Below are positions 1 through 64,000 of a DNA stretch of 64,000 nucleotides, in pieces. Under the pieces are notes generated by a model. That model had not been told where the DNA came from. It ran no database searches and saw only the letters and a list, made by a program, of their open reading frames with translations. Position 1 is the first letter of the stretch. Each line of letters opens with the position of its first letter. This stretch comes from a virus, in IMG/VR virus record IMGVR_UViG_3300022903_000002, positions 41,083 to 105,082 of that record, one strand, 5' to 3'. The position numbers and the translations under genes are program-made.

Positions 1-1
1 A

Positions 2-346
2 CACGGCACTGGATACGGGCACAAGGACGGCGATCCGCGTGTGAAGCGTCTCCAGGAGGCGTTGAACAGGCTCGGGTTCACGGACTCCAAGAGCCGCCAC
101 CTCGAGGTGGATGGGCAGCTGGGGCCGTTGACGACGCAGGCTGTTAAGGCCGCGCAGAAGAAGCTCGGGGTGAAGGAAGACGGGCGTGTCGATGCGGCGC
201 TGCTGAAGCGGCTGGCGAGCCTGTCGAAACACAACGTCGCGAGTATCGGCATGGACTCGCTGCTTCGTAGCGCGGCGAAGAAGACCGCTGCGAAGCGCGT
301 CAAGAAGGCTACGACGGTCGCTACTGTCCGCAAGCCCGCGAAGTGA
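2..346 (+). CDS. Peptidoglycan-binding (PG_binding_1-like) domain protein with basic tail, 5' partial
   Basis: Frame open from nt 2; VKRLQEALNRLGF..VDGQLGPLTTQAVKAAQKKLG..DG motif. Confidence 0.75.
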   Translation, partial: HGTGYGHKDGDPRVKRLQEALNRLGFTDSKSRHLEVDGQLGPLTTQAVKAAQKKLGVKEDGRVDAALLKRLASLSKHNVASIGMDSLLRSAAKKTAAKRVKKATTVATVRKPAK

Positions 347-1119
347 CAAGTCGGCATGCCGCTGACCAGTATCGCCGACAGCAGGTGTTGATCTCAGCGA
401 CTCTGAGCCGCGACGTCGTCCGCCTGTTGAAGAACCTGTTCAACCCTGCGAACCCTGGCCCGTCTTGGGCTGCAGCACGTTCGGTTGTCGCGGCGCTGGT
501 TCGCGATCAGCGGCGCAGGTCAGCGGATCTCGCGGCACGGTTCTATCGAGATGCTCGGCTCTCAGCGGGTGTATCCGGCGGGTTCACACCGGCGGCACCG
601 CTTGAGCTTGACGAGGAGCGGCTGGTCAAGTCGCTCGACGCGACCGGGATCGGGGCGTTCCAGAAGTCGCTGCGGGCTGGTGCCTCGCCGGATCGGGCGG
701 TGGACAGATCCGCGGTGACGTTGTCCGGTAGCGCGTCGAATCTCGCTCTCGAGGGGGGCCGGTCGGTTGTCGACCTGAGTGTCCAGGCTGACGACGAGGC
801 GATCGGGTGGGCGCGCGTCACGGACGCTGATCCGTGCCCGTGGTGCCTGATGATGGCTTCCCGCGGCGCCATCTACCGTTCGGCGGGATCCGCTGGCGGG
901 GCGAAGAGCTCCCGCTTCATCGGCGATGGTGACTTCAAGTGGCACAACCATTGCGGGTGCGTCGCTGTCGCCGTGTGGCACGACGATGATCCGGTGTTGA
1001 AGACCGCCGACGACCTGTACGACCAGTGGCTGCAGGTCACTGCCGGGCATTCCGGGCGGGACGCGGTCAACATCTGGCGTCGCTACTGGGAGAACCGCGA
1101 CGACCAGCCGGCCCCATAG
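343..1119 (+). CDS. MuF-like minor capsid / head maturation protein
   Basis: WARV..DPCPWC..ASRG..Y and HNHCGC motifs; position before the scaffold gene. Confidence 0.8.
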   Translation: MTSRHAADQYRRQQVLISATLSRDVVRLLKNLFNPANPGPSWAAARSVVAALVRDQRRRSADLAARFYRDARLSAGVSGGFTPAAPLELDEERLVKSLDATGIGAFQKSLRAGASPDRAVDRSAVTLSGSASNLALEGGRSVVDLSVQADDEAIGWARVTDADPCPWCLMMASRGAIYRSAGSAGGAKSSRFIGDGDFKWHNHCGCVAVAVWHDDDPVLKTADDLYDQWLQVTAGHSGRDAVNIWRRYWENRDDQPAP

Positions 1120-1136
1120 CCGTCGCTCCTTAGACC

Positions 1137-1160
1137 AGGCGCCTTCACGGGCGCCTTTTT
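1137..1160 (+). terminator. Intrinsic terminator-like hairpin
   Basis: AGGCGCC-ttcacg-GGCGCCT followed by TTTT. Confidence 0.6.
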
Positions 1161-1240
1161 CATGCCCGCAGCCAATGAGGTGACGGGCTGACCTGCCACG
1201 CCTACGCGATGTGGGTGTGGCTGACCGGAAGAAGAAAACG

Positions 1241-1873
1241 ATGAGCCAGGACGCGACGTCCGACGCATCTGAAAACACCACCACTGCCTCGGCGACCGAG
1301 GCCGATGACACCACCCAGACCGAGCAGGTAGCCGGAAGCGCCGTCCAGAACGATCAGCAGAGCGATGGCAAGGGCGAGCAGCCCGCCAAGAGCAAGTCCG
1401 GCACGGATGAGGACAAGCTCGGCGATGGCGGGAAGCGGGCTCTACAGGAAGAGCGGAAGGCTCGGCGCGACGCCGAGAAGAACCTCACCGCACTTCAGGC
1501 ACGTCTGCAGGAGTTCGAGGACCGCGACAAGACCGAACTGCAGAAGGCCATCGAACGTGCTGAGGCGGCCGAGAAGGGCGCTTCGAGCATGCGGGTGACG
1601 AACACCCGCCTGATGGCCGCAGCTACGCACAACATCCCGGCGAACCTGATCGAGTTGCTTGGCGACGGCACCGACGAGGAGATCGACGCGAAGGCGGCGT
1701 CCCTTGCTGCGGCTCTCGCGTCTGCCGCACCGCCTCCCACTCCGGCCGAGCCGGAGAAGAAGGCACCCGCACAGACGCGCCCTGTCGAGTCCCTCACTGC
1801 CGGTGCACAGCCCGCGGGCGAGACGCCCACTGACATGAACACGATTCTGCGGCAGATGGCTGGCCGCGGCTAA
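1241..1873 (+). CDS. Capsid scaffolding protein
   Basis: Acidic N-terminus, coiled coil LGDGGKRALQEER..EFEDRDKTELQKA; precedes the capsid gene. Confidence 0.85.
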   Translation: MSQDATSDASENTTTASATEADDTTQTEQVAGSAVQNDQQSDGKGEQPAKSKSGTDEDKLGDGGKRALQEERKARRDAEKNLTALQARLQEFEDRDKTELQKAIERAEAAEKGASSMRVTNTRLMAAATHNIPANLIELLGDGTDEEIDAKAASLAAALASAAPPPTPAEPEKKAPAQTRPVESLTAGAQPAGETPTDMNTILRQMAGRG

Positions 1874-1947
1874 CCCCCTGATTGATCGCAGCAACCGGAC
1901 CGTTGGCACGGGCCGGGGCCGCTGCATGCCTGAAAGGAAGTCCCCCC

Positions 1948-2916
1948 GTGCCGACCTACAACTCTGGTATCACTCGGGATGGCAGCGACGACCCGCTGAT
2001 CCCCGTCCCGGTCTCCAACCAGATCATCCAGGAGATGCCGACGAGCAGCTTCATGCTGCAGCGCGCCGGCCGCGTCCAGATGTCCACGAAGTCCCAGCGT
2101 CAGCCGGTCCTGGACGTTCTGCCGATGGCCTACTGGGTCTCCGGTGACACCGGGATGAAGCAGACCTCGGCCGTGGACTGGAAAAACGTGTCGCTGGTCG
2201 CTGAGGAGCTCGCGGTCATCGTCCCGATCCCCGAGTCGTACCTCGACGACGCGCAGGTCCCCCTGTGGGACGAGGTCCGGCCGCGGATCGTAGAGGCGTT
2301 CGGCGCGAAGATCGACGGAGCCGCGATGTTCGGTCTCGATAAGCCGTCCTCGTGGCCCGCCGCGATCTACCAGTCGGCGGTCGCCGCCGGCAACACCGTC
2401 CGGACCGGAGCGGCAGCGGACTTCGGCGTGGACGTCGCCGCGATCGGTGAGGTCGTCGCCCGCGACGGTTTCGCTGTCAACGGCTTCGCGGCCCGCCCGG
2501 GTCTGACGTGGAAGCTCGTGGCGATGCGGTCGTCGCAGGGCGTGCCGCTGTACCAGCCGAACCTGCAGGACGGCACCGGCCCCGGCCAGCTGTACGGCTA
2601 CCCGGTCAGCGAGGTCAACAACGGGTCCTGGGACTCCGACGAAGCCGAACTCATCGCCGGTGACTGGACGAAGGCGATCATCGGGATGCGGCAGGACATC
2701 ACCTGGAAGATGTTCGACCAGGGTGTCATCTCCGACGGTTCCGGTGCTGTGGTCCTGAACCTCATGCAGCAGGACTCGGTGGCGCTGCGCGTCACGATGC
2801 GCGTCGCCTACGCCACGTCGAACCCGGTCACCACCCTCAACACCACCGAGAACACCAGATTTCCCTTTGGGGTCGTACAGGCCTCGACGGCGGACAGTGT
2901 CGCGGGTTCTGCCTGA
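1948..2916 (+). CDS. Major capsid protein (HK97 fold)
   Basis: AYWV..E(E)LAVIVPI, GDW..G.RQDIT, NLMQQD.VALR motifs; GTG start after AAGGA RBS. Confidence 0.93.
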   Translation: MPTYNSGITRDGSDDPLIPVPVSNQIIQEMPTSSFMLQRAGRVQMSTKSQRQPVLDVLPMAYWVSGDTGMKQTSAVDWKNVSLVAEELAVIVPIPESYLDDAQVPLWDEVRPRIVEAFGAKIDGAAMFGLDKPSSWPAAIYQSAVAAGNTVRTGAAADFGVDVAAIGEVVARDGFAVNGFAARPGLTWKLVAMRSSQGVPLYQPNLQDGTGPGQLYGYPVSEVNNGSWDSDEAELIAGDWTKAIIGMRQDITWKMFDQGVISDGSGAVVLNLMQQDSVALRVTMRVAYATSNPVTTLNTTENTRFPFGVVQASTADSVAGSA

Positions 2917-2983
2917 TCCGTGTTGGTCGGGCGTCGTGGCTGCTGCGCGCTGGCTGCGGCGCCTGACCTTTCGGAGGTGACTG

Positions 2984-3970
2984 ATGCGGATCCTGGCGAT
3001 GGTCGCGGCGTATCCACCTGACCGCTGTGTGGGCTCGTGGATCATGACGCATGCGCTGCTGCGGGCACTCGTCGCCCGCGGCCATCAGGCGGATGTGGTG
3101 CTCACGGCGGCGTCAGGGGCTCCGTATGCCCTCGACGGTGTGAACGTGTGGCCGCACGTCGACAAGGGCGACCCGTTCCGGTTCATTCAGGACGCCGATG
3201 TGCTGGTCGCACATGCGGAGTCCGCAGGCCGGGCGGTGGCGCTGGGGGAGATGTGGGGTGTACCGGTCGTGAGGCTGGCACACAACACGAGCCCGACCAC
3301 GGAGTCGTCGATGCGTCGCCGTGCGGCGGCGCTGACGGTCTTCAACTCCCAGCACATGGCGGACCTGTTCGCCGCGGAGGCGGGACCGTCGATCGTTGTG
3401 CGTCCACCGGTCGACCCAGCGGAGTACGCGACGACACCGGGTGATCACGTCACACTCATCAACGTCACACACGACAAGGGCGCCGAGACGTTCTACTCGC
3501 TCGCCGAACGGTTCCCCGATGTGCCGTTCCTCGGTGTTGAGGGCGGCTACGGCGTACAGGTCACCGACGACCTGCCCAACGTCGAGATCGTCCCGCACAC
3601 GCCCGCGGATCGGATGCGGAACGTCGTGTATGCCCGCACCCGGGTCCTGTTGATGCCGTCCGCTTACGAGTCGTGGGGTCGTACCGGTGTTGAAGCGATG
3701 ACGAGCGGCATCCCGGTTCTCGCACATCCCGCGGCCGGCCTAAAAGAGTCACTCGGCGACGCGGGCGTGTTCGTGGACCGAGACGACATCAATGGGTGGG
3801 AGCGGGAGCTCCGGCGCCTGTTGGATGGCCGCCGGTGGCGTCATGCGTCGAAACGCGCGAAGGCGCGGGCTGTCGAGCTCGACCCGTCCCCTGACCTTGC
3901 TGTGTGGTGTGCGGAGCTCGAGACGCTGGGTGCGCAACGTGCCCGGTTCCGTCCTCTCACCCGTGCCTGA
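2984..3970 (+). CDS. Glycosyltransferase, GT-B (GT4-like)
   Basis: LMPSAYESWGRTGVEAMTSGIPVLA (EX7E) motif and KG motif; GGAGG RBS. Confidence 0.88.
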   Translation: MRILAMVAAYPPDRCVGSWIMTHALLRALVARGHQADVVLTAASGAPYALDGVNVWPHVDKGDPFRFIQDADVLVAHAESAGRAVALGEMWGVPVVRLAHNTSPTTESSMRRRAAALTVFNSQHMADLFAAEAGPSIVVRPPVDPAEYATTPGDHVTLINVTHDKGAETFYSLAERFPDVPFLGVEGGYGVQVTDDLPNVEIVPHTPADRMRNVVYARTRVLLMPSAYESWGRTGVEAMTSGIPVLAHPAAGLKESLGDAGVFVDRDDINGWERELRRLLDGRRWRHASKRAKARAVELDPSPDLAVWCAELETLGAQRARFRPLTRA

Positions 3971-3982
3971 GTGGAGGTGAGC

Positions 3983-4597
3983 GTGGACGCTCTCGCAACC
4001 GTCGAGGACCTCGAGGCGCGGCTCGGACGCGACCTCACCACCGAAGAAGCCGTGCGTGCCAGCGCGATGCTCGCGGACATGTCCGCGATGATCCGTTCGT
4101 ACACGGGCCAGGACTTCACGGTCACCGACGATGACCAGGTGACCTTGCGGGGGGTCGGCGGGGAGATTCGCCTGCCGCAGCGACCGGTAACAGAGGTGTC
4201 CACGGTCGTCGCGATTGGCGGCGACGGACTCCCCGATGTTCCACTGGTCGACTGGGTATGGGACGGCATCGACACCATCCGCGTCGGTGACGGCAGCTTC
4301 GTCATCAACCTGCCCGAAGTGTGGTGGGACGATGACGGATACCCGGGCACCTACCGGGTCACATACAGCCACGGATACGAGGAGACACCCGGGGACGTCC
4401 TCGCGGTCATCTGCGGGGCGATCCTGCGGGTCTTCATCAACCCGAACGGCTACCGCTCCGAGACTGTCGGGTCCTACTCGGTGACCTACGCGTCCCCTGG
4501 TGCGGGCGAAACCGTTGGTACATCCCTGACGCGGGCCGACCGGTTGGTTCTCGACCGCTACCGGCGTAAGGCCGGGACGATCAAGGTCAGGCGTTGA
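3983..4597 (+). CDS. Head-to-tail adaptor
   Basis: LATVEDLEARLGR, LPQRPV, VTYSHGY, NP.G..SETVGSYSVTY. Confidence 0.85.
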   Translation: MDALATVEDLEARLGRDLTTEEAVRASAMLADMSAMIRSYTGQDFTVTDDDQVTLRGVGGEIRLPQRPVTEVSTVVAIGGDGLPDVPLVDWVWDGIDTIRVGDGSFVINLPEVWWDDDGYPGTYRVTYSHGYEETPGDVLAVICGAILRVFINPNGYRSETVGSYSVTYASPGAGETVGTSLTRADRLVLDRYRRKAGTIKVRR

Positions 4598-4911
4598 TGC
4601 TCGGCCCACACACCGTCACCGTCATCCAGCCCGCGAGCCGGGACAACTGGGGTGACACCCAGACTGGCGACACCGAGACCAACGTGCCGGGGTGTTTCTG
4701 GCAGCCGCGCTCCACCTCGGAACGGACGACCGGCCAGGACACCGTGATGATCAACCCGTGGGTGTCGATGCCACCGTCAGCACCAATCGCAGCGACGAGC
4801 CGCGTCCGGTTCGACGGCGTCACCTACGAGGTCGTCGGCGAACCCGCCCTGCACCACACACCCAGAGGACCGCACCACTTCGAGGTGGAGCTGAACGAGG
4901 TCAAGGGGTGA
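4597..4911 (+). CDS. Head-to-tail stopper (head closure protein)
   Basis: Size, position, and D.WG / YEV.GEP motifs. Confidence 0.75.
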   Translation: MLGPHTVTVIQPASRDNWGDTQTGDTETNVPGCFWQPRSTSERTTGQDTVMINPWVSMPPSAPIAATSRVRFDGVTYEVVGEPALHHTPRGPHHFEVELNEVKG

Positions 4912-4914
4912 GCT

Positions 4915-5211
4915 ATGGCCCGGGAAATCTCCTACACGCCTGATTACAAGGGCACGGGCAAGCTGATGCGCGGTAAGGAGATGGAGGCCTTCATGCGCCT
5001 CAAAGCGCAGGAAGGCAAGCAGTACGCCGAGGTGATCGCACCGCGCGAAACAGGCGAGTACGCGTCGGCTTTCCGTGTCGCCTCGACCCGCTCCGGCGAC
5101 CGCGCTACCGCCTACCTGTACAACGACTCTGATCACGCGTACCTCGTCGAGTACGTCGATGACTACCGAACCCTCGGCGTCGTCGCGGACATCATCGAGA
5201 ACGGTCTGTGA
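4915..5211 (+). CDS. HK97 gp10-like neck protein
   Basis: AP.ETGEY and A..VEY motifs; synteny. Confidence 0.65.
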   Translation: MAREISYTPDYKGTGKLMRGKEMEAFMRLKAQEGKQYAEVIAPRETGEYASAFRVASTRSGDRATAYLYNDSDHAYLVEYVDDYRTLGVVADIIENGL

Positions 5212-5591
5212 TGACCGTCCTCGCACCGTTCCCGGACGTGGAACGCGCGGTTGGCGACCTCGTAACCGGCCTCGGAACGGCAGGGTCGGAAACGAACATC
5301 ACCCTGCAGTCCACGCTTCCGTACATCCGGATCCGCCGCCTTGGCGGTTCCGATGACCGCGTCACCGACGCCGCCCGCGTGGACGTGCACGTGTACGACA
5401 CGAATGCCACGTCGGCGAAAGAGATCTCCGAGCAGATCCGGCAGCGGCTGATCTCAGGGCCATCTATGACCGCCCATGGCGTCATCGACCGGGCCTGGAC
5501 CGAGATCGGCCCGCAGACGATCCCAGCCGATGACACCGCGGATATCCGTCAGGTCGTCGCCACTTACCGCATTTCGATGCGCCGCCGCTGA
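5208..5591 (+). CDS. Tail terminator protein
   Basis: FPDVE, LPYIRIRRLGG, VDVHVY; synteny. Confidence 0.8.
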   Translation: MMTVLAPFPDVERAVGDLVTGLGTAGSETNITLQSTLPYIRIRRLGGSDDRVTDAARVDVHVYDTNATSAKEISEQIRQRLISGPSMTAHGVIDRAWTEIGPQTIPADDTADIRQVVATYRISMRRR

Positions 5592-5670
5592 CCAGCGGCT
5601 CCTTTTTCAGGCCCGCCAGCCTGTCCCAGCCCCGCCCGCGGGGCCACCTATCCCGCAGAGGGGAACATCC

Positions 5671-6339
5671 ATGGCTGGCGTCAGCTATGACGATCTTCAA
5701 CAGCGCAATGCCGCGCTGATCTTCAAGGCCCTGCAGGGGTCCGTGTTCGTCGCCCCGTCGAGCGTCGCAGCGATCACCGCACTGACCGACACCGACAAGC
5801 TCCTCAAGGAACTCCCCGAAGGGTACGAGGACGTCGGCTGGATCAGCGACGACGGAGCCCAGTTCTCCCGCGACACCGACACTAGCGACATCACCGGCTG
5901 GGGAAGTGTGGAGCCGCTCCGCTCGGACGTCACACAGGACACCACCACGCTGCAGATGGAAGCCCTGGAGACCAAGAAGTCGACGATCGGTCTCTACACA
6001 GGCGCCGACATGGACGCGGTGACCCCGGACCCGGTCTCCGGTGAGGTCAGCATCCAGAAGCCCGCCCGGCCCGGGTTCCGCTACTACCGGGTCCTCGCTG
6101 TTGCCGTGGACCTCACCGATGACGGCGAGTACTACGTCGCCCGGTTCCTGCCGCGGGCCCGCGTCACGGACTACGACGACCAGAACATGCAGTCCAGCGA
6201 CGACTCGCCGATCACCTGGCCTGTCACGATGACGGGCTACGAGGACCCCCTTCTCGGCTACTCGGAGAACTACCTGTTCGGAGGCCCCGGCTGGGCGACG
6301 AGGCTCGCCGCGATGGGCTTCGAGCCCATCGGCTCCTGA
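5671..6339 (+). CDS. Major tail (tube) protein
   Basis: LPEGYEDVGWISDDG, GWGS.EPLRSD motifs; synteny. Confidence 0.85.
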   Translation: MAGVSYDDLQQRNAALIFKALQGSVFVAPSSVAAITALTDTDKLLKELPEGYEDVGWISDDGAQFSRDTDTSDITGWGSVEPLRSDVTQDTTTLQMEALETKKSTIGLYTGADMDAVTPDPVSGEVSIQKPARPGFRYYRVLAVAVDLTDDGEYYVARFLPRARVTDYDDQNMQSSDDSPITWPVTMTGYEDPLLGYSENYLFGGPGWATRLAAMGFEPIGS

Positions 6340-6420
6340 TACGTCGCGGCGGCCGGTCTAGCTGGCGGGCCCCGGCCGCCGCGACTCCAAGGCCCGCCAG
6401 CACAAGAGAAGGGTCCGGCC

Positions 6421-6606
6421 GTGGCCGCAGCAAGCTCCCAATACCCCGTCTACGTGTCACCGGACGGCGAGAAGGAACAGTTCGCGACGTCGCCAGCCCG
6501 TGAGGTGCAACTCAGGCATGCGGGCTGGCGGCTCAAATCCGAACCTCGCAAGAAGAAGACGCCGAGCGGTGACCTGAGCCGCTGGCAGCAACCCACCACC
6601 AACTGA
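6421..6606 (+). CDS. Small hypothetical protein between major tail and chaperone genes
   Basis: 61-aa ORF with an AAGAGAAGGG purine tract upstream. Confidence 0.55.
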   Translation: MAAASSQYPVYVSPDGEKEQFATSPAREVQLRHAGWRLKSEPRKKKTPSGDLSRWQQPTTN

Positions 6607-6621
6607 CAGAGAGGCCCGCCA

Positions 6622-6903
6622 ATGGCCGCCAAGAAGAACCAGTTCCAGCTCGCCGTCTACCGGGCGGAGGCCGTCAAGGCGCCGTTCGAGCTGATCATCG
6701 ACGAGAAGACCAGCGTCATGATCCCGCCGCCGAGTACCGATGATGTTCTCGCCGTCGCCGAGGCGGCCACTCCGCGCGAGCAGTTGCGGCTCCTCGCCGG
6801 CGACCAGTTCGGGACACTGATGGAGCACATCAGTGATGAGCCCGGCGGGATCTTGAAGCCTCTGCTGAACGATATGACCAGTCACTTCAAGCTGGGGGAA
6901 TAG
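6622..6903 (+). CDS. Tail assembly chaperone (gpG-like)
   Basis: Synteny; ends in slippery GGGGGAA immediately before TAG. Confidence 0.85.
   Translation: MAAKKNQFQLAVYRAEAVKAPFELIIDEKTSVMIPPPSTDDVLAVAEAATPREQLRLLAGDQFGTLMEHISDEPGGILKPLLNDMTSHFKLGE
6894..6900 (+). other. Programmed -1 ribosomal frameshift site GGGGGAA
   Basis: The -1 frame is open from 6900 (IARAAGLIDRYGSAIRADLRRFYGVD..) to the stop at 7358. Confidence 0.88.
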
Positions 6904-7358
6904 CGCGCGCTGCTGGCCTGATCGACAGGTACGGCAGCGCGATCCGCGCTGACCTGCGCCGATTCTACGGCGTGGACATGCTTGATTTCTTCCGGGACAG
7001 ATTGTCGGCACAAGAGATCCTCGACTATCTCGAGCACATGCCGCGCACGTCCGCGTATCACACGGCCATTGCGGAGGACGAGGACCTTGCCGAGCAACTG
7101 GCGGGAATGCCAGATCAGAAGCCGGGACCGCCGCGGCTAGCGGAGTTTTCACCAGAGGTGCAGGTCCTTGCTGAGGTGCGGGATCTGGTGGCGACGCTCA
7201 TCAACGTGCAGATCGCCCGGGCCGGCAAGAAACCATCGAAGGTGAAGCCTTACCCGCGGCCCGTATCGGCGGTTGAGCAGGTCCGCCGGCGGGAGCGGTA
7301 CCGGAAGCACACGTCGCTGGTCGCACAACTCATTCCCGGGTCGGATCGACAGCGGTAG
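6900..7358 (+). CDS. Tail assembly chaperone frameshift extension (gpGT-like)
   Basis: -1 frame relative to the 6622 ORF; AIRADLRRFYGVD motif. Confidence 0.85.
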   Translation: MARAAGLIDRYGSAIRADLRRFYGVDMLDFFRDRLSAQEILDYLEHMPRTSAYHTAIAEDEDLAEQLAGMPDQKPGPPRLAEFSPEVQVLAEVRDLVATLINVQIARAGKKPSKVKPYPRPVSAVEQVRRRERYRKHTSLVAQLIPGSDRQR

Positions 7359-7391
7359 CCCACGGCACGAGTCCCAGACGGGGGTGGTGTC

Positions 7392-10300
7392 GTGGCCGCT
7401 CAAGTCGGTGCTGCTTACATCAAGGTCGCTCCGAACCTCGCCGGTTTCCACCGCACGATCACCAAAGAGCTAAAAAGCCTCAGCCCGCAGGTCAAGAAGA
7501 TCGGGTTGGGGCTCGGCCGGAACCTTGGCGACGGCATCAAGGTCGGCCTCGGCGACCCGCTTTCCGGACCGCTGGATGAGTCCACCAAGAAGCAACGGCA
7601 GAAAGGCCCCAAGCAGGGCGAAGAGGTCGCTGGGGCGTTCGCGAAGGGTTTCGAGAAGCGCCTGAAGGCAGCGTTTCAGGCCCTGCCGAAAGCCGAAATC
7701 GACGCTGATTCCTCACCCGCCGACAAGAAGATCGCGGAGCTTCGGCGACAGCTTGAGGCACTCTCCGGCAAGACCGTCGGTGTCGACATTGACGCGGGTG
7801 CGGCTCTCTCAGAGGTCGCCGCGATCCGGTCCGAGTTGGAGGCACTGGACGGCCACGAGTCGATCCAGGTCGATGTCGACGCCGCTGCGGCCCTGGCGGA
7901 GCTCACCGCGGTACAGGTCGAGGTCGATCGGGTAGATGGGCGCACAGCCCGTGTGAACGTCAACGCGGACGTGTTGCCGGCGTTGGCTGGTATCGGGCTT
8001 GTCAGCACGGCGTTGCTTGGTCTGACGGCGATTCCGATTGCGGCGACGGTCGGTGTGGGGATCCTGTCGCTGGTCGGTCCGCTTGGTGCGGCGGGAGCTG
8101 GGTTCGCTGGTCTTGCTGCGGTCGCGACTCCGTCGATCAACCGTATCGGCGAGGCGCTGAAGGTCCAGAAGCAGGCGCAGGACGCGTCGACGGGTAGTGC
8201 CGCGCAGGCCGCGGCGGCGAACAAGAAGCTCGCCGCGACGATGGCGGCTCTGTCGCCTGCTGAGCGCGACGTGCTCAAGTCGTGGAACGGGCTGCGGACG
8301 GCGTTCACGGGCTGGGCGAAGGAACTGCAGCCTGCCGTGCTCCCGCTGTTCACGCGCGGCATCAACCTGGTGAAGCAGGCTCTGCCCGGGTTGACGCCGA
8401 TCGTGAAAGGCGCGGCCGGCGCGGTCAACGGTCTCCTCGGGGACGTTACCCGCGCGGCTCAGTCGCCGTTCTGGCGGCAACTACGGACGAATATCACAGG
8501 TCTGGTGCCGACGTCGATCACGGGTTTCGGGAAGATCGCCGGGAACATCGCGACGGGTCTGGCTGGGATCGTGTCCGCGTTCTTGCCGTATGCGCCCACG
8601 ATCTTGTCGTTCATCACCCGGATCACCGCGGGTTTCGCCCGTTGGGGCCAGGGGCTGGGGACCTCGAACGGCTTCGCGAAGTTTATGGCCTACGTCAAGC
8701 AGAACGCGCCGCTGATCCTCGAGACGGTCAAGCAGCTCGGCTTGTCGATCGCGCACATTGTGTCGTCGCTGGCACCACTCGGCCCGGCCGTCCTCGGCGG
8801 CTTCGGGCTGCTGCTGCGGTTTATCGGCATGCTGACGCCCGGCGAGATCCAGGCCATCGCGATCGCGTTCACGCTCCTGTCGGTGTCGATCTGGGCCGTG
8901 AATTTCGCGCTTGAAGCCAATCCGGTGGTGCTTGTCATAACGCTGATCGTCGCTCTTGTGGCGGCGGTCGTCTTGGCGTTCAACCACGTGACGTGGTTCC
9001 ACAATGCGGTGGTCGCGGCGTTCAACGGCATCAAGGCCGCGGTCCTGTTCGTCTGGAATTCGGTCTTGAAGCCGACGTTCTCGGCTCTCGTGGTCGCTTT
9101 CCAAGCGATCAGCACGGTCGTGATGTGGCTGTGGCGGAACGTGATCTCCCCGGCATTCAGCGCCATCTCGCTGGCCGCACGGATCCTGTTCGCGATCGTC
9201 GCCGTTGCCGTCCTGGCGCCGCTGGTCATCGCGTTCAACATCCTCAAGGCCGTGATTCTGGCTTGGTGGCACATCGTTGTGGTGCCAGCGTTCGCGGCGG
9301 TGCAGGCGGTCATCGCGGCAGCATGGGTGGTGATCCACCCGATCCTGGCCGCGCTCGGCGTCGCGGTCCGCGCTGTTGGCGCTGCGGCGATGTGGCTGTG
9401 GCACAACGCGATCGTGCCGGCCTGGAACGGCATCAGCCTTGCAATTGCCACCGTGTACAACACGGTGATTCACCCGATCTTGAACGCGCTGAACGCGGTG
9501 CTACGGAACGTGATCGCCCCGGTTTTCCGGTGGATCTACACATCGGTGATCAAGCCGATGTTCCAGGCGGCGGGCGCTGTGATCCGTAACGTCTGGAACA
9601 CCGCTATAAGTCCGGCGTTCAACGCTCTTAAGTCGGGTGTGAACGCGGTCAAGAACGCGTTCTCCACCGCTGTCTCGGCAATCGGGCGAATCTGGAAGGG
9701 CCTGGAGTCCGCCACCAAGAAACCCGTCCAATTTGTTGTCAACACGGTCTACAACAACGGCATCCGTTCCGTGTGGAACAAGGTCGCCGGCCTAGTTCAC
9801 CTGCCTCAGCTGCCTGCGGCGAAGTTCGCTCAGGGCGGTATCTTCCCGGGCTACACGCCCGGCAAGGACCCGTACTCCATGCCGATGGCCGCCTTCTCTG
9901 GCGGCGAGGCCGTCATGCGGCCCGAGTTCACCCGAGCGGTCGGCCCCGGGTTCGTGTACGCGGCGAACAAGGTAGCTCGCAAGCGTGGGCCTGGCGGTGT
10001 CCGGGATTTCCTCGCGAACGGTGAGATGAAGTTCGCGACGGGCGGGATCCTGCCCGGACGGCATGTGGCGGCATTCGCGAATGGCGGCATCATCGGAGGG
10101 ATCCTCGGGGCCGTCAAGCGTGCCAGCAGTCTCGTGGTTCGCGGCGCGTCATCGGTCCTCGGCGGGGGTGCGAGCGCGTTCGCGAAGACCGTCCTCAACC
10201 CGATCCTGTCTCGGATCCCGGGGGCGGATTCGCCGTGGGCGCAGGGCATCCTGTCCCTGCCGAAACGGATGATCGATGGGTTCATCTCCTGGCTGCACAC

Positions 10301-12134
10301 AGCCATCGATCCGAAGCTCGGCGGTGACGCGCATGGTGTTGTCGCCGCAGCGAAGAAATACATCGGTATCGGCGACGATAGAGGACCTAACAACAACATC
10401 TTCAGCCGCTGGTGGGGAATGCCGGGCGGGCCTTGGTGCTTCGCGGCCGGAACACTTGTGGACACCCCACAAGGCTTGGTCCCGATCGAGAACCTCAAGG
10501 TCGGCGACCCGGTCTACACCGGAACCGGCAATGTCCAGCGGGTGTCGTGTCTGTACAGGAGGCAGAAAGAGCTGTGGCGCGTCGTCGCCATGGGAATGCC
10601 CGAGACCTTCACGACCGAAGACCATCCGTATCTTGTGCGTAAGCGCCTCGCTGGGCGGAAGCGGGCGTTTGCGGAGCCGCAGCGCACATCGGTCAAGGAC
10701 CTCCGGAAGGGGGACCTGATCGGCCTTCCGCTCGGGCCGGAAGGAACGACGAAGTACGACCCGGACCTGAGTTACGTCCTCGGCATGTATGTCGCCGACG
10801 GATGCCGGAGCAAGGGCACCGTGATCTTCTCGGATGCCCCTGGTGAGACCGAACGGATCCTAACCGCCCTCAAGCGCGCCGGCTTCGATCGAGCATGGAC
10901 CACACGTAACGGCGGTGGGACGAACACGGGCATCACCGACAGCGGCCTCTACGAACTGTGCGGGAAGTTCGGGGACCTGGCACACAACAAGGAGATCCCC
11001 GATGAAGTCCACGCTTGGGATGCCGCCGCCAGGACCGCTTTCGTAGAGGGGTTCCTCGCCGGGGACGGGCACCTGAACGATGCGATCTCGTGCGGTGGTT
11101 CGCCGCGCTGGGAGGTCACGACCGTTTCACCGAAGTTGGCCGTCGGGCTGGCCAAACTACTGCGGTCCCTGGGGTTCCTCCCGTCGGTGAATGACGGTCG
11201 CCCTGAACAATCGCTGACGATCTGCGGACGGGATACACACTGCCGGAAGCAGTTCAAGCTGAGCTGGCGGAACGCCCATCGCGATGAACTTACCTATCAC
11301 CATTACGTCGAAGAGGACGGTGTCATCTGGGTTCCGGTTCGTGAGGCGGAGCCGACGGGGCGAGTCGAGTGCGTGTATGACATCACCGTTCCTGGCGAGC
11401 ACACATTCATCGCTAACGGAGCGTATTCGTTCAACTGCGCCATGTTCGTTTCTCGTGTCATCAAGGACGCCCACGCCGAGAAGTACTACTCCGGATATCC
11501 GACGGCGCTGGCCGCCGGGTACAACTCGATGCGGCATGTCAGTAGCGGGCAAGCTGGTGACCTCGCCACATACAACGGCGGCGGTCACATCAACATCATC
11601 GAGAAACCCGCTGGCGGGGCGTACATGACGATCGGCGGGAACCAGAACGCGCTCGTACAGCGCGGTATCCGGTCTCCCGGCCTGATTTTGCGCCCGGCGT
11701 TCGCGAACGGCGGGATCATCGGCCGAGAAGCGCAGCGCCTGTTCAAGCACGACGCACCGCGGCAGATCGACAAGCACGAACTGCAGACGCCGATGGTGCA
11801 ACTCATGCGTTCGCTGCCGTCCGGGCAGATGAGCAACGTTGTCCGCGCGATCACGAAGAAGCACCTCACCGTCGCGAACGCCGGCGTCTACGACGACGGA
11901 GGTGTTATTGCCCCTGGGTTGAACCTTGTCGCGAACGCGTCACGAAAACCGGAAGCGCTGCTGAGCAACGCGCAGTGGCGTGGCATCACCGAGGCCGCCG
12001 CTGGTGGCGACACGCACTATCACGCGCACCTGGACGAGATGACGCAGGCGGCCTACGGCACGCAGATCCGCTCGACATTCCACGCGATGGAAACCCAGCG
12101 GGCCATGAAAGAGCGCATCGGACGGAGGCGCTGA
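7392..12134 (+). CDS. Tape measure protein with C-terminal intein-interrupted CHAP domain
   Basis: 1580 aa, Ala-rich with Trp-periodic amphipathic repeats and FAxGG motifs; CHAP residues PW|C-AMFVS, HINII, TIGGN. Confidence 0.92.
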   Translation: MAAQVGAAYIKVAPNLAGFHRTITKELKSLSPQVKKIGLGLGRNLGDGIKVGLGDPLSGPLDESTKKQRQKGPKQGEEVAGAFAKGFEKRLKAAFQALPKAEIDADSSPADKKIAELRRQLEALSGKTVGVDIDAGAALSEVAAIRSELEALDGHESIQVDVDAAAALAELTAVQVEVDRVDGRTARVNVNADVLPALAGIGLVSTALLGLTAIPIAATVGVGILSLVGPLGAAGAGFAGLAAVATPSINRIGEALKVQKQAQDASTGSAAQAAAANKKLAATMAALSPAERDVLKSWNGLRTAFTGWAKELQPAVLPLFTRGINLVKQALPGLTPIVKGAAGAVNGLLGDVTRAAQSPFWRQLRTNITGLVPTSITGFGKIAGNIATGLAGIVSAFLPYAPTILSFITRITAGFARWGQGLGTSNGFAKFMAYVKQNAPLILETVKQLGLSIAHIVSSLAPLGPAVLGGFGLLLRFIGMLTPGEIQAIAIAFTLLSVSIWAVNFALEANPVVLVITLIVALVAAVVLAFNHVTWFHNAVVAAFNGIKAAVLFVWNSVLKPTFSALVVAFQAISTVVMWLWRNVISPAFSAISLAARILFAIVAVAVLAPLVIAFNILKAVILAWWHIVVVPAFAAVQAVIAAAWVVIHPILAALGVAVRAVGAAAMWLWHNAIVPAWNGISLAIATVYNTVIHPILNALNAVLRNVIAPVFRWIYTSVIKPMFQAAGAVIRNVWNTAISPAFNALKSGVNAVKNAFSTAVSAIGRIWKGLESATKKPVQFVVNTVYNNGIRSVWNKVAGLVHLPQLPAAKFAQGGIFPGYTPGKDPYSMPMAAFSGGEAVMRPEFTRAVGPGFVYAANKVARKRGPGGVRDFLANGEMKFATGGILPGRHVAAFANGGIIGGILGAVKRASSLVVRGASSVLGGGASAFAKTVLNPILSRIPGADSPWAQGILSLPKRMIDGFISWLHTAIDPKLGGDAHGVVAAAKKYIGIGDDRGPNNNIFSRWWGMPGGPWCFAAGTLVDTPQGLVPIENLKVGDPVYTGTGNVQRVSCLYRRQKELWRVVAMGMPETFTTEDHPYLVRKRLAGRKRAFAEPQRTSVKDLRKGDLIGLPLGPEGTTKYDPDLSYVLGMYVADGCRSKGTVIFSDAPGETERILTALKRAGFDRAWTTRNGGGTNTGITDSGLYELCGKFGDLAHNKEIPDEVHAWDAAARTAFVEGFLAGDGHLNDAISCGGSPRWEVTTVSPKLAVGLAKLLRSLGFLPSVNDGRPEQSLTICGRDTHCRKQFKLSWRNAHRDELTYHHYVEEDGVIWVPVREAEPTGRVECVYDITVPGEHTFIANGAYSFNCAMFVSRVIKDAHAEKYYSGYPTALAAGYNSMRHVSSGQAGDLATYNGGGHINIIEKPAGGAYMTIGGNQNALVQRGIRSPGLILRPAFANGGIIGREAQRLFKHDAPRQIDKHELQTPMVQLMRSLPSGQMSNVVRAITKKHLTVANAGVYDDGGVIAPGLNLVANASRKPEALLSNAQWRGITEAAAGGDTHYHAHLDEMTQAAYGTQIRSTFHAMETQRAMKERIGRRR
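10437..11435 (+). mobile_element. Intein (333 aa) with LAGLIDADG homing endonuclease
   Basis: Starts CFAAGTLV; block B TEDHPY; LGMYVADG and EGFLAGDG motifs; block F VYDITV..HTFIANG; ends SFN/C. Confidence 0.93.
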
Positions 12135-13079
12135 ATGCCGCTGCTCGTCAAACGGCCGTCCGCGCCGGCGGCTCCGCAGTCACCGGGGTTCAACCCGGAT
12201 CGGCTCGGTGTGACGTACATCGATCCGGACGGGCATGCGTGGGCGTGGGGTGATCTGACGGCGAAGGTGTTCGCGACGGCGGTGGCCGGTCTCGGTTCAC
12301 CACCTGTCGCGTTCACCCAGCTCGGTTTGCCGTCCGGGGGTGCCTTCGCGCAGTCACATCTGGCCGCGGCTCGTACCATCACGGTCGGCCTGTATGCCTA
12401 CGACGATGAGGACCAGGGCGCGTTCCTTGCGCTGGTGGACCGTCTCGCTCGAGCTCTATGGTCGCAGCGGGATGGGAAGCCCGCGCCGGGGATCCTGGTG
12501 ATCGCACGCCCGGACGGGACAGCCCGGCAGATCCAGGTGTACTGCACTGACGGCATGGACCTGTCCGACGACGACCGGACGAAGTCAGGCCTGATGTGGG
12601 CGACGTATCCGGTCACGCTCGCGGCCCCAGACCCGTTCTTCGAGGACGCTGACGCGACCTCACGGGAGTTCGGCTCCTCGACTACTGCTGGCATTCCACC
12701 GATGCCACCGATCGTGTTGTCGCCGTCGTCGCTGCTCGGGGATACGACGGTCGACAATTCCGGTGACGCTGACGCGTACCCGATCTGGACGATCCACGGG
12801 CCCGGCACACCCACCTTGTCGAACGTCACGACGGGCCGATCGTTCGGGCTGGATGTGAGCCTCGGCGATGACGAGGTCGTTGTGGTCGACACTCGGCCCG
12901 GTATGCAGTCCGCGGTCGACCAGGACGGCGTTAACCGTTGGGCGGATCTGGTCCGGTCGAGTCCGCGTGACTTGTGGCAGCTCGTCCCGGGCGTGAACGA
13001 GCTAAGCCTGACGATCGGCGATTCCGATGCCGGGTCGAAGATCAGCCTGTCGTTCACGCGCCGCTGGTTGAGGGCCTGA
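12135..13079 (+). CDS. Distal tail protein (Dit-like)
   Basis: After the tape measure gene; APDPFF, N.GDADAYPIWTI.GP, LVPGVN motifs. Confidence 0.8.
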   Translation: MPLLVKRPSAPAAPQSPGFNPDRLGVTYIDPDGHAWAWGDLTAKVFATAVAGLGSPPVAFTQLGLPSGGAFAQSHLAAARTITVGLYAYDDEDQGAFLALVDRLARALWSQRDGKPAPGILVIARPDGTARQIQVYCTDGMDLSDDDRTKSGLMWATYPVTLAAPDPFFEDADATSREFGSSTTAGIPPMPPIVLSPSSLLGDTTVDNSGDADAYPIWTIHGPGTPTLSNVTTGRSFGLDVSLGDDEVVVVDTRPGMQSAVDQDGVNRWADLVRSSPRDLWQLVPGVNELSLTIGDSDAGSKISLSFTRRWLRA

Positions 13080-13080
13080 C

Positions 13081-14253
13081 ATGGCCGTGATGGTCGAAGT
13101 CCGTGACGGTGACCTGAACAGTATCGGCCCGCTGACGTGGACGAAGGTTGACCTTACGGCCCGCTACAACGCGGTCGGGGCGTGGTCGATCACCGTCCCG
13201 GCTACCGATAAGAACATCGAGTTGACGAACATCCCGAGCCTGGGTGTGGTCGTGGACTGGAACGGCGTCTATCGGTTCACGGGCCCTATGGAGACGTGGG
13301 CACCGTCGAAGTCCCTTGACGATGCCGGGCAGGTCACGGACACGATCACCCTTTCCGGTGCCGATGACCTGGCGCTGATCGCGAACCGGACCGCGTACCC
13401 GGACCCGGCGTCGTCCTGGGCGTCACAAACGGTGTCGGGTGAGGACGCCCAGACGGCGGTGCCATGCGAAACCGCCATCAAACACTACGTGAACGTCAAC
13501 GCAGGCCCGGGCGCTCTCGCAGCCCGCAGGGCACCGCATCTGACGGTCGCGTCGAGTCTCGGCATGGGCGGCACCGTGTCCTACAGCGCCCGCTTCGCTG
13601 ACGGCGTCGACCTTGAGCTGATGGACATCATCCGGCTGCTCATCGCCTCCGGTGGGCCGCTCGGTGTGACGGTCACTCAGCAGGGCGGGTCGCTGGTGTT
13701 CGACACCTACGAACCCCGCGACCTGTCCGAAACCGCCTGGTTTTCGTTCGCGCTCGGGAACCTTCGTGGCGTCGACCTGTCCGATGCGGCGCCGACGATC
13801 ACCAATGCGCTTGTCCGCGGCTCGACGACGTTCGTTGAGGTCGCCGGCGCCGGCGCGGGTGATCCGTGGCGGCGTATCGAGACGATCGTCGACCAGTCCA
13901 GTTCCACCGACTCAACGGAGATGACGCAGGCCGGCCAGGACGCCCTCAGCCAGGGCGCGGGCGCGGCACAAATGTCGATCTCGACGGTTGACCTGCCGTT
14001 GCTGTCGTTCGGGACTGACTACGGGCTGGGGGACACGGTCACGGTCGAGGTCCGAGATGGCGTCACGTACCAGGACATCGTGTCCGCAGTGCAGCTCACC
14101 GCGGATGACAGCGGCCAGAACTACGTGGAGACCGCGACGCCGACGGTTGGCGCGTCGGAGTCCGACATCGGCGATGACCAGACCGCCTCAGCGCAACTCG
14201 CAGCGCGAGTCAGGGCGCTTGAGAAGCAGATCCGACGACTTCAGGCAGGATGA
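13081..14253 (+). CDS. Baseplate hub / minor tail protein (ReqiPepy6 Gp37-like)
   Basis: RYNAVGAW and FGTDYGLGDTVTV motifs; synteny. Confidence 0.75.
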   Translation: MAVMVEVRDGDLNSIGPLTWTKVDLTARYNAVGAWSITVPATDKNIELTNIPSLGVVVDWNGVYRFTGPMETWAPSKSLDDAGQVTDTITLSGADDLALIANRTAYPDPASSWASQTVSGEDAQTAVPCETAIKHYVNVNAGPGALAARRAPHLTVASSLGMGGTVSYSARFADGVDLELMDIIRLLIASGGPLGVTVTQQGGSLVFDTYEPRDLSETAWFSFALGNLRGVDLSDAAPTITNALVRGSTTFVEVAGAGAGDPWRRIETIVDQSSSTDSTEMTQAGQDALSQGAGAAQMSISTVDLPLLSFGTDYGLGDTVTVEVRDGVTYQDIVSAVQLTADDSGQNYVETATPTVGASESDIGDDQTASAQLAARVRALEKQIRRLQAG

Positions 14254-15185
14254 GCATGGCCTACGACGAACCGATGCCGACCCCGGACGGCAACACCGTT
14301 TCGACGATGACTGACTGGGAGGCGTACTGGGTCGGTGGTCTCGGCGGAGCGTCTGGTGTCGTCGCGGGGAAGCTCGGGGAGTTGGCCCCGTCGATCAACT
14401 CCGGTTCCCGGACGGTGTCGACCGCGACCGGCGCCGCGTTCGTCAGAGGGTTCTACGTGCAGAACCCGACTACCACCCACACGGCGAGTGTGCCGGCGCA
14501 GTCGGTCGGGGATCGCGTGGACCGTCTGGTTTTGCGGCTCGATCGGACTGCGAGCGTCGCAGCGAATTGGTTGAAGCCCGTGATTTTGCAGGGCTCTTCG
14601 GGGTCGTCGACGCCACCGACGATGCAGGTGTCCACTGACGGGTCCTACGACGAACCGATCGCACGGTGGACCACGAAAGCGGACGGATCCCTGACGGGCC
14701 TCGTTGATGAGCGGCGCAGGTCCGGCGGCCAGTTCCTCGTGTTCAACTCCGCGGCGAGACCGCCGGCGTCGCCGCCCCGGCAGGGCTACGAACTCGACAC
14801 CGGCCGTCCCGTATACGCGGACGGCAGCAACTGGAACTACTACGAAACCGATACCGGCTTCCAGAATGTGGCGATCACCGGGTTCTGGGCGGTCGGCGGG
14901 TTCACACCACAGATCCGTCTGCGGAACGGCTGGGTGTACCTGCGCGGATCTATCGCGCGGACTACGAACACGCTGCAGTCCACGGACACGAATTCACCGA
15001 TCGGCACGATCCCGACCCAGTTCCGGCCGGCGGGTACACACAACTGGGCGGCTGTGACGTCGTCGATGGGCCATGTGCGGCTCCAGGTGGACTACAGCAC
15101 GGGCGCGTTGGCAGTTGTTGATCTGTCCGCTGACATCACGGTCGGCCGCACGGTGTACCTCGACACGGCATGGATCGCTGGCTGA
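14250..15185 (+). CDS. Minor tail protein
   Basis: G.AFVRG, R.DRLVLRLD, TIP..FRP fibre-type motifs. Confidence 0.7.
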   Translation: MSMAYDEPMPTPDGNTVSTMTDWEAYWVGGLGGASGVVAGKLGELAPSINSGSRTVSTATGAAFVRGFYVQNPTTTHTASVPAQSVGDRVDRLVLRLDRTASVAANWLKPVILQGSSGSSTPPTMQVSTDGSYDEPIARWTTKADGSLTGLVDERRRSGGQFLVFNSAARPPASPPRQGYELDTGRPVYADGSNWNYYETDTGFQNVAITGFWAVGGFTPQIRLRNGWVYLRGSIARTTNTLQSTDTNSPIGTIPTQFRPAGTHNWAAVTSSMGHVRLQVDYSTGALAVVDLSADITVGRTVYLDTAWIAG

Positions 15186-15304
15186 TGCCGCTCCTCGTCA
15201 AGCGTCCAGTGCGGCCAGAGTCCCAGTGGGTGCTGCCACCGATGCCTCCGATCGGCTCGGCCAGCGAAGAATCCGATGACGACCCAGAGCAGGAGACGGT
15301 GTGA
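15185..15304 (+). CDS. 39-aa mini-ORF sharing two motifs with Dit
   Basis: MPLLVKRPVRPESQWVLPPMPPIGSASEESDDDPEQETV; TGATG and GTGA coupling on both sides. Confidence 0.65.
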   Translation: MPLLVKRPVRPESQWVLPPMPPIGSASEESDDDPEQETV

Positions 15305-15858
15305 GGCACATGTTCGGCGGCGACTTGGCCGCTTGGTCCACTGATCTGGGTGACGAAGCAACGAGTATCAACGGTCAGGATGGGCGCGTCGCCCTGTTCA
15401 TCCCCGACGCACCCATCGAGTTCTGGTCGGCGATCACAGGCGGTACACCGTACACGGATCTCCTCGACAACCTCGGTACGCCGACGACATCGGTTACGAC
15501 CGACACGAACGGCGAGTTTCCGCAATTCCAGGGGCCCGATGATGTCTGGTACATGTGGGCGGACGGCTCCGGTGACGGCTCCGGCCCGCGCCGGCTGATC
15601 GTCGCCACGGACCTCGCTGACACGGTCGCGGCGAACAAGGACTCCCTCACGGACCTGATCGGCACTGTCACTGACCTGCAGTCTCTCGTCGCCTCGTCGC
15701 TGGGGATCATCGAGTACGACAGCGTCGGTGCGGCGTGGCCGGACCGACCTGAGGATTCGCGGATCTACATGTGGGTGGGGCCGACGGCACCGACGGTGGG
15801 CGGCACGGGAATGCAGGATGGCCGGGACTTCTGGCTCAACCCGGTGCCGGTGAGCTGA
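15301..15858 (+). CDS. Minor tail protein
   Basis: FWSA.TGG..YTDL, G..PQFQGPD...MWAD; synteny. Confidence 0.65.
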   Translation: MRHMFGGDLAAWSTDLGDEATSINGQDGRVALFIPDAPIEFWSAITGGTPYTDLLDNLGTPTTSVTTDTNGEFPQFQGPDDVWYMWADGSGDGSGPRRLIVATDLADTVAANKDSLTDLIGTVTDLQSLVASSLGIIEYDSVGAAWPDRPEDSRIYMWVGPTAPTVGGTGMQDGRDFWLNPVPVS

Positions 15859-15859
15859 G

Positions 15860-16798
15860 GTGCCTTACGCACGCCTGTATGCAGCGTCGGGTCTGCGGCT
15901 ACTGCCGTTGGATGGCGGCCCGGCAGTCGTTCCGGGCGGGGGAGGTGGGGAAGGGCCGCCGGACAACCCTCCGCCGACTGGGAACCGAAATTCGATGCTG
16001 GTCGGTGCTGCCGGGGTCAACTTGTCCGGCTCGGATTTCCCTGCGCTGGATGCGGCGGCCGGGCCGTTCACGGTCCGCAGGAGCTACGACACGAGCCTCC
16101 CTGCGACGTTCGCTGCGAGTGTCGCTGGGATTGATGTGGGTGTCCGCGCGTCGGTGTGGTCATGTAAGCCCGATCTGGCCCAACTCGCTAGTGGTGCTCT
16201 CGACTCAGCGATCCACGCTTTCGTGACGTCGATCCCGGACACACATGTGGCCTGGCTGACGGTGTGGCACGAACCCGACGGCAAGATCCGCAAAGGCCAG
16301 TTCACATTGGCCGCGTACCTCCCAGCGTTCAAGCGGTTCTGCGAGGTCGTCAAGAGCGTCGGCAAGGCTCACGTGTATACGACGCAGATCCTCGAAGCGT
16401 GGTCAGGGCAGCATCCGGCGGTCGGGACGACGTATGCGGATCTGTGGCCGGGTGATGGGCTTGTGGACTGCTACGGCGTGGACGGCTACTCCAACACCGG
16501 TAGCGGGTCGGCTCTGTGGGGTCCTGCGGTGACGTTCGCGACGGGCAAGGGGATCCCGTGGGGGATCGCTGAGGTCGGGTGTGCGGGGGCGATGGACACG
16601 TCGTGGATGCAGGCGCAGGCGGACTATGCCGGGACGCATAAGGCTGGTGGGTTGCACACGAAGTGCGCGTACTTCTGCTGGTTCAGCAACACAACCGGTG
16701 GTGTCCTCGCGACGCCCGGCACCGACTCGGCCGCGGTAGCGAAGGCGAAGAGTATCTCGCAGGCCTACTTTACGGACGTAAACAGCTACCTGCTCTGA
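15860..16798 (+). CDS. GH26-like glycoside hydrolase, tail-associated
   Basis: WHEPD acid/base motif, WPGD..VD..GVDGY, IAEVG nucleophile motif. Confidence 0.7.
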   Translation: MPYARLYAASGLRLLPLDGGPAVVPGGGGGEGPPDNPPPTGNRNSMLVGAAGVNLSGSDFPALDAAAGPFTVRRSYDTSLPATFAASVAGIDVGVRASVWSCKPDLAQLASGALDSAIHAFVTSIPDTHVAWLTVWHEPDGKIRKGQFTLAAYLPAFKRFCEVVKSVGKAHVYTTQILEAWSGQHPAVGTTYADLWPGDGLVDCYGVDGYSNTGSGSALWGPAVTFATGKGIPWGIAEVGCAGAMDTSWMQAQADYAGTHKAGGLHTKCAYFCWFSNTTGGVLATPGTDSAAVAKAKSISQAYFTDVNSYLL

Positions 16799-16874
16799 GC
16801 AGCGCCAACGAACAATGCGGCTAGCGCAAGGTTTGGATCCACGGTTGCCTCCTGGGTGGGGTCGTCCAGGTGGG

Positions 16875-17234
16875 TCAGTTGCGCCCAGTCCGGCGCCGCT
16901 CACGCCACGCGGCGCGCTCGGCAATATTGATTTTTGCGATCCGGTCGGCCTCGACCAGTTGCGGTTGGAACTGGGCCACGATCTGATCGTCGAAACCCAG
17001 GCCGTATGCGAGTGTCCTCATAGTGACGATCGTGCTTATCGATTCCTCGACAGCGACCGGCATGTCGTCAGAGTTCGCCTGCGTGCTCCGGCCGATCTCC
17101 ACGAGGCGGTTGTATCCCCCGCACTCCAAGCAAGAGGGCGCGTGGTGCCCAGCGAAGTGCCAAGAGGTCTCGCGGGCCAACGCTTGCCACTGCCGGCTGG
17201 TCAGCGTGATTCGGTAGGACTCGATCAGTTCCAC
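16875..17234 (-). CDS. Hypothetical protein with CxxC (possible partner of the Phd-like protein)
   Basis: 119-aa ORF, GGAG RBS, directly downstream of the Phd-like gene. Confidence 0.6.
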   Translation of the reverse strand: MELIESYRITLTSRQWQALARETSWHFAGHHAPSCLECGGYNRLVEIGRSTQANSDDMPVAVEESISTIVTMRTLAYGLGFDDQIVAQFQPQLVEADRIAKINIAERAAWRERRRTGRN

Positions 17235-17249
17235 AGCGTCTCCATTCGG

Positions 17250-17603
17250 TCAGGCGGCGGTGTAGCCGTCGCCGCGCAGTTCAGTCTCGCGCCCGCGCAG
17301 ATAGCTGTCAGCATCATCGCTGCATACGACCGAGTCGTCGCAAACATCACCATCGACCGTGTAGATCTCGCGGACCTCTTCGCCGTTCCGGATGACCTTG
17401 ACGGCCTCGGTTCCTTCGTCGGTGGTGCGGGTGTAGGTGGTCTCGGTCACGGCGGTCTCCTTGATGCGGTCGAGGGGGACTATTGCGGCGTATCGCCTGC
17501 CGCGTCGGGTCAGGTAGGTAACGGCCCCTTCGAGGGCGGCATCGTCAACGAGGCTCCCGAGGGTTTTCCGGGCTTCCTCGACTCCGATCTCTTTCTCACT
17601 CAC
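17250..17603 (-). CDS. Phd/YefM-like antitoxin domain protein with acidic extension
   Basis: IGVEEARKTLGSLVD..A...TYLTRRGRRYAAIVP. Confidence 0.75.
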   Translation of the reverse strand: MSEKEIGVEEARKTLGSLVDDAALEGAVTYLTRRGRRYAAIVPLDRIKETAVTETTYTRTTDEGTEAVKVIRNGEEVREIYTVDGDVCDDSVVCSDDADSYLRGRETELRGDGYTAA

Positions 17604-17610
17604 AGGCTCA

Positions 17611-17639
17611 ACCTTACCGAACCTTAAGGTTCCTGTCTA
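17611..17639 (-). promoter_or_regulatory. Leaderless promoter with palindromic operator
   Basis: TAGACA-N17-TAAGGT, 7 nt before the GTG; AACCTTAAGGTT palindrome (17620-17631) in the spacer. Confidence 0.7.
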
Positions 17640-17690
17640 TCGCTATCGCGCCGCCGTGCGCATTCCTCCGTATCTACCTGAAGGAGCCGC

Positions 17691-18746
17691 ATGGCTATCG
17701 CGTTTCGTGCGTCCGCTGAGGCGCACGTCACCTCCGGGTCACTCACCCTCACGATCCCCGGCGCTGTCCAGGCCGGTGACCTCCTCGTCCTCGTCGGCGG
17801 TATGAACAACGCAGGCAACGCCGCCTACGACTGGAGTACGCCGTCCGGGTGGACGAAGAAGGATGATCGCAGCGTCGGCTCCAACCTGTACGGCGTCGTC
17901 TACGTCAAAACCGCCACCAGCGGCGACTCCGGCGCCAGCCTCACCCTCGCCTCCAGCAACACCGGCAAGAGCTGCGCGATCATCGCCGCATACTCCGGAC
18001 TCGACCAATCCGCGCCCGTCGACGTCATCGCAGGCCTCTCCGAGACGACCTCCACCGTCTCCCACGCCACCCCAACCGTCGCGTCGACACTGGACCAGGA
18101 CTGGGTGATCATCGCCGCGGTCCAGTCCAACTCGGTAGCCGAGTCGTGGGGCACCGCATCCGGCTACACGAAACGGCAGGACTCCCTCGACAACACGCTC
18201 CCGTCCGGGCACGTCACCGCGACACTCCAGGACAAAGGACCGGAGTCGGTCGGCACGTATGGGGGAGAGGTCCTCACCGCCGCGTCCGCGTCGTCGAAGG
18301 CGGCGATGTGGACGATCGGGATCTCCCCGCAGCAGTCCACGCAGACCGCGCGCCCCACCTCCGACATCGATATCACCAGCGCAGTCGGCGTCCCAAGCCC
18401 TGGGGTCGGCAGCGGCGTGTACGCGCGCCTCGCCGAGAACACCGACTCCAGCTACGCCGAGATCAGCAACGGCGGCGACGTCGAGGTCGGGTTCGCCTCG
18501 CTGATCGATCCGCAGGCCAGTACCGGGCACACCCTCACCTACCGCGCTTGGTACGCCGGCGGGGCATCGAGCGGCACCCAGACGGTCACGCTGAAACGTG
18601 GGTCGACGACGATCGCGTCGTGGACGGACACTCTCACCGCGAGCCCGCAGACGTTCACCCACACCCTGAACGGGACGCAGGCTGACAGCATCCCGACGGG
18701 GGACTACTCCAACCTTCGGGTCCGGTTCGCGCCGAGCGTGAGCTGA
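17691..18746 (+). CDS. Minor tail / fibre-like beta-rich protein
   Basis: S/T/G-rich, P....AGDLL and TPSGWT motifs; tail module. Confidence 0.65.
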   Translation: MAIAFRASAEAHVTSGSLTLTIPGAVQAGDLLVLVGGMNNAGNAAYDWSTPSGWTKKDDRSVGSNLYGVVYVKTATSGDSGASLTLASSNTGKSCAIIAAYSGLDQSAPVDVIAGLSETTSTVSHATPTVASTLDQDWVIIAAVQSNSVAESWGTASGYTKRQDSLDNTLPSGHVTATLQDKGPESVGTYGGEVLTAASASSKAAMWTIGISPQQSTQTARPTSDIDITSAVGVPSPGVGSGVYARLAENTDSSYAEISNGGDVEVGFASLIDPQASTGHTLTYRAWYAGGASSGTQTVTLKRGSTTIASWTDTLTASPQTFTHTLNGTQADSIPTGDYSNLRVRFAPSVS

Positions 18747-19651
18747 TGGCCCACATCTCCAGCATCACCAAAGTCCAGAACTCCTCCGCGACCGTCGTCA
18801 CGATCACGCTCACCGCGGCCGTCTCCGCCGGCCACACGCTGATCGGCGGGATCTGCTGGGAAGCCGCCGCCGGGACGGTCCCGACGATCTCGAGCATCGT
18901 CGACTCCCGCAGCAACACGTGGACGACCACACCCGATGACAGCGTGGTCGCGGCGACGACACTCGCGGTCGCGGTCATCCGGGCGAGGGTGACGACGGCG
19001 CTGCAGGTCGGCGACACGATCACCATCACGATCAGCGCCGCCCGTTCCAAATGGGCGATCCAGATCGACGAGTTCGATGATGTCAACGCCTCAAGCCCGA
19101 AAGACGTCGTCGCACACAACGCGCCAGGGTCCTCTACCTCCCTGGCGTCGGGTACGACAGCGACGACCGCGCAGGCCTACGAACTCCTGTACGCGGTGTT
19201 CGGTCTCGGCACGGGCCGCACGATCACGATCCCGTCAGGCTGGTCCGGCGGCGCGTCTGTTGAGACGACCGGCGGCACCGACCGTGCCCTGCAGGCCGCC
19301 TGGAAATACCAGGCCACGACCGGCGCGCAGTCGGTGACGTTGACGCTCAACACGGCATCGACCTACGGCGGGGTCATCGCCGCCTACAAAGCGACAAGCC
19401 TCGCCCCACCGCTCGGCCGCGTATCGCAGGTGAAACTGCAGGTGCCGCAGGCGACAGCACCCGCTGTGGGTCGTGTCTCCCAGGTCCGGCTCGCTGTCCC
19501 GGTAGGCGCTACCGGCGTGGTCCGCGTCGCACAGGTCAAACTCCGGGTCCCGACCCTCACCGGCCAGACGCCGTATTCGGGCATCAAAGGCGCGGTCGAC
19601 GGAGTACTCACCGACTCCGCGATCTCGACCGCGCAGAACGGAGCGGTGTGA
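18746..19651 (+). CDS. Minor tail / fibre-like protein
   Basis: T/A/S-rich; three (G)RVSQVKL-like repeats near the C-terminus. Confidence 0.6.
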   Translation: MAHISSITKVQNSSATVVTITLTAAVSAGHTLIGGICWEAAAGTVPTISSIVDSRSNTWTTTPDDSVVAATTLAVAVIRARVTTALQVGDTITITISAARSKWAIQIDEFDDVNASSPKDVVAHNAPGSSTSLASGTTATTAQAYELLYAVFGLGTGRTITIPSGWSGGASVETTGGTDRALQAAWKYQATTGAQSVTLTLNTASTYGGVIAAYKATSLAPPLGRVSQVKLQVPQATAPAVGRVSQVRLAVPVGATGVVRVAQVKLRVPTLTGQTPYSGIKGAVDGVLTDSAISTAQNGAV

Positions 19652-20091
19652 TGCGCCACCCCGGCTGGCGGCTCCGTTTCGAAACCAACCCGTTCGGCAC
19701 CATGGCCGCGTTCGCCGCAGTCGTCCTCGGCTCCCTCGGCGTGATCCTCGGTGACGGCGTGAGCCAGGGTATGACGCTCAGCTTGCATGCCACCGCGAAC
19801 GTCACCGCGCACCTGTGGGGTGCGGCGTTCGCCGTCGGCGGGATCTTGAAGCTGGTCGGCCTCTACGCGGGCCGCACGACCATCGAAACGCCAGGCCTGT
19901 GGGCGATGACCGGAGGCTATGCCTTCTATTCGATCACCGTCACTCTCGGCCTGGGCATGCACGGCCTGGCCGCAGGGATCATCTCCGGCGCGATGACGAT
20001 CGGATGCCTGATCAAAACCCACATCATCATGGCTCGAGCGAGGCAGGTGACACGCCGCGTCGAGGCGACCGGAGGCGATGAGGAGGCGTGA
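19648..20091 (+). CDS. Multi-TM membrane protein (lysis region)
   Basis: About four hydrophobic segments; coupled to neighbouring genes. Confidence 0.6.
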   Translation: MMRHPGWRLRFETNPFGTMAAFAAVVLGSLGVILGDGVSQGMTLSLHATANVTAHLWGAAFAVGGILKLVGLYAGRTTIETPGLWAMTGGYAFYSITVTLGLGMHGLAAGIISGAMTIGCLIKTHIIMARARQVTRRVEATGGDEEA

Positions 20092-20432
20092 GCGTGCACA
20101 CATCAGATGTGATCGTCTCAATCGCTCAGGTCGCCGCAGGAGGCACGATCGTCCAAGGCGTACTGGCGTTCTTCCGCCGCCGTACAGAACTACGGCAGCT
20201 CGACACTCAGTCCGACAGCGTCATCGTCGGGACCGCCGAACACGTCGTGGTTTTGCTGCGGACCGAACTCGACGCCGCGAAGGACGAGATCAAAAAGCTC
20301 AAAGCGGATCACGCCAGTGAACGCGCGGATATGCAGCGTCAACTCACGCGCCTCGGAGACCAGATCTCAACGGTCCGCGCGGAGAACGTGGTGATGAAAG
20401 CGGAGATAGAGCGCCTGCAAAAAGAAGCATGA
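20088..20432 (+). CDS. Membrane-anchored coiled-coil protein (lysis region)
   Basis: N-terminal hydrophobic helix followed by a coiled coil. Confidence 0.6.
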   Translation: MSVHTSDVIVSIAQVAAGGTIVQGVLAFFRRRTELRQLDTQSDSVIVGTAEHVVVLLRTELDAAKDEIKKLKADHASERADMQRQLTRLGDQISTVRAENVVMKAEIERLQKEA

Positions 20433-20460
20433 CATGCCATTGCTCGGTTAGGGGCTGCTC

Positions 20461-20952
20461 GTGGCTGATCATGTCTGCTCGCTGAAGTACGACCCGGCCG
20501 TAGATGGGTCGCAGTCGATCCCGGGCGACGGCGCATACCACCTCGTCAGGTTCCCCTACGGGGGTCACGAGTCGTATGACCCGGACAACATGCACGCCCA
20601 ATCCCGCGGCGGCAGCGACCACCCGTTCAGCAGCCAACAGGCCGGGCTGATCTGGCCGGCGCTCCCATCTGGCAGATCAGCGTGGGCCGAGATCAAAGCG
20701 ATGATCCAGTGGAAGCCAGGGAACGCGACCGAGTACCGAGACCGGTTCACCCGCGACCCGCTGAACCTGTCGACCGGAGCGGACTCCACCTGCACTGAAC
20801 ACCGTCCACCATCGCCGGGCATGCAGTGCTTCGCGAAGGCCTGGGCGATGTGGATGTCCCCAGAGACCCCCCTCGGGCTGATGGTCGCCCACAACTCCTC
20901 CTCGCCGATCCGGCTTGACGTGTGCGAGTTCAAGATCTCCTACCGCACGTAA
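20461..20952 (+). CDS. Hypothetical protein
   Basis: 163-aa ORF in the late operon. Confidence 0.6.
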   Translation: MADHVCSLKYDPAVDGSQSIPGDGAYHLVRFPYGGHESYDPDNMHAQSRGGSDHPFSSQQAGLIWPALPSGRSAWAEIKAMIQWKPGNATEYRDRFTRDPLNLSTGADSTCTEHRPPSPGMQCFAKAWAMWMSPETPLGLMVAHNSSSPIRLDVCEFKISYRT

Positions 20953-20972
20953 ACCCCCGAACCATCCCACCG

Positions 20973-21000
20973 AAGCCTCAGGCACCCGCCTGGGGCTTTT
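20973..21000 (+). terminator. Intrinsic terminator-like hairpin
   Basis: AAGCCTCAGGC-accc-GCCTGGGGCTT followed by TT. Confidence 0.6.
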
Positions 21001-21019
21001 CGCATTGAGAGGGGCGACC

Positions 21020-21904
21020 ATGCCCGATCAGGACGTCGAAGAGTTCGTTCCGCCGCCGGCAGGGGAGACGGTCCCGCCGCCCGGCCCGTCTGACCGCGGC
21101 GCACCCGACCTCCCGGACCCGCCCGATGACGGCGTCGAGTACGTCGACCCGCTCGCACACGAGGAGGGGGACCGCCGGAAGCTGACCGCTGCGGCGACAG
21201 CACCGACGGGTTCGCAGGTGCTGGCGTATGCCCGCACATTCAAGGGCGTCGCGGACGGCCGACGGCGGGAGAACGAGAACGACTTCACCCACTGGTACTA
21301 CGGCAACTCCACCGCCGCATCGTTCTGCCTGATCTTCATCTGTTACGTCTTCAACCACTTCGACGTGCTCGTGACGTTCCTGGGCGGGAAGATCGCGTAC
21401 TGCCCGGACGTGAAGAAGCGCGTCGGCTCCAAGTTCCACACCACCAGATCCGACATCCGGCCGGGCGACCCGGTCCTGTTCGACTTCAACAACACGAACG
21501 AGCCCGAGCATGTCGGCCTGTTCGTGAAGTGGCTGAACGACTCCCACACCATGTTCGAGTCGTTCGAGGCGAACACGACCGGCGGTGGCAGCAGCGACTG
21601 GATTGGCGCCAAGACCCGCTACTGGTCGGACGTGTTCGGCTACGTCAAGCCTGGTCTCGCCCCGGAGAACCCCAATGCGTACCCCGGCAAGATCTACCGG
21701 TATGTCAAGGGTGACCTGATGCACGATGACCACATCGAGTGGGCGCAGGGCCGCCTCAACGCGAAGGGCGCATCGCCGAAGCTTGTCGCGGACGGCGTGT
21801 ACGGCACGAAGACCCGCGACGAGGTTAGCGATTTCCAGTCCGCGAACGGACTCACGAAGGACGGGGAAATCGGCCCGAAGACCTGGGCGAAGCTCGGGGC
21901 CTAA
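21020..21904 (+). CDS. Endolysin: CHAP domain plus PG-binding domain
   Basis: FC..F, PGD.VLFDF, HVGL, EANT; C-terminal ADG.YG..T....FQ...GL..DG.IGPKTW. Confidence 0.85.
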   Translation: MPDQDVEEFVPPPAGETVPPPGPSDRGAPDLPDPPDDGVEYVDPLAHEEGDRRKLTAAATAPTGSQVLAYARTFKGVADGRRRENENDFTHWYYGNSTAASFCLIFICYVFNHFDVLVTFLGGKIAYCPDVKKRVGSKFHTTRSDIRPGDPVLFDFNNTNEPEHVGLFVKWLNDSHTMFESFEANTTGGGSSDWIGAKTRYWSDVFGYVKPGLAPENPNAYPGKIYRYVKGDLMHDDHIEWAQGRLNAKGASPKLVADGVYGTKTRDEVSDFQSANGLTKDGEIGPKTWAKLGA

Positions 21905-21965
21905 CCCCCCGTTTCCTGCCCTCGCTGATTCCTGCCGGGGGCTTTCGTCGTGTCTGGAGGGCAAT

Positions 21966-22817
21966 TTGACGATCAAGTTCCAGGGCGGCCGGCTCGCACC
22001 GGACCGCAGCAAGCCGCGGCTGTTGCTGCGCCCGTTCATGGGCACTGTCACTGCGGCTCCCTCTTCGGTGGATTGGCACAGCAACGTCGCTGACTGGCCC
22101 ATGTACCTCAACGATCAGGTGGGGTCCTGCACGGAAGCGATGGTCGGCCACAACCTGCAGAACACCTCCACCTACGGCGACGGTGCGACCGTCACCATCG
22201 GCGACGATGACGTCCTAGCCGCCTACGTGCGGGTGTCCGGCTACCGCCCAGGCGACCCGTCGACCGACAACGGTGCCGTCCTGCAGAACGTGTACAACGA
22301 CTGGCGGAAGAACGGCGTCGGCGGACACCGGACCCTGGCGTTCGCTGAGGTCGATGTCTCGGATCTGAACGAGGTCAAGACCGCCGTTGCAACGTTCGGG
22401 GCCGCAGGCTTCGGCATCACTGTGACGCAGCAGATGATGACGGATTTCAACGCCGGGAAGGGCTGGACCCGTGCCGGCGACAGGAAGCTCGGCGGGCATG
22501 CGGTCGTCGCGGTCGGCTACGACGTCGACGGCGTAGACATCGTCACGTGGGCGACTGCGATCCGGATGACGTGGACGGTGTTCCAGAAGGTCTGCGAGGA
22601 AGCCTGGATAGCTGTCCTGCCCGAATGGCTCAATGATCAGTCCGGCAGGGACCCGCTGGGCGTGGACCTGCTCGGGCTCGGTGAGGCCTTCTCGGCACTC
22701 ACCGGTGAGGTGAACCCTTTCCTCCCGTCCCCAGCCGCAAGCCCGGCCCAGGCCCTTCCGCAGCGCCTGTTGACGTGGCTGATCAGACTCTTGCAGCGGC
22801 TGCTCGGGCGTGGCTGA
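21966..22817 (+). CDS. Papain-like (C1-related) cysteine peptidase
   Basis: P.SVDW, NDQVGSC, GGHAV.AVGYD, VTW; TTG start after GGAGG. Confidence 0.7.
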   Translation: MTIKFQGGRLAPDRSKPRLLLRPFMGTVTAAPSSVDWHSNVADWPMYLNDQVGSCTEAMVGHNLQNTSTYGDGATVTIGDDDVLAAYVRVSGYRPGDPSTDNGAVLQNVYNDWRKNGVGGHRTLAFAEVDVSDLNEVKTAVATFGAAGFGITVTQQMMTDFNAGKGWTRAGDRKLGGHAVVAVGYDVDGVDIVTWATAIRMTWTVFQKVCEEAWIAVLPEWLNDQSGRDPLGVDLLGLGEAFSALTGEVNPFLPSPAASPAQALPQRLLTWLIRLLQRLLGRG

Positions 22818-22887
22818 GGCTGCGCCACCTCGGCGCTAACGAATCGATGGCCAAGGAACTCATCGCGTGGATAGCGGCGAAGAATCT

Positions 22888-23121
22888 ATGAGTGAAGTGC
22901 GTCGCGTCGAGCGCGACGAGGACGGCCACCCCGTCTGGGTGCACTACTGCTCGGCCACATCACCGGGATTCGATCCGGTGGCCCGGGTGACGCTGCCGCT
23001 CGGCCCGCAGGGCTGGGAATGGACCGAAGACGGCGGGCTGACGCCGTCGATCCTGTGCCACGGCTGCGGCGCGCACGGCTTCTGGGTCGGCGGCGAGCGT
23101 CCGTACTGGCGCGCCTGCTGA
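22888..23121 (+). CDS. Small metal-binding protein (DUF6527-like)
   Basis: H.C ... LTPSILC..C..HGF..G motif. Confidence 0.5.
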   Translation: MSEVRRVERDEDGHPVWVHYCSATSPGFDPVARVTLPLGPQGWEWTEDGGLTPSILCHGCGAHGFWVGGERPYWRAC

Positions 23122-23229
23122 CAATCGGATTTCAACCCAAGCGGCTCCGGCTTACATTCCGAGCCGCCAAATGTAAGTGCCCCGGCCCGCCGTCGCGCGG
23201 GCTTCTCTCATGTAAGGGGAGGAACCTCC

Positions 23230-23574
23230 GTGAAGCACATCAGCTTTTCCAAAGATCCGGCCCTGTGGCTTACGCTCGCCCTGGCGGTCGCTCAGTTCGT
23301 GTCCATGTCGCTGCACCTGTCGACGGACCAGCAGAATGCGACGTCCGTGATCGTGACGGGCGTGTACACGATCATCCTGGCGTTCACGACCCGGCCTCTG
23401 CAGGTGGGTCTGATCACCGGATCGATTGCGACGATCGCCACGGCGATGGGCGCGTACTACGTGCACATCGGCCCGGACTGGGTGTCCGCGATTAACGCCC
23501 TCGTCGTCGGGGTGCTCGGCGCGCTGACGATGCTGCGCGTGTCGCCGGCCCCGTCGTTGGCCGCCAAGCCGTAA
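23230..23574 (+). CDS. Holin
   Basis: 114 aa with about four TM segments; GGAGG RBS; end of lysis cassette. Confidence 0.75.
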   Translation: MKHISFSKDPALWLTLALAVAQFVSMSLHLSTDQQNATSVIVTGVYTIILAFTTRPLQVGLITGSIATIATAMGAYYVHIGPDWVSAINALVVGVLGALTMLRVSPAPSLAAKP

Positions 23575-23623
23575 AGACCTCCGCTGCGCGTCATCGCCTG
23601 CGCGTAGCGGAGCCCAACAAGAA

Positions 23624-23670
23624 GCCCCACCCCCTGTCGCCTTTCGCGGCGGGGGTGGGGCGGCTTTTTG
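23624..23670. terminator. Bidirectional terminator between convergent transcription units
   Basis: ~16-bp GC stem (23624-23640 / 23646-23661) with A-rich 5' flank and T-rich 3' flank. Confidence 0.75.
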
Positions 23671-23680
23671 CTGCCTGGAG

Positions 23681-24454
23681 TCAGTGCTGGTTGCGTCGCC
23701 GCCACATCAGCAGGCCCGTACCGCCGCCAAGCGCGACCACCAGACCGCCGGCGACCATCAGCGCCGTGTTCGCGCTGCCGCTGCTCGACCCGTCACCGGT
23801 CTGCGGTGCACCCGACGGAACAGTCGTGGGTGTCGACCCGCCGCCACCGCTCGGGCTCGTCGGTGTGGTGCTCGGGGTTGGTGTGGGGGAGTGGCTCGGC
23901 TTATGCGGCCTGCACCCCAGCGAGTAGACGTGCCCATCGAACGACACCGAGGTCACCAAAGCCGTGTTGCCTGCGTCGTTCGCATACCCCACCCCGAAGC
24001 TGAGAATGGTAGTGGCCGCCGTGTAGTTCCACTTCCCGACCAGGTCGGCTGGGGAACTGGCTGGCTGACCCTGACTACCCTCACCTGATGCGATCTTGCT
24101 GGACCACCACTTGCCGTCCGCGGTCTTGTTGATGGTGCTGTAGGGCGCGGTGGTTTCCAGTTTGAACAGCGGCAGCACGCCCTTAAACAGGTGCGCTTGG
24201 AATCCGCTGTTGGGCACGTGTGTCAGCGTGTACGCCGCTGCCGGTTTGTGGTGGATCAGCGACGGCCCGTCGAACAGCATGCCGCGGCGGAGCTGCTTTG
24301 GTTTCAGCGCGGTCTCGTCAGGGTTGACGTACCAGTCGGCGTTGCAGGTGCTGTGATCGCCGGTGCTGCCCGTTTGTGCACTCGCGTAGGTGGCGGGTGC
24401 TATCGCGAGCATGGCCGCGGCGACGACGCCAGCCATAGCGAGGATGCGTCTCAT
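23681..24454 (-). CDS. Secreted, sortase-anchored surface protein
   Basis: Signal peptide MRRILAMAG..ASA; P/T linker; APQTG, TM helix and RRR tail. Confidence 0.8.
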   Translation of the reverse strand: MRRILAMAGVVAAAMLAIAPATYASAQTGSTGDHSTCNADWYVNPDETALKPKQLRRGMLFDGPSLIHHKPAAAYTLTHVPNSGFQAHLFKGVLPLFKLETTAPYSTINKTADGKWWSSKIASGEGSQGQPASSPADLVGKWNYTAATTILSFGVGYANDAGNTALVTSVSFDGHVYSLGCRPHKPSHSPTPTPSTTPTSPSGGGGSTPTTVPSGAPQTGDGSSSGSANTALMVAGGLVVALGGGTGLLMWRRRNQH

Positions 24455-24716
24455 ACGACAGGTGCTCATTTCTGCGGGGAATGACGTAATGAGACGCCTG
24501 TTGCTGGTGTGGGGTTGGCGGTTGGCGCATTCAGGACACCCATGACCGATAGTCATGCGAACGTGACGGGTCGTGTCGCACCCCGTACTAAGGGAGGCGG
24601 CTGGCGGCGCGACCGGCATGAGTCCACGGTTCCAGGACGGCGGCGATACCTGGCGCTCTTTATGCTGTCCCGGACCCTATAGACCGCTAGAGAGCGCGAG
24701 ATCCGGCGCTCCGCCG

Positions 24717-25262
24717 TCAGCGTCGCCTGAGGAGACGTTCCCACCAGGTCGGAGGGACGTAGTCGAAGATGTAAGCCCCATCCTCAGTAACAGCGCCAGT
24801 CCTCGACTTCGCGTAGACCGGACCGCGATCGTCTCCAGTTACCGGCTTCATCCCTGCGATATCTGGGAGGACATTGAGCTCGGACACCTCACCGTCATAC
24901 GGTCCGCCGGACAGGAGGATACGGTATTGCTGGGCAGCGGACGCCTCATCGCCGGCCGGCTGAGGGACAGCGTGAAGCGCTGGCTTTGCCGGTTCGTTGC
25001 GAGCCGCCGCGGAGTGTTCGAATGCGAAGACGTGGGCACCGTCGGAGGTCGTCTGCCCCGTAGGGACGTAGAACAGGTTCACGCCCCTTTGCCTCGGGTG
25101 GCGCAACTGGACGATGTCAGGGAATTTGCGGATCCGCACTCGTTCGCCGTCGCACGGTCCGCCGAACAGGTGGATCCGGTACTCCTGGCCGCCGGAAGTC
25201 ATCGGTCGCTCCGTCTCTGGGCGGGTGGCGCGACACCTCAGCGCGAAGATCAGGTTCCGCAT
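24717..25262 (-). CDS. Hypothetical protein with duplicated GGPxDG domain
   Basis: YRI.L.GGP.DGE...DGA..F occurs twice. Confidence 0.6.
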   Translation of the reverse strand: MRNLIFALRCRATRPETERPMTSGGQEYRIHLFGGPCDGERVRIRKFPDIVQLRHPRQRGVNLFYVPTGQTTSDGAHVFAFEHSAAARNEPAKPALHAVPQPAGDEASAAQQYRILLSGGPYDGEVSELNVLPDIAGMKPVTGDDRGPVYAKSRTGAVTEDGAYIFDYVPPTWWERLLRRR

Positions 25263-25305
25263 GCGCCCCCTCCCGCCCTGTTCAGCGTTGTGAAGCAGGG
25301 GGGCG

Positions 25306-25479
25306 TTACGGGAGCGGCACGAACTCAGCGCCCAGCCGCCTCAGTTTCTCCGCCGCGGCCTGCTCGTCCATGCCGACGAGCCGTAGCCCCCGGCCGCGTC
25401 CGTAGGGTGCAGCGTCCACGACCTTCCCGTTCCGGATGACGATGCCGAACGTCGCGCGGGGGAGCGATACCCAAATCAT
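25306..25479 (-). CDS. Small hypothetical protein
   Basis: MIWVSLPRATFGIVI..VVDAAPY ORF. Confidence 0.55.
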   Translation of the reverse strand: MIWVSLPRATFGIVIRNGKVVDAAPYGRGRGLRLVGMDEQAAAEKLRRLGAEFVPLP

Positions 25480-25502
25480 GCGGTCAGCAGGATCGACCAG
25501 CT

Positions 25503-25745
25503 TCACGATGCGCTGTCCTCGGTGATCCCGCACGCCCCGCATGTCCACCCCGAAAGGGCGCAGTCCGACCCGCAACCATTCCAGTTACGGCACGTCGAAC
25601 ACTCTCGCCCGTTATGAAGCGCCCTCGCGGGCTGGCCGCACGTAAGGCATACGGCGACCTGGCCAGAGCCTCCACCCATCGCGCGGGGAAGGACGTTGCC
25701 GCTGTGGTCGGTCTCGTGGACGTCGCGGACCTCGAAGTTGCTCAC
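25503..25745 (-). CDS. Small Cys-rich (zinc-binding) protein
   Basis: Multiple CxxC pairs; coupled to the recombinase stop. Confidence 0.55.
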   Translation of the reverse strand: MSNFEVRDVHETDHSGNVLPRAMGGGSGQVAVCLTCGQPARALHNGRECSTCRNWNGCGSDCALSGWTCGACGITEDSAS

Positions 25746-26755
25746 GTCTCGCTCGCTTCCTGGTGGAGAGGCTCAGCCTCGCGGTCAGCCAACGTCTTTC
25801 GTCTGCGGGCCGCCAGGACGAGCCCAGGTCGCTTGTCGCGCCGGTTGCGCGCCCGGTCGTACCGACGAGTGGTCTTCGGATCCCGATGCCCCAGGGCGTC
25901 CTGTACGTCCACCAGCGGCACGCCTTCGTCCAGCGCGTGCGTGGCCATGGTGTGTCGCAGCGAGTGTGGGCCGAGCCGTTCCCACGACTTGATGCCCGCC
26001 GTGCGGGCGAGATGCCGGATCAGCCTCCAGGCATACGCCTGATCGATGCGGAAGCCGGAGACGTTCAGGAACAGAGGCTCATCTTTTGCGGGCTTGCCGC
26101 GCTCCGCGAGGTAGGCATCGAGCGCTTCGGCGGCAATCTCCTCGATATGGCGGTGCGTGATGCTGCCGCCCTTCATAGTCAGGGCGATGGTCCGCTCGCC
26201 CTCGTTCCAGCCGAGGTCTCCGATGTTGGCGGCTACCACTGAGCCGACGCGTAGGCCGGCGTAGAACAGGACGGCGATCAGGGCCGCCGAACGCTTGCAG
26301 TCAGCCTCTGCGGCGTCGAGCAGCTGGTTGAGTTCGGCTTCGCTCAGCCCGACGGCGTTAGAGACGCTCTGGTCGATCTTGGGCCGCTTCACGGCCTTGG
26401 CGGGGTTGGTCTCGATGACCTCTTCGTCGGTGAGGTACTGGTACCACGAGGACACGACGGCCAGGCGGCGGGAGATCGAAGCGGGGGAGTAGCTCACCTG
26501 CTGGAGTGCGTGCTTGTAGGCATCCACGTGAGCGCGGCGGACCTTGAGCGGGTCGAGGTCGCGCTCGGCGCACCAGGGGAGCCAGCCGGGAACCTTCATA
26601 CGTGGGGCGGTGCTCATGAGGTCGCGAGCGTAAGCGACCTTGGTGTGTTCGCTGCCCTGGGCGAGTAGCCATGCAGCGACCATCTGCCGGATCGTGTCTT
26701 CAGCATCGTTTGACCGCGCGGGAAGAGGCGCGACAGTCGGTTCGAGGGCGGTCAT
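25742..26755 (-). CDS. XerC/D-like tyrosine recombinase (putative resolvase)
   Basis: SAM-like N-terminal domain; GLR, KGG, PHSLRH, LGH..PKTT.RY catalytic motifs. Confidence 0.9.
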   Translation of the reverse strand: MTALEPTVAPLPARSNDAEDTIRQMVAAWLLAQGSEHTKVAYARDLMSTAPRMKVPGWLPWCAERDLDPLKVRRAHVDAYKHALQQVSYSPASISRRLAVVSSWYQYLTDEEVIETNPAKAVKRPKIDQSVSNAVGLSEAELNQLLDAAEADCKRSAALIAVLFYAGLRVGSVVAANIGDLGWNEGERTIALTMKGGSITHRHIEEIAAEALDAYLAERGKPAKDEPLFLNVSGFRIDQAYAWRLIRHLARTAGIKSWERLGPHSLRHTMATHALDEGVPLVDVQDALGHRDPKTTRRYDRARNRRDKRPGLVLAARRRKTLADREAEPLHQEASET

Positions 26756-27654
26756 CTCTTCCACAAGTGGACCTTCTCTCCGCCGAGCATCGGCGCTCCC
26801 TCGGGGCCTTTAACATGGGGGGCGATCCAAACCGGGCGATGAACCTCACGCTTTGGGTGCCATTGCTGTCGCCAGTGTCCCCTGACGATCCACTGGTGGT
26901 GGTATTCCCGTCCTGATGCTTCGGATTCGTCCGAGGATGTCTGGGAGCGTCGCAAGGTGATGATCCTCACGGGGGCCGCTTCAGGATCGATCCGAGCTAT
27001 ACGTTTGCGGTCAGCGCGAGAGTAGGTCGCGTCTTCAATGTTCAGGATCGACTGCTGCATCAGTGTCCAGAATGTCTTCGTGACCGCGCCGTGTTTCTGG
27101 GCGCTATCGACATCGGCTGGCTTCCCGGGTTCTTGTCCGAACGACCACCAGCCGGGGACATGTGTCTCGTGAACTAGCGGGAGCATCCGCCTTGTCGCTT
27201 CGACCAGTTTGGGATACGCGGAGATCTGGTCCGTGTAGTCCCGGCGCTCTGTCAGCCAGATCGTTTGAACACCCTGGCCTTCGAGTACAGCCCAAGCGAA
27301 CCCGTGGACTCTCTCCGTAATGGGTTCGAACACGTTTGGAGCTACTTCGACTTCGTAGTCTCGATTCCAAAGAGGTTCGGGAGTGTAGAGCAGGCCGACC
27401 ATCGAGGGAAGATCCTCTTGTTGCAGAGAGTAGTCAGGGATGGTTTTTGCAGCCTCGACCGCCAGTTGGGCCATCTGCGGAGCGACGTAGTAGAGGTCAA
27501 CGCTCACGGAGGCGAGAAGATCAGCAAACTTGATCCGCATTGCTGTAGGCGTCTCAGATGGGTAGACGTTGTCGAAGAACGCCTCGGCGCGACCGTCTCG
27601 GTACCAGGCCAAGAGGTCATGCTTGATCATCGGTAGATCGACTGCGCGGATCAT
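26752..27654 (-). CDS. Conserved phage hypothetical protein
   Basis: C-terminal HQWIVRGHWRQQW..VWIAPHVKGP motif. Confidence 0.7.
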   Translation of the reverse strand: MIRAVDLPMIKHDLLAWYRDGRAEAFFDNVYPSETPTAMRIKFADLLASVSVDLYYVAPQMAQLAVEAAKTIPDYSLQQEDLPSMVGLLYTPEPLWNRDYEVEVAPNVFEPITERVHGFAWAVLEGQGVQTIWLTERRDYTDQISAYPKLVEATRRMLPLVHETHVPGWWSFGQEPGKPADVDSAQKHGAVTKTFWTLMQQSILNIEDATYSRADRKRIARIDPEAAPVRIITLRRSQTSSDESEASGREYHHQWIVRGHWRQQWHPKREVHRPVWIAPHVKGPEGAPMLGGEKVHLWKR

Positions 27655-27681
27655 GTCTCATTCTCTCATTTCCGCAGGTCA

Positions 27682-27709
27682 GATTCAGATAAATGGAATT
27701 ATCCTTGCA
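27682..27709. other. dif/res-like tyrosine recombinase site
   Basis: gattcaGATAA-atggaa-TTATCcttgca (ATAA-N6-TTAT core) just upstream of the recombinase operon. Confidence 0.55.
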
Positions 27710-28425
27710 CTGATTAGGGGCCCCGAACCCCTGTTGAGCCGGGTTTCTGTCTGGTCGAGCATGCGTAGAAGTAGGTCCGCCAGCAGGACCGCCTCACTGG
27801 CTATCACCGGATCGTCGTAGTCGACGGCCCGGTGAGACGTCGGGTTCTTGAACAGTCCGATCGCGCCGGCGAAGAGAAACATCGCCGCTTCCTGCTCGCC
27901 GCCGTCCGCTGCCGTGTCGACCAGCGGTCCCGGGCCCTGCCGAGAGAACGCCTGCTTCATCAGTGCTACGCCCAGTGTCGAGCCAGGCAGATTAGCGAGT
28001 TCGCGTACTCGGATTTCGACTTCGCGCATAGCCGCGAAGACCGCCAACTCGTACTCACCAAGGAGGAACTGTTGCTCTACCTGCTGAGCAATCCGGGAAT
28101 GAAGGGCCATCCCGAGCCGTTCGGCTGCCGCAAGCTTGGCTATTCCGTACTTCAGTGTCTCACGACCAAGCCTGCTTACGCGGTATGCGTCTGGGGACAT
28201 CTGAGAGGGATCAGGTGTTACTAGTCCGTGTGTCATGAGCCACCCCCAACCCTCGCCGAGCGCGGCGCTGATCTCTGGGTCCTGTGCAGTGCCGTAATTC
28301 TCTGCCGCGCGCATCCAGTTCCGCCAGTTCGAACCTCTGCTAGAGGCATAGCTCTGGAGGATGAGGAGAGCCAGCGCATCGATTGGTAGGGCAAGTGTCT
28401 CTTGCTTCGAACGGTTCCAACTCAT
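27685..28425 (-). CDS. TIGR02391-family protein
   Basis: AVFAAM..VE..VR, G..LM..AF, LFAGAIGLFKNPTSHR. Confidence 0.75.
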   Translation of the reverse strand: MSWNRSKQETLALPIDALALLILQSYASSRGSNWRNWMRAAENYGTAQDPEISAALGEGWGWLMTHGLVTPDPSQMSPDAYRVSRLGRETLKYGIAKLAAAERLGMALHSRIAQQVEQQFLLGEYELAVFAAMREVEIRVRELANLPGSTLGVALMKQAFSRQGPGPLVDTAADGGEQEAAMFLFAGAIGLFKNPTSHRAVDYDDPVIASEAVLLADLLLRMLDQTETRLNRGSGPLISARIIPFI

Positions 28426-28490
28426 CCGGGCATCATCCTTGGCGGCGGGCGTGGGGGGCTAGCTTCCTCAACTTTCTAATCTCGACAAGA

Positions 28491-31409
28491 TCAACTATCG
28501 CTCGGCCGGTCCCACGTCTCCCGAATCTCAATGACCTCTACCCGCTTCTCGACCGGAAGGTCATCAAGGAACCGCGCGTCGCCGTAGGCCGCCCGCTTGG
28601 CTTCAATGGCCTGTTCCTCGCTGGCTGCGATGAAAGGCACCCATGTTGCGGTGCACCACGCGCCGTTTGGGTTCTCGCGGCGGAGGTGGAATGTATGTAT
28701 GGAGTCGTCCGTGGCTGAAGCACCATGCGTAGGTCTGCTCAAGCATCGCTGCCGCCTCTCCTTGGTGATCTTGGGGGTTTGTTTTGCGTCACCCGTATTG
28801 GAGTGCGCAGCCGTGGTCGGCGCAGTGCTCCATGCCGTCGATGAGCGACCGCAGCGCCTGAAGGTCGAACGACTCGTTCTCGTTCAGGTTCGGTGCGATC
28901 CCCCACTGCTCGGCGACGACACGGAGGCGCGGCAACATCCGCCGGCAGTTCTCGGAGGAGATGAACCCATGCACGTCACTGGAGTTCAGGAGCGGCTCCA
29001 GCGCGGTCGGGTGGTCTTCCCAGTCGCGCGGGAGTACTTCGGTGCTGAAGCCGCGCATCTTGTCGAGGTCGATGCCGTCAAGCGAGGCGAGGCGCTTACG
29101 GAACATTCCGTAGCCGACGTAGTCCCACTGGGCGCCGCCGGGGCTGAACGAGACTCCCATATTCGCCCCCCTATCTATCGCTGGTGGGCGGTTCGTTGAT
29201 GCTGGCTGGTTGCGGCTGATGGCCCTTGCCGTTGCCGCCGCACTTCTCGGTAAGCATGCGTCCGCGCGGGAGATAAAGGGCTCCGCCGCAGTCGCCGCAC
29301 CGGGTGATCATCCAGACCTTGTCGACGCCCGCGCCGCATTCGCACATGGCGGGCGGGTTGTAGCCGTCGAAGTGGAGACCGTCGTGGTCGCACCGATATC
29401 TCACGTATCCGGCAGGCCGGGACGTGTCGTTGCCGTAGGTGGCGGCATAATTGGGGGTGAGCATGGGTCAGGCTCCTACTGGTCGCGTGATCCACTGGAC
29501 TCGGATACGGGGGTGCTCCCCCGCGTGCTCGTTAGCGGACCTCTCGGCGCCGCGGCGGGTCTTGTAGTTGTTCGCAGTCCACGGGCAACTCCCGCAACGC
29601 CACGAGTACGTATCGTCACGGAACGGGTTCGCATACACGTTCATGGACGAGCCGACGATGATCGAGCCGGCAGGTGGCGGGGCTGCCTTGGCGACGGTTT
29701 GGACGATCTCGCTGATGGAGGTCCGTTCCGCAGCGGACCTGAAGACGCGTTGCGCGGTGTCGATGTCACCGCGGGCGATCGCAGCGATGACGGCCTTGGC
29801 GTCGCTCATGCCGCCTCCCGCTTCTCCGGGTAACGGCGGTGGGTTGCCCAGCCGTCCTCGGTGAGGACGTAGCGGCCCTTCTGGTAGCCGAGGTGTGTTG
29901 GGACCGGTTCGGAGAGTAGGCCTGCGTCAATGAGCGGGTGGATGTATTCCTCGGCTCCGCGAGGCAGGCGATCCGGATACCAGACATGCTTGGCGTCCGG
30001 CCGGTCCGGATTCGTCATCATGTCCAGTAGGTCGTCGCCAGCCTTCGCGACCTGTACGCGCGTGAGGTGGCAGCCGAGTTCGCCACGGGCGGCCATGGCG
30101 AGGATGCGGCGTTGTGTCGCGTTCGGCTTGCCCGTGTACGGGTCGTACCAGCCGAGGAACGGCTCACGCCCGGCTTCGGCCTTGACCCACTCTTCCTGGT
30201 AGGTCATCGCGCCATGGCGGCAGTCCTGGATACCGGTGTGGAACATTGCGGGCGGGCCACCGGGAAGTTTCAGGTTGTCGCCGGGGAACGTCACGGGCTT
30301 CTGTCGGGTCGAGATCGGTTCCTCGCAGTACCAGCAGGCGCCCTCAGGGATCGACATGAGGCGTCGCGCTCGGCGGAGGGCATGGCTCGCTTTCGACTGC
30401 TCGCGCAGGTCCCGGCACGGCACGGGTTCGCCGCAGTGGGCGCAGACGGCGTAGTGCTCGGGCAGGACACGCCACGCTTGGTGGTCCTCGCCGTAGATGG
30501 AGATGCCTTCGGCTGCGGGGTCGTCGGCGCGCTGGAGGAAGATCTGCCCGGAGCCAGCGAGGACATCGATGACGCGGTACACGCGATCTTCGTGGGCGAT
30601 GAGCCGGCCGACTGGTGGCGTGCGGCCGTACACGCGTCGCTCACCGATCTCATCGAGGACGTGCTGGTACTCGCTCACTGGCCCTCCTGGTCGGTGATGG
30701 ACTGCCGGGTCCGCTCGATCAGCGCAGCGAGTGCGATCACGGGGAGCCCTCCTGTGTCTCTCCAGCCCTACCGGGGGCATCGGGCGTCTCGCGGTTGATC
30801 AGGATTAGCTCGCGGACGCAGGTCGCCCGGATGTCGCGGACGCAACCGGCGATGAAGCGCTCACCGCGCCGGTTGAGTTGGACTGTGGTCTTAACACCAG
30901 CCAAGCCGTGCAGGTTGGTCCACTCCGGATCGTCGGAGTGGATGTGCAGGTCGATGAACAGGTTCGGGCCCCGGTTCTGACGGCAGAGCGCTCGGTAGTC
31001 ACGCTCGGCCCTCCTTTGTTCGCGGACGAGCCGACCTGCTTCGAGGATCGCGCGGGCGACGACTCGGGGTGCGGCGATCACGCCGGACATATCCATCTCA
31101 GCCCTCCTGAGCCTCTGTGGCCCCGCCGGTCGCCTCCGTAGCCGCAGACACGGGAGAGGGGGCGTCAGCGTTGCTCTCAGGCTCGCTGCGGTAGTCGAGG
31201 TGTGGCACGCCTGCCACGCACATCGCCCCGCAGTGCTGGCAGTGGAACTGGCCCAGCGGCGCGCCAACGAGCTGTTGCGGCTCCCACGGCCATGGGCAAC
31301 GCTCGCCCATCTCGTTCAGCGGGGCGTCGATGCTCATGTCCCTGGACAGGTCCAGGGCGACGGCATCCTTCGGTGCAATGTCTTTCCAAGATCGGACGGT
31401 CTCAGCCAT
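28491..31409 (-). CDS. Run of coupled small hypothetical genes (28491-28742, 28789-29160, 29171-29464, 29468-29809, 29806-30678, 30737-31096, 31098-31409), several Cys-rich
   Basis: Tightly packed minus-strand ORFs with RBSs and stop/start overlaps; no function recognised. Confidence 0.6.
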
Positions 31410-31413
31410 CGGT

Positions 31414-32619
31414 TCAGTCCTCTCCGCCCGTGGGGGCGTCCGGGGTCGTCTCAGGGAGGAGATTGCCGCTCCAGTCGACTCCGGCTCGGCGGGTTACCTC
31501 GGCGTCTCCGGGGGCCTCAGGGGCGTCCAGGGCGGCAAGGACTTCCGTGGCGAGACATTCGTAGGCCGTCCGCCAGGCGTTCCACCTGACCTCCTCGACG
31601 CCGTTCTTAGCCTCGTTCACACGCGTCGCTGCCGAGCGGGCTCGCCTCTTCCAATCGGACGTGAGCGCTCGGATGGCGGCCTTGAGCGCGTCCCGCTCGG
31701 TCTCGGCCGCGACAACACGGTCATCGTCAGGTGGCGGGACGTCCAGCGGAACCCACACGCCGCCGCGCTGCTCCTCGGTGCGGAAGACACCGAACGCGCG
31801 GCGGTAGCGGATGCGGTCACCGGTCTCTGGGCTCCACACTTCGTGCCAATTCTCGCGGTGACTACGCGGCAGGTCGCACTGGATCGGGAATGACCAATGG
31901 ACGGAGATGCAGCGGCTCTCGTCGGACAGGTCCGGTGTGATCTCAGCGCTCATCGTTTGTCTCCTCGGTGGTGGCCTGTCGCCCTCGGCCGCTATCGCGC
32001 GGGTCACGGCCCGCTGGTGCTGCTCGATACGGGAGGACAGCTCGGCCTCGGCGTGCTCGGCGCGGGCGGTCAGGTGAACCAGGTGCTCGTCCCGGACCGA
32101 CAGGGCGGCAGCAGCCAGATCGGCGAAGCTCGCACCGACGAAGTGGGCGAGGCCGACGGAGCCGTCGTATGGCGGGCGCTCCGGCAGGACGCTCGCCTTG
32201 ACGCGCGCTTCGATCGCTTCGGCCATCCGGGCGGGCAGGTCACCGGGATCACCAGCCAGAGCGGCCAGCATGCGGTCGGCGATGTCACGGCCCCAGGCCG
32301 CAGCGATGCTGTCCGCGATCGTGTGGACCTGCCCAAGGGAGTCGCCGTCAGCGCAGGAGAAGAACCCGTAGTTCGCGAACGGGTACATCCGCATCCAGTT
32401 CGTGGCGACCTCGGTCAGGCGCTCGCGCAGGCCCTCAGCGGTTACGGGTGCGCGCTCGCTGGCGGCACGAAGAGCGTCGAGGAGACGGCAGGCGGAGTGC
32501 CAGACCTCACCCTCCCCGTAGGTCTTCAGGTGCTGAGCGACCTGAGCGACATCATCGAACGAGGCTGTCACAGTCGCCGGGTCAGCGGTTACGGGTGCGG
32601 TTGTGTCGTCCGTGGTCAC
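31414..32619 (-). CDS. Hypothetical protein; probable internal start at 31953
   Basis: 401-aa ORF with an in-frame GAGGAG-N7-ATG inside. Confidence 0.55.
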   Translation of the reverse strand: MTTDDTTAPVTADPATVTASFDDVAQVAQHLKTYGEGEVWHSACRLLDALRAASERAPVTAEGLRERLTEVATNWMRMYPFANYGFFSCADGDSLGQVHTIADSIAAAWGRDIADRMLAALAGDPGDLPARMAEAIEARVKASVLPERPPYDGSVGLAHFVGASFADLAAAALSVRDEHLVHLTARAEHAEAELSSRIEQHQRAVTRAIAAEGDRPPPRRQTMSAEITPDLSDESRCISVHWSFPIQCDLPRSHRENWHEVWSPETGDRIRYRRAFGVFRTEEQRGGVWVPLDVPPPDDDRVVAAETERDALKAAIRALTSDWKRRARSAATRVNEAKNGVEEVRWNAWRTAYECLATEVLAALDAPEAPGDAEVTRRAGVDWSGNLLPETTPDAPTGGED

Positions 32620-33041
32620 GATCGCTCCTCACCGGTTGCTGCCATTCGGTAGGTATCGCACGGCCACATGTCTCCACACGCCACGCAGTAGTTGCCAGTC
32701 ATGCCGCCCGGCGCGGTCTCACGCGCGTGCCATGCGCCGATCCTGGACAGGCGCTCTTCCAGGGTCTGGATCCGCTGTATGGCGAGGTAGGTCCGCGCGT
32801 CGAGGTTCCGCTCGTCGATCCATGCACCTCGACCGCGAGGAATGTTGGCCAGGTCGAGTAGATGGTGCGCGACGACCGCGAACATGAGTTGCTCGGCGAC
32901 GGCCGTCGGCAGGTCCGGCGGCCCAGGGTTCGGGAGGATCGGGTGTGGCTTGCCCTGGAGGATCTGGAGGAGCGTCCAGTTGATCTCCCCCGGCTCGGTG
33001 GTGTCGTCCTGCGGTGTGCGCTCGGGTGCGGGCTCAAGCAT
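32616..33041 (-). CDS. Hypothetical protein (H..CxxC..WPC motif)
   Basis: AGGAGG RBS; CVACGDMWPCDT. Confidence 0.6.
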   Translation of the reverse strand: MLEPAPERTPQDDTTEPGEINWTLLQILQGKPHPILPNPGPPDLPTAVAEQLMFAVVAHHLLDLANIPRGRGAWIDERNLDARTYLAIQRIQTLEERLSRIGAWHARETAPGGMTGNYCVACGDMWPCDTYRMAATGEERS

Positions 33042-33294
33042 CGTTGCCTCCTGCCGATGCGCTCTGCGGTACCTGCGTGTGATGCTCGGCCTGCCACGCC
33101 ACGATCTGCTCACGAGCCGCAGCGATACCGTCTAGATGCCGCTGCGGCGATCCCGCCCGGCGGCACAGGTCCTCGTACTCGACCAGCAGCCACGGCGTCA
33201 CCTGATCCTGAGCGCGGAACACGAACACGGGCTCGTCCTCGCCGATGTCGCCGCACTCCAGCTCGACACGTCCGTACTTACGATCACAGGCCAT
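33034..33294 (-). CDS. Small phage protein with DEPVFVFRAQD motif
   Basis: 86-aa ORF. Confidence 0.65.
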   Translation of the reverse strand: MACDRKYGRVELECGDIGEDEPVFVFRAQDQVTPWLLVEYEDLCRRAGSPQRHLDGIAAAREQIVAWQAEHHTQVPQSASAGGNDA

Positions 33295-33472
33295 CTCAGG
33301 TCTCTTTCTTTTTGGGTGATGGCGGGGTTTTCTGCGGCGCTCCTTACTGCGGAGGATTCGCATTCGCGTGGTATCGAGTTTGAGGGGAAGTCGCTATCGG
33401 ATACGCTCCCGCCATTTTATCAAGTTCGACGTGATCGGCAGGCGTTAATGAATGGCTACCGGGAAAGCGTGA

Positions 33473-35302
33473 TTAAGCTGATTGCGGAATCCAGCTAGTT
33501 CCGCACCTACGACAAAGACAACTGCGGGATCTAGCGTGAATAGGTGTCGGCTGCTCGCAGTTCGGCCAGGGCGGCTGAGCGAGAAGCAGCGGATCGCTCA
33601 CCGGATCACCCGGTCCCGGTCGGCGTCCCACGCGGTGCAATGCGAAGCGGTCCGGCCGTCGTCCCAGCGGATCGTGATCTGCCATGCCGGCCATACGGGA
33701 CGGTCGGTTTCGATGCCTAGGACGTCGTACTCCTGCCCCCAGTAGCCGCAGTAGTAGCGGCCACCGACGCGCTGGGGGCCGATCTCGCGGGCGAAGGCGG
33801 TCACCGGTTGAGCCTTTCGCAGTTGCTGCAGTTAGGTGCGCCGAGGTTCATGGGATCGGCCCTGTCCGGGTCGGCGACGAGAAGGACGCCGCACAAGGCC
33901 CGCGGCACTTTCAGCCCGAGGCGGTCCAGCCAGTACTGGATGTCTCCGACGATATGGACGTAGTTGTCGTCGCTGCTGCTGGGGGCGAGGCGGGTGTCGG
34001 TCTGTGGAGCGGATCTGGCCATGGTCTTCCTTCTCTCTGCTAGCTGATGGTGTGGCCGTAGACGTTCATGGGGTGACTTCTTGGCAACACGAGATCAGGG
34101 AGGTATCGCGGTGCCTCTGCTGGTGTTTCCCTGCGGCGGTGCGCGCCTTATCGATGCCTTTGACGTGCTTGATCGCCTCGCATCGGCCGCAGTAGACGAA
34201 GTCGTGGCGTGGTTCCGGCCCGGGCCCGTAGCCGATCGCGTCTTCTATCGGAACGCTGACTTCGGCAGCGAAGTGGGCCAGTAGAGCGGCGGCGGCGTCT
34301 TTGCTGATTCGGCTCATGCCTGACCTGCCCTGCAGGCGCAGTACACGGTCCGGCCTCGGCCGCCGTTGCGGTACTCGACCCACTCCCCGCGGTCCCAGCA
34401 CTCAGTGCAGTCATACGGAGGCATGCCTCAGCCCCGCTTCCATGGGTCCGGAAGGCGAGCCGCGCGGGATCCCTGCGTGACCATCGTCGCGAAATCCAGC
34501 TGCGTCATCTCGAAGCTCATCAGGAGCTTGCCTCGGGCGTAAACCTCGACCTGCACGCCGCCGCCACAGGGCTTGAACTGAATCGTGTCTGTCATGGCTC
34601 AGGCCACCTCCACGTCGGAGACGGTGAAGTCAGGCCAGTCATCCGCTGCCATGCCTCTGACGGCGTCCTCGTTCGCGCCGCGGTAGTCCATGTCGAAGCT
34701 GCCGTTCGAGCTTGAGAGGGTGACGACGAAGAGCGCCATGTTCAGGCCGCCTTAAGGAACGCGTAGAAGACCTCCGCCTCGGCGATCAACAGCGCCGGGT
34801 CATCATCCGGATCGCGATCGAAGTCGCGGTTGTTGGACGCCCTGAACAGAGACCGGTAGCGGGCGTCCTGCTCCGCTGCGTCTCCGGTCTCCACCCAGTC
34901 GATGAGGACCTTCGCGTTAGCTGCGACCGCGCCCGGGTTGCTTCGCTCGGTGGTCAGGTCGCCGGCGTAGCCGAGTACGTGATCGCGGCGGATCCGGACG
35001 GTACTCTCCCGAGGTTTTTCGGGGGCGTTGATCGAGTTGAGTTCCATAGTTCAGGCCATCGCTTTCATGTTGGCGAGGTGGCGCTGGCCGACCTCGGTGA
35101 TCGTGTACGACGTGTGCACCGCACCGCGGACCGCGGACAGATAGCCGGAGTCGGCGAGCTGGTGCAGGGCCGCGCGGATGTAGGAGGCCGGCACGCCAGG
35201 CTGGACGCGCTGCAGATCCCCGATCGTGTGCGGCAGATCGTTGGTGAAGGCGGCCAGGACCGCGTTGTTCACGTCATTCCAGGCGGCGTCGGTAGAACCC
35301 AT
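33473..35302 (-). CDS. Run of small hypothetical genes (33473-33601, 33598-33804, 33801-34022, 34066-34317, 34314-34424, 34428-34595, 34599-34739, 34742-35047, 35051-35302 winged-helix-like)
   Basis: Contiguous coupled ORFs, several with CxxC; the last has the wHTH signature L..L...GYL.......Y.IT..G. Confidence 0.6.
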
Positions 35303-35338
35303 GGCGGGTGTGTCCTTTCGGGAGTGGGGGGAGGAGGG

Positions 35339-37282
35339 TTAGGCGGCGACTGACGCCAGCCGCTGTTTGCCCCGTTCGGTGATGCGATACAGTCCGCGAC
35401 CGGTCTTCTCGATCTCGCCCGAGGCGACCAGGTCGGTGAGAGCCTTGGTGATAGTGCGGAGCGCCGGCGGCGGGGACATGTGGGTCTGGATGAACCCGAC
35501 CATCTCCCCTCGGTTCACTTCCTGGCCGTCCCGCTCCGCCAGATAACTCAAGACGGCGTCTTCGCCGATGCGGGACTGGTCGGAGTCGTCCTGTGTGTCC
35601 GCCTTCGATGACTGGCTTTGTGGGGTGTGGGCGCTGGCTCCGTCGCCGCCGGCGACAGGACCGACGAACGGCTCGAGTTGCGCCGGCTCCCCGCTCGTTG
35701 CCCAACGTCGCGGCTTGATGATCAGGAACGTTCGCATCGTCGCGGGACGGTCAGCGCCGGGCCCGAACACGTAACCGAGACCTGAAGTCGTGTCTCCGTT
35801 CGGCCATTCCTTGGGCAGCGTGCACGGGTCGACGGGCATCGACCCGTTGAACGCGACCTGGCCCGAGAGGCGGTTCGCGGTGCGGAACACGATGACGTTC
35901 CCGGCGGCGACTGCGTCACGGATCGCCATGGAGTTGCCCAGGCTGTTCAACAGCGGCACTTGGGTGATTAGCCGGAATTTGATCCCGCACTTGCGGGACA
36001 TCGCGATCATTTCCTCAACGAGCGCACAGCAGACAGGGTCACCGAGGACGGTCTGCGCCTCGTCGACTGTGACGCTGATCATTGGCAGGCCGTGACGCGG
36101 GTCGCCGGGGGTGAACTCCTCGATGCCCTCGATCTCTTCGCCGTCCTCATCGACCCACCGGATCGTGGACATGAGTTCGTTGCGGGCGTACATACGGTCG
36201 CGGAGTTCACGGAGCCGGCCGCGGATCGCGTCGAGGCCACCAGCGAACTGAGCGACAGCGTTCTTCCACCCAGACTCGGAGTAGGACTGCCCGCGTTGCG
36301 GGTCCAGAAGGATCGAAGCGATCACACCAGAGTGGCGTTCCTCGGCGAGGAGGAGTTTGACGAGGACAGACTTCCCGGCGTCGGTGGATCCGGCGATGAG
36401 GTCGTGGACCGGCCCGGACCGTGGCCGGTAGTGCCGGTACGAGACAGGATTCCCGTCGGTGTACACGCCGATACGGGAGACACCAGTGGCGGTTTTGAGA
36501 GTCGGCCCAGGCCAGTGGTGAACCTCCTGGAGCGGGTTCTCGGCCTGCACGAGCACCCGGAAGTGCCGAAGGGACCCGTCGGGGGCCGGTTCGATACTGA
36601 TCGAGCCGGTCTTCAGGTGGAGTGCGCCACCGATGTCCTCGGTCGCCATAATCGCGCGCTTGTAGGTGCCTTTGGTGACTTCGCCCAGTCCGGCCCAGCC
36701 GCCGCGGATCTTCTCTACTTCGAGGATCCGCGAGTGCTCGAGCGGGCCGCCTGAGCAGGAGACATGGAGGCGCCACGACTCGACCAGCTCCGGGTCCTCC
36801 GCGACGGGCGCGACCTCGGGCGCCTGGTGGTTGCGGATGCGGTAGCGCCACCACCACGGCAACGCGAACGCCCCACCGACGATCGCGAGCCACGCGGGCA
36901 TCGGCTTGCCGACACCGTGCGCTGCGGCTTCCATGAGCCACAGCGTCGCCGCGATGATTGAGGTGACCGCGTGCAACTGCCGCCAGATATTCACGGCCTT
37001 GGCGTAGAGGGCCCACCATGTGCCGCCGGCGGTTACCGCGCCGGTTGCGAGGACCGCCCACCACGGGGCACTGAACACCTCCAAGGCGAACCCAGTGACG
37101 TAGGCGCCGCCCATGACCTCGACGGGGATGAGTTGGCGGCGGAACCGTCTCCCGACCTTGAACGTCCCGGCGAGGGCCCGGTGCTCCTTCTTCGGAGCGG
37201 ACGCCGCAGCGGCAACCGCTGGCTGGGACACGTCAACGCGAACCGTCTGCGGGTCCCGCTGCTCAACTGCTACGGCGTCCAT
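35339..37282 (-). CDS. traB: TraB-like FtsK/SpoIIIE conjugal DNA translocase
   Basis: N-terminal TM helices, Walker A GSTDAGKS, Walker B VTVDEAQ, SRKCG, ITQ, C-terminal winged helix. Confidence 0.85.
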   Translation of the reverse strand: MDAVAVEQRDPQTVRVDVSQPAVAAAASAPKKEHRALAGTFKVGRRFRRQLIPVEVMGGAYVTGFALEVFSAPWWAVLATGAVTAGGTWWALYAKAVNIWRQLHAVTSIIAATLWLMEAAAHGVGKPMPAWLAIVGGAFALPWWWRYRIRNHQAPEVAPVAEDPELVESWRLHVSCSGGPLEHSRILEVEKIRGGWAGLGEVTKGTYKRAIMATEDIGGALHLKTGSISIEPAPDGSLRHFRVLVQAENPLQEVHHWPGPTLKTATGVSRIGVYTDGNPVSYRHYRPRSGPVHDLIAGSTDAGKSVLVKLLLAEERHSGVIASILLDPQRGQSYSESGWKNAVAQFAGGLDAIRGRLRELRDRMYARNELMSTIRWVDEDGEEIEGIEEFTPGDPRHGLPMISVTVDEAQTVLGDPVCCALVEEMIAMSRKCGIKFRLITQVPLLNSLGNSMAIRDAVAAGNVIVFRTANRLSGQVAFNGSMPVDPCTLPKEWPNGDTTSGLGYVFGPGADRPATMRTFLIIKPRRWATSGEPAQLEPFVGPVAGGDGASAHTPQSQSSKADTQDDSDQSRIGEDAVLSYLAERDGQEVNRGEMVGFIQTHMSPPPALRTITKALTDLVASGEIEKTGRGLYRITERGKQRLASVAA

Positions 37283-37354
37283 GGGTCTCCGTCCCTGGAA
37301 AATGTGAGATGTGGGGTGGGCCCGGGCGCGTCACCGCCCGGACCCGAATGCAGG

Positions 37355-38272
37355 TCAGCCGCTGTAGAAGCTCGTGTCGCCGACCTTCGCCGTGGCGCCC
37401 TGGACGGACTGCTCGACGTTCTCGTGGCCCTGCGTCCGCAGCTTTGTGCGCGCCGCCTCAGCGTTCGCGACGGTCTGCTCCGCGGCCTGCAGGCGCTGCG
37501 TCGCCGCGGTGCGCCGCTGCATCGCTGCATCCATCAGATCCGTCATCCCGCCGGCGGTCTCAGAACCCAGGCCCGCGTTCAGCAGGCTCGTGTTCGTGGA
37601 CTCGTGCGCGGCGATCTCCTTGTCCGCTGCGGCGATCTCCGCTCGGGCTTCCTCGATCCGCCCTGCCGCTGCGCTGATCGTCGCGTCAAGGTGGGTGCGG
37701 TAGGTGCCGATGTTGGTGGTCTCACCGGTCATCGTGTCGGTCACTGTCGTTTCCTTTCCTGTTGGAGACTCACTGCCTGCCCCGGCCGGGACAGCCCGGA
37801 GAACGGCCGCGCCTCGAACACGCGACGTCGGCTCCTCTGGTTTCGGGGTGGGTGTCGTCGGCTCCGGCTCGCTCGCCTCGGCCGCAGCGCCTCGCCGGAA
37901 CTTCGCTTTGGCTCGTTCCCAGCCAGCGCGGATCGCGTTCCGCAGCGGCGGTACCGGCTCTCCGGTCGCGGCGCGGCGTTCCTGCCATTCCTGGTGCTGC
38001 TTCTTGGCAGCGACGAATCCGTCCCGCATGTCGGCGACGGTCGGCGACCAGCCGTGCCGCAATTGGTATGCGAAATGACCGAGGGCGTTTCTTCGGGCAC
38101 CCCACCACAGAGCGCGGGCGCGCCGGGATTTGTCCCAGCTCGGGTGTCGGCTTTTCAGTTCTTTGTTGAGTTGTTTCCGGTAGCGGTCTTGGGCGGTCCG
38201 GTATTCGGCGGCTTTGCCTTCGAATATGTGGCACAGCGCCCAGCCGATTGCGACGAGCAGTAGAAGTCCCAT
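37355..38272 (-). CDS. Transfer-region protein (membrane anchor plus helical C-terminal domain)
   Basis: Immediately upstream of traB; hydrophobic N-terminus. Confidence 0.6.
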   Translation of the reverse strand: MGLLLLVAIGWALCHIFEGKAAEYRTAQDRYRKQLNKELKSRHPSWDKSRRARALWWGARRNALGHFAYQLRHGWSPTVADMRDGFVAAKKQHQEWQERRAATGEPVPPLRNAIRAGWERAKAKFRRGAAAEASEPEPTTPTPKPEEPTSRVRGAAVLRAVPAGAGSESPTGKETTVTDTMTGETTNIGTYRTHLDATISAAAGRIEEARAEIAAADKEIAAHESTNTSLLNAGLGSETAGGMTDLMDAAMQRRTAATQRLQAAEQTVANAEAARTKLRTQGHENVEQSVQGATAKVGDTSFYSG

Positions 38273-38276
38273 TACG

Positions 38277-38744
38277 TCACACCCCGAACAATTTTCCGAT
38301 GACGGCGGCACCAGTCACCGCGACGGTTGACAGGAAAGTGGCGAGCCAGCTACCGATGGTCCCGCCGATCTGCGGCCCGAAAGCGGGAAGTAGAAGCGCG
38401 GAAATCTCGGTGGTCCGGTTCGACTGGTGTTTCGGCCACAAGTCGTAGATGACGATGTAGGCGAGGACGAACGCGATCACAACGGGGATGGCAGCACCGA
38501 CGTAGGGGATGGTGACGGCCCACCGCATCACGGTGACGGCCCACGAGGCGAGGAACGCGGCGGCGAACCCCACCCCGGCGATCAGGTACAGCCACGGCTT
38601 CAGGAACTCGATCTTGCCGAGGGGCTTCCAGTTCAGCAGCAGCGCGAACGTGATGCAGATGCCAGCGGCGCCGAGCGAGATGGCGGTGAAGTGGTGCGGG
38701 ACAGACGCCGATACGGCGGCCTGCCTCGCAGCTACGGATGTCAA
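38277..38744 (-). CDS. Spd-like multi-TM membrane protein
   Basis: 4-5 TM segments; AAGGAG RBS; transfer cluster. Confidence 0.6.
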   Translation of the reverse strand: MTSVAARQAAVSASVPHHFTAISLGAAGICITFALLLNWKPLGKIEFLKPWLYLIAGVGFAAAFLASWAVTVMRWAVTIPYVGAAIPVVIAFVLAYIVIYDLWPKHQSNRTTEISALLLPAFGPQIGGTIGSWLATFLSTVAVTGAAVIGKLFGV

Positions 38745-38770
38745 GGGACCTCTCCTTCTGTGAGCAGGGA

Positions 38771-39247
38771 TTAGTGGAGTCGCCACACGATGACGGCGAA
38801 GATCAGGAAGCAGATCGAGCGGGCGGGTCGCTGGATCAGCCATGCGGCTGCGTACAGCGCCCAGGACGCGGGGATCGCGATGAGGAAGCAGTGGATGCGT
38901 TGCGCCAGGCGGAGGAACGGAACGCCGCCAGCCATGGGGGCGGCCTTCGCGTAGGCGAGGAGCTCGTAGGTCGACGCAGGGTGCTCGGCTTTGAAGCCGG
39001 AGTTGCGCCCGGGCCAGTTCCCGAGCTTCGCGAGGGTCTCTTTGGCTTGGGAGATCCACAGGTCGACGACCTCGTCTACGGCGCTGAAGTCCTCTTCCTC
39101 ATCGGTGTCGGCGCCGCGTTCGCGGTCACCTTCGGTTACACTCTCCTCGCGCGCACCCGGGCGCGCCCGCGCGTCGCGCCCCTCCGTCGCGTAGGGGACC
39201 TCTTCTTCGAGCAACGGCCCGTTGCCCATTGCGCTTTGCCTCATCAC
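38771..39247 (-). CDS. Membrane protein (transfer cluster)
   Basis: C-terminal TM segments; coupled to neighbouring genes. Confidence 0.55.
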   Translation of the reverse strand: MMRQSAMGNGPLLEEEVPYATEGRDARARPGAREESVTEGDRERGADTDEEEDFSAVDEVVDLWISQAKETLAKLGNWPGRNSGFKAEHPASTYELLAYAKAAPMAGGVPFLRLAQRIHCFLIAIPASWALYAAAWLIQRPARSICFLIFAVIVWRLH

Positions 39248-39695
39248 TGCCCGTCACCTCCTTCCAGATACTGGATGCGCGTGTTGATGAGCCTGATCAT
39301 CTGGTCGACCTCCGTTACGGACAGGCCTGCTGGCAGGTCGGCGACGATCCGCCGCCAGCGGTCGAACTGGACCGCGACGCGCTCCTGCGGGGTCCGCACC
39401 CGGCGGGCCTTCCGGTCAAGGAGTGCCTGGCGTCGCTCGGCGCGTGCCTCGGATCGAGTGCTCACGGGGTCGCCTCGACGTCTGACTGCTCGGCGTGAGC
39501 GCCCTGCGGCTTGATGTAGGTCCGGTACGCCCAGATGGCAGCGATGCCGAGTGTGATGATCACGATCAGCCCGACGAATCGCATGTACGTGTGGAGGTTG
39601 CGATCCATAGCGGTCGCGACCACTCCGCCGGCGACCGCCCCGGAGATGGTTGCGGCAACAACGGTCGTGACCACTGGCCTGATGTTGGTGGTCAT
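39244..39695 (-). CDS. Two small genes (39244-39465; 39462-39695, two TM segments)
   Basis: Coupled ORFs. Confidence 0.55.
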
Positions 39696-41218
39696 CCGGT
39701 CTTCACCTCACTGGTCTGCTGGTGGTCTTTTGGGGTGGTCGCGTCCGCCTGGTCGTTGCCGCGGTGTCCGCCTCCGACCGGTCGCGGACCGGCCTCCTGG
39801 ATCCGCTTGAGAGCCCAACTCGGGGAGAACCCGAACCGCTTGGCGAGGGCACGCTTCGACAGCGGCGACCCTGCCTGGACACTGGCGAGGTACGCGTCCA
39901 CTGCACGCTGGTTGTCCTCGGTGGATGGTTGCGGCTTGGTGGTCGCGTTCACATGGTCGCGTCCGGTCTTCCGGGTGGACTTCTTGGCCGGTCGCGTCCG
40001 GTTGGCCGGGTGGTCTTTTGGGGTGGTCGCGTCCGCCTGGTCACTGGACGCAGGAGGCTGGACGTTCGGGTAGTCGCGTCCACTGGTTTCGATGGCGGCG
40101 CGTCCGGTCGCGGTAGTGGTCGCGTCCACCGGTCGCGGGGTGGTCGCGTCCACCGGTCGCGGGGTGGTCGCGTCCACCGGTCGCGGGGTGGTCGCGTCCA
40201 GGTGGTCGCTCGGCCGCGTCCGGGTGGTCGCGGACAGGGTGGTCGCGGCGCCGTCCGTCCAGAACAGCCGGACGCGGGTCTTGGGTCCGGTGACCGGACG
40301 CGCGACGGTGGACGCGACCACCAACCGGACGGAGGGCCGGCGGTCTTTCGCGAGCCGCTTCTGGTTCTTCGCGATCGCCCTCTTGCGGTCGATCCTGTCG
40401 ATCTCCGTGACGGCCGCGGTCCACGCCTCGTCAACGGTTCTGATGCCGTAGCGGACCGCGAGGGACCATGCATGCCACGTGATGCGCGGGAACCGCAGCC
40501 ACCGGAGGATCCCGAACCGCGGCCGGGCCTCAGCGACCTTCCCTTTCGCGCGCAGGTGCTTGCGGTGAATCAGCGAGGAGTACAGCTCCCACAGGGCGAT
40601 GCCGACGAGGCTCATGGCACCGTAGGAGACCGCTTTGGGGTTGGGGTCGAGGTTGATGTGCTGACGTATCGTCTGCGCGTTAAGGCGTTCGGTGACGACA
40701 GGGCAGGCGTGCCAGTAGTTCATCGCGCCGGCCGAGCAGGCGAACAGCCAAGTCGCGAACCGGAATAGTGCGCCCCGGTCACCATCTTTGCGCGCTTGGT
40801 GGTACATCCAGCCGGTGAAAGCGGTCGTCAGCTCCCATGCGGCGGCAAATATCAGGGCGCCGAGAAGGGGCCAGCCGAGTTTGTCGTGCGCGAATCCGAT
40901 CTGCCCAATCCACGCGACCGCCATAGGAGCGAGAATCGGCCCCGTGATCATGACTCGCCGACCGACCGTTGGCATTAGCGCCTGGATCTTCTTCGCAAGT
41001 TTCTGCCGGGCGTGCTGGCGTCGAATGCGGCGCTTCGCCTGTTCGTTGGCGCGGGTCTGCTTCTTCTCCTCGTCGAGGATCAGTTTCTGCCGCTCGCGCT
41101 GAAGGCGCAGCTGTTCCCGTTCGTGGCTGAGACGAACACGGGTCTCTTCGGTGATGCGTGCCTGCTCGGCGGAGACCTGGATACGGGTGGCTTTGCGGTC
41201 GGCGGGGATCTCGCTCAT
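39692..41218 (-). CDS. DUF2637/Spd-like spread protein
   Basis: Coiled coil, about four TM segments (..GAMNYWH), low-complexity repeat region, C-terminal HTH (SKRALAKRFGFSPSWA). Confidence 0.7.
   Translation of the reverse strand: MSEIPADRKATRIQVSAEQARITEETRVRLSHEREQLRLQRERQKLILDEEKKQTRANEQAKRRIRRQHARQKLAKKIQALMPTVGRRVMITGPILAPMAVAWIGQIGFAHDKLGWPLLGALIFAAAWELTTAFTGWMYHQARKDGDRGALFRFATWLFACSAGAMNYWHACPVVTERLNAQTIRQHINLDPNPKAVSYGAMSLVGIALWELYSSLIHRKHLRAKGKVAEARPRFGILRWLRFPRITWHAWSLAVRYGIRTVDEAWTAAVTEIDRIDRKRAIAKNQKRLAKDRRPSVRLVVASTVARPVTGPKTRVRLFWTDGAATTLSATTRTRPSDHLDATTPRPVDATTPRPVDATTPRPVDATTTATGRAAIETSGRDYPNVQPPASSDQADATTPKDHPANRTRPAKKSTRKTGRDHVNATTKPQPSTEDNQRAVDAYLASVQAGSPLSKRALAKRFGFSPSWALKRIQEAGPRPVGGGHRGNDQADATTPKDHQQTSEVKTG
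39721..40250. repeat. clt-like repeat region: ~3.5 x 24-bp tandem GTGGTCGCGTCCACCGGTCGCGGG plus a 34-bp direct repeat
   Basis: Tandem array ~40116-40200; identical 34-mers at 39721-39754 and 40009-40042; many GGTCGCG copies. Confidence 0.85.
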
Positions 41219-41532
41219 GCCGCCACCTCGTCGCGTTGCTGCTGGATCTTCTGGCGTTCGTCGATGTTGTAACCGCCCCAGATGCCGTACTGGTCGTGAC
41301 GGTCAAGCGCGTCTTCCAAGCAGTCGACACGGACCGGGCAGCCCTCGCAGATCGACCTAGCGAGCGGCGCACGCCGTCCCTTCGCCGGGTACCAGGCGTC
41401 CCCTCCGACGTCACGGCACGCGGCGTCGTCCTGCCATTCGAGGCCCCGCATGTCCAAGGCGAGGGCATGGAGGAAGGAGGCGACACCACTGCCCCAGGGG
41501 GAGGATGCGTGGTGGCGTTGGCGGGCGGTCAT
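41215..41532 (-). CDS. whiB: WhiB-family transcription factor
   Basis: W...AAC, CEGCPVRVDC, GIWGG. Confidence 0.9.
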   Translation of the reverse strand: MTARQRHHASSPWGSGVASFLHALALDMRGLEWQDDAACRDVGGDAWYPAKGRRAPLARSICEGCPVRVDCLEDALDRHDQYGIWGGYNIDERQKIQQQRDEVAA

Positions 41533-41535
41533 GGC

Positions 41536-41979
41536 TCAGACCTCTTCGTTCGCGTTGTCGGGGAACAGCTCGGCGTCCAAGGCGGCGAGCCACTCTTCGT
41601 CCTTGCGGGACAGTTCGACGGTCATGGACTCGGGATGGCCAGCCGGCGGGGCGTCGAAGGAGCGGACGACGCTGCAGCAGGAGCAGGTCTCCCCGTACTG
41701 GCGGAGCTCGCCATCGGTCACGTACTCCAGCGGCACCCAGCCGTGCCCGTCCCGGACGCAGTCCTCGATCTGCGTGCATGACGCGCACAGCATCTGCAGG
41801 GACCCGTCCGGCTGCTCGGTGATCGACCACATGAAGTCGACGGGCAGGAGGCGGAGGGCCGTACCGCGGGAAGTGAAGAGCGGCTGGACGTCCTCGTAGC
41901 CCTTCCACCAGTCCGGTCCACACATGTCGCAGGTTGCGGTGGTCGCACCATAGGTTTTGCCGAACGTCATCGGGTTCAC
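41536..41979 (-). CDS. Cys-rich hypothetical protein
   Basis: CxxC pairs; GGAGG RBS. Confidence 0.55.
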   Translation of the reverse strand: MNPMTFGKTYGATTATCDMCGPDWWKGYEDVQPLFTSRGTALRLLPVDFMWSITEQPDGSLQMLCASCTQIEDCVRDGHGWVPLEYVTDGELRQYGETCSCCSVVRSFDAPPAGHPESMTVELSRKDEEWLAALDAELFPDNANEEV

Positions 41980-42091
41980 CTCCCGTTGGTGGTCGTGTCG
42001 GTGGTCTGGGTGTTGTCGGCGGCCTGCTGCTCGAGCTGGCGACGCAGGAACTGCTGATCGACTCCGTGGCCGACCGGGTCGGTGTAGGCGC

Positions 42092-42472
42092 TCATGACCG
42101 ACCTCCTTCGGCGCGGGCGGGGTAGTGGTCGCCGAGGTGGTAGCGCTTGTACGTGCCCTCTGGCACGTTCAGGGAGTGCCGCTTGCCGTTCTTGCCGCGA
42201 ACCACGAGGACCCACACAGACCGGCACTCCACCGGGAGGGGCATCTGCTTGCAGTACGGGGCGGGGCTCACCATGCGCAGGGAGCGTCGAGCGGTGACGA
42301 CACCGGTGATGTTGGGCTTCGTCGTGGGCCTTGCGCTGGTGGGCCCTGGGTGGGTGGGTGCTGCGCTCGGAGGCTTTGTGGGCTCCGTGCGCGGCGCCGA
42401 GCCGGTGCTGGCGCATCCAGCCGTACCTACGAGCAAGCCAGCGGCAGCGACCACGCTGATGAGTTTCGTCAT
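42092..42472 (-). CDS. Putative lipoprotein
   Basis: Signal peptide with lipobox-like TAGC; Pro/Thr linker. Confidence 0.65.
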   Translation of the reverse strand: MTKLISVVAAAGLLVGTAGCASTGSAPRTEPTKPPSAAPTHPGPTSARPTTKPNITGVVTARRSLRMVSPAPYCKQMPLPVECRSVWVLVVRGKNGKRHSLNVPEGTYKRYHLGDHYPARAEGGRS

Positions 42473-42605
42473 GCCGTCACCGCCCGGTCAGGGTGGAACT
42501 CGTGGTCGACGTCAGCGGCGCGGACGGTGTGTCCACCGTCGTCCCAGCAGTCGAACTGGATCGGGCCGCCGGTCAGGGACGTCTGGTGAATTGGGCAACG
42601 AGCGT

Positions 42606-43229
42606 TCATCGGACGTCACCGCCCGCGCTGTAGAGCGAAGCGATGACCTCATCGAGGTCGACGCCATCGTCCGCACTCAGATCCGAGAACGCCGGATCGG
42701 TGCTGTAGCCGTGGCGTCCCAGCACCTCACTGATCTCAGCGAGTGCCTCGGTGGCGTTCGCCGGGACCGGCCCGCCGCTCCCGCTGAGGCCCTCCACGAT
42801 CCGGCTGACCGAGCCGGCGAGCACCGCCAGATCCATGTCGGCGCGCACCGCGGCGGGAATCCGCAGGTTCGGGTGAGGGGCGTGACCCTCGTGCTCGTGG
42901 CACTCGACCGTGGTGACGACGAGGGAGTGAGTGGTTCCGCGGGTCTCGACGCGGCCCGTGGCGGTGACAGTTGGCGGTTGCAGGATCCTGCCCGGTCCGC
43001 GGACCGGACCGATCAGATCACGGAACTCCTGGTAGTAGAGCGGGAAGACGATGATGCCGATGGATACGTGTTCGCCGCTCAGGCGGAACTCTGCCCAGTC
43101 GTTGCCTTGCCTGGTGCGGTGGGGGCTGTGGCCGTTGAGGATGCCGGTGACAGTGACGATCTCGCCGTCCTCGTGGAGACCGGCAGCGATCGAGGTGATC
43201 GACGGTCCCTGGATGGTGTAGGTCTTCAT
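42606..43229 (-). CDS. OB-fold protein resembling the DnaE C-terminal OB domain
   Basis: VTVTGI......TRQG..WA...L........IVFP..Y ... VTATGRVE. Confidence 0.6.
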   Translation of the reverse strand: MKTYTIQGPSITSIAAGLHEDGEIVTVTGILNGHSPHRTRQGNDWAEFRLSGEHVSIGIIVFPLYYQEFRDLIGPVRGPGRILQPPTVTATGRVETRGTTHSLVVTTVECHEHEGHAPHPNLRIPAAVRADMDLAVLAGSVSRIVEGLSGSGGPVPANATEALAEISEVLGRHGYSTDPAFSDLSADDGVDLDEVIASLYSAGGDVR

Positions 43230-44079
43230 CGGTTCGCACCGCCGTCCTCGTCACCGAGGAACGTGCCGAGCACCTGGATGCCGTTCGAGATCGGAACCTC
43301 ACGGACCGCAGGCTTGGAGATGCGGTCGCGGATCACGGAGACGAAGATCGCCAGGACGATGGCACCGAACGGGACGATCAGAATCGACGCTTCCGTGTAA
43401 CGGATCCATGCGGGTGCGCTCATCGGGGTGAGGAGTGTGAGACCGAGGACCGCGTAGTAGGCGCCGACCGCAACGGTGGGCTTGTAGAGGGTCATGTCGT
43501 CACCTCCCGTTCTGGTGTTGGGTCTTGTCGTACTGGTCGCGGAGGAAGTCGCTCTCGCTGCTGTCGAAGTCGTCGCCGTAGTGCATGACGATGGGGAGGG
43601 CACGCATCAGGACACCCCCGGCAGGTTGCGCTGGTGCTCCATGCCCATCGCGAACGCACCAGCGACGGCAGCGAGGAAGCCATCGACCTCGTCGGTGACG
43701 TCCGCGCCGTTCAGCTGAGCGTCCAGCGCGGCAGCGAGAGCGGTCACGTTGATGGAGGCGGGTACCCGGAACTGCGGGATGCTGTCGTCGTCCGCGATGG
43801 GGCGAGGAACGCCATGCTCTAGAGTGAGTGCCACAGGATCGGTTCCTCTCGTGATGGGGCGGTGACAGGTCCTGCTCGCCCCGTTCCGGTGTTCGCGCAC
43901 CGGGCGGGGCTTCTTGCTGTTCGCGAGGGCGGTCACCATTCGGCTCGCCCCACATCGGTGATCTCTTGTTGACACCGGCAGGTCTGGCAGAAGGCGGTCT
44001 CGCCGATCGTCCACATCGATGCACTACCGGTCGGCCACAGGTAGTGGGCGCAGACGAGCACGACTCGTAAGGCAGCCAT
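43226..44079 (-). CDS. Small coupled genes (43226-43496 membrane, 43500-43610, 43607-43834, 43933-44079 Cys-rich)
   Basis: RBSs and overlapping stop/start codons. Confidence 0.5.
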
Positions 44080-44297
44080 CAGGCGACCGCCTCAGGTAGT
44101 GGGGGGCTGATCCGACGCCGCTCCAAATATTCGGCGACCGACTGCTTGTAGATCTTGATGGGGGCGTTACGGGCAGGCCCCTTGACGGCCTGAAGCTCCC
44201 CGTTCCTGACGAGCCGCCTCACGGTCCACCGTGAGAGATGAAGCTCTTTGCAGGTCTCCGCTGTCGAAAGGAACACGTTGCTACCCTCGCTCTCCAT
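44079..44297 (-). CDS. Excisionase-like (HTH_17/MerR-type) DNA-binding protein; first gene of the leftward transfer operon
   Basis: FLSTAETCKELHLSRWTVRRLVRNGELQA. Confidence 0.8.
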   Translation of the reverse strand: MESEGSNVFLSTAETCKELHLSRWTVRRLVRNGELQAVKGPARNAPIKIYKQSVAEYLERRRISPPLPEAVA

Positions 44298-44380
44298 GTA
44301 GCAGTACGCTACAAGATGCACCAAGATGCTGCAAGGGGGTCTGGCCAAGAGGTTGTTCCAACTTGTTGCAAGGCGCTACA
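44297..44380. promoter_or_regulatory. Divergent switch of the transfer module: operators and leftward promoter
   Basis: TGTAGC-N5-GCTACA (44297-44313) and TGTTGC-N5-GCTACA (44364-44380); minus-strand TTGCAG-N17-TAGCGT 8 nt before the ATG. Confidence 0.65.
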
Positions 44381-44388
44381 ACAGACCT

Positions 44389-44742
44389 ATGAGCGCAGAT
44401 GAACCGGGCGCCCGTTTCGCAGCCGAGGTCGACGCCAGACGGAAAGCGATGGGTCGCGCGGTCGGGTGGCTGGAGGATCGATCGGGTATCGCTCGCAGCA
44501 CGGTTGGCCGCTGGCGAAGAGGCCTTGCTGCGCCAACACCAGAGCCGGTGATCGCGATTGCCGATGCCCTCGGCATGGACCGGACGACAGCGCTGCAACT
44601 CGCTGGGCTCTCTCCGGCGATCGCGGTGGGTGAGGCGGGCGAGCCGATGGCGTTGACCAGGATTCACATTGATGTCCTGCTGGCCGAAATACGTAGGCGA
44701 ATCCCCAATGCTGACGACACTGCGTCTGAAGGCTCGGACTAG
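44389..44742 (+). CDS. XRE-family repressor
   Basis: L..RSGIARSTVGRW..G...P......IADALG. Confidence 0.8.
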   Translation: MSADEPGARFAAEVDARRKAMGRAVGWLEDRSGIARSTVGRWRRGLAAPTPEPVIAIADALGMDRTTALQLAGLSPAIAVGEAGEPMALTRIHIDVLLAEIRRRIPNADDTASEGSD

Positions 44743-44920
44743 TAAGTGGTGGCAGGTTGTGGTTTCTTGGCGCACGACACCACCGTCCGCCTTGCGGGCG
44801 AACCACTGCCATGTAGCAAGGCTGCAACTCGCTGCAGTAACCATGGAGGGATACTGCAGTTCTGTGCACCATCCGCAGTTACCCTGCAATTACACGTTGA
44901 GAAGCCTCTAGGGAGGCGGG

Positions 44921-45583
44921 ATGGACCCGGCTCAGGAGTGGACGGGGCGCACAGCCACCGCGCTCCGCAAAGCCCTACGATTGACCGTCGACCGGTTCGC
45001 CAGCCGACTCGGAGTAGCACCGCGGACTGTCGCGAATTGGTCAGCGCAGCCCGATATGGTCCCGCGCGTAAGCGTGCAGGACGCACTCGACGACCTGCTC
45101 GGCCAGGCGACTCCCGCCGTCCGAGAGCGCTTCACGGAACTTGCTGATGGCAATGAGGGTGCGTCGGTAGGCCATGCTCAATCGCTCCGTGTCGCGATCT
45201 CGGTGGTAACCCGGAATCGAGACGTGCTGCTCGTGAAGCGCCGTGATGACGGGGCAGGGATCTCTTGGCAGTTCCCGGCCGGCGTCATCAAACCGGGCGA
45301 ACGCGGCGAAGACGTAGCCGTGCGGGAGACCCTTGGGGAGACCGGCGTTCACTGCATCGTGCAACAGCCGATCGGCTCCCGGCTCCACCCCGTGACGGGT
45401 GTGTACTGCGACTACTACGCCTGCGACTTCCTCACGGGAGAAGCAGTGAACCGGGATACCGTGGAAAATGCCGGTGTCGCATGGGTGTCGCGCCAGGATC
45501 TGACCCGGTTCGTCGCCCGTGACAAGGTGTACCCGCCGATCTTGCGCTTCCTGGAGGAACAGCGTGACGCAGCCCACCGATAG
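44921..45583 (+). CDS. XRE-HTH-Nudix hydrolase fusion
   Basis: N-terminal HTH (FA.RLGVA.RTVANW); Nudix box PAGVIKPGE......VRETLGETG. Confidence 0.85.
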   Translation: MDPAQEWTGRTATALRKALRLTVDRFASRLGVAPRTVANWSAQPDMVPRVSVQDALDDLLGQATPAVRERFTELADGNEGASVGHAQSLRVAISVVTRNRDVLLVKRRDDGAGISWQFPAGVIKPGERGEDVAVRETLGETGVHCIVQQPIGSRLHPVTGVYCDYYACDFLTGEAVNRDTVENAGVAWVSRQDLTRFVARDKVYPPILRFLEEQRDAAHR

Positions 45584-46001
45584 CCGCCCCGTCATCGCAG
45601 CGGCCGTGATCGTCAAAGACGGTCGCTTCCTGCTCGTGCAGCGGGCCGTCTCGGAGGGCAGCCTGTCGTGGCAGTTCCCGGCCGGCGAAGTCGAGCAGGG
45701 CGAATTGGTAGAGGACGCGGCTGTTCGGGAGACCGCCGAGGAGGCCGGGCTCGTCGTTGTCGCTAAGAGCAGGCTGGGGGAACGGATCCATCCCGCCACG
45801 GGCCGCGAGATGGTCTACGTCGAGTGCGAAGTCATCGACGGAGAAGCGCACGCCGCGGACGATGAGGAGATCGCTGCAGTCTCCTGGATCCGTCTCGACG
45901 AGATCCCCGAGTACGTCCCCTACGGCTTCTACAGGCCGGTGCACGAACACCTTGCCGAGAGGCTGGGAGGCGGACCGCGCGAGCGCACCACCGGCGAGTG
46001 A
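45564..46001 (+). CDS. Nudix hydrolase
   Basis: WQFPAGEVEQGE....AAVRETAEEAG. Confidence 0.88.
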   Translation: MTQPTDSRPVIAAAVIVKDGRFLLVQRAVSEGSLSWQFPAGEVEQGELVEDAAVRETAEEAGLVVVAKSRLGERIHPATGREMVYVECEVIDGEAHAADDEEIAAVSWIRLDEIPEYVPYGFYRPVHEHLAERLGGGPRERTTGE

Positions 46002-46015
46002 AGTTCGGCTCACCC

Positions 46016-46043
46016 GAAGCCCTGGCCTAACGGCTGGGGCTTC
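46016..46043 (+). terminator. Terminator hairpin after the Nudix genes
   Basis: GAAGCCCTGGCC-taac-GGCTGGGGCTTC. Confidence 0.6.
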
Positions 46044-46269
46044 TGTCATCTCTGGGGTCGATGTAGCAGCGGGGCGCTGAGAGCCACCAGGAACTCCCAT
46101 ATGGCTCGGACCTATAGTCGCCCATGAGCAAGGGGCTTTGCGGCCCGCACGTTCCTCCTGGGTGTCGTTTTTGAGGGCATGGCGAAACATGCGCCTCGCT
46201 GTCGAAGGCATAGCAATGGACTCCGTCCTCTCGGAGCGCCGTTCTCGCGTGCGCACGCGCGAGGGGCTC

Positions 46270-46676
46270 CTGGAAGGGGAAGGGGATAGGGGAAGGGGAA
46301 ACCAATACTTCCCACCGTTACTACTCCCCTTCCCCTGTGCCCGACGGGTATCCCTCGCTTAGGGTTCCCGGAAGGGTTCGCTAAGGGTTCTTGGAACCCT
46401 TAGCGAAGGGTTGTGACCTGCAAGGACGCTGGTTCACGGGCTTGCGGCGAACCATGACCTCCCGCCCTCGAAACGGTTGGCCGAAATAGGGGTAGGAAAG
46501 CTGCAAAAACAGGGCCGGTGGCCGCAGTCAGCACGTCCGGTTGTGAGCCTCGTGAACTGCGAGCAGGAAAAATGCGGCAGGGCTTATGTTTCCCCAGGTA
46601 GAAACCCCCGGCGAAGGGTTCCCGTAACCCTTTATAGAACCCTTGGGGGAACCCTTAGAGAAGGGTTGTGACCTGC
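46270..46676. repeat. Iteron-like AAGGGTT/AACCCTT arrays (origin-like)
   Basis: Two clusters with 11-12 bp spacing; 29-bp direct repeat at 46393-46421 / 46648-46676 with one mismatch. Confidence 0.75.
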
Positions 46677-46786
46677 GCTTTCGCGTATCTCGCGCACAAC
46701 ACTGAGAAGGACGCTGATCGGCGCGTGGTGGACTACCTGATCGAGCATGACCGGCGGGATCTGCTCGCGCCAGCCGTGTCCCGCGG

Positions 46787-46993
46787 CTAGACCCGCACGC
46801 CGTGGATCACCCAAGGGCGAATCTGGTCCTGCGTCGCTGACCCGCTGTACACCGATGCCGCTACGTTCGCGAGCGTTGCATGGACCTGGGCCTCAAGCAG
46901 AAGGTTCGTCTTCGTGGTCTCGTTCTTCTCGAACCTCGCCTTGTTGAGGAGGCTCTCGGCTTCCTTGACGTGCTGTGGTCCGTTCATCGCCAT
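46787..46993 (-). CDS. Small conserved actinophage-type hypothetical protein
   Basis: MNGPQH..EAE.LL...AQVHATLA motif. Confidence 0.6.
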   Translation of the reverse strand: MAMNGPQHVKEAESLLNKARFEKNETTKTNLLLEAQVHATLANVAASVYSGSATQDQIRPWVIHGVRV

Positions 46994-47144
46994 GTGCTCA
47001 TCGTGCCCGATCGTTAGCTCTGCGAGCACCTGGTGACCTATGGCCGGTACCGGACCGATGCTTGCCCGGCCAGTCCCGTGAGCCCTGAAGGTGGCTGGGT
47101 TTAACGTGACGAACCGAGACGAGATCCGATCAAAGGAGATCGCT

Positions 47145-47468
47145 GTGACTACTGATGCGCGCTCCGGCGCCGCCCCCGCCGAGAACCCCCAGGTCGATCG
47201 GGCCATGGCTGTATACGACAACCTGAACGCGGCCGAGCAGCGTGAGGTGTTCCGGACGGTCTACCGTGCCGTGGCCGAGTACGGCCGTACACGCCACGTT
47301 GACCACCTCATCCGCCTCGCGGAAAGTGTGGAAGGGATGGTCCGCATCGAAAGTCACGACCCGGGCGCGCGCGAAGCGATCCGAGACAGCGCCAGTCGGC
47401 CGCTACCTCACAGCGCAGCCGAGGGCACTGACCTCGATGACGTGATCAAGGAGCTGCGGGAGGCGTAA
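47145..47468 (+). CDS. Hypothetical protein (antitoxin-like position)
   Basis: AAGGAG RBS; TAATG-coupled to the next gene. Confidence 0.55.
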   Translation: MTTDARSGAAPAENPQVDRAMAVYDNLNAAEQREVFRTVYRAVAEYGRTRHVDHLIRLAESVEGMVRIESHDPGAREAIRDSASRPLPHSAAEGTDLDDVIKELREA

Positions 47469-47782
47469 TGGGCGGGTGGCGGTTAACCCCACACGGTGAG
47501 GCTGTCTTAGCCGAGTGGAAGAAGACCGCCACTCCCGCCCACCAGCACCGCTTAGGTGAGGTCCTCGACTCGATCGGAGATGGGTCGTGGGAAGGCCGCT
47601 GGTGGAATGAGCCGTACCCACCTAACCCGGACTTCACGGAACTCCGCGCCGGCGACGGGCTCATCGTCCTGGCGAAGGGGACCCTCGACGGCGAGGAAGA
47701 GCTCACGTGGATCGACTTCGCCGGGATCTGGGTCGTGGACCGTGACGACGCAGACCTGCCTATTTCCGAGGGCACCGACTAG
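47468..47782 (+). CDS. Hypothetical protein (RelE-like size and pattern)
   Basis: 104 aa; predicted strand-helix-helix-strands pattern. Confidence 0.5.
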   Translation: MGGWRLTPHGEAVLAEWKKTATPAHQHRLGEVLDSIGDGSWEGRWWNEPYPPNPDFTELRAGDGLIVLAKGTLDGEEELTWIDFAGIWVVDRDDADLPISEGTD

Positions 47783-48095
47783 ATTCACCGCGTGTCCCGC
47801 GGTCGTGCGGAGTCCCCGTAAGCCAGGCCCGGCGTCCTGAACCCCACAGGATCCCGGCGGAGCGAACATTCCTGACTTTGGACAATCCTTCAGAATCACC
47901 AAAGGTTAGAAGTTACTCTGGCCGAGCAGGCGACCGAGCGACCGCCTACCTGGGAGCAAATCCCGATCCGGCAAGTTGTAAACGAATCGCCTCAAGGCCG
48001 CCCGGACTGGTGCACGTCTGGTCTGGGACACAGAACGAGGCGCCCTCCACTGGAGGAACGCCTCGTCTGTCCGGACGGTCGGTCGGGTCAGGGGA

Positions 48096-48245
48096 TCAAA
48101 TCTGAGCCCGACCGGCCATCCGCTTCAACCTTCTCGCTGCGAGGGTGACTCCGAGGGCGAAGCCCCCGGCGCCGATCGCGAGTGCGCTGGCATAGAGTGC
48201 CGTCGCGTCGCAGCCCCGCAACGCTCTTCGTGCGTGCCGGTCCAT
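48096..48245 (-). CDS. 49-aa single-TM peptide
   Basis: MDRHARR..ALYASALAIGAGGFALGVTLAARRLKR; AGGAGGTG RBS. Confidence 0.5.
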   Translation of the reverse strand: MDRHARRALRGCDATALYASALAIGAGGFALGVTLAARRLKRMAGRAQI

Positions 48246-48439
48246 ATGGTGGTTCACCTCCTCTCCGTCTTCGTGCGGACTGTTGACGTCCGCTGTGGAG
48301 GTGAGTGCCGCATGGGCGACGAGGGGAACGTTAGTCGTGCCAGGGGTGGTGAGGTGGGGGATCGGACATTTGTTGCATGTGTCCGGTTTGGGGGGATCCT
48401 GCCCGCTGGGCTGTCGGGGGCGGTTCCTAGGATGCGGTC

Positions 48440-48655
48440 ATGGCCGACTTCGACATCCCTGCTGACCTCGTACAACTACGTCGTGACTTCGTGAAGGCCG
48501 ATGCTGCCCGGGCCGACGAGGGCGAGTCCGCTGCGGAGGCGCACCGTGAGGCGCAGAGACTCGCGGAGGCGATCCACGACCACCCGTGGTGGGCCGTGTG
48601 CGGCGGGAACCGGTTCGACGCCCGTATGGCGCTGATCGCCGCGGCGAAAGCCTGA
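48440..48655 (+). CDS. Small hypothetical protein
   Basis: FDIPADL..L...F ... IHDHPWW...R..ARMAL. Confidence 0.6.
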   Translation: MADFDIPADLVQLRRDFVKADAARADEGESAAEAHREAQRLAEAIHDHPWWAVCGGNRFDARMALIAAAKA

Positions 48656-48758
48656 TATCGGGGGTTCAGGTCGCCCGCAACTAGACGACTTTCCGCAGGT
48701 CACTTCACATGCGACCGTGCGCGGGTACCGTCCCCATTGACACCCCTGGGAGGGCTCG

Positions 48759-48890
48759 ATGGGCGCACACGGCGGCGGTGGCAACTCGGACGGCAAAGGC
48801 GGGGACGGGAACAACCCGCGAGGTGGCTCCCACAGCGGCGGTTCCGGATCCGGCGGTAACGCCGGCGACGGCAACAAGCCCGGCAAGTGA
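48759..48890 (+). CDS. Gly-rich RiPP precursor peptide (imiditide/pamtide type), 43 aa
   Basis: MGAHGGGGNSDGKGGDGNNPRGGSHSGGSGSGGNAGDGNKPGK; GGAGG RBS; GTGA overlap with the PIMT gene; three DG sites. Confidence 0.8.
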   Translation: MGAHGGGGNSDGKGGDGNNPRGGSHSGGSGSGGNAGDGNKPGK

Positions 48891-50059
48891 CACCTGGCGA
48901 CCTCGCCGCACGCATCGACCGCCTGTGCGACCAGCTCGTCTCCAGCGGGGATCTACGAAGCCCTGTCTGGCGGGCTGCATTCCACGCGGTCCCGCGGCAC
49001 CTGTTCGTCCCTGACAGGGCCTGGGCTTCCCCGAACGGCCCCGAAGCCGGCTACTCGATCGACCGTTCCTCCGACATGGACGGCTGGCTCGACGCCGTGT
49101 ACTCCGACGCCGCGATCATCACCCAACGCAACGACGGGCGAGCGGACGTCAACGGCGGTGGTGAACCGTCGAGTTCATGCTCCGCGCCGGCGACCGTCGC
49201 AGAGTTCCTCGAGTATCTGACCCCGGACGACTTCAACCGGGTCCTCGAGATCGGCACAGGAACCGGCTGGACTGCGGCGCTACTGTCGCACCGGGTCCGG
49301 GCCTGCAACGTCACATCCATCGATATCGATCCGGTCGTGTCCGAGACGGCAGCGAAGAACCTCGCGGAGACGGACTACCATCCGCGGCTGATCGTGGGCG
49401 ACGGGACGGCCGGCCACGGGTCCGGGGCGCCGTTCGACCGGGTTCATGTGGCGGTGGGCGTCGCGGACATCCCTCATGCGTGGGTCGACCAGACACGCCC
49501 GGGTGGGGTGATCGTGTTGCCGTTCATGCCCGGGTACGGCTTCGGGTGGCTCGCCCGCCTGCACGTCCTCGGTGACGGCACGGCGGTGGGCCGGTTCGTT
49601 GGGTCTGCCGGGTACATGATGCTCCGCGGGCAGCGTCCGGCATGCCGGGCGATCCCAGATCTGCCGAAGGCCGGGCTGGTCGAGTCGACTACGCGACTGG
49701 ATCCGCGGCGGGTCCACACGGACACGAACGTCGACCTGTTCATCGCTGCGTCGATGCCGGGCGTTCAGGAGCGCCTCTTCTACGGCGACGGTGATGCGGC
49801 GGACGAGTGCACGCTGTGGCTCATCGAGTCGGGTGACACGGGGTCGTGGGCGTCCGTGGACTACGTCCCGGGCCGGGCCGAGTTCGTCGTGGAGCAGTAC
49901 GGTGCGCGCCGTCTGTGGGACGAGGTTGAGGGGACGTACATGCGGTGGCTTGGCTGGGGGCGGCCGGGCATCGAACGGCTCGGGCTAACGGTCTCACCGG
50001 ACGGCCAGTACGTGTGGTTGGACTCCCCGGACCGCGTGTTGACGCCGGGTGGGGGATGA
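48887..50059 (+). CDS. RiPP-type protein-L-isoaspartyl O-methyltransferase homologue with C-terminal domain
   Basis: VPRHLF, SSSCSAP, VLEIGTGTGW, YMMLR, and C-terminal QYG.RRLWDEVE..W..GRP..LGLTV..GQ.VWLD. Confidence 0.9.
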   Translation: MTPGDLAARIDRLCDQLVSSGDLRSPVWRAAFHAVPRHLFVPDRAWASPNGPEAGYSIDRSSDMDGWLDAVYSDAAIITQRNDGRADVNGGGEPSSSCSAPATVAEFLEYLTPDDFNRVLEIGTGTGWTAALLSHRVRACNVTSIDIDPVVSETAAKNLAETDYHPRLIVGDGTAGHGSGAPFDRVHVAVGVADIPHAWVDQTRPGGVIVLPFMPGYGFGWLARLHVLGDGTAVGRFVGSAGYMMLRGQRPACRAIPDLPKAGLVESTTRLDPRRVHTDTNVDLFIAASMPGVQERLFYGDGDAADECTLWLIESGDTGSWASVDYVPGRAEFVVEQYGARRLWDEVEGTYMRWLGWGRPGIERLGLTVSPDGQYVWLDSPDRVLTPGGG

Positions 50060-50356
50060 CCTCGACGAGGCTCGTCACGTCAACGAGGGCGAGCGCCTGG
50101 TCCATTTCGCTGCGGCGGTAGTAGCCACGCCCGAGGAGGATGCGGTGGTGCCAGGACACCCTGATCCACTGCTGCGGGCCGTGGCCACGGTCGAGGACAA
50201 CTATCTCAAGGCGTCGTCCGTCTGCGTCGACCATGACCATGGCGGACAGAGTACCTACCTGGCAAAATGCGGTGTGGAGCTTAGCGCCCCCGCTTACTAC
50301 TGGCCGGCGGGGGACTTCCAGGCGAACTTGTTGTTCCGGTTCAGGTCCCGCATCGG

Positions 50357-52079
50357 TCAGTCCTCCAGCTTGATCGCTCGCAGGGCCGCGTTGACCCGCT
50401 GCTCCCGTGCCGTGTTCGCGTGACTCGGGCGCGGCTTGCAGCAGGCAAGCTGCACACGCCATCGATCCTTGCCGAGATGGTCAGGAACGAGCTTCCACGA
50501 CGCGGTTGTCGGTTCATCCACGATCAGTTCGAAGCCGCGCCACTGCAGTTCGGCGTTCCGGCCTACCTGCTCCAGCACGATCAGTTCCAGTGTCCGGCCG
50601 GCAAGGCGAAGGAACTCTGCGACGAGGATGCGATGAACGGCTGCGGCATAGCGCTGGGCGGCCTGCTCTGTGATCGTCGCCATCGGGTCAGTCCTCAACT
50701 TCCTGCCAGTCGGACACGACCGTGTGTGTCGTGGCGTCGTAACTCAGGACGACGAGGACGCCCTCGCCTCGCTCGTTCTCCACGATCGCGTCCTCGGCAT
50801 CCTCGCGCGAACCGAAGGGGAAGACGACACCTGTCTTCCAGCGGGCGCCGTACTGCTGCTTAATCTCGGGCTGCTTCTTGCGTGTGGCCATCAGTCAGCG
50901 CTCCAGCTCTGCCAGGTAGGCGTTCAGGCTCTCGACCGTTGCCCGGAGATGCTGGACATTGATGACACCGCCGGTCTTGAGGATCTCGGCGGCCTTCTGG
51001 ACGTCCCAGAGCGCGCGGTAGTAGGGCCTGTCGTCCGCCGCCGTGTTGGTACTCATCTCGTTTTCCTTTGCTGCTGGGGGATGGTCTTGTCTGGTGCCCT
51101 CCCGTGTCTCGCTCACGGTGCCCGGCAGACCGGGAAAGGGCTGTGGAGGTCAGAAGAACTCGTGCCGGACGAACAGGACGCCTTCTTCCATCCACTCACC
51201 CCTCTCGGCGCGCGGACGGCGGATGTTCCGGCGGCCCGGCTCCGTGGGAACTACCTCTGCGATCATCTCCTCCGGGCTGTACTCAACGCCGTGCTCGGCG
51301 AAGATCCGGTGACCAGCCAGCATCGCCTTCCAGTCGGCGAAACTGTCGACACCCTCGGGGGCCTTGGCCGTGAAGTGCCCGGCGGCCCACTTGCCGATGT
51401 GGTCTGCCTCGTTGTCGGGGCTGTCGAGGTAGTAGTTGGTGCTCATCCGGAACTCCTTCTCACTGGGGGTCGTATCTGGTGCCCCCCCGCGTCGTGAACG
51501 CGGAGCCGGTCTCACCGGAAAGGGCTAGGAATCAGGCTTTACCAGCTGCGGCGTCCCGAGACGACACGATCCGCATGCTCCCAGGCGCCCTTCACGTCGA
51601 ACCCCCACCCGCGCGCCTCATCGAAAGCGGCGGCCCAGAGGTTCTTCTCGATGTCCTTGATCTCCACCGCACGGTCTCCTCGCTCGTTTCGGGGCTGGCT
51701 GATGCAGGCAGGCAAGGTCACCCGCAGGTCGGGCACGCCTCGTTGTTGTGCTCGACACCGCACCCACGGCACCTGTGGAACGACGCCCAGTACGCCTTCG
51801 CGTCGATGCGAGTGAGGGAGGACTCGCGGACCCCGCGGAGCTGAACGTCCCGGTCCGGGTCGGTGGCGAAGGCGATGTCGTAGTGGCCACACATGGCGCC
51901 GACGATCACGACCGTGCCGTGGTAGTTCGGCTTGGAGCCGTGGTACTCGGCGACGTCTCCGACCCGGAGCGTCATGGTCGCAGCGGTCATCTCGGTCTCC
52001 TCGGGTCGCAGTGGCGGGTGACCTCTACCCAGACCGTGTCGCCGGTGTGGGGGTCGGTTCCGATCTCGGTGCGGGTCAT
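50357..52079 (-). CDS. Leftward operon of small genes (50357-50683, 50688-50891, 50895-51056, 51150-51446, 51539-51667, 51718-51990, 51987-52079)
   Basis: Strong RBSs and a promoter at 52111-52140; no functions recognised. Confidence 0.6.
51092..51142 (-). ncRNA. Mini-tRNA-like element A ending in ACCA
   Basis: GCCCTT/GAGGGC stem, CCCGG hairpin, CCGTG-7nt-CACGG hairpin, then ACCA. Confidence 0.6.
51477..51526 (-). ncRNA. Mini-tRNA-like element B ending in ACCA
   Basis: GCCCTT/GGGGGC stem, CCGG hairpin, CCGCG-7nt-CGCGG hairpin, then ACCA. Confidence 0.6.
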
Positions 52080-52096
52080 CCGTACTCCCTCGTGCT

Positions 52097-52173
52097 GTTT
52101 CTGTACTAACAGATTAAGGCTCGACATGCTGGTCATGCAAGGGTTCAGCTGATATTTTTGTGAGTACAGAAAC
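52097..52173. promoter_or_regulatory. Leftward promoter with inverted operator pair
   Basis: Minus-strand TTGCAT-N18-TAATCT; 14/15 inverted repeat at 52097-52111 / 52159-52173. Confidence 0.65.
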
Positions 52174-52237
52174 TGATCTCCAGCGGGAGGGTACGGCTAT
52201 GATTCCGTTCTCACAGAAACCAGCCCCGAGGAGCGCC

Positions 52238-52453
52238 GTGCCACGCCCGCCAACAGGCGAAACCCCGATCCAGCACACCCGGGTTGACCAAGACGATTGG
52301 GACGACCTGGAGTCGGCGGTCGGACGCCAGCGCGCGAGGATCGTGCGCGACCTCATCCGCTGGTACCTGCGACGACCTGGCGCGGCATTGCCTGAGCGCC
52401 CATCCCGCGAACAGATCGCCGAAATCGCGCGGGCGCGGATCACGGGCGAATGA
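52238..52453 (+). CDS. Ribbon-helix-helix-like regulator
   Basis: PRPPTGETP....RV....W......R..IVRDLIRWYL. Confidence 0.6.
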   Translation: MPRPPTGETPIQHTRVDQDDWDDLESAVGRQRARIVRDLIRWYLRRPGAALPERPSREQIAEIARARITGE

Positions 52454-52773
52454 GCCGAGGGACCGCCGTCTACCGCCTCTACGATGCCGCCGACGTTCTC
52501 CTGTATGTGGGGGTAGCGAACAGGCCCGACGAGCGCTGGGGAACACACCGGAATAAACCCTGGTGGTCTCAGGTGGCACGGACCGAGATCGAGTGGCATC
52601 CGACCCGGGACATTGCGCTGCGGTGTGAAGCCGCAGTGATCCACGAGAAGAATCCGCTCCATAACCAGGTGGTCCCGAATCTGGATGGGTCAACAAAAGG
52701 GGCTCGTCTTCGGAGTGACGCATCATGCCTCGCTATACGGCGTGGTCCTCGCCCCCGGAAGAGCCGGGGCTGA
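52450..52773 (+). CDS. GIY-YIG nuclease domain protein
   Basis: VYRLYD....LLYVG.....R...H ... E...I....P..N. Confidence 0.8.
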   Translation: MSRGTAVYRLYDAADVLLYVGVANRPDERWGTHRNKPWWSQVARTEIEWHPTRDIALRCEAAVIHEKNPLHNQVVPNLDGSTKGARLRSDASCLAIRRGPRPRKSRG

Positions 52774-52831
52774 GAGAGAGCCGGGCCCGCTGCCACCCCT
52801 CAAGCGGAAACGGGCCCGGCGGTCTATGGGG

Positions 52832-54012
52832 TTACGCAGCGACCGTGACATCAGCAGCAGCGAGGACCCGGTCACGCCACTCCCGATACCGGGCCATCTC
52901 CTCCTCCGCCGCACCCTCAGCCAGGAGCTCACGCCCGAGGTCATGGACCGCGAGGATCTCAATGGTCGACGTCTCATCCATTGCCGTCTCCCGATGGAAC
53001 CTCGACGGTGAAGTACCTGTAGCCGGCATCATTCCCGGTCCGGGTGCCGGGGCTGTCCGCACGCCACACGACGATCCCCACATCCCGCATGGCCGTGACG
53101 AGCCGCTCAACGTCATCGTTGTTGCCGCGGAGGCTCATCTTCGCGATGCCGGGCACGAGCGTGACCCCGGAGCGCTCACGATCCTCAGCGCGTGGCGAGG
53201 GTTCGCTGGCGCGCACGGCAAGCGCCTCATGCTTCGTGCGTTCCCACGAGTCGGAGGCGTAGCGGCTCTGATCTTCGCTCACGGCCCGCTCAACCGCGGT
53301 CCCGGCGGCGCGTCGCTGGAGAGACTCGCACGTCACGTTGCCTGCCTCGACGATGTCCTCGTATGTGGAGGTCACCCAGTGGTCGCCCCGGCAGGTCTGC
53401 ACGAGACGCTCGACGCGGATGGCCGGCTCATTGAGGCTGGACACCGACAAGTACGCCTCTACCGCGGACTCGCGTACCGTGCCCGAGTACAGGACGTCCT
53501 CGCCTGGGTGCTTCACGGTGTAGCGGTAGTCGCTCATCGGCCGCTCACCCCTGTGGCCCGGCCGTCGCCATCCACCTGCCCCTGGAGTTCACGGGCCTGC
53601 CGCCATGCAGCAGAGGCGACCTCCCGCGACTCCTCATCCCCGTGCTCGCAGGCGATGAGCGTCAGCGTCTCGGCCTTGCGGCGCTGGTAGGGGAGAAGCT
53701 CGGCGGCAGGGACACCGTGGCGCTGCCCGAAGGCGGTGGCGATACGGGCGATCTCGCCGATCTCGGCGGCCAGACTCTGGGCGCTCACTGCTCCACCGCC
53801 TCGTGGTCGTCGCAGGCGAAGAGCGGGGAGTTGTCAGGCAGCGACCCGATGAACGTCTTCGGTCCGATGAGGGCGCGCTGGCAGTTCGCGTACACGCACC
53901 GCATGCCGGAGCGCTGGGCGAGGGTGAGGTTGGCGGGGTCGATCACTCGGCCTGGTTCGGCGGCCAGCAAACTTGGAGTCATTTCGACTGAGTCGAAAAT
54001 CGCGTCGCTCAC
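52832..54012 (-). CDS. Small hypothetical genes (52832-52981, 52974-53537, 53534-53788, 53785-54012)
   Basis: Coupled ORFs downstream of the HNH gene. Confidence 0.55.
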
Positions 54013-54542
54013 GAAGCCACCTCCGTAACAGCTCCCAGTCGCTGCGCTCTCTTGCGCTCGGCTCGCTTACGCTCCCATTCGTTGTGGCACTTGCGGCACT
54101 TCCGCTCGCCGTGCGACCCGAGCTTGATGTTCTCGGGGGTATAGGCATGGCCGGCGGGGCATTCAGTCTTCAGGGTCTGCCAGTTCTTCCGCTGACCCTC
54201 TGTATTTATGCGGCCCCTGTTCACCTCAGGTGTTACTGCACGGAGGTGGAACGGGTTGCAGCAAGACCGGTGAGGGCACCTGTCTCCTGCGACACAACTC
54301 GGATTCCAGCTATGGCAGATGTGGTCGATCTCCAGGCCAGGAGATATCGGTCCCACCATCTGCTCATAGACGAACCGATGTGGCCGGATCGTGGTGGTCT
54401 TTCCGCCACCCAGCCCGATGGAATGGATCCCGTAGCCTCGGCCGTTCTGTGTGCCGAGCCACGGCCAACATTCGTCGGGACCTCGTTTTTGGATCCGGGA
54501 CCAGATCCGGTCCGCGAGTGGGATGCGAGATGCGCGCGACAT
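54009..54542 (-). CDS. HNH endonuclease with zinc finger
   Basis: ECWPW.G, HRF.YE, IDHIC..CCNPFHL..VT...N, CPAGH, CRKC. Confidence 0.85.
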   Translation of the reverse strand: MSRASRIPLADRIWSRIQKRGPDECWPWLGTQNGRGYGIHSIGLGGGKTTTIRPHRFVYEQMVGPISPGLEIDHICHSWNPSCVAGDRCPHRSCCNPFHLRAVTPEVNRGRINTEGQRKNWQTLKTECPAGHAYTPENIKLGSHGERKCRKCHNEWERKRAERKRAQRLGAVTEVAS

Positions 54543-54559
54543 CAGGTTGACCTCCGGTC

Positions 54560-54797
54560 GGGAGCACGGGGAGCACGGACGTGCTTTTCGGGGGTGCTCT
54601 CGGTCCTCTGCTGTCCGAGCCTGTCCGGTCTCAACCAGGAGATTTAGGGTCTGACCTGCGTGGAGGTTTAGGGAAACCTCGTTCACACCGAAGAGGTCAC
54701 TGGTTCGAACCCAGTATCGCCCACCCAAGGTCAGGCCCGCTTTTCCGGTCAGGACAAGATCGGCTAGAGCGGTTCTCGGGAGCACATCTGGGAGCAC
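54560..54797. other. attP: core is the 3' half of tRNA-Val(CAC) (~54679-54725), flanked by GGGAGCAC arm repeats
   Basis: TCGTTCACACCGAAGAGGTCACTGGTTCGAACCCAGTATCGCCCACC; arm repeats at 54560, 54569, 54778 and 54790. Confidence 0.9.
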
Positions 54798-54826
54798 GGT
54801 AACACGGCAGAGAGACATTTCGCCTG

Positions 54827-56308
54827 TCATGCGGTCCCACCATCCGTGTCGCTGAGCAGCTTGTGTAGCAACGGTACGGGCGATGTCGGACAGATCTCCC
54901 GACGTGCAGCGAGTGTTCTCAACCACCGACGTTGCAGCGCATCGATCAGTTCCGCTCGCATCGCGTCGGACACATGGGTATACCGGCCGCCCATGCCTGG
55001 CTCGCGGTGCCCCATCCGCTCACGCTGCAGAATCCGCGGGATGCGGTCTTCTTCCATGTGCGTGTTGTGTCCATGCCGAAGCCCGTGCGGAACGACGCCC
55101 TTCTTGACGGGTAGCCACGACGCGAGCGCAACATCCTCGGGGATCCGGGAGCGCCCTTTACCCTGCCCGACCGCGGGCGGGGAGAAAGGAACACCGGGTT
55201 CGGCCATCGGCCATGCCTGTAGCGGTCGTCCCGGCCACGGATCTGCGTCGACCAAGACAGGTCTTGCCGGCACCTCAACGTCGCCGCGCTTGCGGGCAGG
55301 GTAGATGCCGTCCCAAGCCGGATGCCAAAACCGGCGCGCGTAGTTGCTTCGACGGAAGTGTCCACCATTTGGTCCCAAGAAGACCCAGCCGGTGCCGCCG
55401 CAGTCTCTGCCACGTCCATCGCACTCGCATCGCCCGCTGTGTTCGCCCGAGACGCCCTGGAGAAGATCGTGGAGGAACGGGGGCAGATCGACCCGGGAGA
55501 TGCCGTCGCCGGGGTCGTGCGTGCGGTAGGAGTCGCTCTTAAGCGGCTCGCGGAGGAACTTCCCTGCGACCTCAGGTAGTTGCCAGTCGAGCTCGTAGAA
55601 GTATCCGACGCCGTCAGCCTGGAGGTACTTCCGCTGCATCCCCTGGACCTCAGCCCACCGCATGCCTGTCCAGCCGATGGTGACGACCATGGCGAAGTCC
55701 AGGTCCCGGCCGGACAGGACCGAGATCCGCTCCGCGGCGAGTACCACCTCGAGCGAGGAGGGCCACTTCTTCGCTGCACGGCCGCGCCCCACTCTCCCCG
55801 AGCGACGGCCGCGAGCTCGAGGTGGCCGGGCGGCTGCGTTGGTTCTCAGGTTCGTGTTCGGGTCGAGAGCAGCGTCTCCGAGGATGGTGAACAGAAGGCT
55901 CCGTGCAGACGCGGCGGTGGTGGCGGCGTAATCGCGTTTGATGCCGTTCTCCCACACTGTGATCTCCAGTGTGGTGAGCGTCTCGAGAGTGCGGCCCCCG
56001 AACGCGGGCAGGATGAACGCTTCGATGTACCAGCGGTAGTTGTTGGTGGTGTTCCGGCTGAGATCTTGCGCCGGCCACCACATGTTGACCCATGTACTCA
56101 CCGTCAGGCTCTCTGGGCTGGCTGGATCGATAGGTGCTGCCTGGCCGAGCTGCTCCCAGCCGTACTTCTCAGCAGCGACTTTGTCGGCGAATGGCACGCC
56201 TTCGCCGTCGCGGGTGGCGGAGCGTAGGTCACCGTTCTGGTCGGGCCAGCGGACACGCCAGCGGTCGCCACGTCGCTCGACGAACGGGCGTCTACGGTTC
56301 GGCGGCAT
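54827..56308 (-). CDS. int: Tyrosine integrase
   Basis: N-terminal WRVRW arm-binding domain; TGMRWAE, PHGLRH, MGH......Y; adjacent to attP. Confidence 0.92.
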   Translation of the reverse strand: MPPNRRRPFVERRGDRWRVRWPDQNGDLRSATRDGEGVPFADKVAAEKYGWEQLGQAAPIDPASPESLTVSTWVNMWWPAQDLSRNTTNNYRWYIEAFILPAFGGRTLETLTTLEITVWENGIKRDYAATTAASARSLLFTILGDAALDPNTNLRTNAAARPPRARGRRSGRVGRGRAAKKWPSSLEVVLAAERISVLSGRDLDFAMVVTIGWTGMRWAEVQGMQRKYLQADGVGYFYELDWQLPEVAGKFLREPLKSDSYRTHDPGDGISRVDLPPFLHDLLQGVSGEHSGRCECDGRGRDCGGTGWVFLGPNGGHFRRSNYARRFWHPAWDGIYPARKRGDVEVPARPVLVDADPWPGRPLQAWPMAEPGVPFSPPAVGQGKGRSRIPEDVALASWLPVKKGVVPHGLRHGHNTHMEEDRIPRILQRERMGHREPGMGGRYTHVSDAMRAELIDALQRRWLRTLAARREICPTSPVPLLHKLLSDTDGGTA

Positions 56309-56317
56309 GGTCAGAGG

Positions 56318-57031
56318 TTACGGCCGGCTGCGGCTCAGGACTCTGCCGCAGCCGACCTTGATGTGAGTGACGAGGTCGACGGTGAGGCAGACGCGATGTA
56401 GCGGGGTCCTTGGTGGGACGGTCGGGGCGACTTTGACCGGCGGGGCCTTGACGGGAGGTGGTCTCACCGGCCGGGGCATCGACGGTTCTAATGCGGGCGC
56501 CTTCCCGCTCGTAGCGCGTTCGGTTGGAGTGGTCCTCTCGGGTGGTGGCGTGCTCCTGGCGGGCGGTGGCGTGTCGGTGGATGGATCTACATCTGGTGGC
56601 GTCACTAGCGGATGCGCGTGCTGCGGCGGGGGCGTTTGTCTCGGTGCCGGGGCTGCGGCGGGCGGATGACGCTGGCCCGCGTCGCTGTCGAACGCCGTCG
56701 GCACGATCGCGGCGGCGGCAACACCGGCTACTAATACTGCGGCACAGGCCGCTACGACGGCTTGCCGCTTCGGGCTCACGTGGCGGATCCCACCGGCCGG
56801 CAGCAGGAACGGGATCGCGATGCGTCGTCGCGTGGATTCGATGCCGTGCTCGGCTTTGGCCTGGGTTATGTACCGTTGCCGGGTGACCTCGTCGAGATCG
56901 CCGGCGAGCTCGATCACGAGTGTGTCCCCTGTGGTGTACACGTTGGCTTCGATACCTTCGGGTGCCTCCCGGATCTCGACCTTCAACGCTGGGTCCTCCT
57001 CGCGCGAATGGACGAGCTTGCTGCTGTCCAT
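56318..57031 (-). CDS. Single-TM protein with Pro-rich extracellular region
   Basis: TM segment VVAACAAVLVAGVAAAAIVP; Pro-rich tail; co-oriented with int. Confidence 0.6.
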   Translation of the reverse strand: MDSSKLVHSREEDPALKVEIREAPEGIEANVYTTGDTLVIELAGDLDEVTRQRYITQAKAEHGIESTRRRIAIPFLLPAGGIRHVSPKRQAVVAACAAVLVAGVAAAAIVPTAFDSDAGQRHPPAAAPAPRQTPPPQHAHPLVTPPDVDPSTDTPPPARSTPPPERTTPTERATSGKAPALEPSMPRPVRPPPVKAPPVKVAPTVPPRTPLHRVCLTVDLVTHIKVGCGRVLSRSRP

Positions 57032-57474
57032 GCGGCGTCCGCGTCGGTGCCCGGCCGGGGGAACACGACAGCTCCGTACTCGGGCAGGTCGACTCGCTGG
57101 GCGCCTTTCGCGGGGTCGACGGCGACGGCGTGGTCGATCTCTGGGGGCCGCGGGTCGCCCGGCTGGGGAGTCTCCGGTTCTGAGGCGGGTGCGCCCAGCT
57201 CCGCGAACGCGGTCGTAGCGAGGACTTTGGTGATGCCGGTGTCCTTGCGGATGGCGACGGCCCACCGGTCGAAGACGTTGGCGGCGTTGTCGACGCGTTC
57301 CTCCACTGTCGCCATCCGCCGGGCCAGTTCCTCGTGGAGAGGGTCGAAGTGTTCGGCTAGTTCCTGTCGCAGTTCTTGTTTGAGCGCTGCGATGCAGGTG
57401 TCGACATGATCGGTGATGCGTCTGCACATCAGCTCTACCGCAGGGTCGGCTGCGGGTTTGGTCTCGCGCTGCAC
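56983..57474 (-). CDS. Hypothetical coiled-coil protein
   Basis: AGGAGG RBS; 163 aa. Confidence 0.5.
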   Translation of the reverse strand: MQRETKPAADPAVELMCRRITDHVDTCIAALKQELRQELAEHFDPLHEELARRMATVEERVDNAANVFDRWAVAIRKDTGITKVLATTAFAELGAPASEPETPQPGDPRPPEIDHAVAVDPAKGAQRVDLPEYGAVVFPRPGTDADAAWTAASSSIRARRTQR

Positions 57475-57743
57475 TCCTGGTGCCTCCTGTCACATCGTTG
57501 TGGCAGACATGGCGTGCCCCCCAGGCATACGTTGGACGCTCTCACATTCCGGACGGTTGTCACAGGTTGATACGGCCATACAGGGTGTAAAGGTGCTGGT
57601 GATGACGGGTCGTCATCGTCTGTGAGCTATCGAAAATCCGTCTAATTGCGGGCAATCCGGGCCCTCTGGGGCCGGTTGGCGACCGGGTGTCCGAATCCGG
57701 ACAGGCGTGTATCGGGCGTCCGGAATCCCTCTGGTGCGCTCGC

Positions 57744-58199
57744 CTAAATGGACCGTTGATCGTCCTCGCTCTGTGTGGTCGTCTCCAGGGTGAACCGGTC
57801 ACCTGGGAGAACCTCGACCTCGCCGTCCCGCTCAACGATGAAAACCGGAACGCTCTCCGGTATGGGGCGACCCTCGGACTCACTCAAAGCTGTGCGTTCT
57901 TGCGCGGTGGGCAGCCGGCAGCTGATGGTGGCACCGGGAAGGATCTTCACGACTACACGCTCCGGCATCTCCAGTACCCGGGACCCTCGGCCGCGCTCCG
58001 TGACGATGAGGCCTTCGCTGCGAAGAACACTCAAGCCTTGCCGGATCGAGACCAGGCTCACGTCATAGCGCTCAGCCAACACCCGCTCGGGTGGGAGTAG
58101 GTGTCCTGGAGTCAGCATGCCGCTCGCGATGGCGCTGCGGATGTCGTCTGCGACCAGGTGGTATAGCGGTCGCCGGAGCGACCGTCCCCTCTGACGCAT
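57744..58199 (-). CDS. GntR-family winged-helix regulator
   Basis: PLY..VADDIR..I..G.L.PG..LP.ER.LA..Y.VS....RQ.L..L..EGLI....GRGS. Confidence 0.88.
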   Translation of the reverse strand: MRQRGRSLRRPLYHLVADDIRSAIASGMLTPGHLLPPERVLAERYDVSLVSIRQGLSVLRSEGLIVTERGRGSRVLEMPERVVVKILPGATISCRLPTAQERTALSESEGRPIPESVPVFIVERDGEVEVLPGDRFTLETTTQSEDDQRSI

Positions 58200-58363
58200 G
58201 GTCGGTCACGATAGGAGCGGGCCGTGATGGGGGCGCTGAGTGAACTTATTGCAATAAGTCGTGTCGCCTTCATGGCGTGGCGAGTTACGCTGATTCTGCG
58301 GCTAGATCACAACGGCGCCCCCGGCCGGGTCAGCCGGGGGCGCCGTCGCTTGTTGTCAGCCCG

Positions 58364-58468
58364 TCAAGGGCGCCGCACCGCCACGACCGCGATGTCTACG
58401 CAGTCGTTGCCGTTCGGTGTGCTCTTGCTGGACTTGCGCCACACAGGGGTGGTGGTGAGGTCGATCAT
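58364..58468 (-). CDS. Short DUF397-family peptide (34 aa)
   Basis: WRKSSKS..NGNDCVDIA; lacks the RDSK half. Confidence 0.7.
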   Translation of the reverse strand: MIDLTTTPVWRKSSKSTPNGNDCVDIAVVAVRRP

Positions 58469-58485
58469 GCGGCTGATCACCTCTC

Positions 58486-59349
58486 TTACGCGAGCGCAGC
58501 AATGAACTCTGCGCTTTTACTTGGTGTAAGAGCAGCGTCGGTGACGCTGCCCCATGCGAGTCTAAAGCGCTGAACCGCCGTTTTACTCTCCGAGTAGGCA
58601 CTTCCGGACAAATTCTCGGTATGTACCACATCGGGATAGTCTTCATGGTCGAACTCGAAAATGATGAACGGGCCGCCAAGCCCAGCGTGTGCGCCTGCAC
58701 TGTACGGCAGCACTTGAAGGGTGACGTTCTCACGTTGCCCCATTTCCATCAGGTGCCTGAGTTGCGCACGCATAACATCGGTACCGCCAACCTGCTGGCG
58801 TATCGCTGTCTCGCCTAGCACAGCGTGCAATTGTGGCGGATTTATTCGGTCAAGGATGGCGCGGCGTTCACGGCGAGCACGGACGCGCCGTTCGAGATCG
58901 TCGGTCTCCCACGTGTCCGGTGCCGCGAGTCCGTCTGCGAACAGCGCGCGAGCGTAGGCGTCGGTTTGCAGGAGGCCCGGCACGACCTGAGACTGAAATG
59001 ACAGGATCTGGTGTGCTTCGTCTTCTGTGACGGCGAACACGTCATGGAGGACGTCGCCGTATTCCAGCCACCAGCCCGATCGGAATGCCTCGGCAGCGAG
59101 GTCGAGGAGTTCGCGTTGTTGATCGAACGTCAGGTGGTAGCGGTTGAAGAGCGCCTTCATGGTCTCTTGGTCGCTCTGGTGGAGGCCTCTTTCGATGCGG
59201 CTCACGGTTGAGGCGTTGACGTCGATGTCGGCCGCGACCTGCGCAAGGTCCAGTCCGAATTGTTCACGGGTTGCTTTGAGGATCGCGCCGAGACGGCGGG
59301 CCTTAATGGTAGGGGTGTGCCCTCGCGCCATGGCTGTTGAGTCTGTCAT
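58486..59349 (-). CDS. Xre-HTH plus DUF5753 regulator (WhiJ-like)
   Basis: RRLG..L...R, VPGLLQT..YA, R..R...L, AQL.HL, QVLP motifs. Confidence 0.9.
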   Translation of the reverse strand: MTDSTAMARGHTPTIKARRLGAILKATREQFGLDLAQVAADIDVNASTVSRIERGLHQSDQETMKALFNRYHLTFDQQRELLDLAAEAFRSGWWLEYGDVLHDVFAVTEDEAHQILSFQSQVVPGLLQTDAYARALFADGLAAPDTWETDDLERRVRARRERRAILDRINPPQLHAVLGETAIRQQVGGTDVMRAQLRHLMEMGQRENVTLQVLPYSAGAHAGLGGPFIIFEFDHEDYPDVVHTENLSGSAYSESKTAVQRFRLAWGSVTDAALTPSKSAEFIAALA

Positions 59350-59479
59350 GGCGTAGGTGGTTCACCGCGCAGGGTGGCCGGTCCGGGCCAAAAGAATCTT
59401 GCAAGCGGCATGGTGATCTTGCAACCGGCACGGTAATCATGGGAACCGTGACGCAACCGGCATCCACGTTAGGCGCACG

Positions 59480-59710
59480 GTGACGACAGTGATAGAGGTC
59501 GACCCCAAAGACCCGCGGACCGTGCGGGTCGGCGCCACGTTGTGGCGGCTCATGCAAAGCGACACGGGAGCCTGTTATGCGACACGCGGCGGCTTCCTCA
59601 CTGACGACCAGCTCATGTGCGGCTACGAGATGACGCTGGACGCTGACACTCAAGAGGAACTACACGAACGTCTCCTGGCCCAGCCCGACGCGCACACCGC
59701 GGAGGACTGA
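59480..59710 (+). CDS. Small protein divergent from the Xre gene
   Basis: WR...SD.G..YATR ... T.DADT.EEL...L..Q motif. Confidence 0.6.
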   Translation: MTTVIEVDPKDPRTVRVGATLWRLMQSDTGACYATRGGFLTDDQLMCGYEMTLDADTQEELHERLLAQPDAHTAED

Positions 59711-59905
59711 CCCATGGACCGGGACCGCCGGGGGCGGAATGCCCGCAAGGGCGCTTGGCGGTCCCCGTGTGGTAGCACGACGAGACGCTCCGGCCGGTCC
59801 GTCCACGGATCTGTGTGCTGCCACACGAACCCACCCCGCACGGCTCAGGCCTGGCGTGCCCCCCAGGCCGCCACTGTCCAGGGTCGTGCGGGGCCGGGGG
59901 TTACC

Positions 59906-60466
59906 TCAAGCCTTCTTCCGCCGTGTCGGACCTTGCTTCGCGCGGCGGGCGGCCAGTTCCCGAAGCATCAGGACCGCGCCAGCTACCTCTGCCGGCGCGT
60001 AGTCCATATTGCGGAGCATGGTGACTGTCGCGTGCTCGTTGTCGGAGAGCTTGCCGAGACGCTTGATGGCCTGCTCCATGGTGACGCCGGTGTCGACGAC
60101 GACGTCCGCGTGCAGGCGTTGATCGTCGTACTGCTCGACGTGGACGCCCTGTGTTCGTTCGGGGGCTGTGAACTTGACTTGACTCACGTGGAGAACTGGT
60201 TCGGGTAGCTCGCCTGGTTCGGCTAGCCCGGCGAAAACCATCATCTGGCCGAGGCCGTAGCCGAGTGCCTTGCCGATAGCCCGTAGGGCGGGGAGGTCGG
60301 GAACGCGGTCATCGTTGAGGATGCGGGAGATGATCGAAAGAGAGATCCCACTCTTCTTGGCGAGCAGTGTTCGGCCTCCGGCTCGCGGACCGTCGACCTC
60401 GTAACCCTGGCGGAGCATCTCCTCGCGGAGCCATAGCCCGAAGGGCTTTTCTGCTTCGGTGCTCAC
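59906..60466 (-). CDS. Immunity repressor (XRE HTH)
   Basis: FG.WL.....RQGY, LAKKSGIS.S.ISRIL....P....L.AI; divergent from the Cro-like gene. Confidence 0.8.
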   Translation of the reverse strand: MSTEAEKPFGLWLREEMLRQGYEVDGPRAGGRTLLAKKSGISLSIISRILNDDRVPDLPALRAIGKALGYGLGQMMVFAGLAEPGELPEPVLHVSQVKFTAPERTQGVHVEQYDDQRLHADVVVDTGVTMEQAIKRLGKLSDNEHATVTMLRNMDYAPAEVAGAVLMLRELAARRAKQGPTRRKKA

Positions 60467-60644
60467 GGGCAAGCACTCTAACTTGCTTGACAGCATGAAG
60501 TCGATGACTTGCTCACGAGCAAGCTAGGGTTCCCTACCTGCATGTATGGCTCGCCTGCGGATTTACCCAGCTTGTCAGAGGGATCTGCAGGTCAAAAGAT
60601 CTCCGCTGAATCCCTTGCATGCTCGACAGCAAGCAGACTAGCGT
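60460..60644. promoter_or_regulatory. Lysis-lysogeny switch: TGCT-N4-AGCA operators and rightward promoter
   Basis: Operators at 60484, 60510 and 60620 (near match at 60460); TTGCAT-N18-TAGCGT 8 nt before the ATG at 60653. Confidence 0.75.
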
Positions 60645-60652
60645 TACGTGCC

Positions 60653-60907
60653 ATGGAGCAAGTAACGCCTCACGTAGCGCTCCGGCTCAGGGAATTCTCC
60701 AAACTCTGCGGCCGGAAAGGGTGGACCAACCAGGCCCAGCAGGCCAGGGCCCTCCGCCACTCCGAGGCGTACATCAGCCGCCTCGTTCGAGAAAAAACAG
60801 CCCCCACCGCTGCCTTCATCGCAGTCGCGCTTGAGGTTCTGGAATGCCGCTTCGAAGAGGTCTTCGAAGTCACCTCCGAGGCAGCTGAGATGCGGAGGGC
60901 GTCGTGA
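60653..60907 (+). CDS. Cro-like HTH protein
   Basis: QA..ARAL..SEAYISRL......P...FIA......FEEVFEV. Confidence 0.75.
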   Translation: MEQVTPHVALRLREFSKLCGRKGWTNQAQQARALRHSEAYISRLVREKTAPTAAFIAVALEVLECRFEEVFEVTSEAAEMRRAS

Positions 60908-61239
60908 TTCTCGAAGACGGTCCGCTCTACACCCCCGAGCAGGTGAGCGAGAACCAGTGGCTCGGGGACCGGTCTCCTGCCGCAATCCGTCGGGCAGTGA
61001 GCCGCGGTCAGCTTCAGCACACCAAGTCCGGCGGGAAGGTCTGTTTTTCGCGGGCGAACATCCTCGCGAACCAGGCGGCTGGTCTGGAGTTGGCCGATTG
61101 GGACCAGCCGGCCCACATGGTCGCGCCACACCGGAAGCGGCGCACCTCTGATGCTGCGGCAAAGCCGAGCGTGACGGTTCTTCAGCCGCGCCCGAATGCG
61201 GCCCGCCGACGTAGCCGACGTGACCAGGCGGCCTCCTAG
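60904..61239 (+). CDS. Excisionase-like HTH protein
   Basis: LYTPEQV.....S...IRRAV.RG...HTK.GGKV.F. Confidence 0.7.
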   Translation: MILEDGPLYTPEQVSENQWLGDRSPAAIRRAVSRGQLQHTKSGGKVCFSRANILANQAAGLELADWDQPAHMVAPHRKRRTSDAAAKPSVTVLQPRPNAARRRSRRDQAAS

Positions 61240-61370
61240 CCCAAAGCAAAGGCCCCGGGAGGCACCCCGGGGCCGGACCACGAGAACGCAAAGGAGCCAG
61301 GACTCGTGACCACTGACAGACAGGTTAACAGCCGACCGGCCCCCCGCCCGGTTGACGGCAAGGGGGAGAA

Positions 61371-63735
61371 GTGAACGACCGCGACAAAGCCATCCGGGAG
61401 CGGTTCCAGCGTGAGACCGCCAACCACGAGATGACTGTCCTGCAGGACAACGGCCTGTACCGGCACATCCGGTTCGAGCAGCCGGATCAGAGAGGCGACT
61501 GGTTCTCGATCGTCACGTGGCCGCAGAAGATCGTCGTCAACGGCACCGTCGGCACTTATGTGTTCTCACGCATGGAGGACATGTTCGAGTTCATCCGCTC
61601 GTCGTGCCCAACTGGCGTCCCGAACTTCTCCTACTGGGAAGAGAAGGTTGTCGCTGCAAGTGACGGTCCCGTCACCTACTCGATGGACCTGCTGGACAAG
61701 CAGGTCGCCGAGGATTTGGCCGAGGCTGAGAAGGACTGGCCGGGTGTCACCGCGTCGTGGGATGAGAAGGTCAACGGCTTCTTCCCTGAGTACGACACCA
61801 CGAACGAGCATGGCGCCCGGTACGCACTGAACGACTTCAGCTACAAGCCGGAAGACGCTGGTGCGGACGACGAGCCGTTCCAGTTCTACGACACCGGCGA
61901 CTGGGACCTGCGCGACTACGACTGGAAGTACCTCTGGTGCTGCCACGCCCTCTTCTGGGGCATCCGCCAGTACGACCAGCACAAGGCCGCGAGCAAGCCA
62001 GCTGACGCTGGGGCGGTGGCGTAATGGTCGCCGACCTGCCCGCACGCGTCGCCGCGAACGTCCGCGACGGTCACACCTTCGAGAACGACCCGCCGCATGC
62101 CCTGTCCTCCGCATCCCGCTGGACATGCACCACATGCGGTGACGCGGTCCTGGAATCCAGGGGCAACATCTACGGCGGCGCGACGGAGCGGACGTGTGAT
62201 GAGTCCGTCGCGTTCTGGGGGCGGCTGTCATGACGCTCACCGAAGAAACCCTGGAGATCCTCGGGATCAACCTGCCGCGCATGGTCTGCCCGTTCCAGGT
62301 GCAGATCGGCGACCTAGTCCGCATCGACAACGAGCACCTGCCCGTGTTCATCACCGACAGCCACCTCGATGGGGTGGAGCGGGTCCTGGAGTACGTGTCG
62401 GAGATCCGCAAGTCGGACGGTGAGCCGGTGTTCGAGGGCTCGCGGGTGTTCGAGCCGGGCACGCCGATCCTGTTGATGCGTCGCGCAACTAGGGGCGTGG
62501 CCGCATGAAGACCCTCCTGGTTGTCTCCGAGATCCAGGCGCGAGCCGCGGACCTCATCGAGGAGCGCGGACTCCACAAGGGCGACTTCGTTCCCGATGAT
62601 GCCGCAATCGACCTGGCCGCATGCCCGCTGTGCGTGCTCGCCGCGTTCAACGTCGCGGTCGGTGCGCACATCGAAGGCGAACTCAACGAGGACGCGGACC
62701 GGGCAGCGCGAGCGTTCGCGGACTGGCTCGGTGTCGACCCCGGCCGGGATCTGGTCGGGGCGCTCGGAGATGAGTGGAACGACAGGGCCGAGCAGACCCA
62801 GGCGAACGTCGTCCGGCAGCTCCGCCGGTGCAGCACCGAGTTGGCGAGGGCCGGCCGATGACCGACCCCCGAAACAGCCAGGTCGACCGCACCCACGCGC
62901 TCCTCCAACTCCTCGCACGCACCGACCTCCCCACAGTCAGCACCTGGTCCATCGACGAACTCAGCAACCGCCTCGCAGGCCTGATCTACGCCGACTACCG
63001 CGACCGGGACAGCTCACGGCAGCGGGCGAAGGTCGAAGCCTGGGCTGCCTTCCTCGGCACTGACCTCATCGAGACCCGCACCCGGAGCCGAGTCGAGCTC
63101 TCCGCCGAAGGGGTCTTCCACCAAATCCCCGTTCGTATCTGGGCGCTACTGCGCACCGACATCCCCCAGGAGGCCGCCGCATGAGCAGCACCGGTACGAG
63201 GCGCCGCAGACGCGGCCACCACAACACCCCGCCGCCGGCCGAGCCCACCCCGATCGAGGAGCCCACATTGAACCTTCAGGACCCGGACGCCTACATCGCG
63301 TGGCTGGCCACAAACGCCGACGGCTTCCAGCGCAACGGAGAGCAGCTGCGCGAACAGTCCCGTCAGGTGTGGACCGCCGCCGCCGAACACGACCGGAACG
63401 TTCAGACCCTCGACGGTCAGATCAAGGACATGCAGGACCAGCTCAAGGGGCTGGAGGCGAAGCGCGAACAGGAGCGGCAGGCCAAGGAGATGCGGGCCGC
63501 CGAAGCGCAGCAACTCGACGACCGAGCACAGAACTCCGAGAACGCCGCAGCTGACATCCAGTCGTCCATTCCCGTGATCCAGCAGGCGGTGGCCAACGGG
63601 AGCGGCCAGTCGCCAACCACCACAGCGATCGACCTGGACCCAAAAGAGACCGCGCGGATCGACAAGTCACTCGCCGCCATAGACGCCGCCCGCGCGGAGC
63701 TGCCGGCCGACCAGCGCGACGAGGGGGAGCTGTGA
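61371..63735 (+). CDS. Early hypothetical genes (61371-62024, 62024-62233, 62230-62508, 62505-62861 DUF6197-like, 62858-63184, 63181-63735 coiled coil)
   Basis: Coupled ORFs with ATGA overlaps after the Cro and Xis-like genes. Confidence 0.65.
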
Positions 63736-63880
63736 GCGGCTTCCGACGCCTGGTCAAGGGCTGCCGCCACGCCCGCCTGATCTCGCTGAAGCGCGAGTAC
63801 TCGCCCGGCTTCACGCCCCGGCACGCGAAGCCCGCCCCGGTCGAGGGGTCCACGCTCACACCAGAGATGGGACTCGCGGC

Positions 63881-64000
63881 ATGACCGAGATGGATTTCGT
63901 CGACGCCACTCCCGAAGCGGAGAAGGCGCGCATCGCACTGCAGGGCCCGTCCGGCTGCGGGAAGACATGGTCCGCGCTGCGGATCGCCGGCGGTCTCGGC
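63881..64000 (+). CDS. AAA ATPase (Sak4/AAA_24-like), 3' partial
   Basis: KARIALQGPSGCGKTWSAL Walker A motif. Confidence 0.75.
   Translation, partial: MTEMDFVDATPEAEKARIALQGPSGCGKTWSALRIAGGLG

Follow-up and report, generated by a model that had tools for sequence, protein, structure and literature searches.

The window analysed here, a 64-kb stretch of viral DNA, is the final part of a contig of ~105 kb (G000) that is a single, nearly closed circle without host flanks and holds a complete siphovirus gene set by Pfam assignment (portal, capsid, tail tube, tape measure and lysin), with the terminase and SPP1 portal immediately upstream of the window. It is probably the genome of a temperate siphovirus whose host is a mycelial actinomycete of the Streptosporangiales. 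A leftward gene train of ~20 kb, placed between the lysis genes and a pair of Nudix genes, encodes an Xer-like recombinase, a TraB-like translocase, small membrane proteins, an SpdB2/DUF2637-like protein, a WhiB regulator and an Xis-like protein (Table 1). An initial annotation had placed the recombinase, the translocase and the DUF2637/Spd-like, WhiB and both Nudix genes at or near the positions found here.

Table 1. Features of the 64-kb window (position 1 is its first letter)
Feature	Position	Strand	Evidence and remarks
Virion and lysis arm	1..24000	+	Pfam; colinear with G001 and G424
VG15	343-1119	+	Pfam
HK97 capsid	1882-2916	+	Pfam
GT4 glycosyltransferase	2984-3970	+	Pfam
Tail tube	5476-6339	+	Pfam
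Tape measure	7392-12134	+	Pfam
PG-binding lysin	20915-21904	+	Pfam; tail genes also in the 1..24000 arm
Xer-like tyrosine recombinase	25742-26764	-	PF00589 3e-29; SAM_1; XerC/D models 1e-40, under cut-offs
Two lower-GC cargo genes (phrog_15934 protein, Hypoth_Ymh protein)	26752-28425	-	
Tightly packed genes, recombinase-to-traB interval	28789-35302	-	Include a 324-aa phrog_26381 protein and a 401-aa protein
TraB-like FtsK-family dsDNA translocase (predicted)	35339-37282	-	NCBIfam plasmid_TraB NF041214 2.7e-16
318-aa protein, N-terminal TM segment	37355-38311	-	Upstream of traB
Three small genes (158, 73, 77 aa)	38771-39695	-	Predicted TM segments in two of three
CGCGACC array, 17 co-oriented copies	39612-40250	.	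Unit approximately GGACGCGACCAC
SpdB2/DUF2637-like membrane protein	39692-41218	-	Pfam DUF2637 0.0019 (under cut-off); phrog_10376 6e-12
WhiB-family regulator	41215-41532	-	PF02467 5.7e-20
Proximal small genes of the train	41536-44014	-	
Xis-like/MerR-type HTH_17 protein, 72 aa	44079-44298	-	PF12728 2.8e-10; TIGR01764 2e-7
Divergent control region	44297-44381	.	Palindromes TGTAGC-N5-GCTACA and TGTTGC-N5-GCTACA
XRE-family HTH regulator	44390-44742	+	PF01381 5e-7; revised start
HTH-Nudix fusion	44921-45583	+	PF00293; matches of the two Nudix genes 3.8e-15 and 6.6e-21
Second Nudix hydrolase	45519-46001	+	PF00293
AAGGGTT/AACCCTT heptamers, two clusters	46355-46676	.	Spacing ~11-12 bp; GAAGGGTTGTGACCTGC ends each
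Phage-type tyrosine integrase, 493 aa	54827-56308	-	Phage_int_SAM_3 7e-6 and weak PF00589; outside the module
CI-like HTH_3 repressor candidate	59906-60496	-	Faces rightward early genes; outside the module; 63% identical in G001

The best-matching family for the predicted translocase is NF041214, at a score of 59 bits that is far under the curated cut-off of 800 bits, and the window's own proteins likewise match Pfam FtsK and DUF2637 only under the curated cut-offs. The N-terminus of the translocase forms four helices; a beta domain follows, then a motor (Walker A, GSTDAGKS; Walker B, VTVDEAQ), an acidic linker and, at the C-terminus, a wHTH. Its AF2 model (pLDDT 79) was matched by Foldseek to FtsK motors and to the conjugative coupling protein TcpA at ~1e-12. 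A tblastn search with it gave 127 matches in actinomycete plasmids and none in phages, and a search of actinomycete plasmids with the G000 capsid found no relative. Several neighbours in the train are conserved in G021, a phage of another lineage that has a 7-gene syntenic block in common with G000. The 318-aa protein beside TraB is 32% identical there and 28% in G022, the 147-aa product of 41536-41979(-) has conserved counterparts in G001 (47%) and G021 (41%), and the three small genes at 38771-39695, syntenic in G021, may by their position be Spd-like. The genes at 28789-35302 are not common to G021, where the gap between traB and the recombinase is just 2.9 kb.

In the SpdB2-like protein a hydrophobic core separates a charged N-terminus from a repetitive C-terminal region, which bears an HTH-like motif; the protein found matches in 94 phages of Streptomyces and in 81 plasmids. 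Its counterpart in the capsid relative G003, to which it is 31% identical, is itself related to a bona fide DUF2637 protein of G002. The clt-like repeats proposed in the initial annotation are present as the CGCGACC array, but they lie inside the SpdB2-like gene, where the words occupy the 3' part in all three codon phases, and not at the classical clt position beside traB, where G000 has no repeat array. In each of six phages the densest 7-mer cluster of the genome falls within the gene upstream of traB, with words in 2-3 codon phases (the largest 7-mer cluster in random Markov genomes being only 4-5), and an array in the gene upstream of traB was also found at plasmid and AICE-like loci, while G003 has a classical clt-like array directly 3' of traB. 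The intragenic array follows the SpdB2-like gene and not the TraB wHTH; the wHTH domains of G000 and G021 are near-identical and their array words differ, whereas G000 and G003 have an array word in common and unrelated TraB C-termini. We regard the array as a candidate cis-acting transfer or anchoring site.

At its proximal end the train opens with the Xis-like gene, which faces the XRE gene across operators, as had been suggested; both gene starts were revised, to an ATG at 44298 and to 44390 respectively, so that the genes are 91 bp apart with two operator-like palindromes between them, and a third, related site is found at 44809-44822. The iteron region that had been claimed alongside the Nudix genes is borne out by nine copies of AAGGGTT in 46372-46667, the window total being reached in 0 of 100 shuffles, and the heptamer clusters there may be iteron- or centromere-like.

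Comparison with related phages shows the TraB module in the same post-lysis slot in the capsid relatives G001 and G003 and in an integrated prophage (G424), which is the linkage of traB to structural genes that the initial annotation had put forward for checking. G001 is colinear with G000, and G003, whose TraB is near-canonical (1e-114), keeps the same gene order. In G424, an integrated island of ~105 kb, the TraB-like gene lies 31 kb from the capsid gene on the opposite strand, and its product is 23% identical to that of G000 despite a capsid identity of 85%. TraB-like genes also occur in G022 and G023, of other phage lineages, and TraB was not recognisable in the close capsid relatives G002 and G005, so the pump appears to be dispensable for the phage lineage. 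Homology of the G000 module also extends to the transfer modules that true actinomycete plasmids and compact AICE-like chromosomal elements carry; on a true linear plasmid the genes run WhiB, large membrane protein, TraB and Nudix, and on an Actinomadura chromosome they form the compact series DUF2637, two ORFs, TraB and integrase. The G000 TraB groups with the AICE-like chromosomal copies and not with the TraBs of the capsid relatives. Because TraB alleles diverge in this way between phages with near-identical virion genes, the block behaves like a cassette that can be exchanged and that came from an AICE or a plasmid.

These patterns bear on whether the module is a nested, independently mobile AICE-like element, which would excise with its own Xer-like and Xis-like proteins, transfer by its own TraB and hitch-hike in virions. 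Its anatomy is AICE-like, with the recombinase at one end, Xis, XRE and Nudix genes at the other and tra and spd-like genes between; its closest TraB kin in named chromosomes sit in DUF2637-TraB-integrase units (Actinomadura) from which phage genes are absent, and phages with common virion genes have swapped TraB alleles. Against this, the slot and gene order recur in no fewer than four phages of the lineage, the block runs in the same direction as the neighbouring phage genes and is tightly packed with them, no long-range direct repeats bound the 22-50 kb region, no nested att pair was found around the G424 module, and no Rep family (RepSA, RepAM and Prim-Pol included) was found among the G000 ORFs scanned, as the initial annotation had anticipated for both repeats and Rep. 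The Xer-like recombinase, at the distal end of the train and with traB-near counterparts in G001, G003, G021, G424 and L119, is without an arm-binding domain. We therefore consider a nested element quite improbable. The shared slot with its very different TraB alleles, together with the absence of att repeats, Rep and ParA, instead points to a resident but exchangeable cassette and not a fresh AICE insertion, and the near-closed circle without host flanks agrees with the module being part of the phage genome. The earlier view of an integrating phage without an inserted AICE thus stands as to the resident slot and gives way as to the cassette, which is exchangeable, of AICE or plasmid origin and equipped with its own recombinase. 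Taken together, the sequence comparisons indicate a conserved slot whose cassette is swapped with those of AICE-like elements, of plasmids and of other phages.

The whole G000 contig encodes just two tyrosine recombinases, the Xer-like protein and the integrase outside the module; ORF 48887-50059 encodes no integrase but a PCMT-type methyltransferase. The attP position given in the initial annotation was not confirmed, no tRNA-like sequence was found in G000, ParA is absent from the whole contig, and no plasmid-type Rep or Par able to maintain an episome for transfer was found.

We think it somewhat probable that G000 is a temperate phage with a resident plasmid- or AICE-type dsDNA transfer module that moves phage DNA between hyphae. 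The basis for this comprises the gene identities, the fold, the homology and synteny with plasmids and AICEs, the repeat array and the linkage to virion genes, and the functional steps are modelled on homology and on pZL12 and pFP4, two plasmid-phages that have been studied by experiment. Transcription of the leftward train would begin with the opening of the XRE/Xis-type switch at 44.3 kb and yield WhiB, the SpdB2-like and small Spd-like membrane proteins and the TraB-like hexameric FtsK-family pump, which would dock on the cis-acting repeat array of the phage DNA. The circular genome would then be pushed across the wall of the hypha into an adjacent mycelium and onward through its septal cross-walls, and in the recipient it would integrate, replicate or turn lytic. 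The Nudix proteins may block redundant transfer as Pif of pSAM2 does, and the Xer-like recombinase may resolve multimers or serve as a second integrase. With counterparts of the DNA pump and membrane partners by which Streptomyces plasmids pass between hyphae, G000 may also spread without virus particles.

The Streptomyces plasmid-phage pZL12/phiZL12 was reportedly described by Zhong et al. in 2010 and pFP4 by Chen et al. in 2012. [quoted passage not shown] Like these, G000 joins a predicted virion-forming phage genome to a putative Streptomyces-type tra locus; it differs from pZL12 in having an integrase and no ParA, and from both in that its capsid has no actinomycete plasmid relative and its TraB no phage record by tblastn. 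The Nonomuraea gerenzanensis phage PhiNon1 (NZ_LT559120.1), whose host belongs to the Streptosporangiaceae, is described as integrated at a tRNA-Val attB and as occurring in a circular DNA form, both shown (PMC5431353). It has full virion genes and, in the same order as G000, DUF2637, small ORFs and a 654-aa TraB-like ORF (plasmid_TraB 4e-8, annotated as hypothetical), but at 59 kb against 105 kb, with unrelated virion genes and TraBs ~30% identical; the consulted part of its literature (PMC5431353) reports no transfer test. Hybrids of phage and transfer genes are thus already known and G000 is a new uncultured example, the initial annotation having overrated its novelty given pZL12, pFP4, PhiNon1 and Hiyaa; what it adds is the comparative picture, together with the repeat array inside a gene.

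In the TraB-clt-SpdB2 system for conjugation and spreading of pSVH1/pSG5, the FtsK-like pump has a membrane part at its N-terminus and a wHTH at its C-terminus, the cis site consists of short direct repeats, and SpdB2 comprises a coiled-coil N-terminal part, TM helices and a C-terminal domain that binds DNA (PMC4447253). G000 has the same kind of wHTH-ended pump, membrane partner and short direct repeats, but its TraB is a distant homolog (59 bits), its repeats lie in the spdB2-like gene and not at the traB 3' end, and an XRE/Xis-like pair takes the place of a GntR-type TraR/Kor. The AICEs pSAM2, SLP1 and pMEA300 bring Xis, a tyrosine recombinase, Tra, Spd-like, XRE and Pif-like Nudix genes together (PMC2440964), the same set as in G000, where in contrast the block has no flanking att repeats and no Rep of the AICE types among the ORFs scanned, and lies within a full phage genome, together with which it is inherited.

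An FtsK-like pump and an SpdB2-like protein might instead serve phage development in a multicellular host and not conjugation to new recipients; they may carry replicating phage DNA across septa in an infection, distribute the prophage or episome to spores, resolve multimers with an FtsK/Xer system or act in plasmid or phage exclusion. SpdB2 homologues are present on actinophages and were proposed by Thoma et al. to aid the spread of phage DNA (PMC4447253), the TraB of G003 bears an FtsK-gamma domain with an Xer-like recombinase adjoining, and plaque-forming cultured Streptomyces phages have such genes (both in Hiyaa, the FtsK-like one in Jaresh, AndoPrime and Geonosis). We nevertheless hold this reading to be unlikely, given the homology and synteny of the module with bona fide plasmid transfer modules, the match of the Nudix and XRE/Xis genes to the AICE transfer-control kit and the conjugal transfer that such genes are described as mediating in a phage context in pZL12 and pFP4. 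If any of these cultured phages were strictly lytic, the role could be one in hyphal infection and not conjugation. No transfer role is assigned to the Hiyaa genes in the literature found, and the Hiyaa and G000 translocases are not alignable by BLASTP, that of Hiyaa having no plasmid_TraB match. The SpdB2-like proteins of Hiyaa (NC_048139) and its relatives Spocter, Galactica and Keanu are 38-44% identical to that of G000, and in Hiyaa the annotated FtsK/SpoIIIE-like gene lies 2 kb downstream of the SpdB2-like gene with a short-repeat cluster between the two.

The window is the final 64 kb of a single 105,082-bp IMG/VR virus contig (G000) of uncultured metagenomic source, both ends of which fall within one AAA_24 ATPase gene, with ~20 codons absent between them by comparison with the homolog in the capsid relative G005; this makes G000 a circle closed but for a short gap, with no host DNA at its ends. 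It carries a full siphovirus complement (SPP1-type portal, VG15, HK97 capsid, tail tube, 1580-aa tape measure and PG-binding lysin), phage-type replication genes (AAA_24, DUF5131 and DnaB helicase), a CI-like repressor and a 493-aa tyrosine integrase, at a GC content of ~65%; the whole contig has only two tyrosine recombinases. Metagenomes of soil and leaf litter, drawn from several studies, contain the element. No cultured phage matched the window in a megablast search, and the nearest cultured phages by capsid are Rhodococcus and Mycobacterium phages at ~55% identity. Among actinomycete plasmids none shares the capsid, so pZL12 and pSLE1 are not relatives of G000. As in a plasmid-phage of the pZL12 type, virion genes and a tra locus lie on one replicon; the plasmid upkeep by ParAB that belongs to that type was not seen, a search for ParA (PF01656) in the whole contig finding none while control genomes were positive.

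From 44.3 kb to ~24.7 kb runs a leftward train of co-oriented, tightly packed genes (see the table), and profile matches together with the sequence confirmed the operon described in the initial annotation, from its Xis-like, WhiB, DUF2637-like, TraB-like and Xer-like genes to the XRE/operator switch, Nudix genes and iteron-like region. The 91-bp spacer between the Xis-like and XRE genes contains two operator-like palindromes, and a similar site precedes the HTH-Nudix gene. In the non-coding region past the Nudix genes AAGGGTT occurs nine times within 300 bp, its total for the window being reached in 0 of 100 shuffles. The phrog_15934 and Hypoth_Ymh genes have GC and GC3 clearly below those of their neighbors and look like recently acquired cargo. 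For the 318-aa neighbor of TraB a Protein Atlas search returned hypothetical proteins only. The replacement just downstream of traB is a natural indel variant, found in contigs of two soil metagenomes from different studies, and the internal repeat of the gene closing the train (79% identical, 255-bp spacing) suggests a duplicated domain.

Features of the module, its surroundings and related loci (window positions unless another sequence is named; train genes in order of transcription)
Feature	Position	Strand	Remarks
Xis-like HTH_17 protein, first gene of train	start 44298	leftward	start revised from sequence
Several small genes, then conserved 147-aa gene		leftward
WhiB		leftward
508-aa membrane protein (SpdB2-like)		leftward	weak DUF2637 match, solid PHROG match
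Three small proteins		leftward	TM segments predicted in two
318-aa protein		leftward	TM segment at N-terminus
647-aa translocase (TraB-like)		leftward
101-aa gene just downstream of traB	34725-35049		323 bp swapped for identical 20 nt in some contigs
Genes without assigned function, ~8.5 kb		leftward	beyond translocase
phrog_15934 and Hypoth_Ymh proteins	26752-28425	leftward	lower GC
Xer-like tyrosine recombinase		leftward	last of the genes listed for the train
53-nt repeat in 181-aa gene closing train	24889-24941 / 25144-25196
XRE gene	start 44390	divergent from Xis-like gene	start revised from sequence
Two Nudix genes			after XRE gene
PCMT/PIMT-type methyltransferase	48759-50059		PF01135, 6e-29; span includes short Gly/Asp-rich repetitive stretch preceding gene
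Two 56-nt repeats	48762-48880		the Gly/Asp-rich stretch
DUF2693-FD sRNA family match	51095-51142		E 0.065, under gathering score
GT4 glycosyltransferase	2984-3970		immediately follows capsid gene
NAD-dependent epimerase; weak GT2-like protein	G000 30640-31542; 34368-35171		upstream of terminase
724-aa ORF in traB position	G002 (L094) 9188-11362		between bona fide DUF2637 gene and WhiB
GTTGCACC array	G003 (L101) 33027-33181		immediately 3' of traB
GGTCCGG array in gene 100	Hiyaa (L164) 11064-11660	plus	CCGGACC on coding strand
Weak tRNA-Asn call	G424:C4:588314-588386		mismatched acceptor stem

By sequence the translocase is a distant TraB homolog. Its best NCBIfam family is the plasmid transfer protein TraB (NF041214; 59 bits, E 2.7e-16), aligned over ~470 residues (model positions 34-501 of 639), a score that misses the curated equivalog threshold of 800 bits by far, and its Pfam FtsK match is sub-threshold. 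The Walker A (GSTDAGKS) and Walker B (VTVDEAQ) motifs of an FtsK/SpoIIIE-type motor are intact, and Foldseek places the fold closest to TcpA, an FtsK-like coupling protein of conjugation, and to FtsK motor domains (E ~1e-12, TM 0.55-0.63). The AF2 model (mean pLDDT 79, built on 29 homologs) has four N-terminal helices (52-146), a beta domain, a RecA-type motor and a C-terminal wHTH (572-646, pLDDT >90) for which Pfam matches are weak; the predicted fold has the TraB layout of a putative N-terminal membrane-association part and a C-terminal wHTH. In tblastn searches the protein matched no record among 50,697 phage genomes and was matched in 127 plasmids of Streptomyces, Kitasatospora and Micromonospora. 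Its closest homologs are in MAGs of Streptosporangiaceae (79%) and Pseudonocardiales (65%), the closest metagenomic homologs spanning 55-79% identity, and the Actinomadura and Spirillospora chromosomes carry homologs at 46-50% identity. A scan of viral contigs found nothing with a single-protein query and gave matches with an alignment query.

The SpdB2-like protein scores 18.6 bits against Pfam PF10935 (gathering score 22.8), a cut-off exceeded by its homologs in G002, in G023 (a phage of another lineage) and at a further locus with an Xer-like recombinase near traB (L119); it also matches phrog_10376 (6e-12) and 94 cultured Streptomyces phages. The sequence is charged over residues 1-90 and hydrophobic over 95-290, with an HTH-like motif near the C-terminus. 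This points to a charged/coiled-coil N-terminus, about four TM segments and a putatively DNA-binding C-terminal domain, in keeping with the layout described for SpdB2, which has an N-terminal coiled-coil, TM helices and a C-terminal DNA-binding domain (PMC4447253). The 724-aa ORF of the capsid relative G002 lacks both a Walker A motif and a Pfam family, and represents a strongly diverged pump or else something that took its place.

The initial annotation had taken the module for part of the phage and not for an inserted AICE, an actinomycete integrative conjugative element of the pSAM2 type. Flanking att repeats and an integrase beside att, the marks of such an element, were not found in G000, and long-range direct repeats were sought around 22-50 kb, none of them convincing. 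Pfam families for RepSA, RepAM/DUF3631 and Prim-Pol were absent from the module ORFs scanned, RepSA having no Pfam model. No tRNA-like attP sequence was found in G000, so the attP position could not be confirmed. The metagenome contigs lack the length to span the lysis-module junction, and none joins across the module with adequate flanks, so they do not bear on independent excision.

The conserved linkage of traB to structural genes, proposed as a check on residence in the phage, was seen in the capsid relatives G001 and G003 and in G424, a host genome with an integrated relative. IMG/VR holds 243 capsid relatives, and among the ~100-kb contigs TraB-like proteins are encoded by G001, G003 and G004, with none recognizable in G002 and G005. 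G001 is colinear with G000, its TraB coordinate almost identical, and in G003 the tail and lysis genes are followed by recombinase, TraB and SpdB2-like genes in conserved order. The capsid was found in 7 of 401 genomes of the Actinomadura order, the best match (85% identity) being G424, where the capsid and a TraB-like gene are on opposite strands and 31 kb apart, the geometry seen in G000. This region is a single low-GC island of ~105 kb, colinear with G000 across heads, all tail genes and lysis, and then recombinase, TraB and WhiB. No att repeats of at least 18 nt were found at the island ends, and a search for a nested att pair around the module, made via the adjacent weak tRNA-Asn call, found none. 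That call sits between the lysis genes and the module, beside the Xer-like recombinase, and no repeat of it was found elsewhere in the island.

The cassette itself has a wider history, with homologs among the transfer modules of plasmids and AICEs. Among plasmids the top match is linear and truly conjugative, carrying T4SS-like, Tad and ParAB genes and none for a virion; in it WhiB, a 535-aa membrane protein, TraB and Nudix follow the gene order of G000, and an Actinomadura chromosome carries a compact unit (DUF2637, two ORFs, TraB and a tyrosine integrase) with ordinary cellular genes on either side. The G000 capsid is absent from ten genomes with such TraB genes. TraB modules also occur in phage lineages with different head genes: G021 has a seven-gene syntenic block in common with G000 and a TraB 54% identical, and G022 and G023 have homologs of its terminase, portal or tail genes. 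When other viral records with TraB were searched for the HK97 capsid family, only the positive control matched, so the search is silent on their head genes. The TraB proteins of G424 and G000 are just 23% identical. In a quick maximum-likelihood tree, which omits five TraB sequences without the canonical Walker A pattern, G000 joins the Streptosporangiaceae MAG copy, next the Actinomadura AICE-like copies and next phage G021, the TraBs of the capsid relatives G001, G003 and G004 lying far off on long branches. From the conserved linkage, this tree and these identities we infer that the slot is kept in the lineage and the cassette exchanged with AICE-like elements, plasmids and other phages. 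The lack of att repeats and the conserved slot speak for residence in the phage; the module is both a resident part of a temperate phage lineage and an exchangeable cassette of AICE or plasmid ancestry. The original observation is confirmed and its interpretation partly supported, and the block is a bona fide TraB/SpdB2-type DNA-transfer module that probably works.

The module had also been credited with clt-like repeats, clt being the short-direct-repeat cis site of Streptomyces TraB transfer. A dense array does exist (17 co-oriented copies of CGCGACC in 640 bp), but it sits in the final 40% of the SpdB2-like gene, its copies falling in each of the three codon phases, and no repeat array adjoins traB in G000. 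At the matching relative place G001, G003, G021, G023 and, more weakly, G022 carry a lineage-specific 7-mer in 7-15 copies, falling in two or three codon phases in each phage and forming the densest or joint-densest 7-mer cluster genome-wide in four of these five; Markov-random genomes gave at most 4-5 copies per cluster, and G002 and G005, both without TraB, have no comparable cluster. In the linear plasmid, too, traB has a like array 1.5-5 kb upstream, as it does at Actinomadura and Spirillospora loci and at several in Streptomyces. We regard the intragenic array as a putative cis element at the DNA level; its form resembles that of clt, described in the literature as 4-9 direct repeats of 7-9 bp each (PMC3583192, PMC4447253). 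The CGCGACC array may instead have a replication or partition role; a RepAM-like origin behind the intragenic repeats was dropped as a homology claim, because RepAM is DUF3631 and not DUF2637.

The array word tracks the SpdB2-like membrane protein and not the TraB wHTH: G000 and G021 have near-identical TraB winged helices and differing words, the sub-motif GACCGGT being common to both arrays, and G000 and G003 have the same word, unrelated TraB C-termini and similar HTH motifs in the SpdB2-like protein. Such tracking could come from physical linkage alone, given the place of the array within the gene. It is possible, though we think it rather doubtful, that the intragenic arrays are a class of cis site distinct from clt, bound by the C-terminal HTH of the same SpdB2-like protein and tethering element DNA to the TraB pore, and common to actinomycete plasmids, AICE-like elements and many large temperate phages that swap whole cassettes of site, protein and pump at a fixed slot. 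G003, whose traB is near-canonical (384 bits on NF041214, plasmid_TraB 1e-114, FtsK-gamma domain present), has, apart from its intragenic array, five of the six genome copies of GTTGCACC within 155 bp beside that gene, a textbook, classical clt-like arrangement in a 100-kb phage. In the cultured Streptomyces phage Hiyaa seven copies of GGTCCGG lie within 600 bp, in a gene that separates gene 98 (SpdB2-like) from gene 102 (FtsK-like); the array word of G021, CCGGACC, is identical to the Hiyaa coding-strand word.

Phages with a transfer module are a known kind, of which G000 is a new uncultured member. The Streptomyces plasmid-phage pZL12 is described with its replication, transfer and plasmid/lytic cycle characterized (PMC3583192), plasmid-phages of the pFP4 type are reported to conjugate as episomes and make infective particles (PMC4170104), and PhiNon1 of Nonomuraea is reported both integrated at a tRNA-Val attB and circular (PMC5431353). 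PhiNon1 combines virion genes with DUF2637 and a TraB-like ORF in the order seen in G000, and Hiyaa has an SpdB2-like homolog with an annotated FtsK/SpoIIIE-like gene 2 kb downstream. Thoma et al. suggested that SpdB2 homologs on actinophages might aid the spread of phage DNA (PMC4447253); FtsK-like genes are reported for other Streptomyces phages with no reading in terms of transfer. Three results deserve follow-up: a slot that is kept while its cassettes are swapped, a canonical TraB with clt in G003, and intragenic arrays that occur alike in phages, plasmids and AICE-like units. A working module would give the tailed phages of filamentous actinomycetes a second, particle-free route through mycelium; phage, plasmid and integrative element would then be harder to tell apart, and gene flow among soil bacteria that produce antibiotics would be affected. 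Concrete test material exists in G424, a sequenced host genome into which a close relative is integrated, in G003, with near-canonical TraB and clt in the same lineage, and in Hiyaa-type cultured phages with the analogous gene pair.

Elsewhere in the genome, an ORF at 48887-50059 considered as an integrase was rejected, being a PCMT-type methyltransferase, and a weak sRNA family match lies nearby. The GT4 glycosyltransferase gene is kept in all capsid relatives (48-68%), and together with the epimerase and GT2-like genes it may form a virion glycosylation kit.
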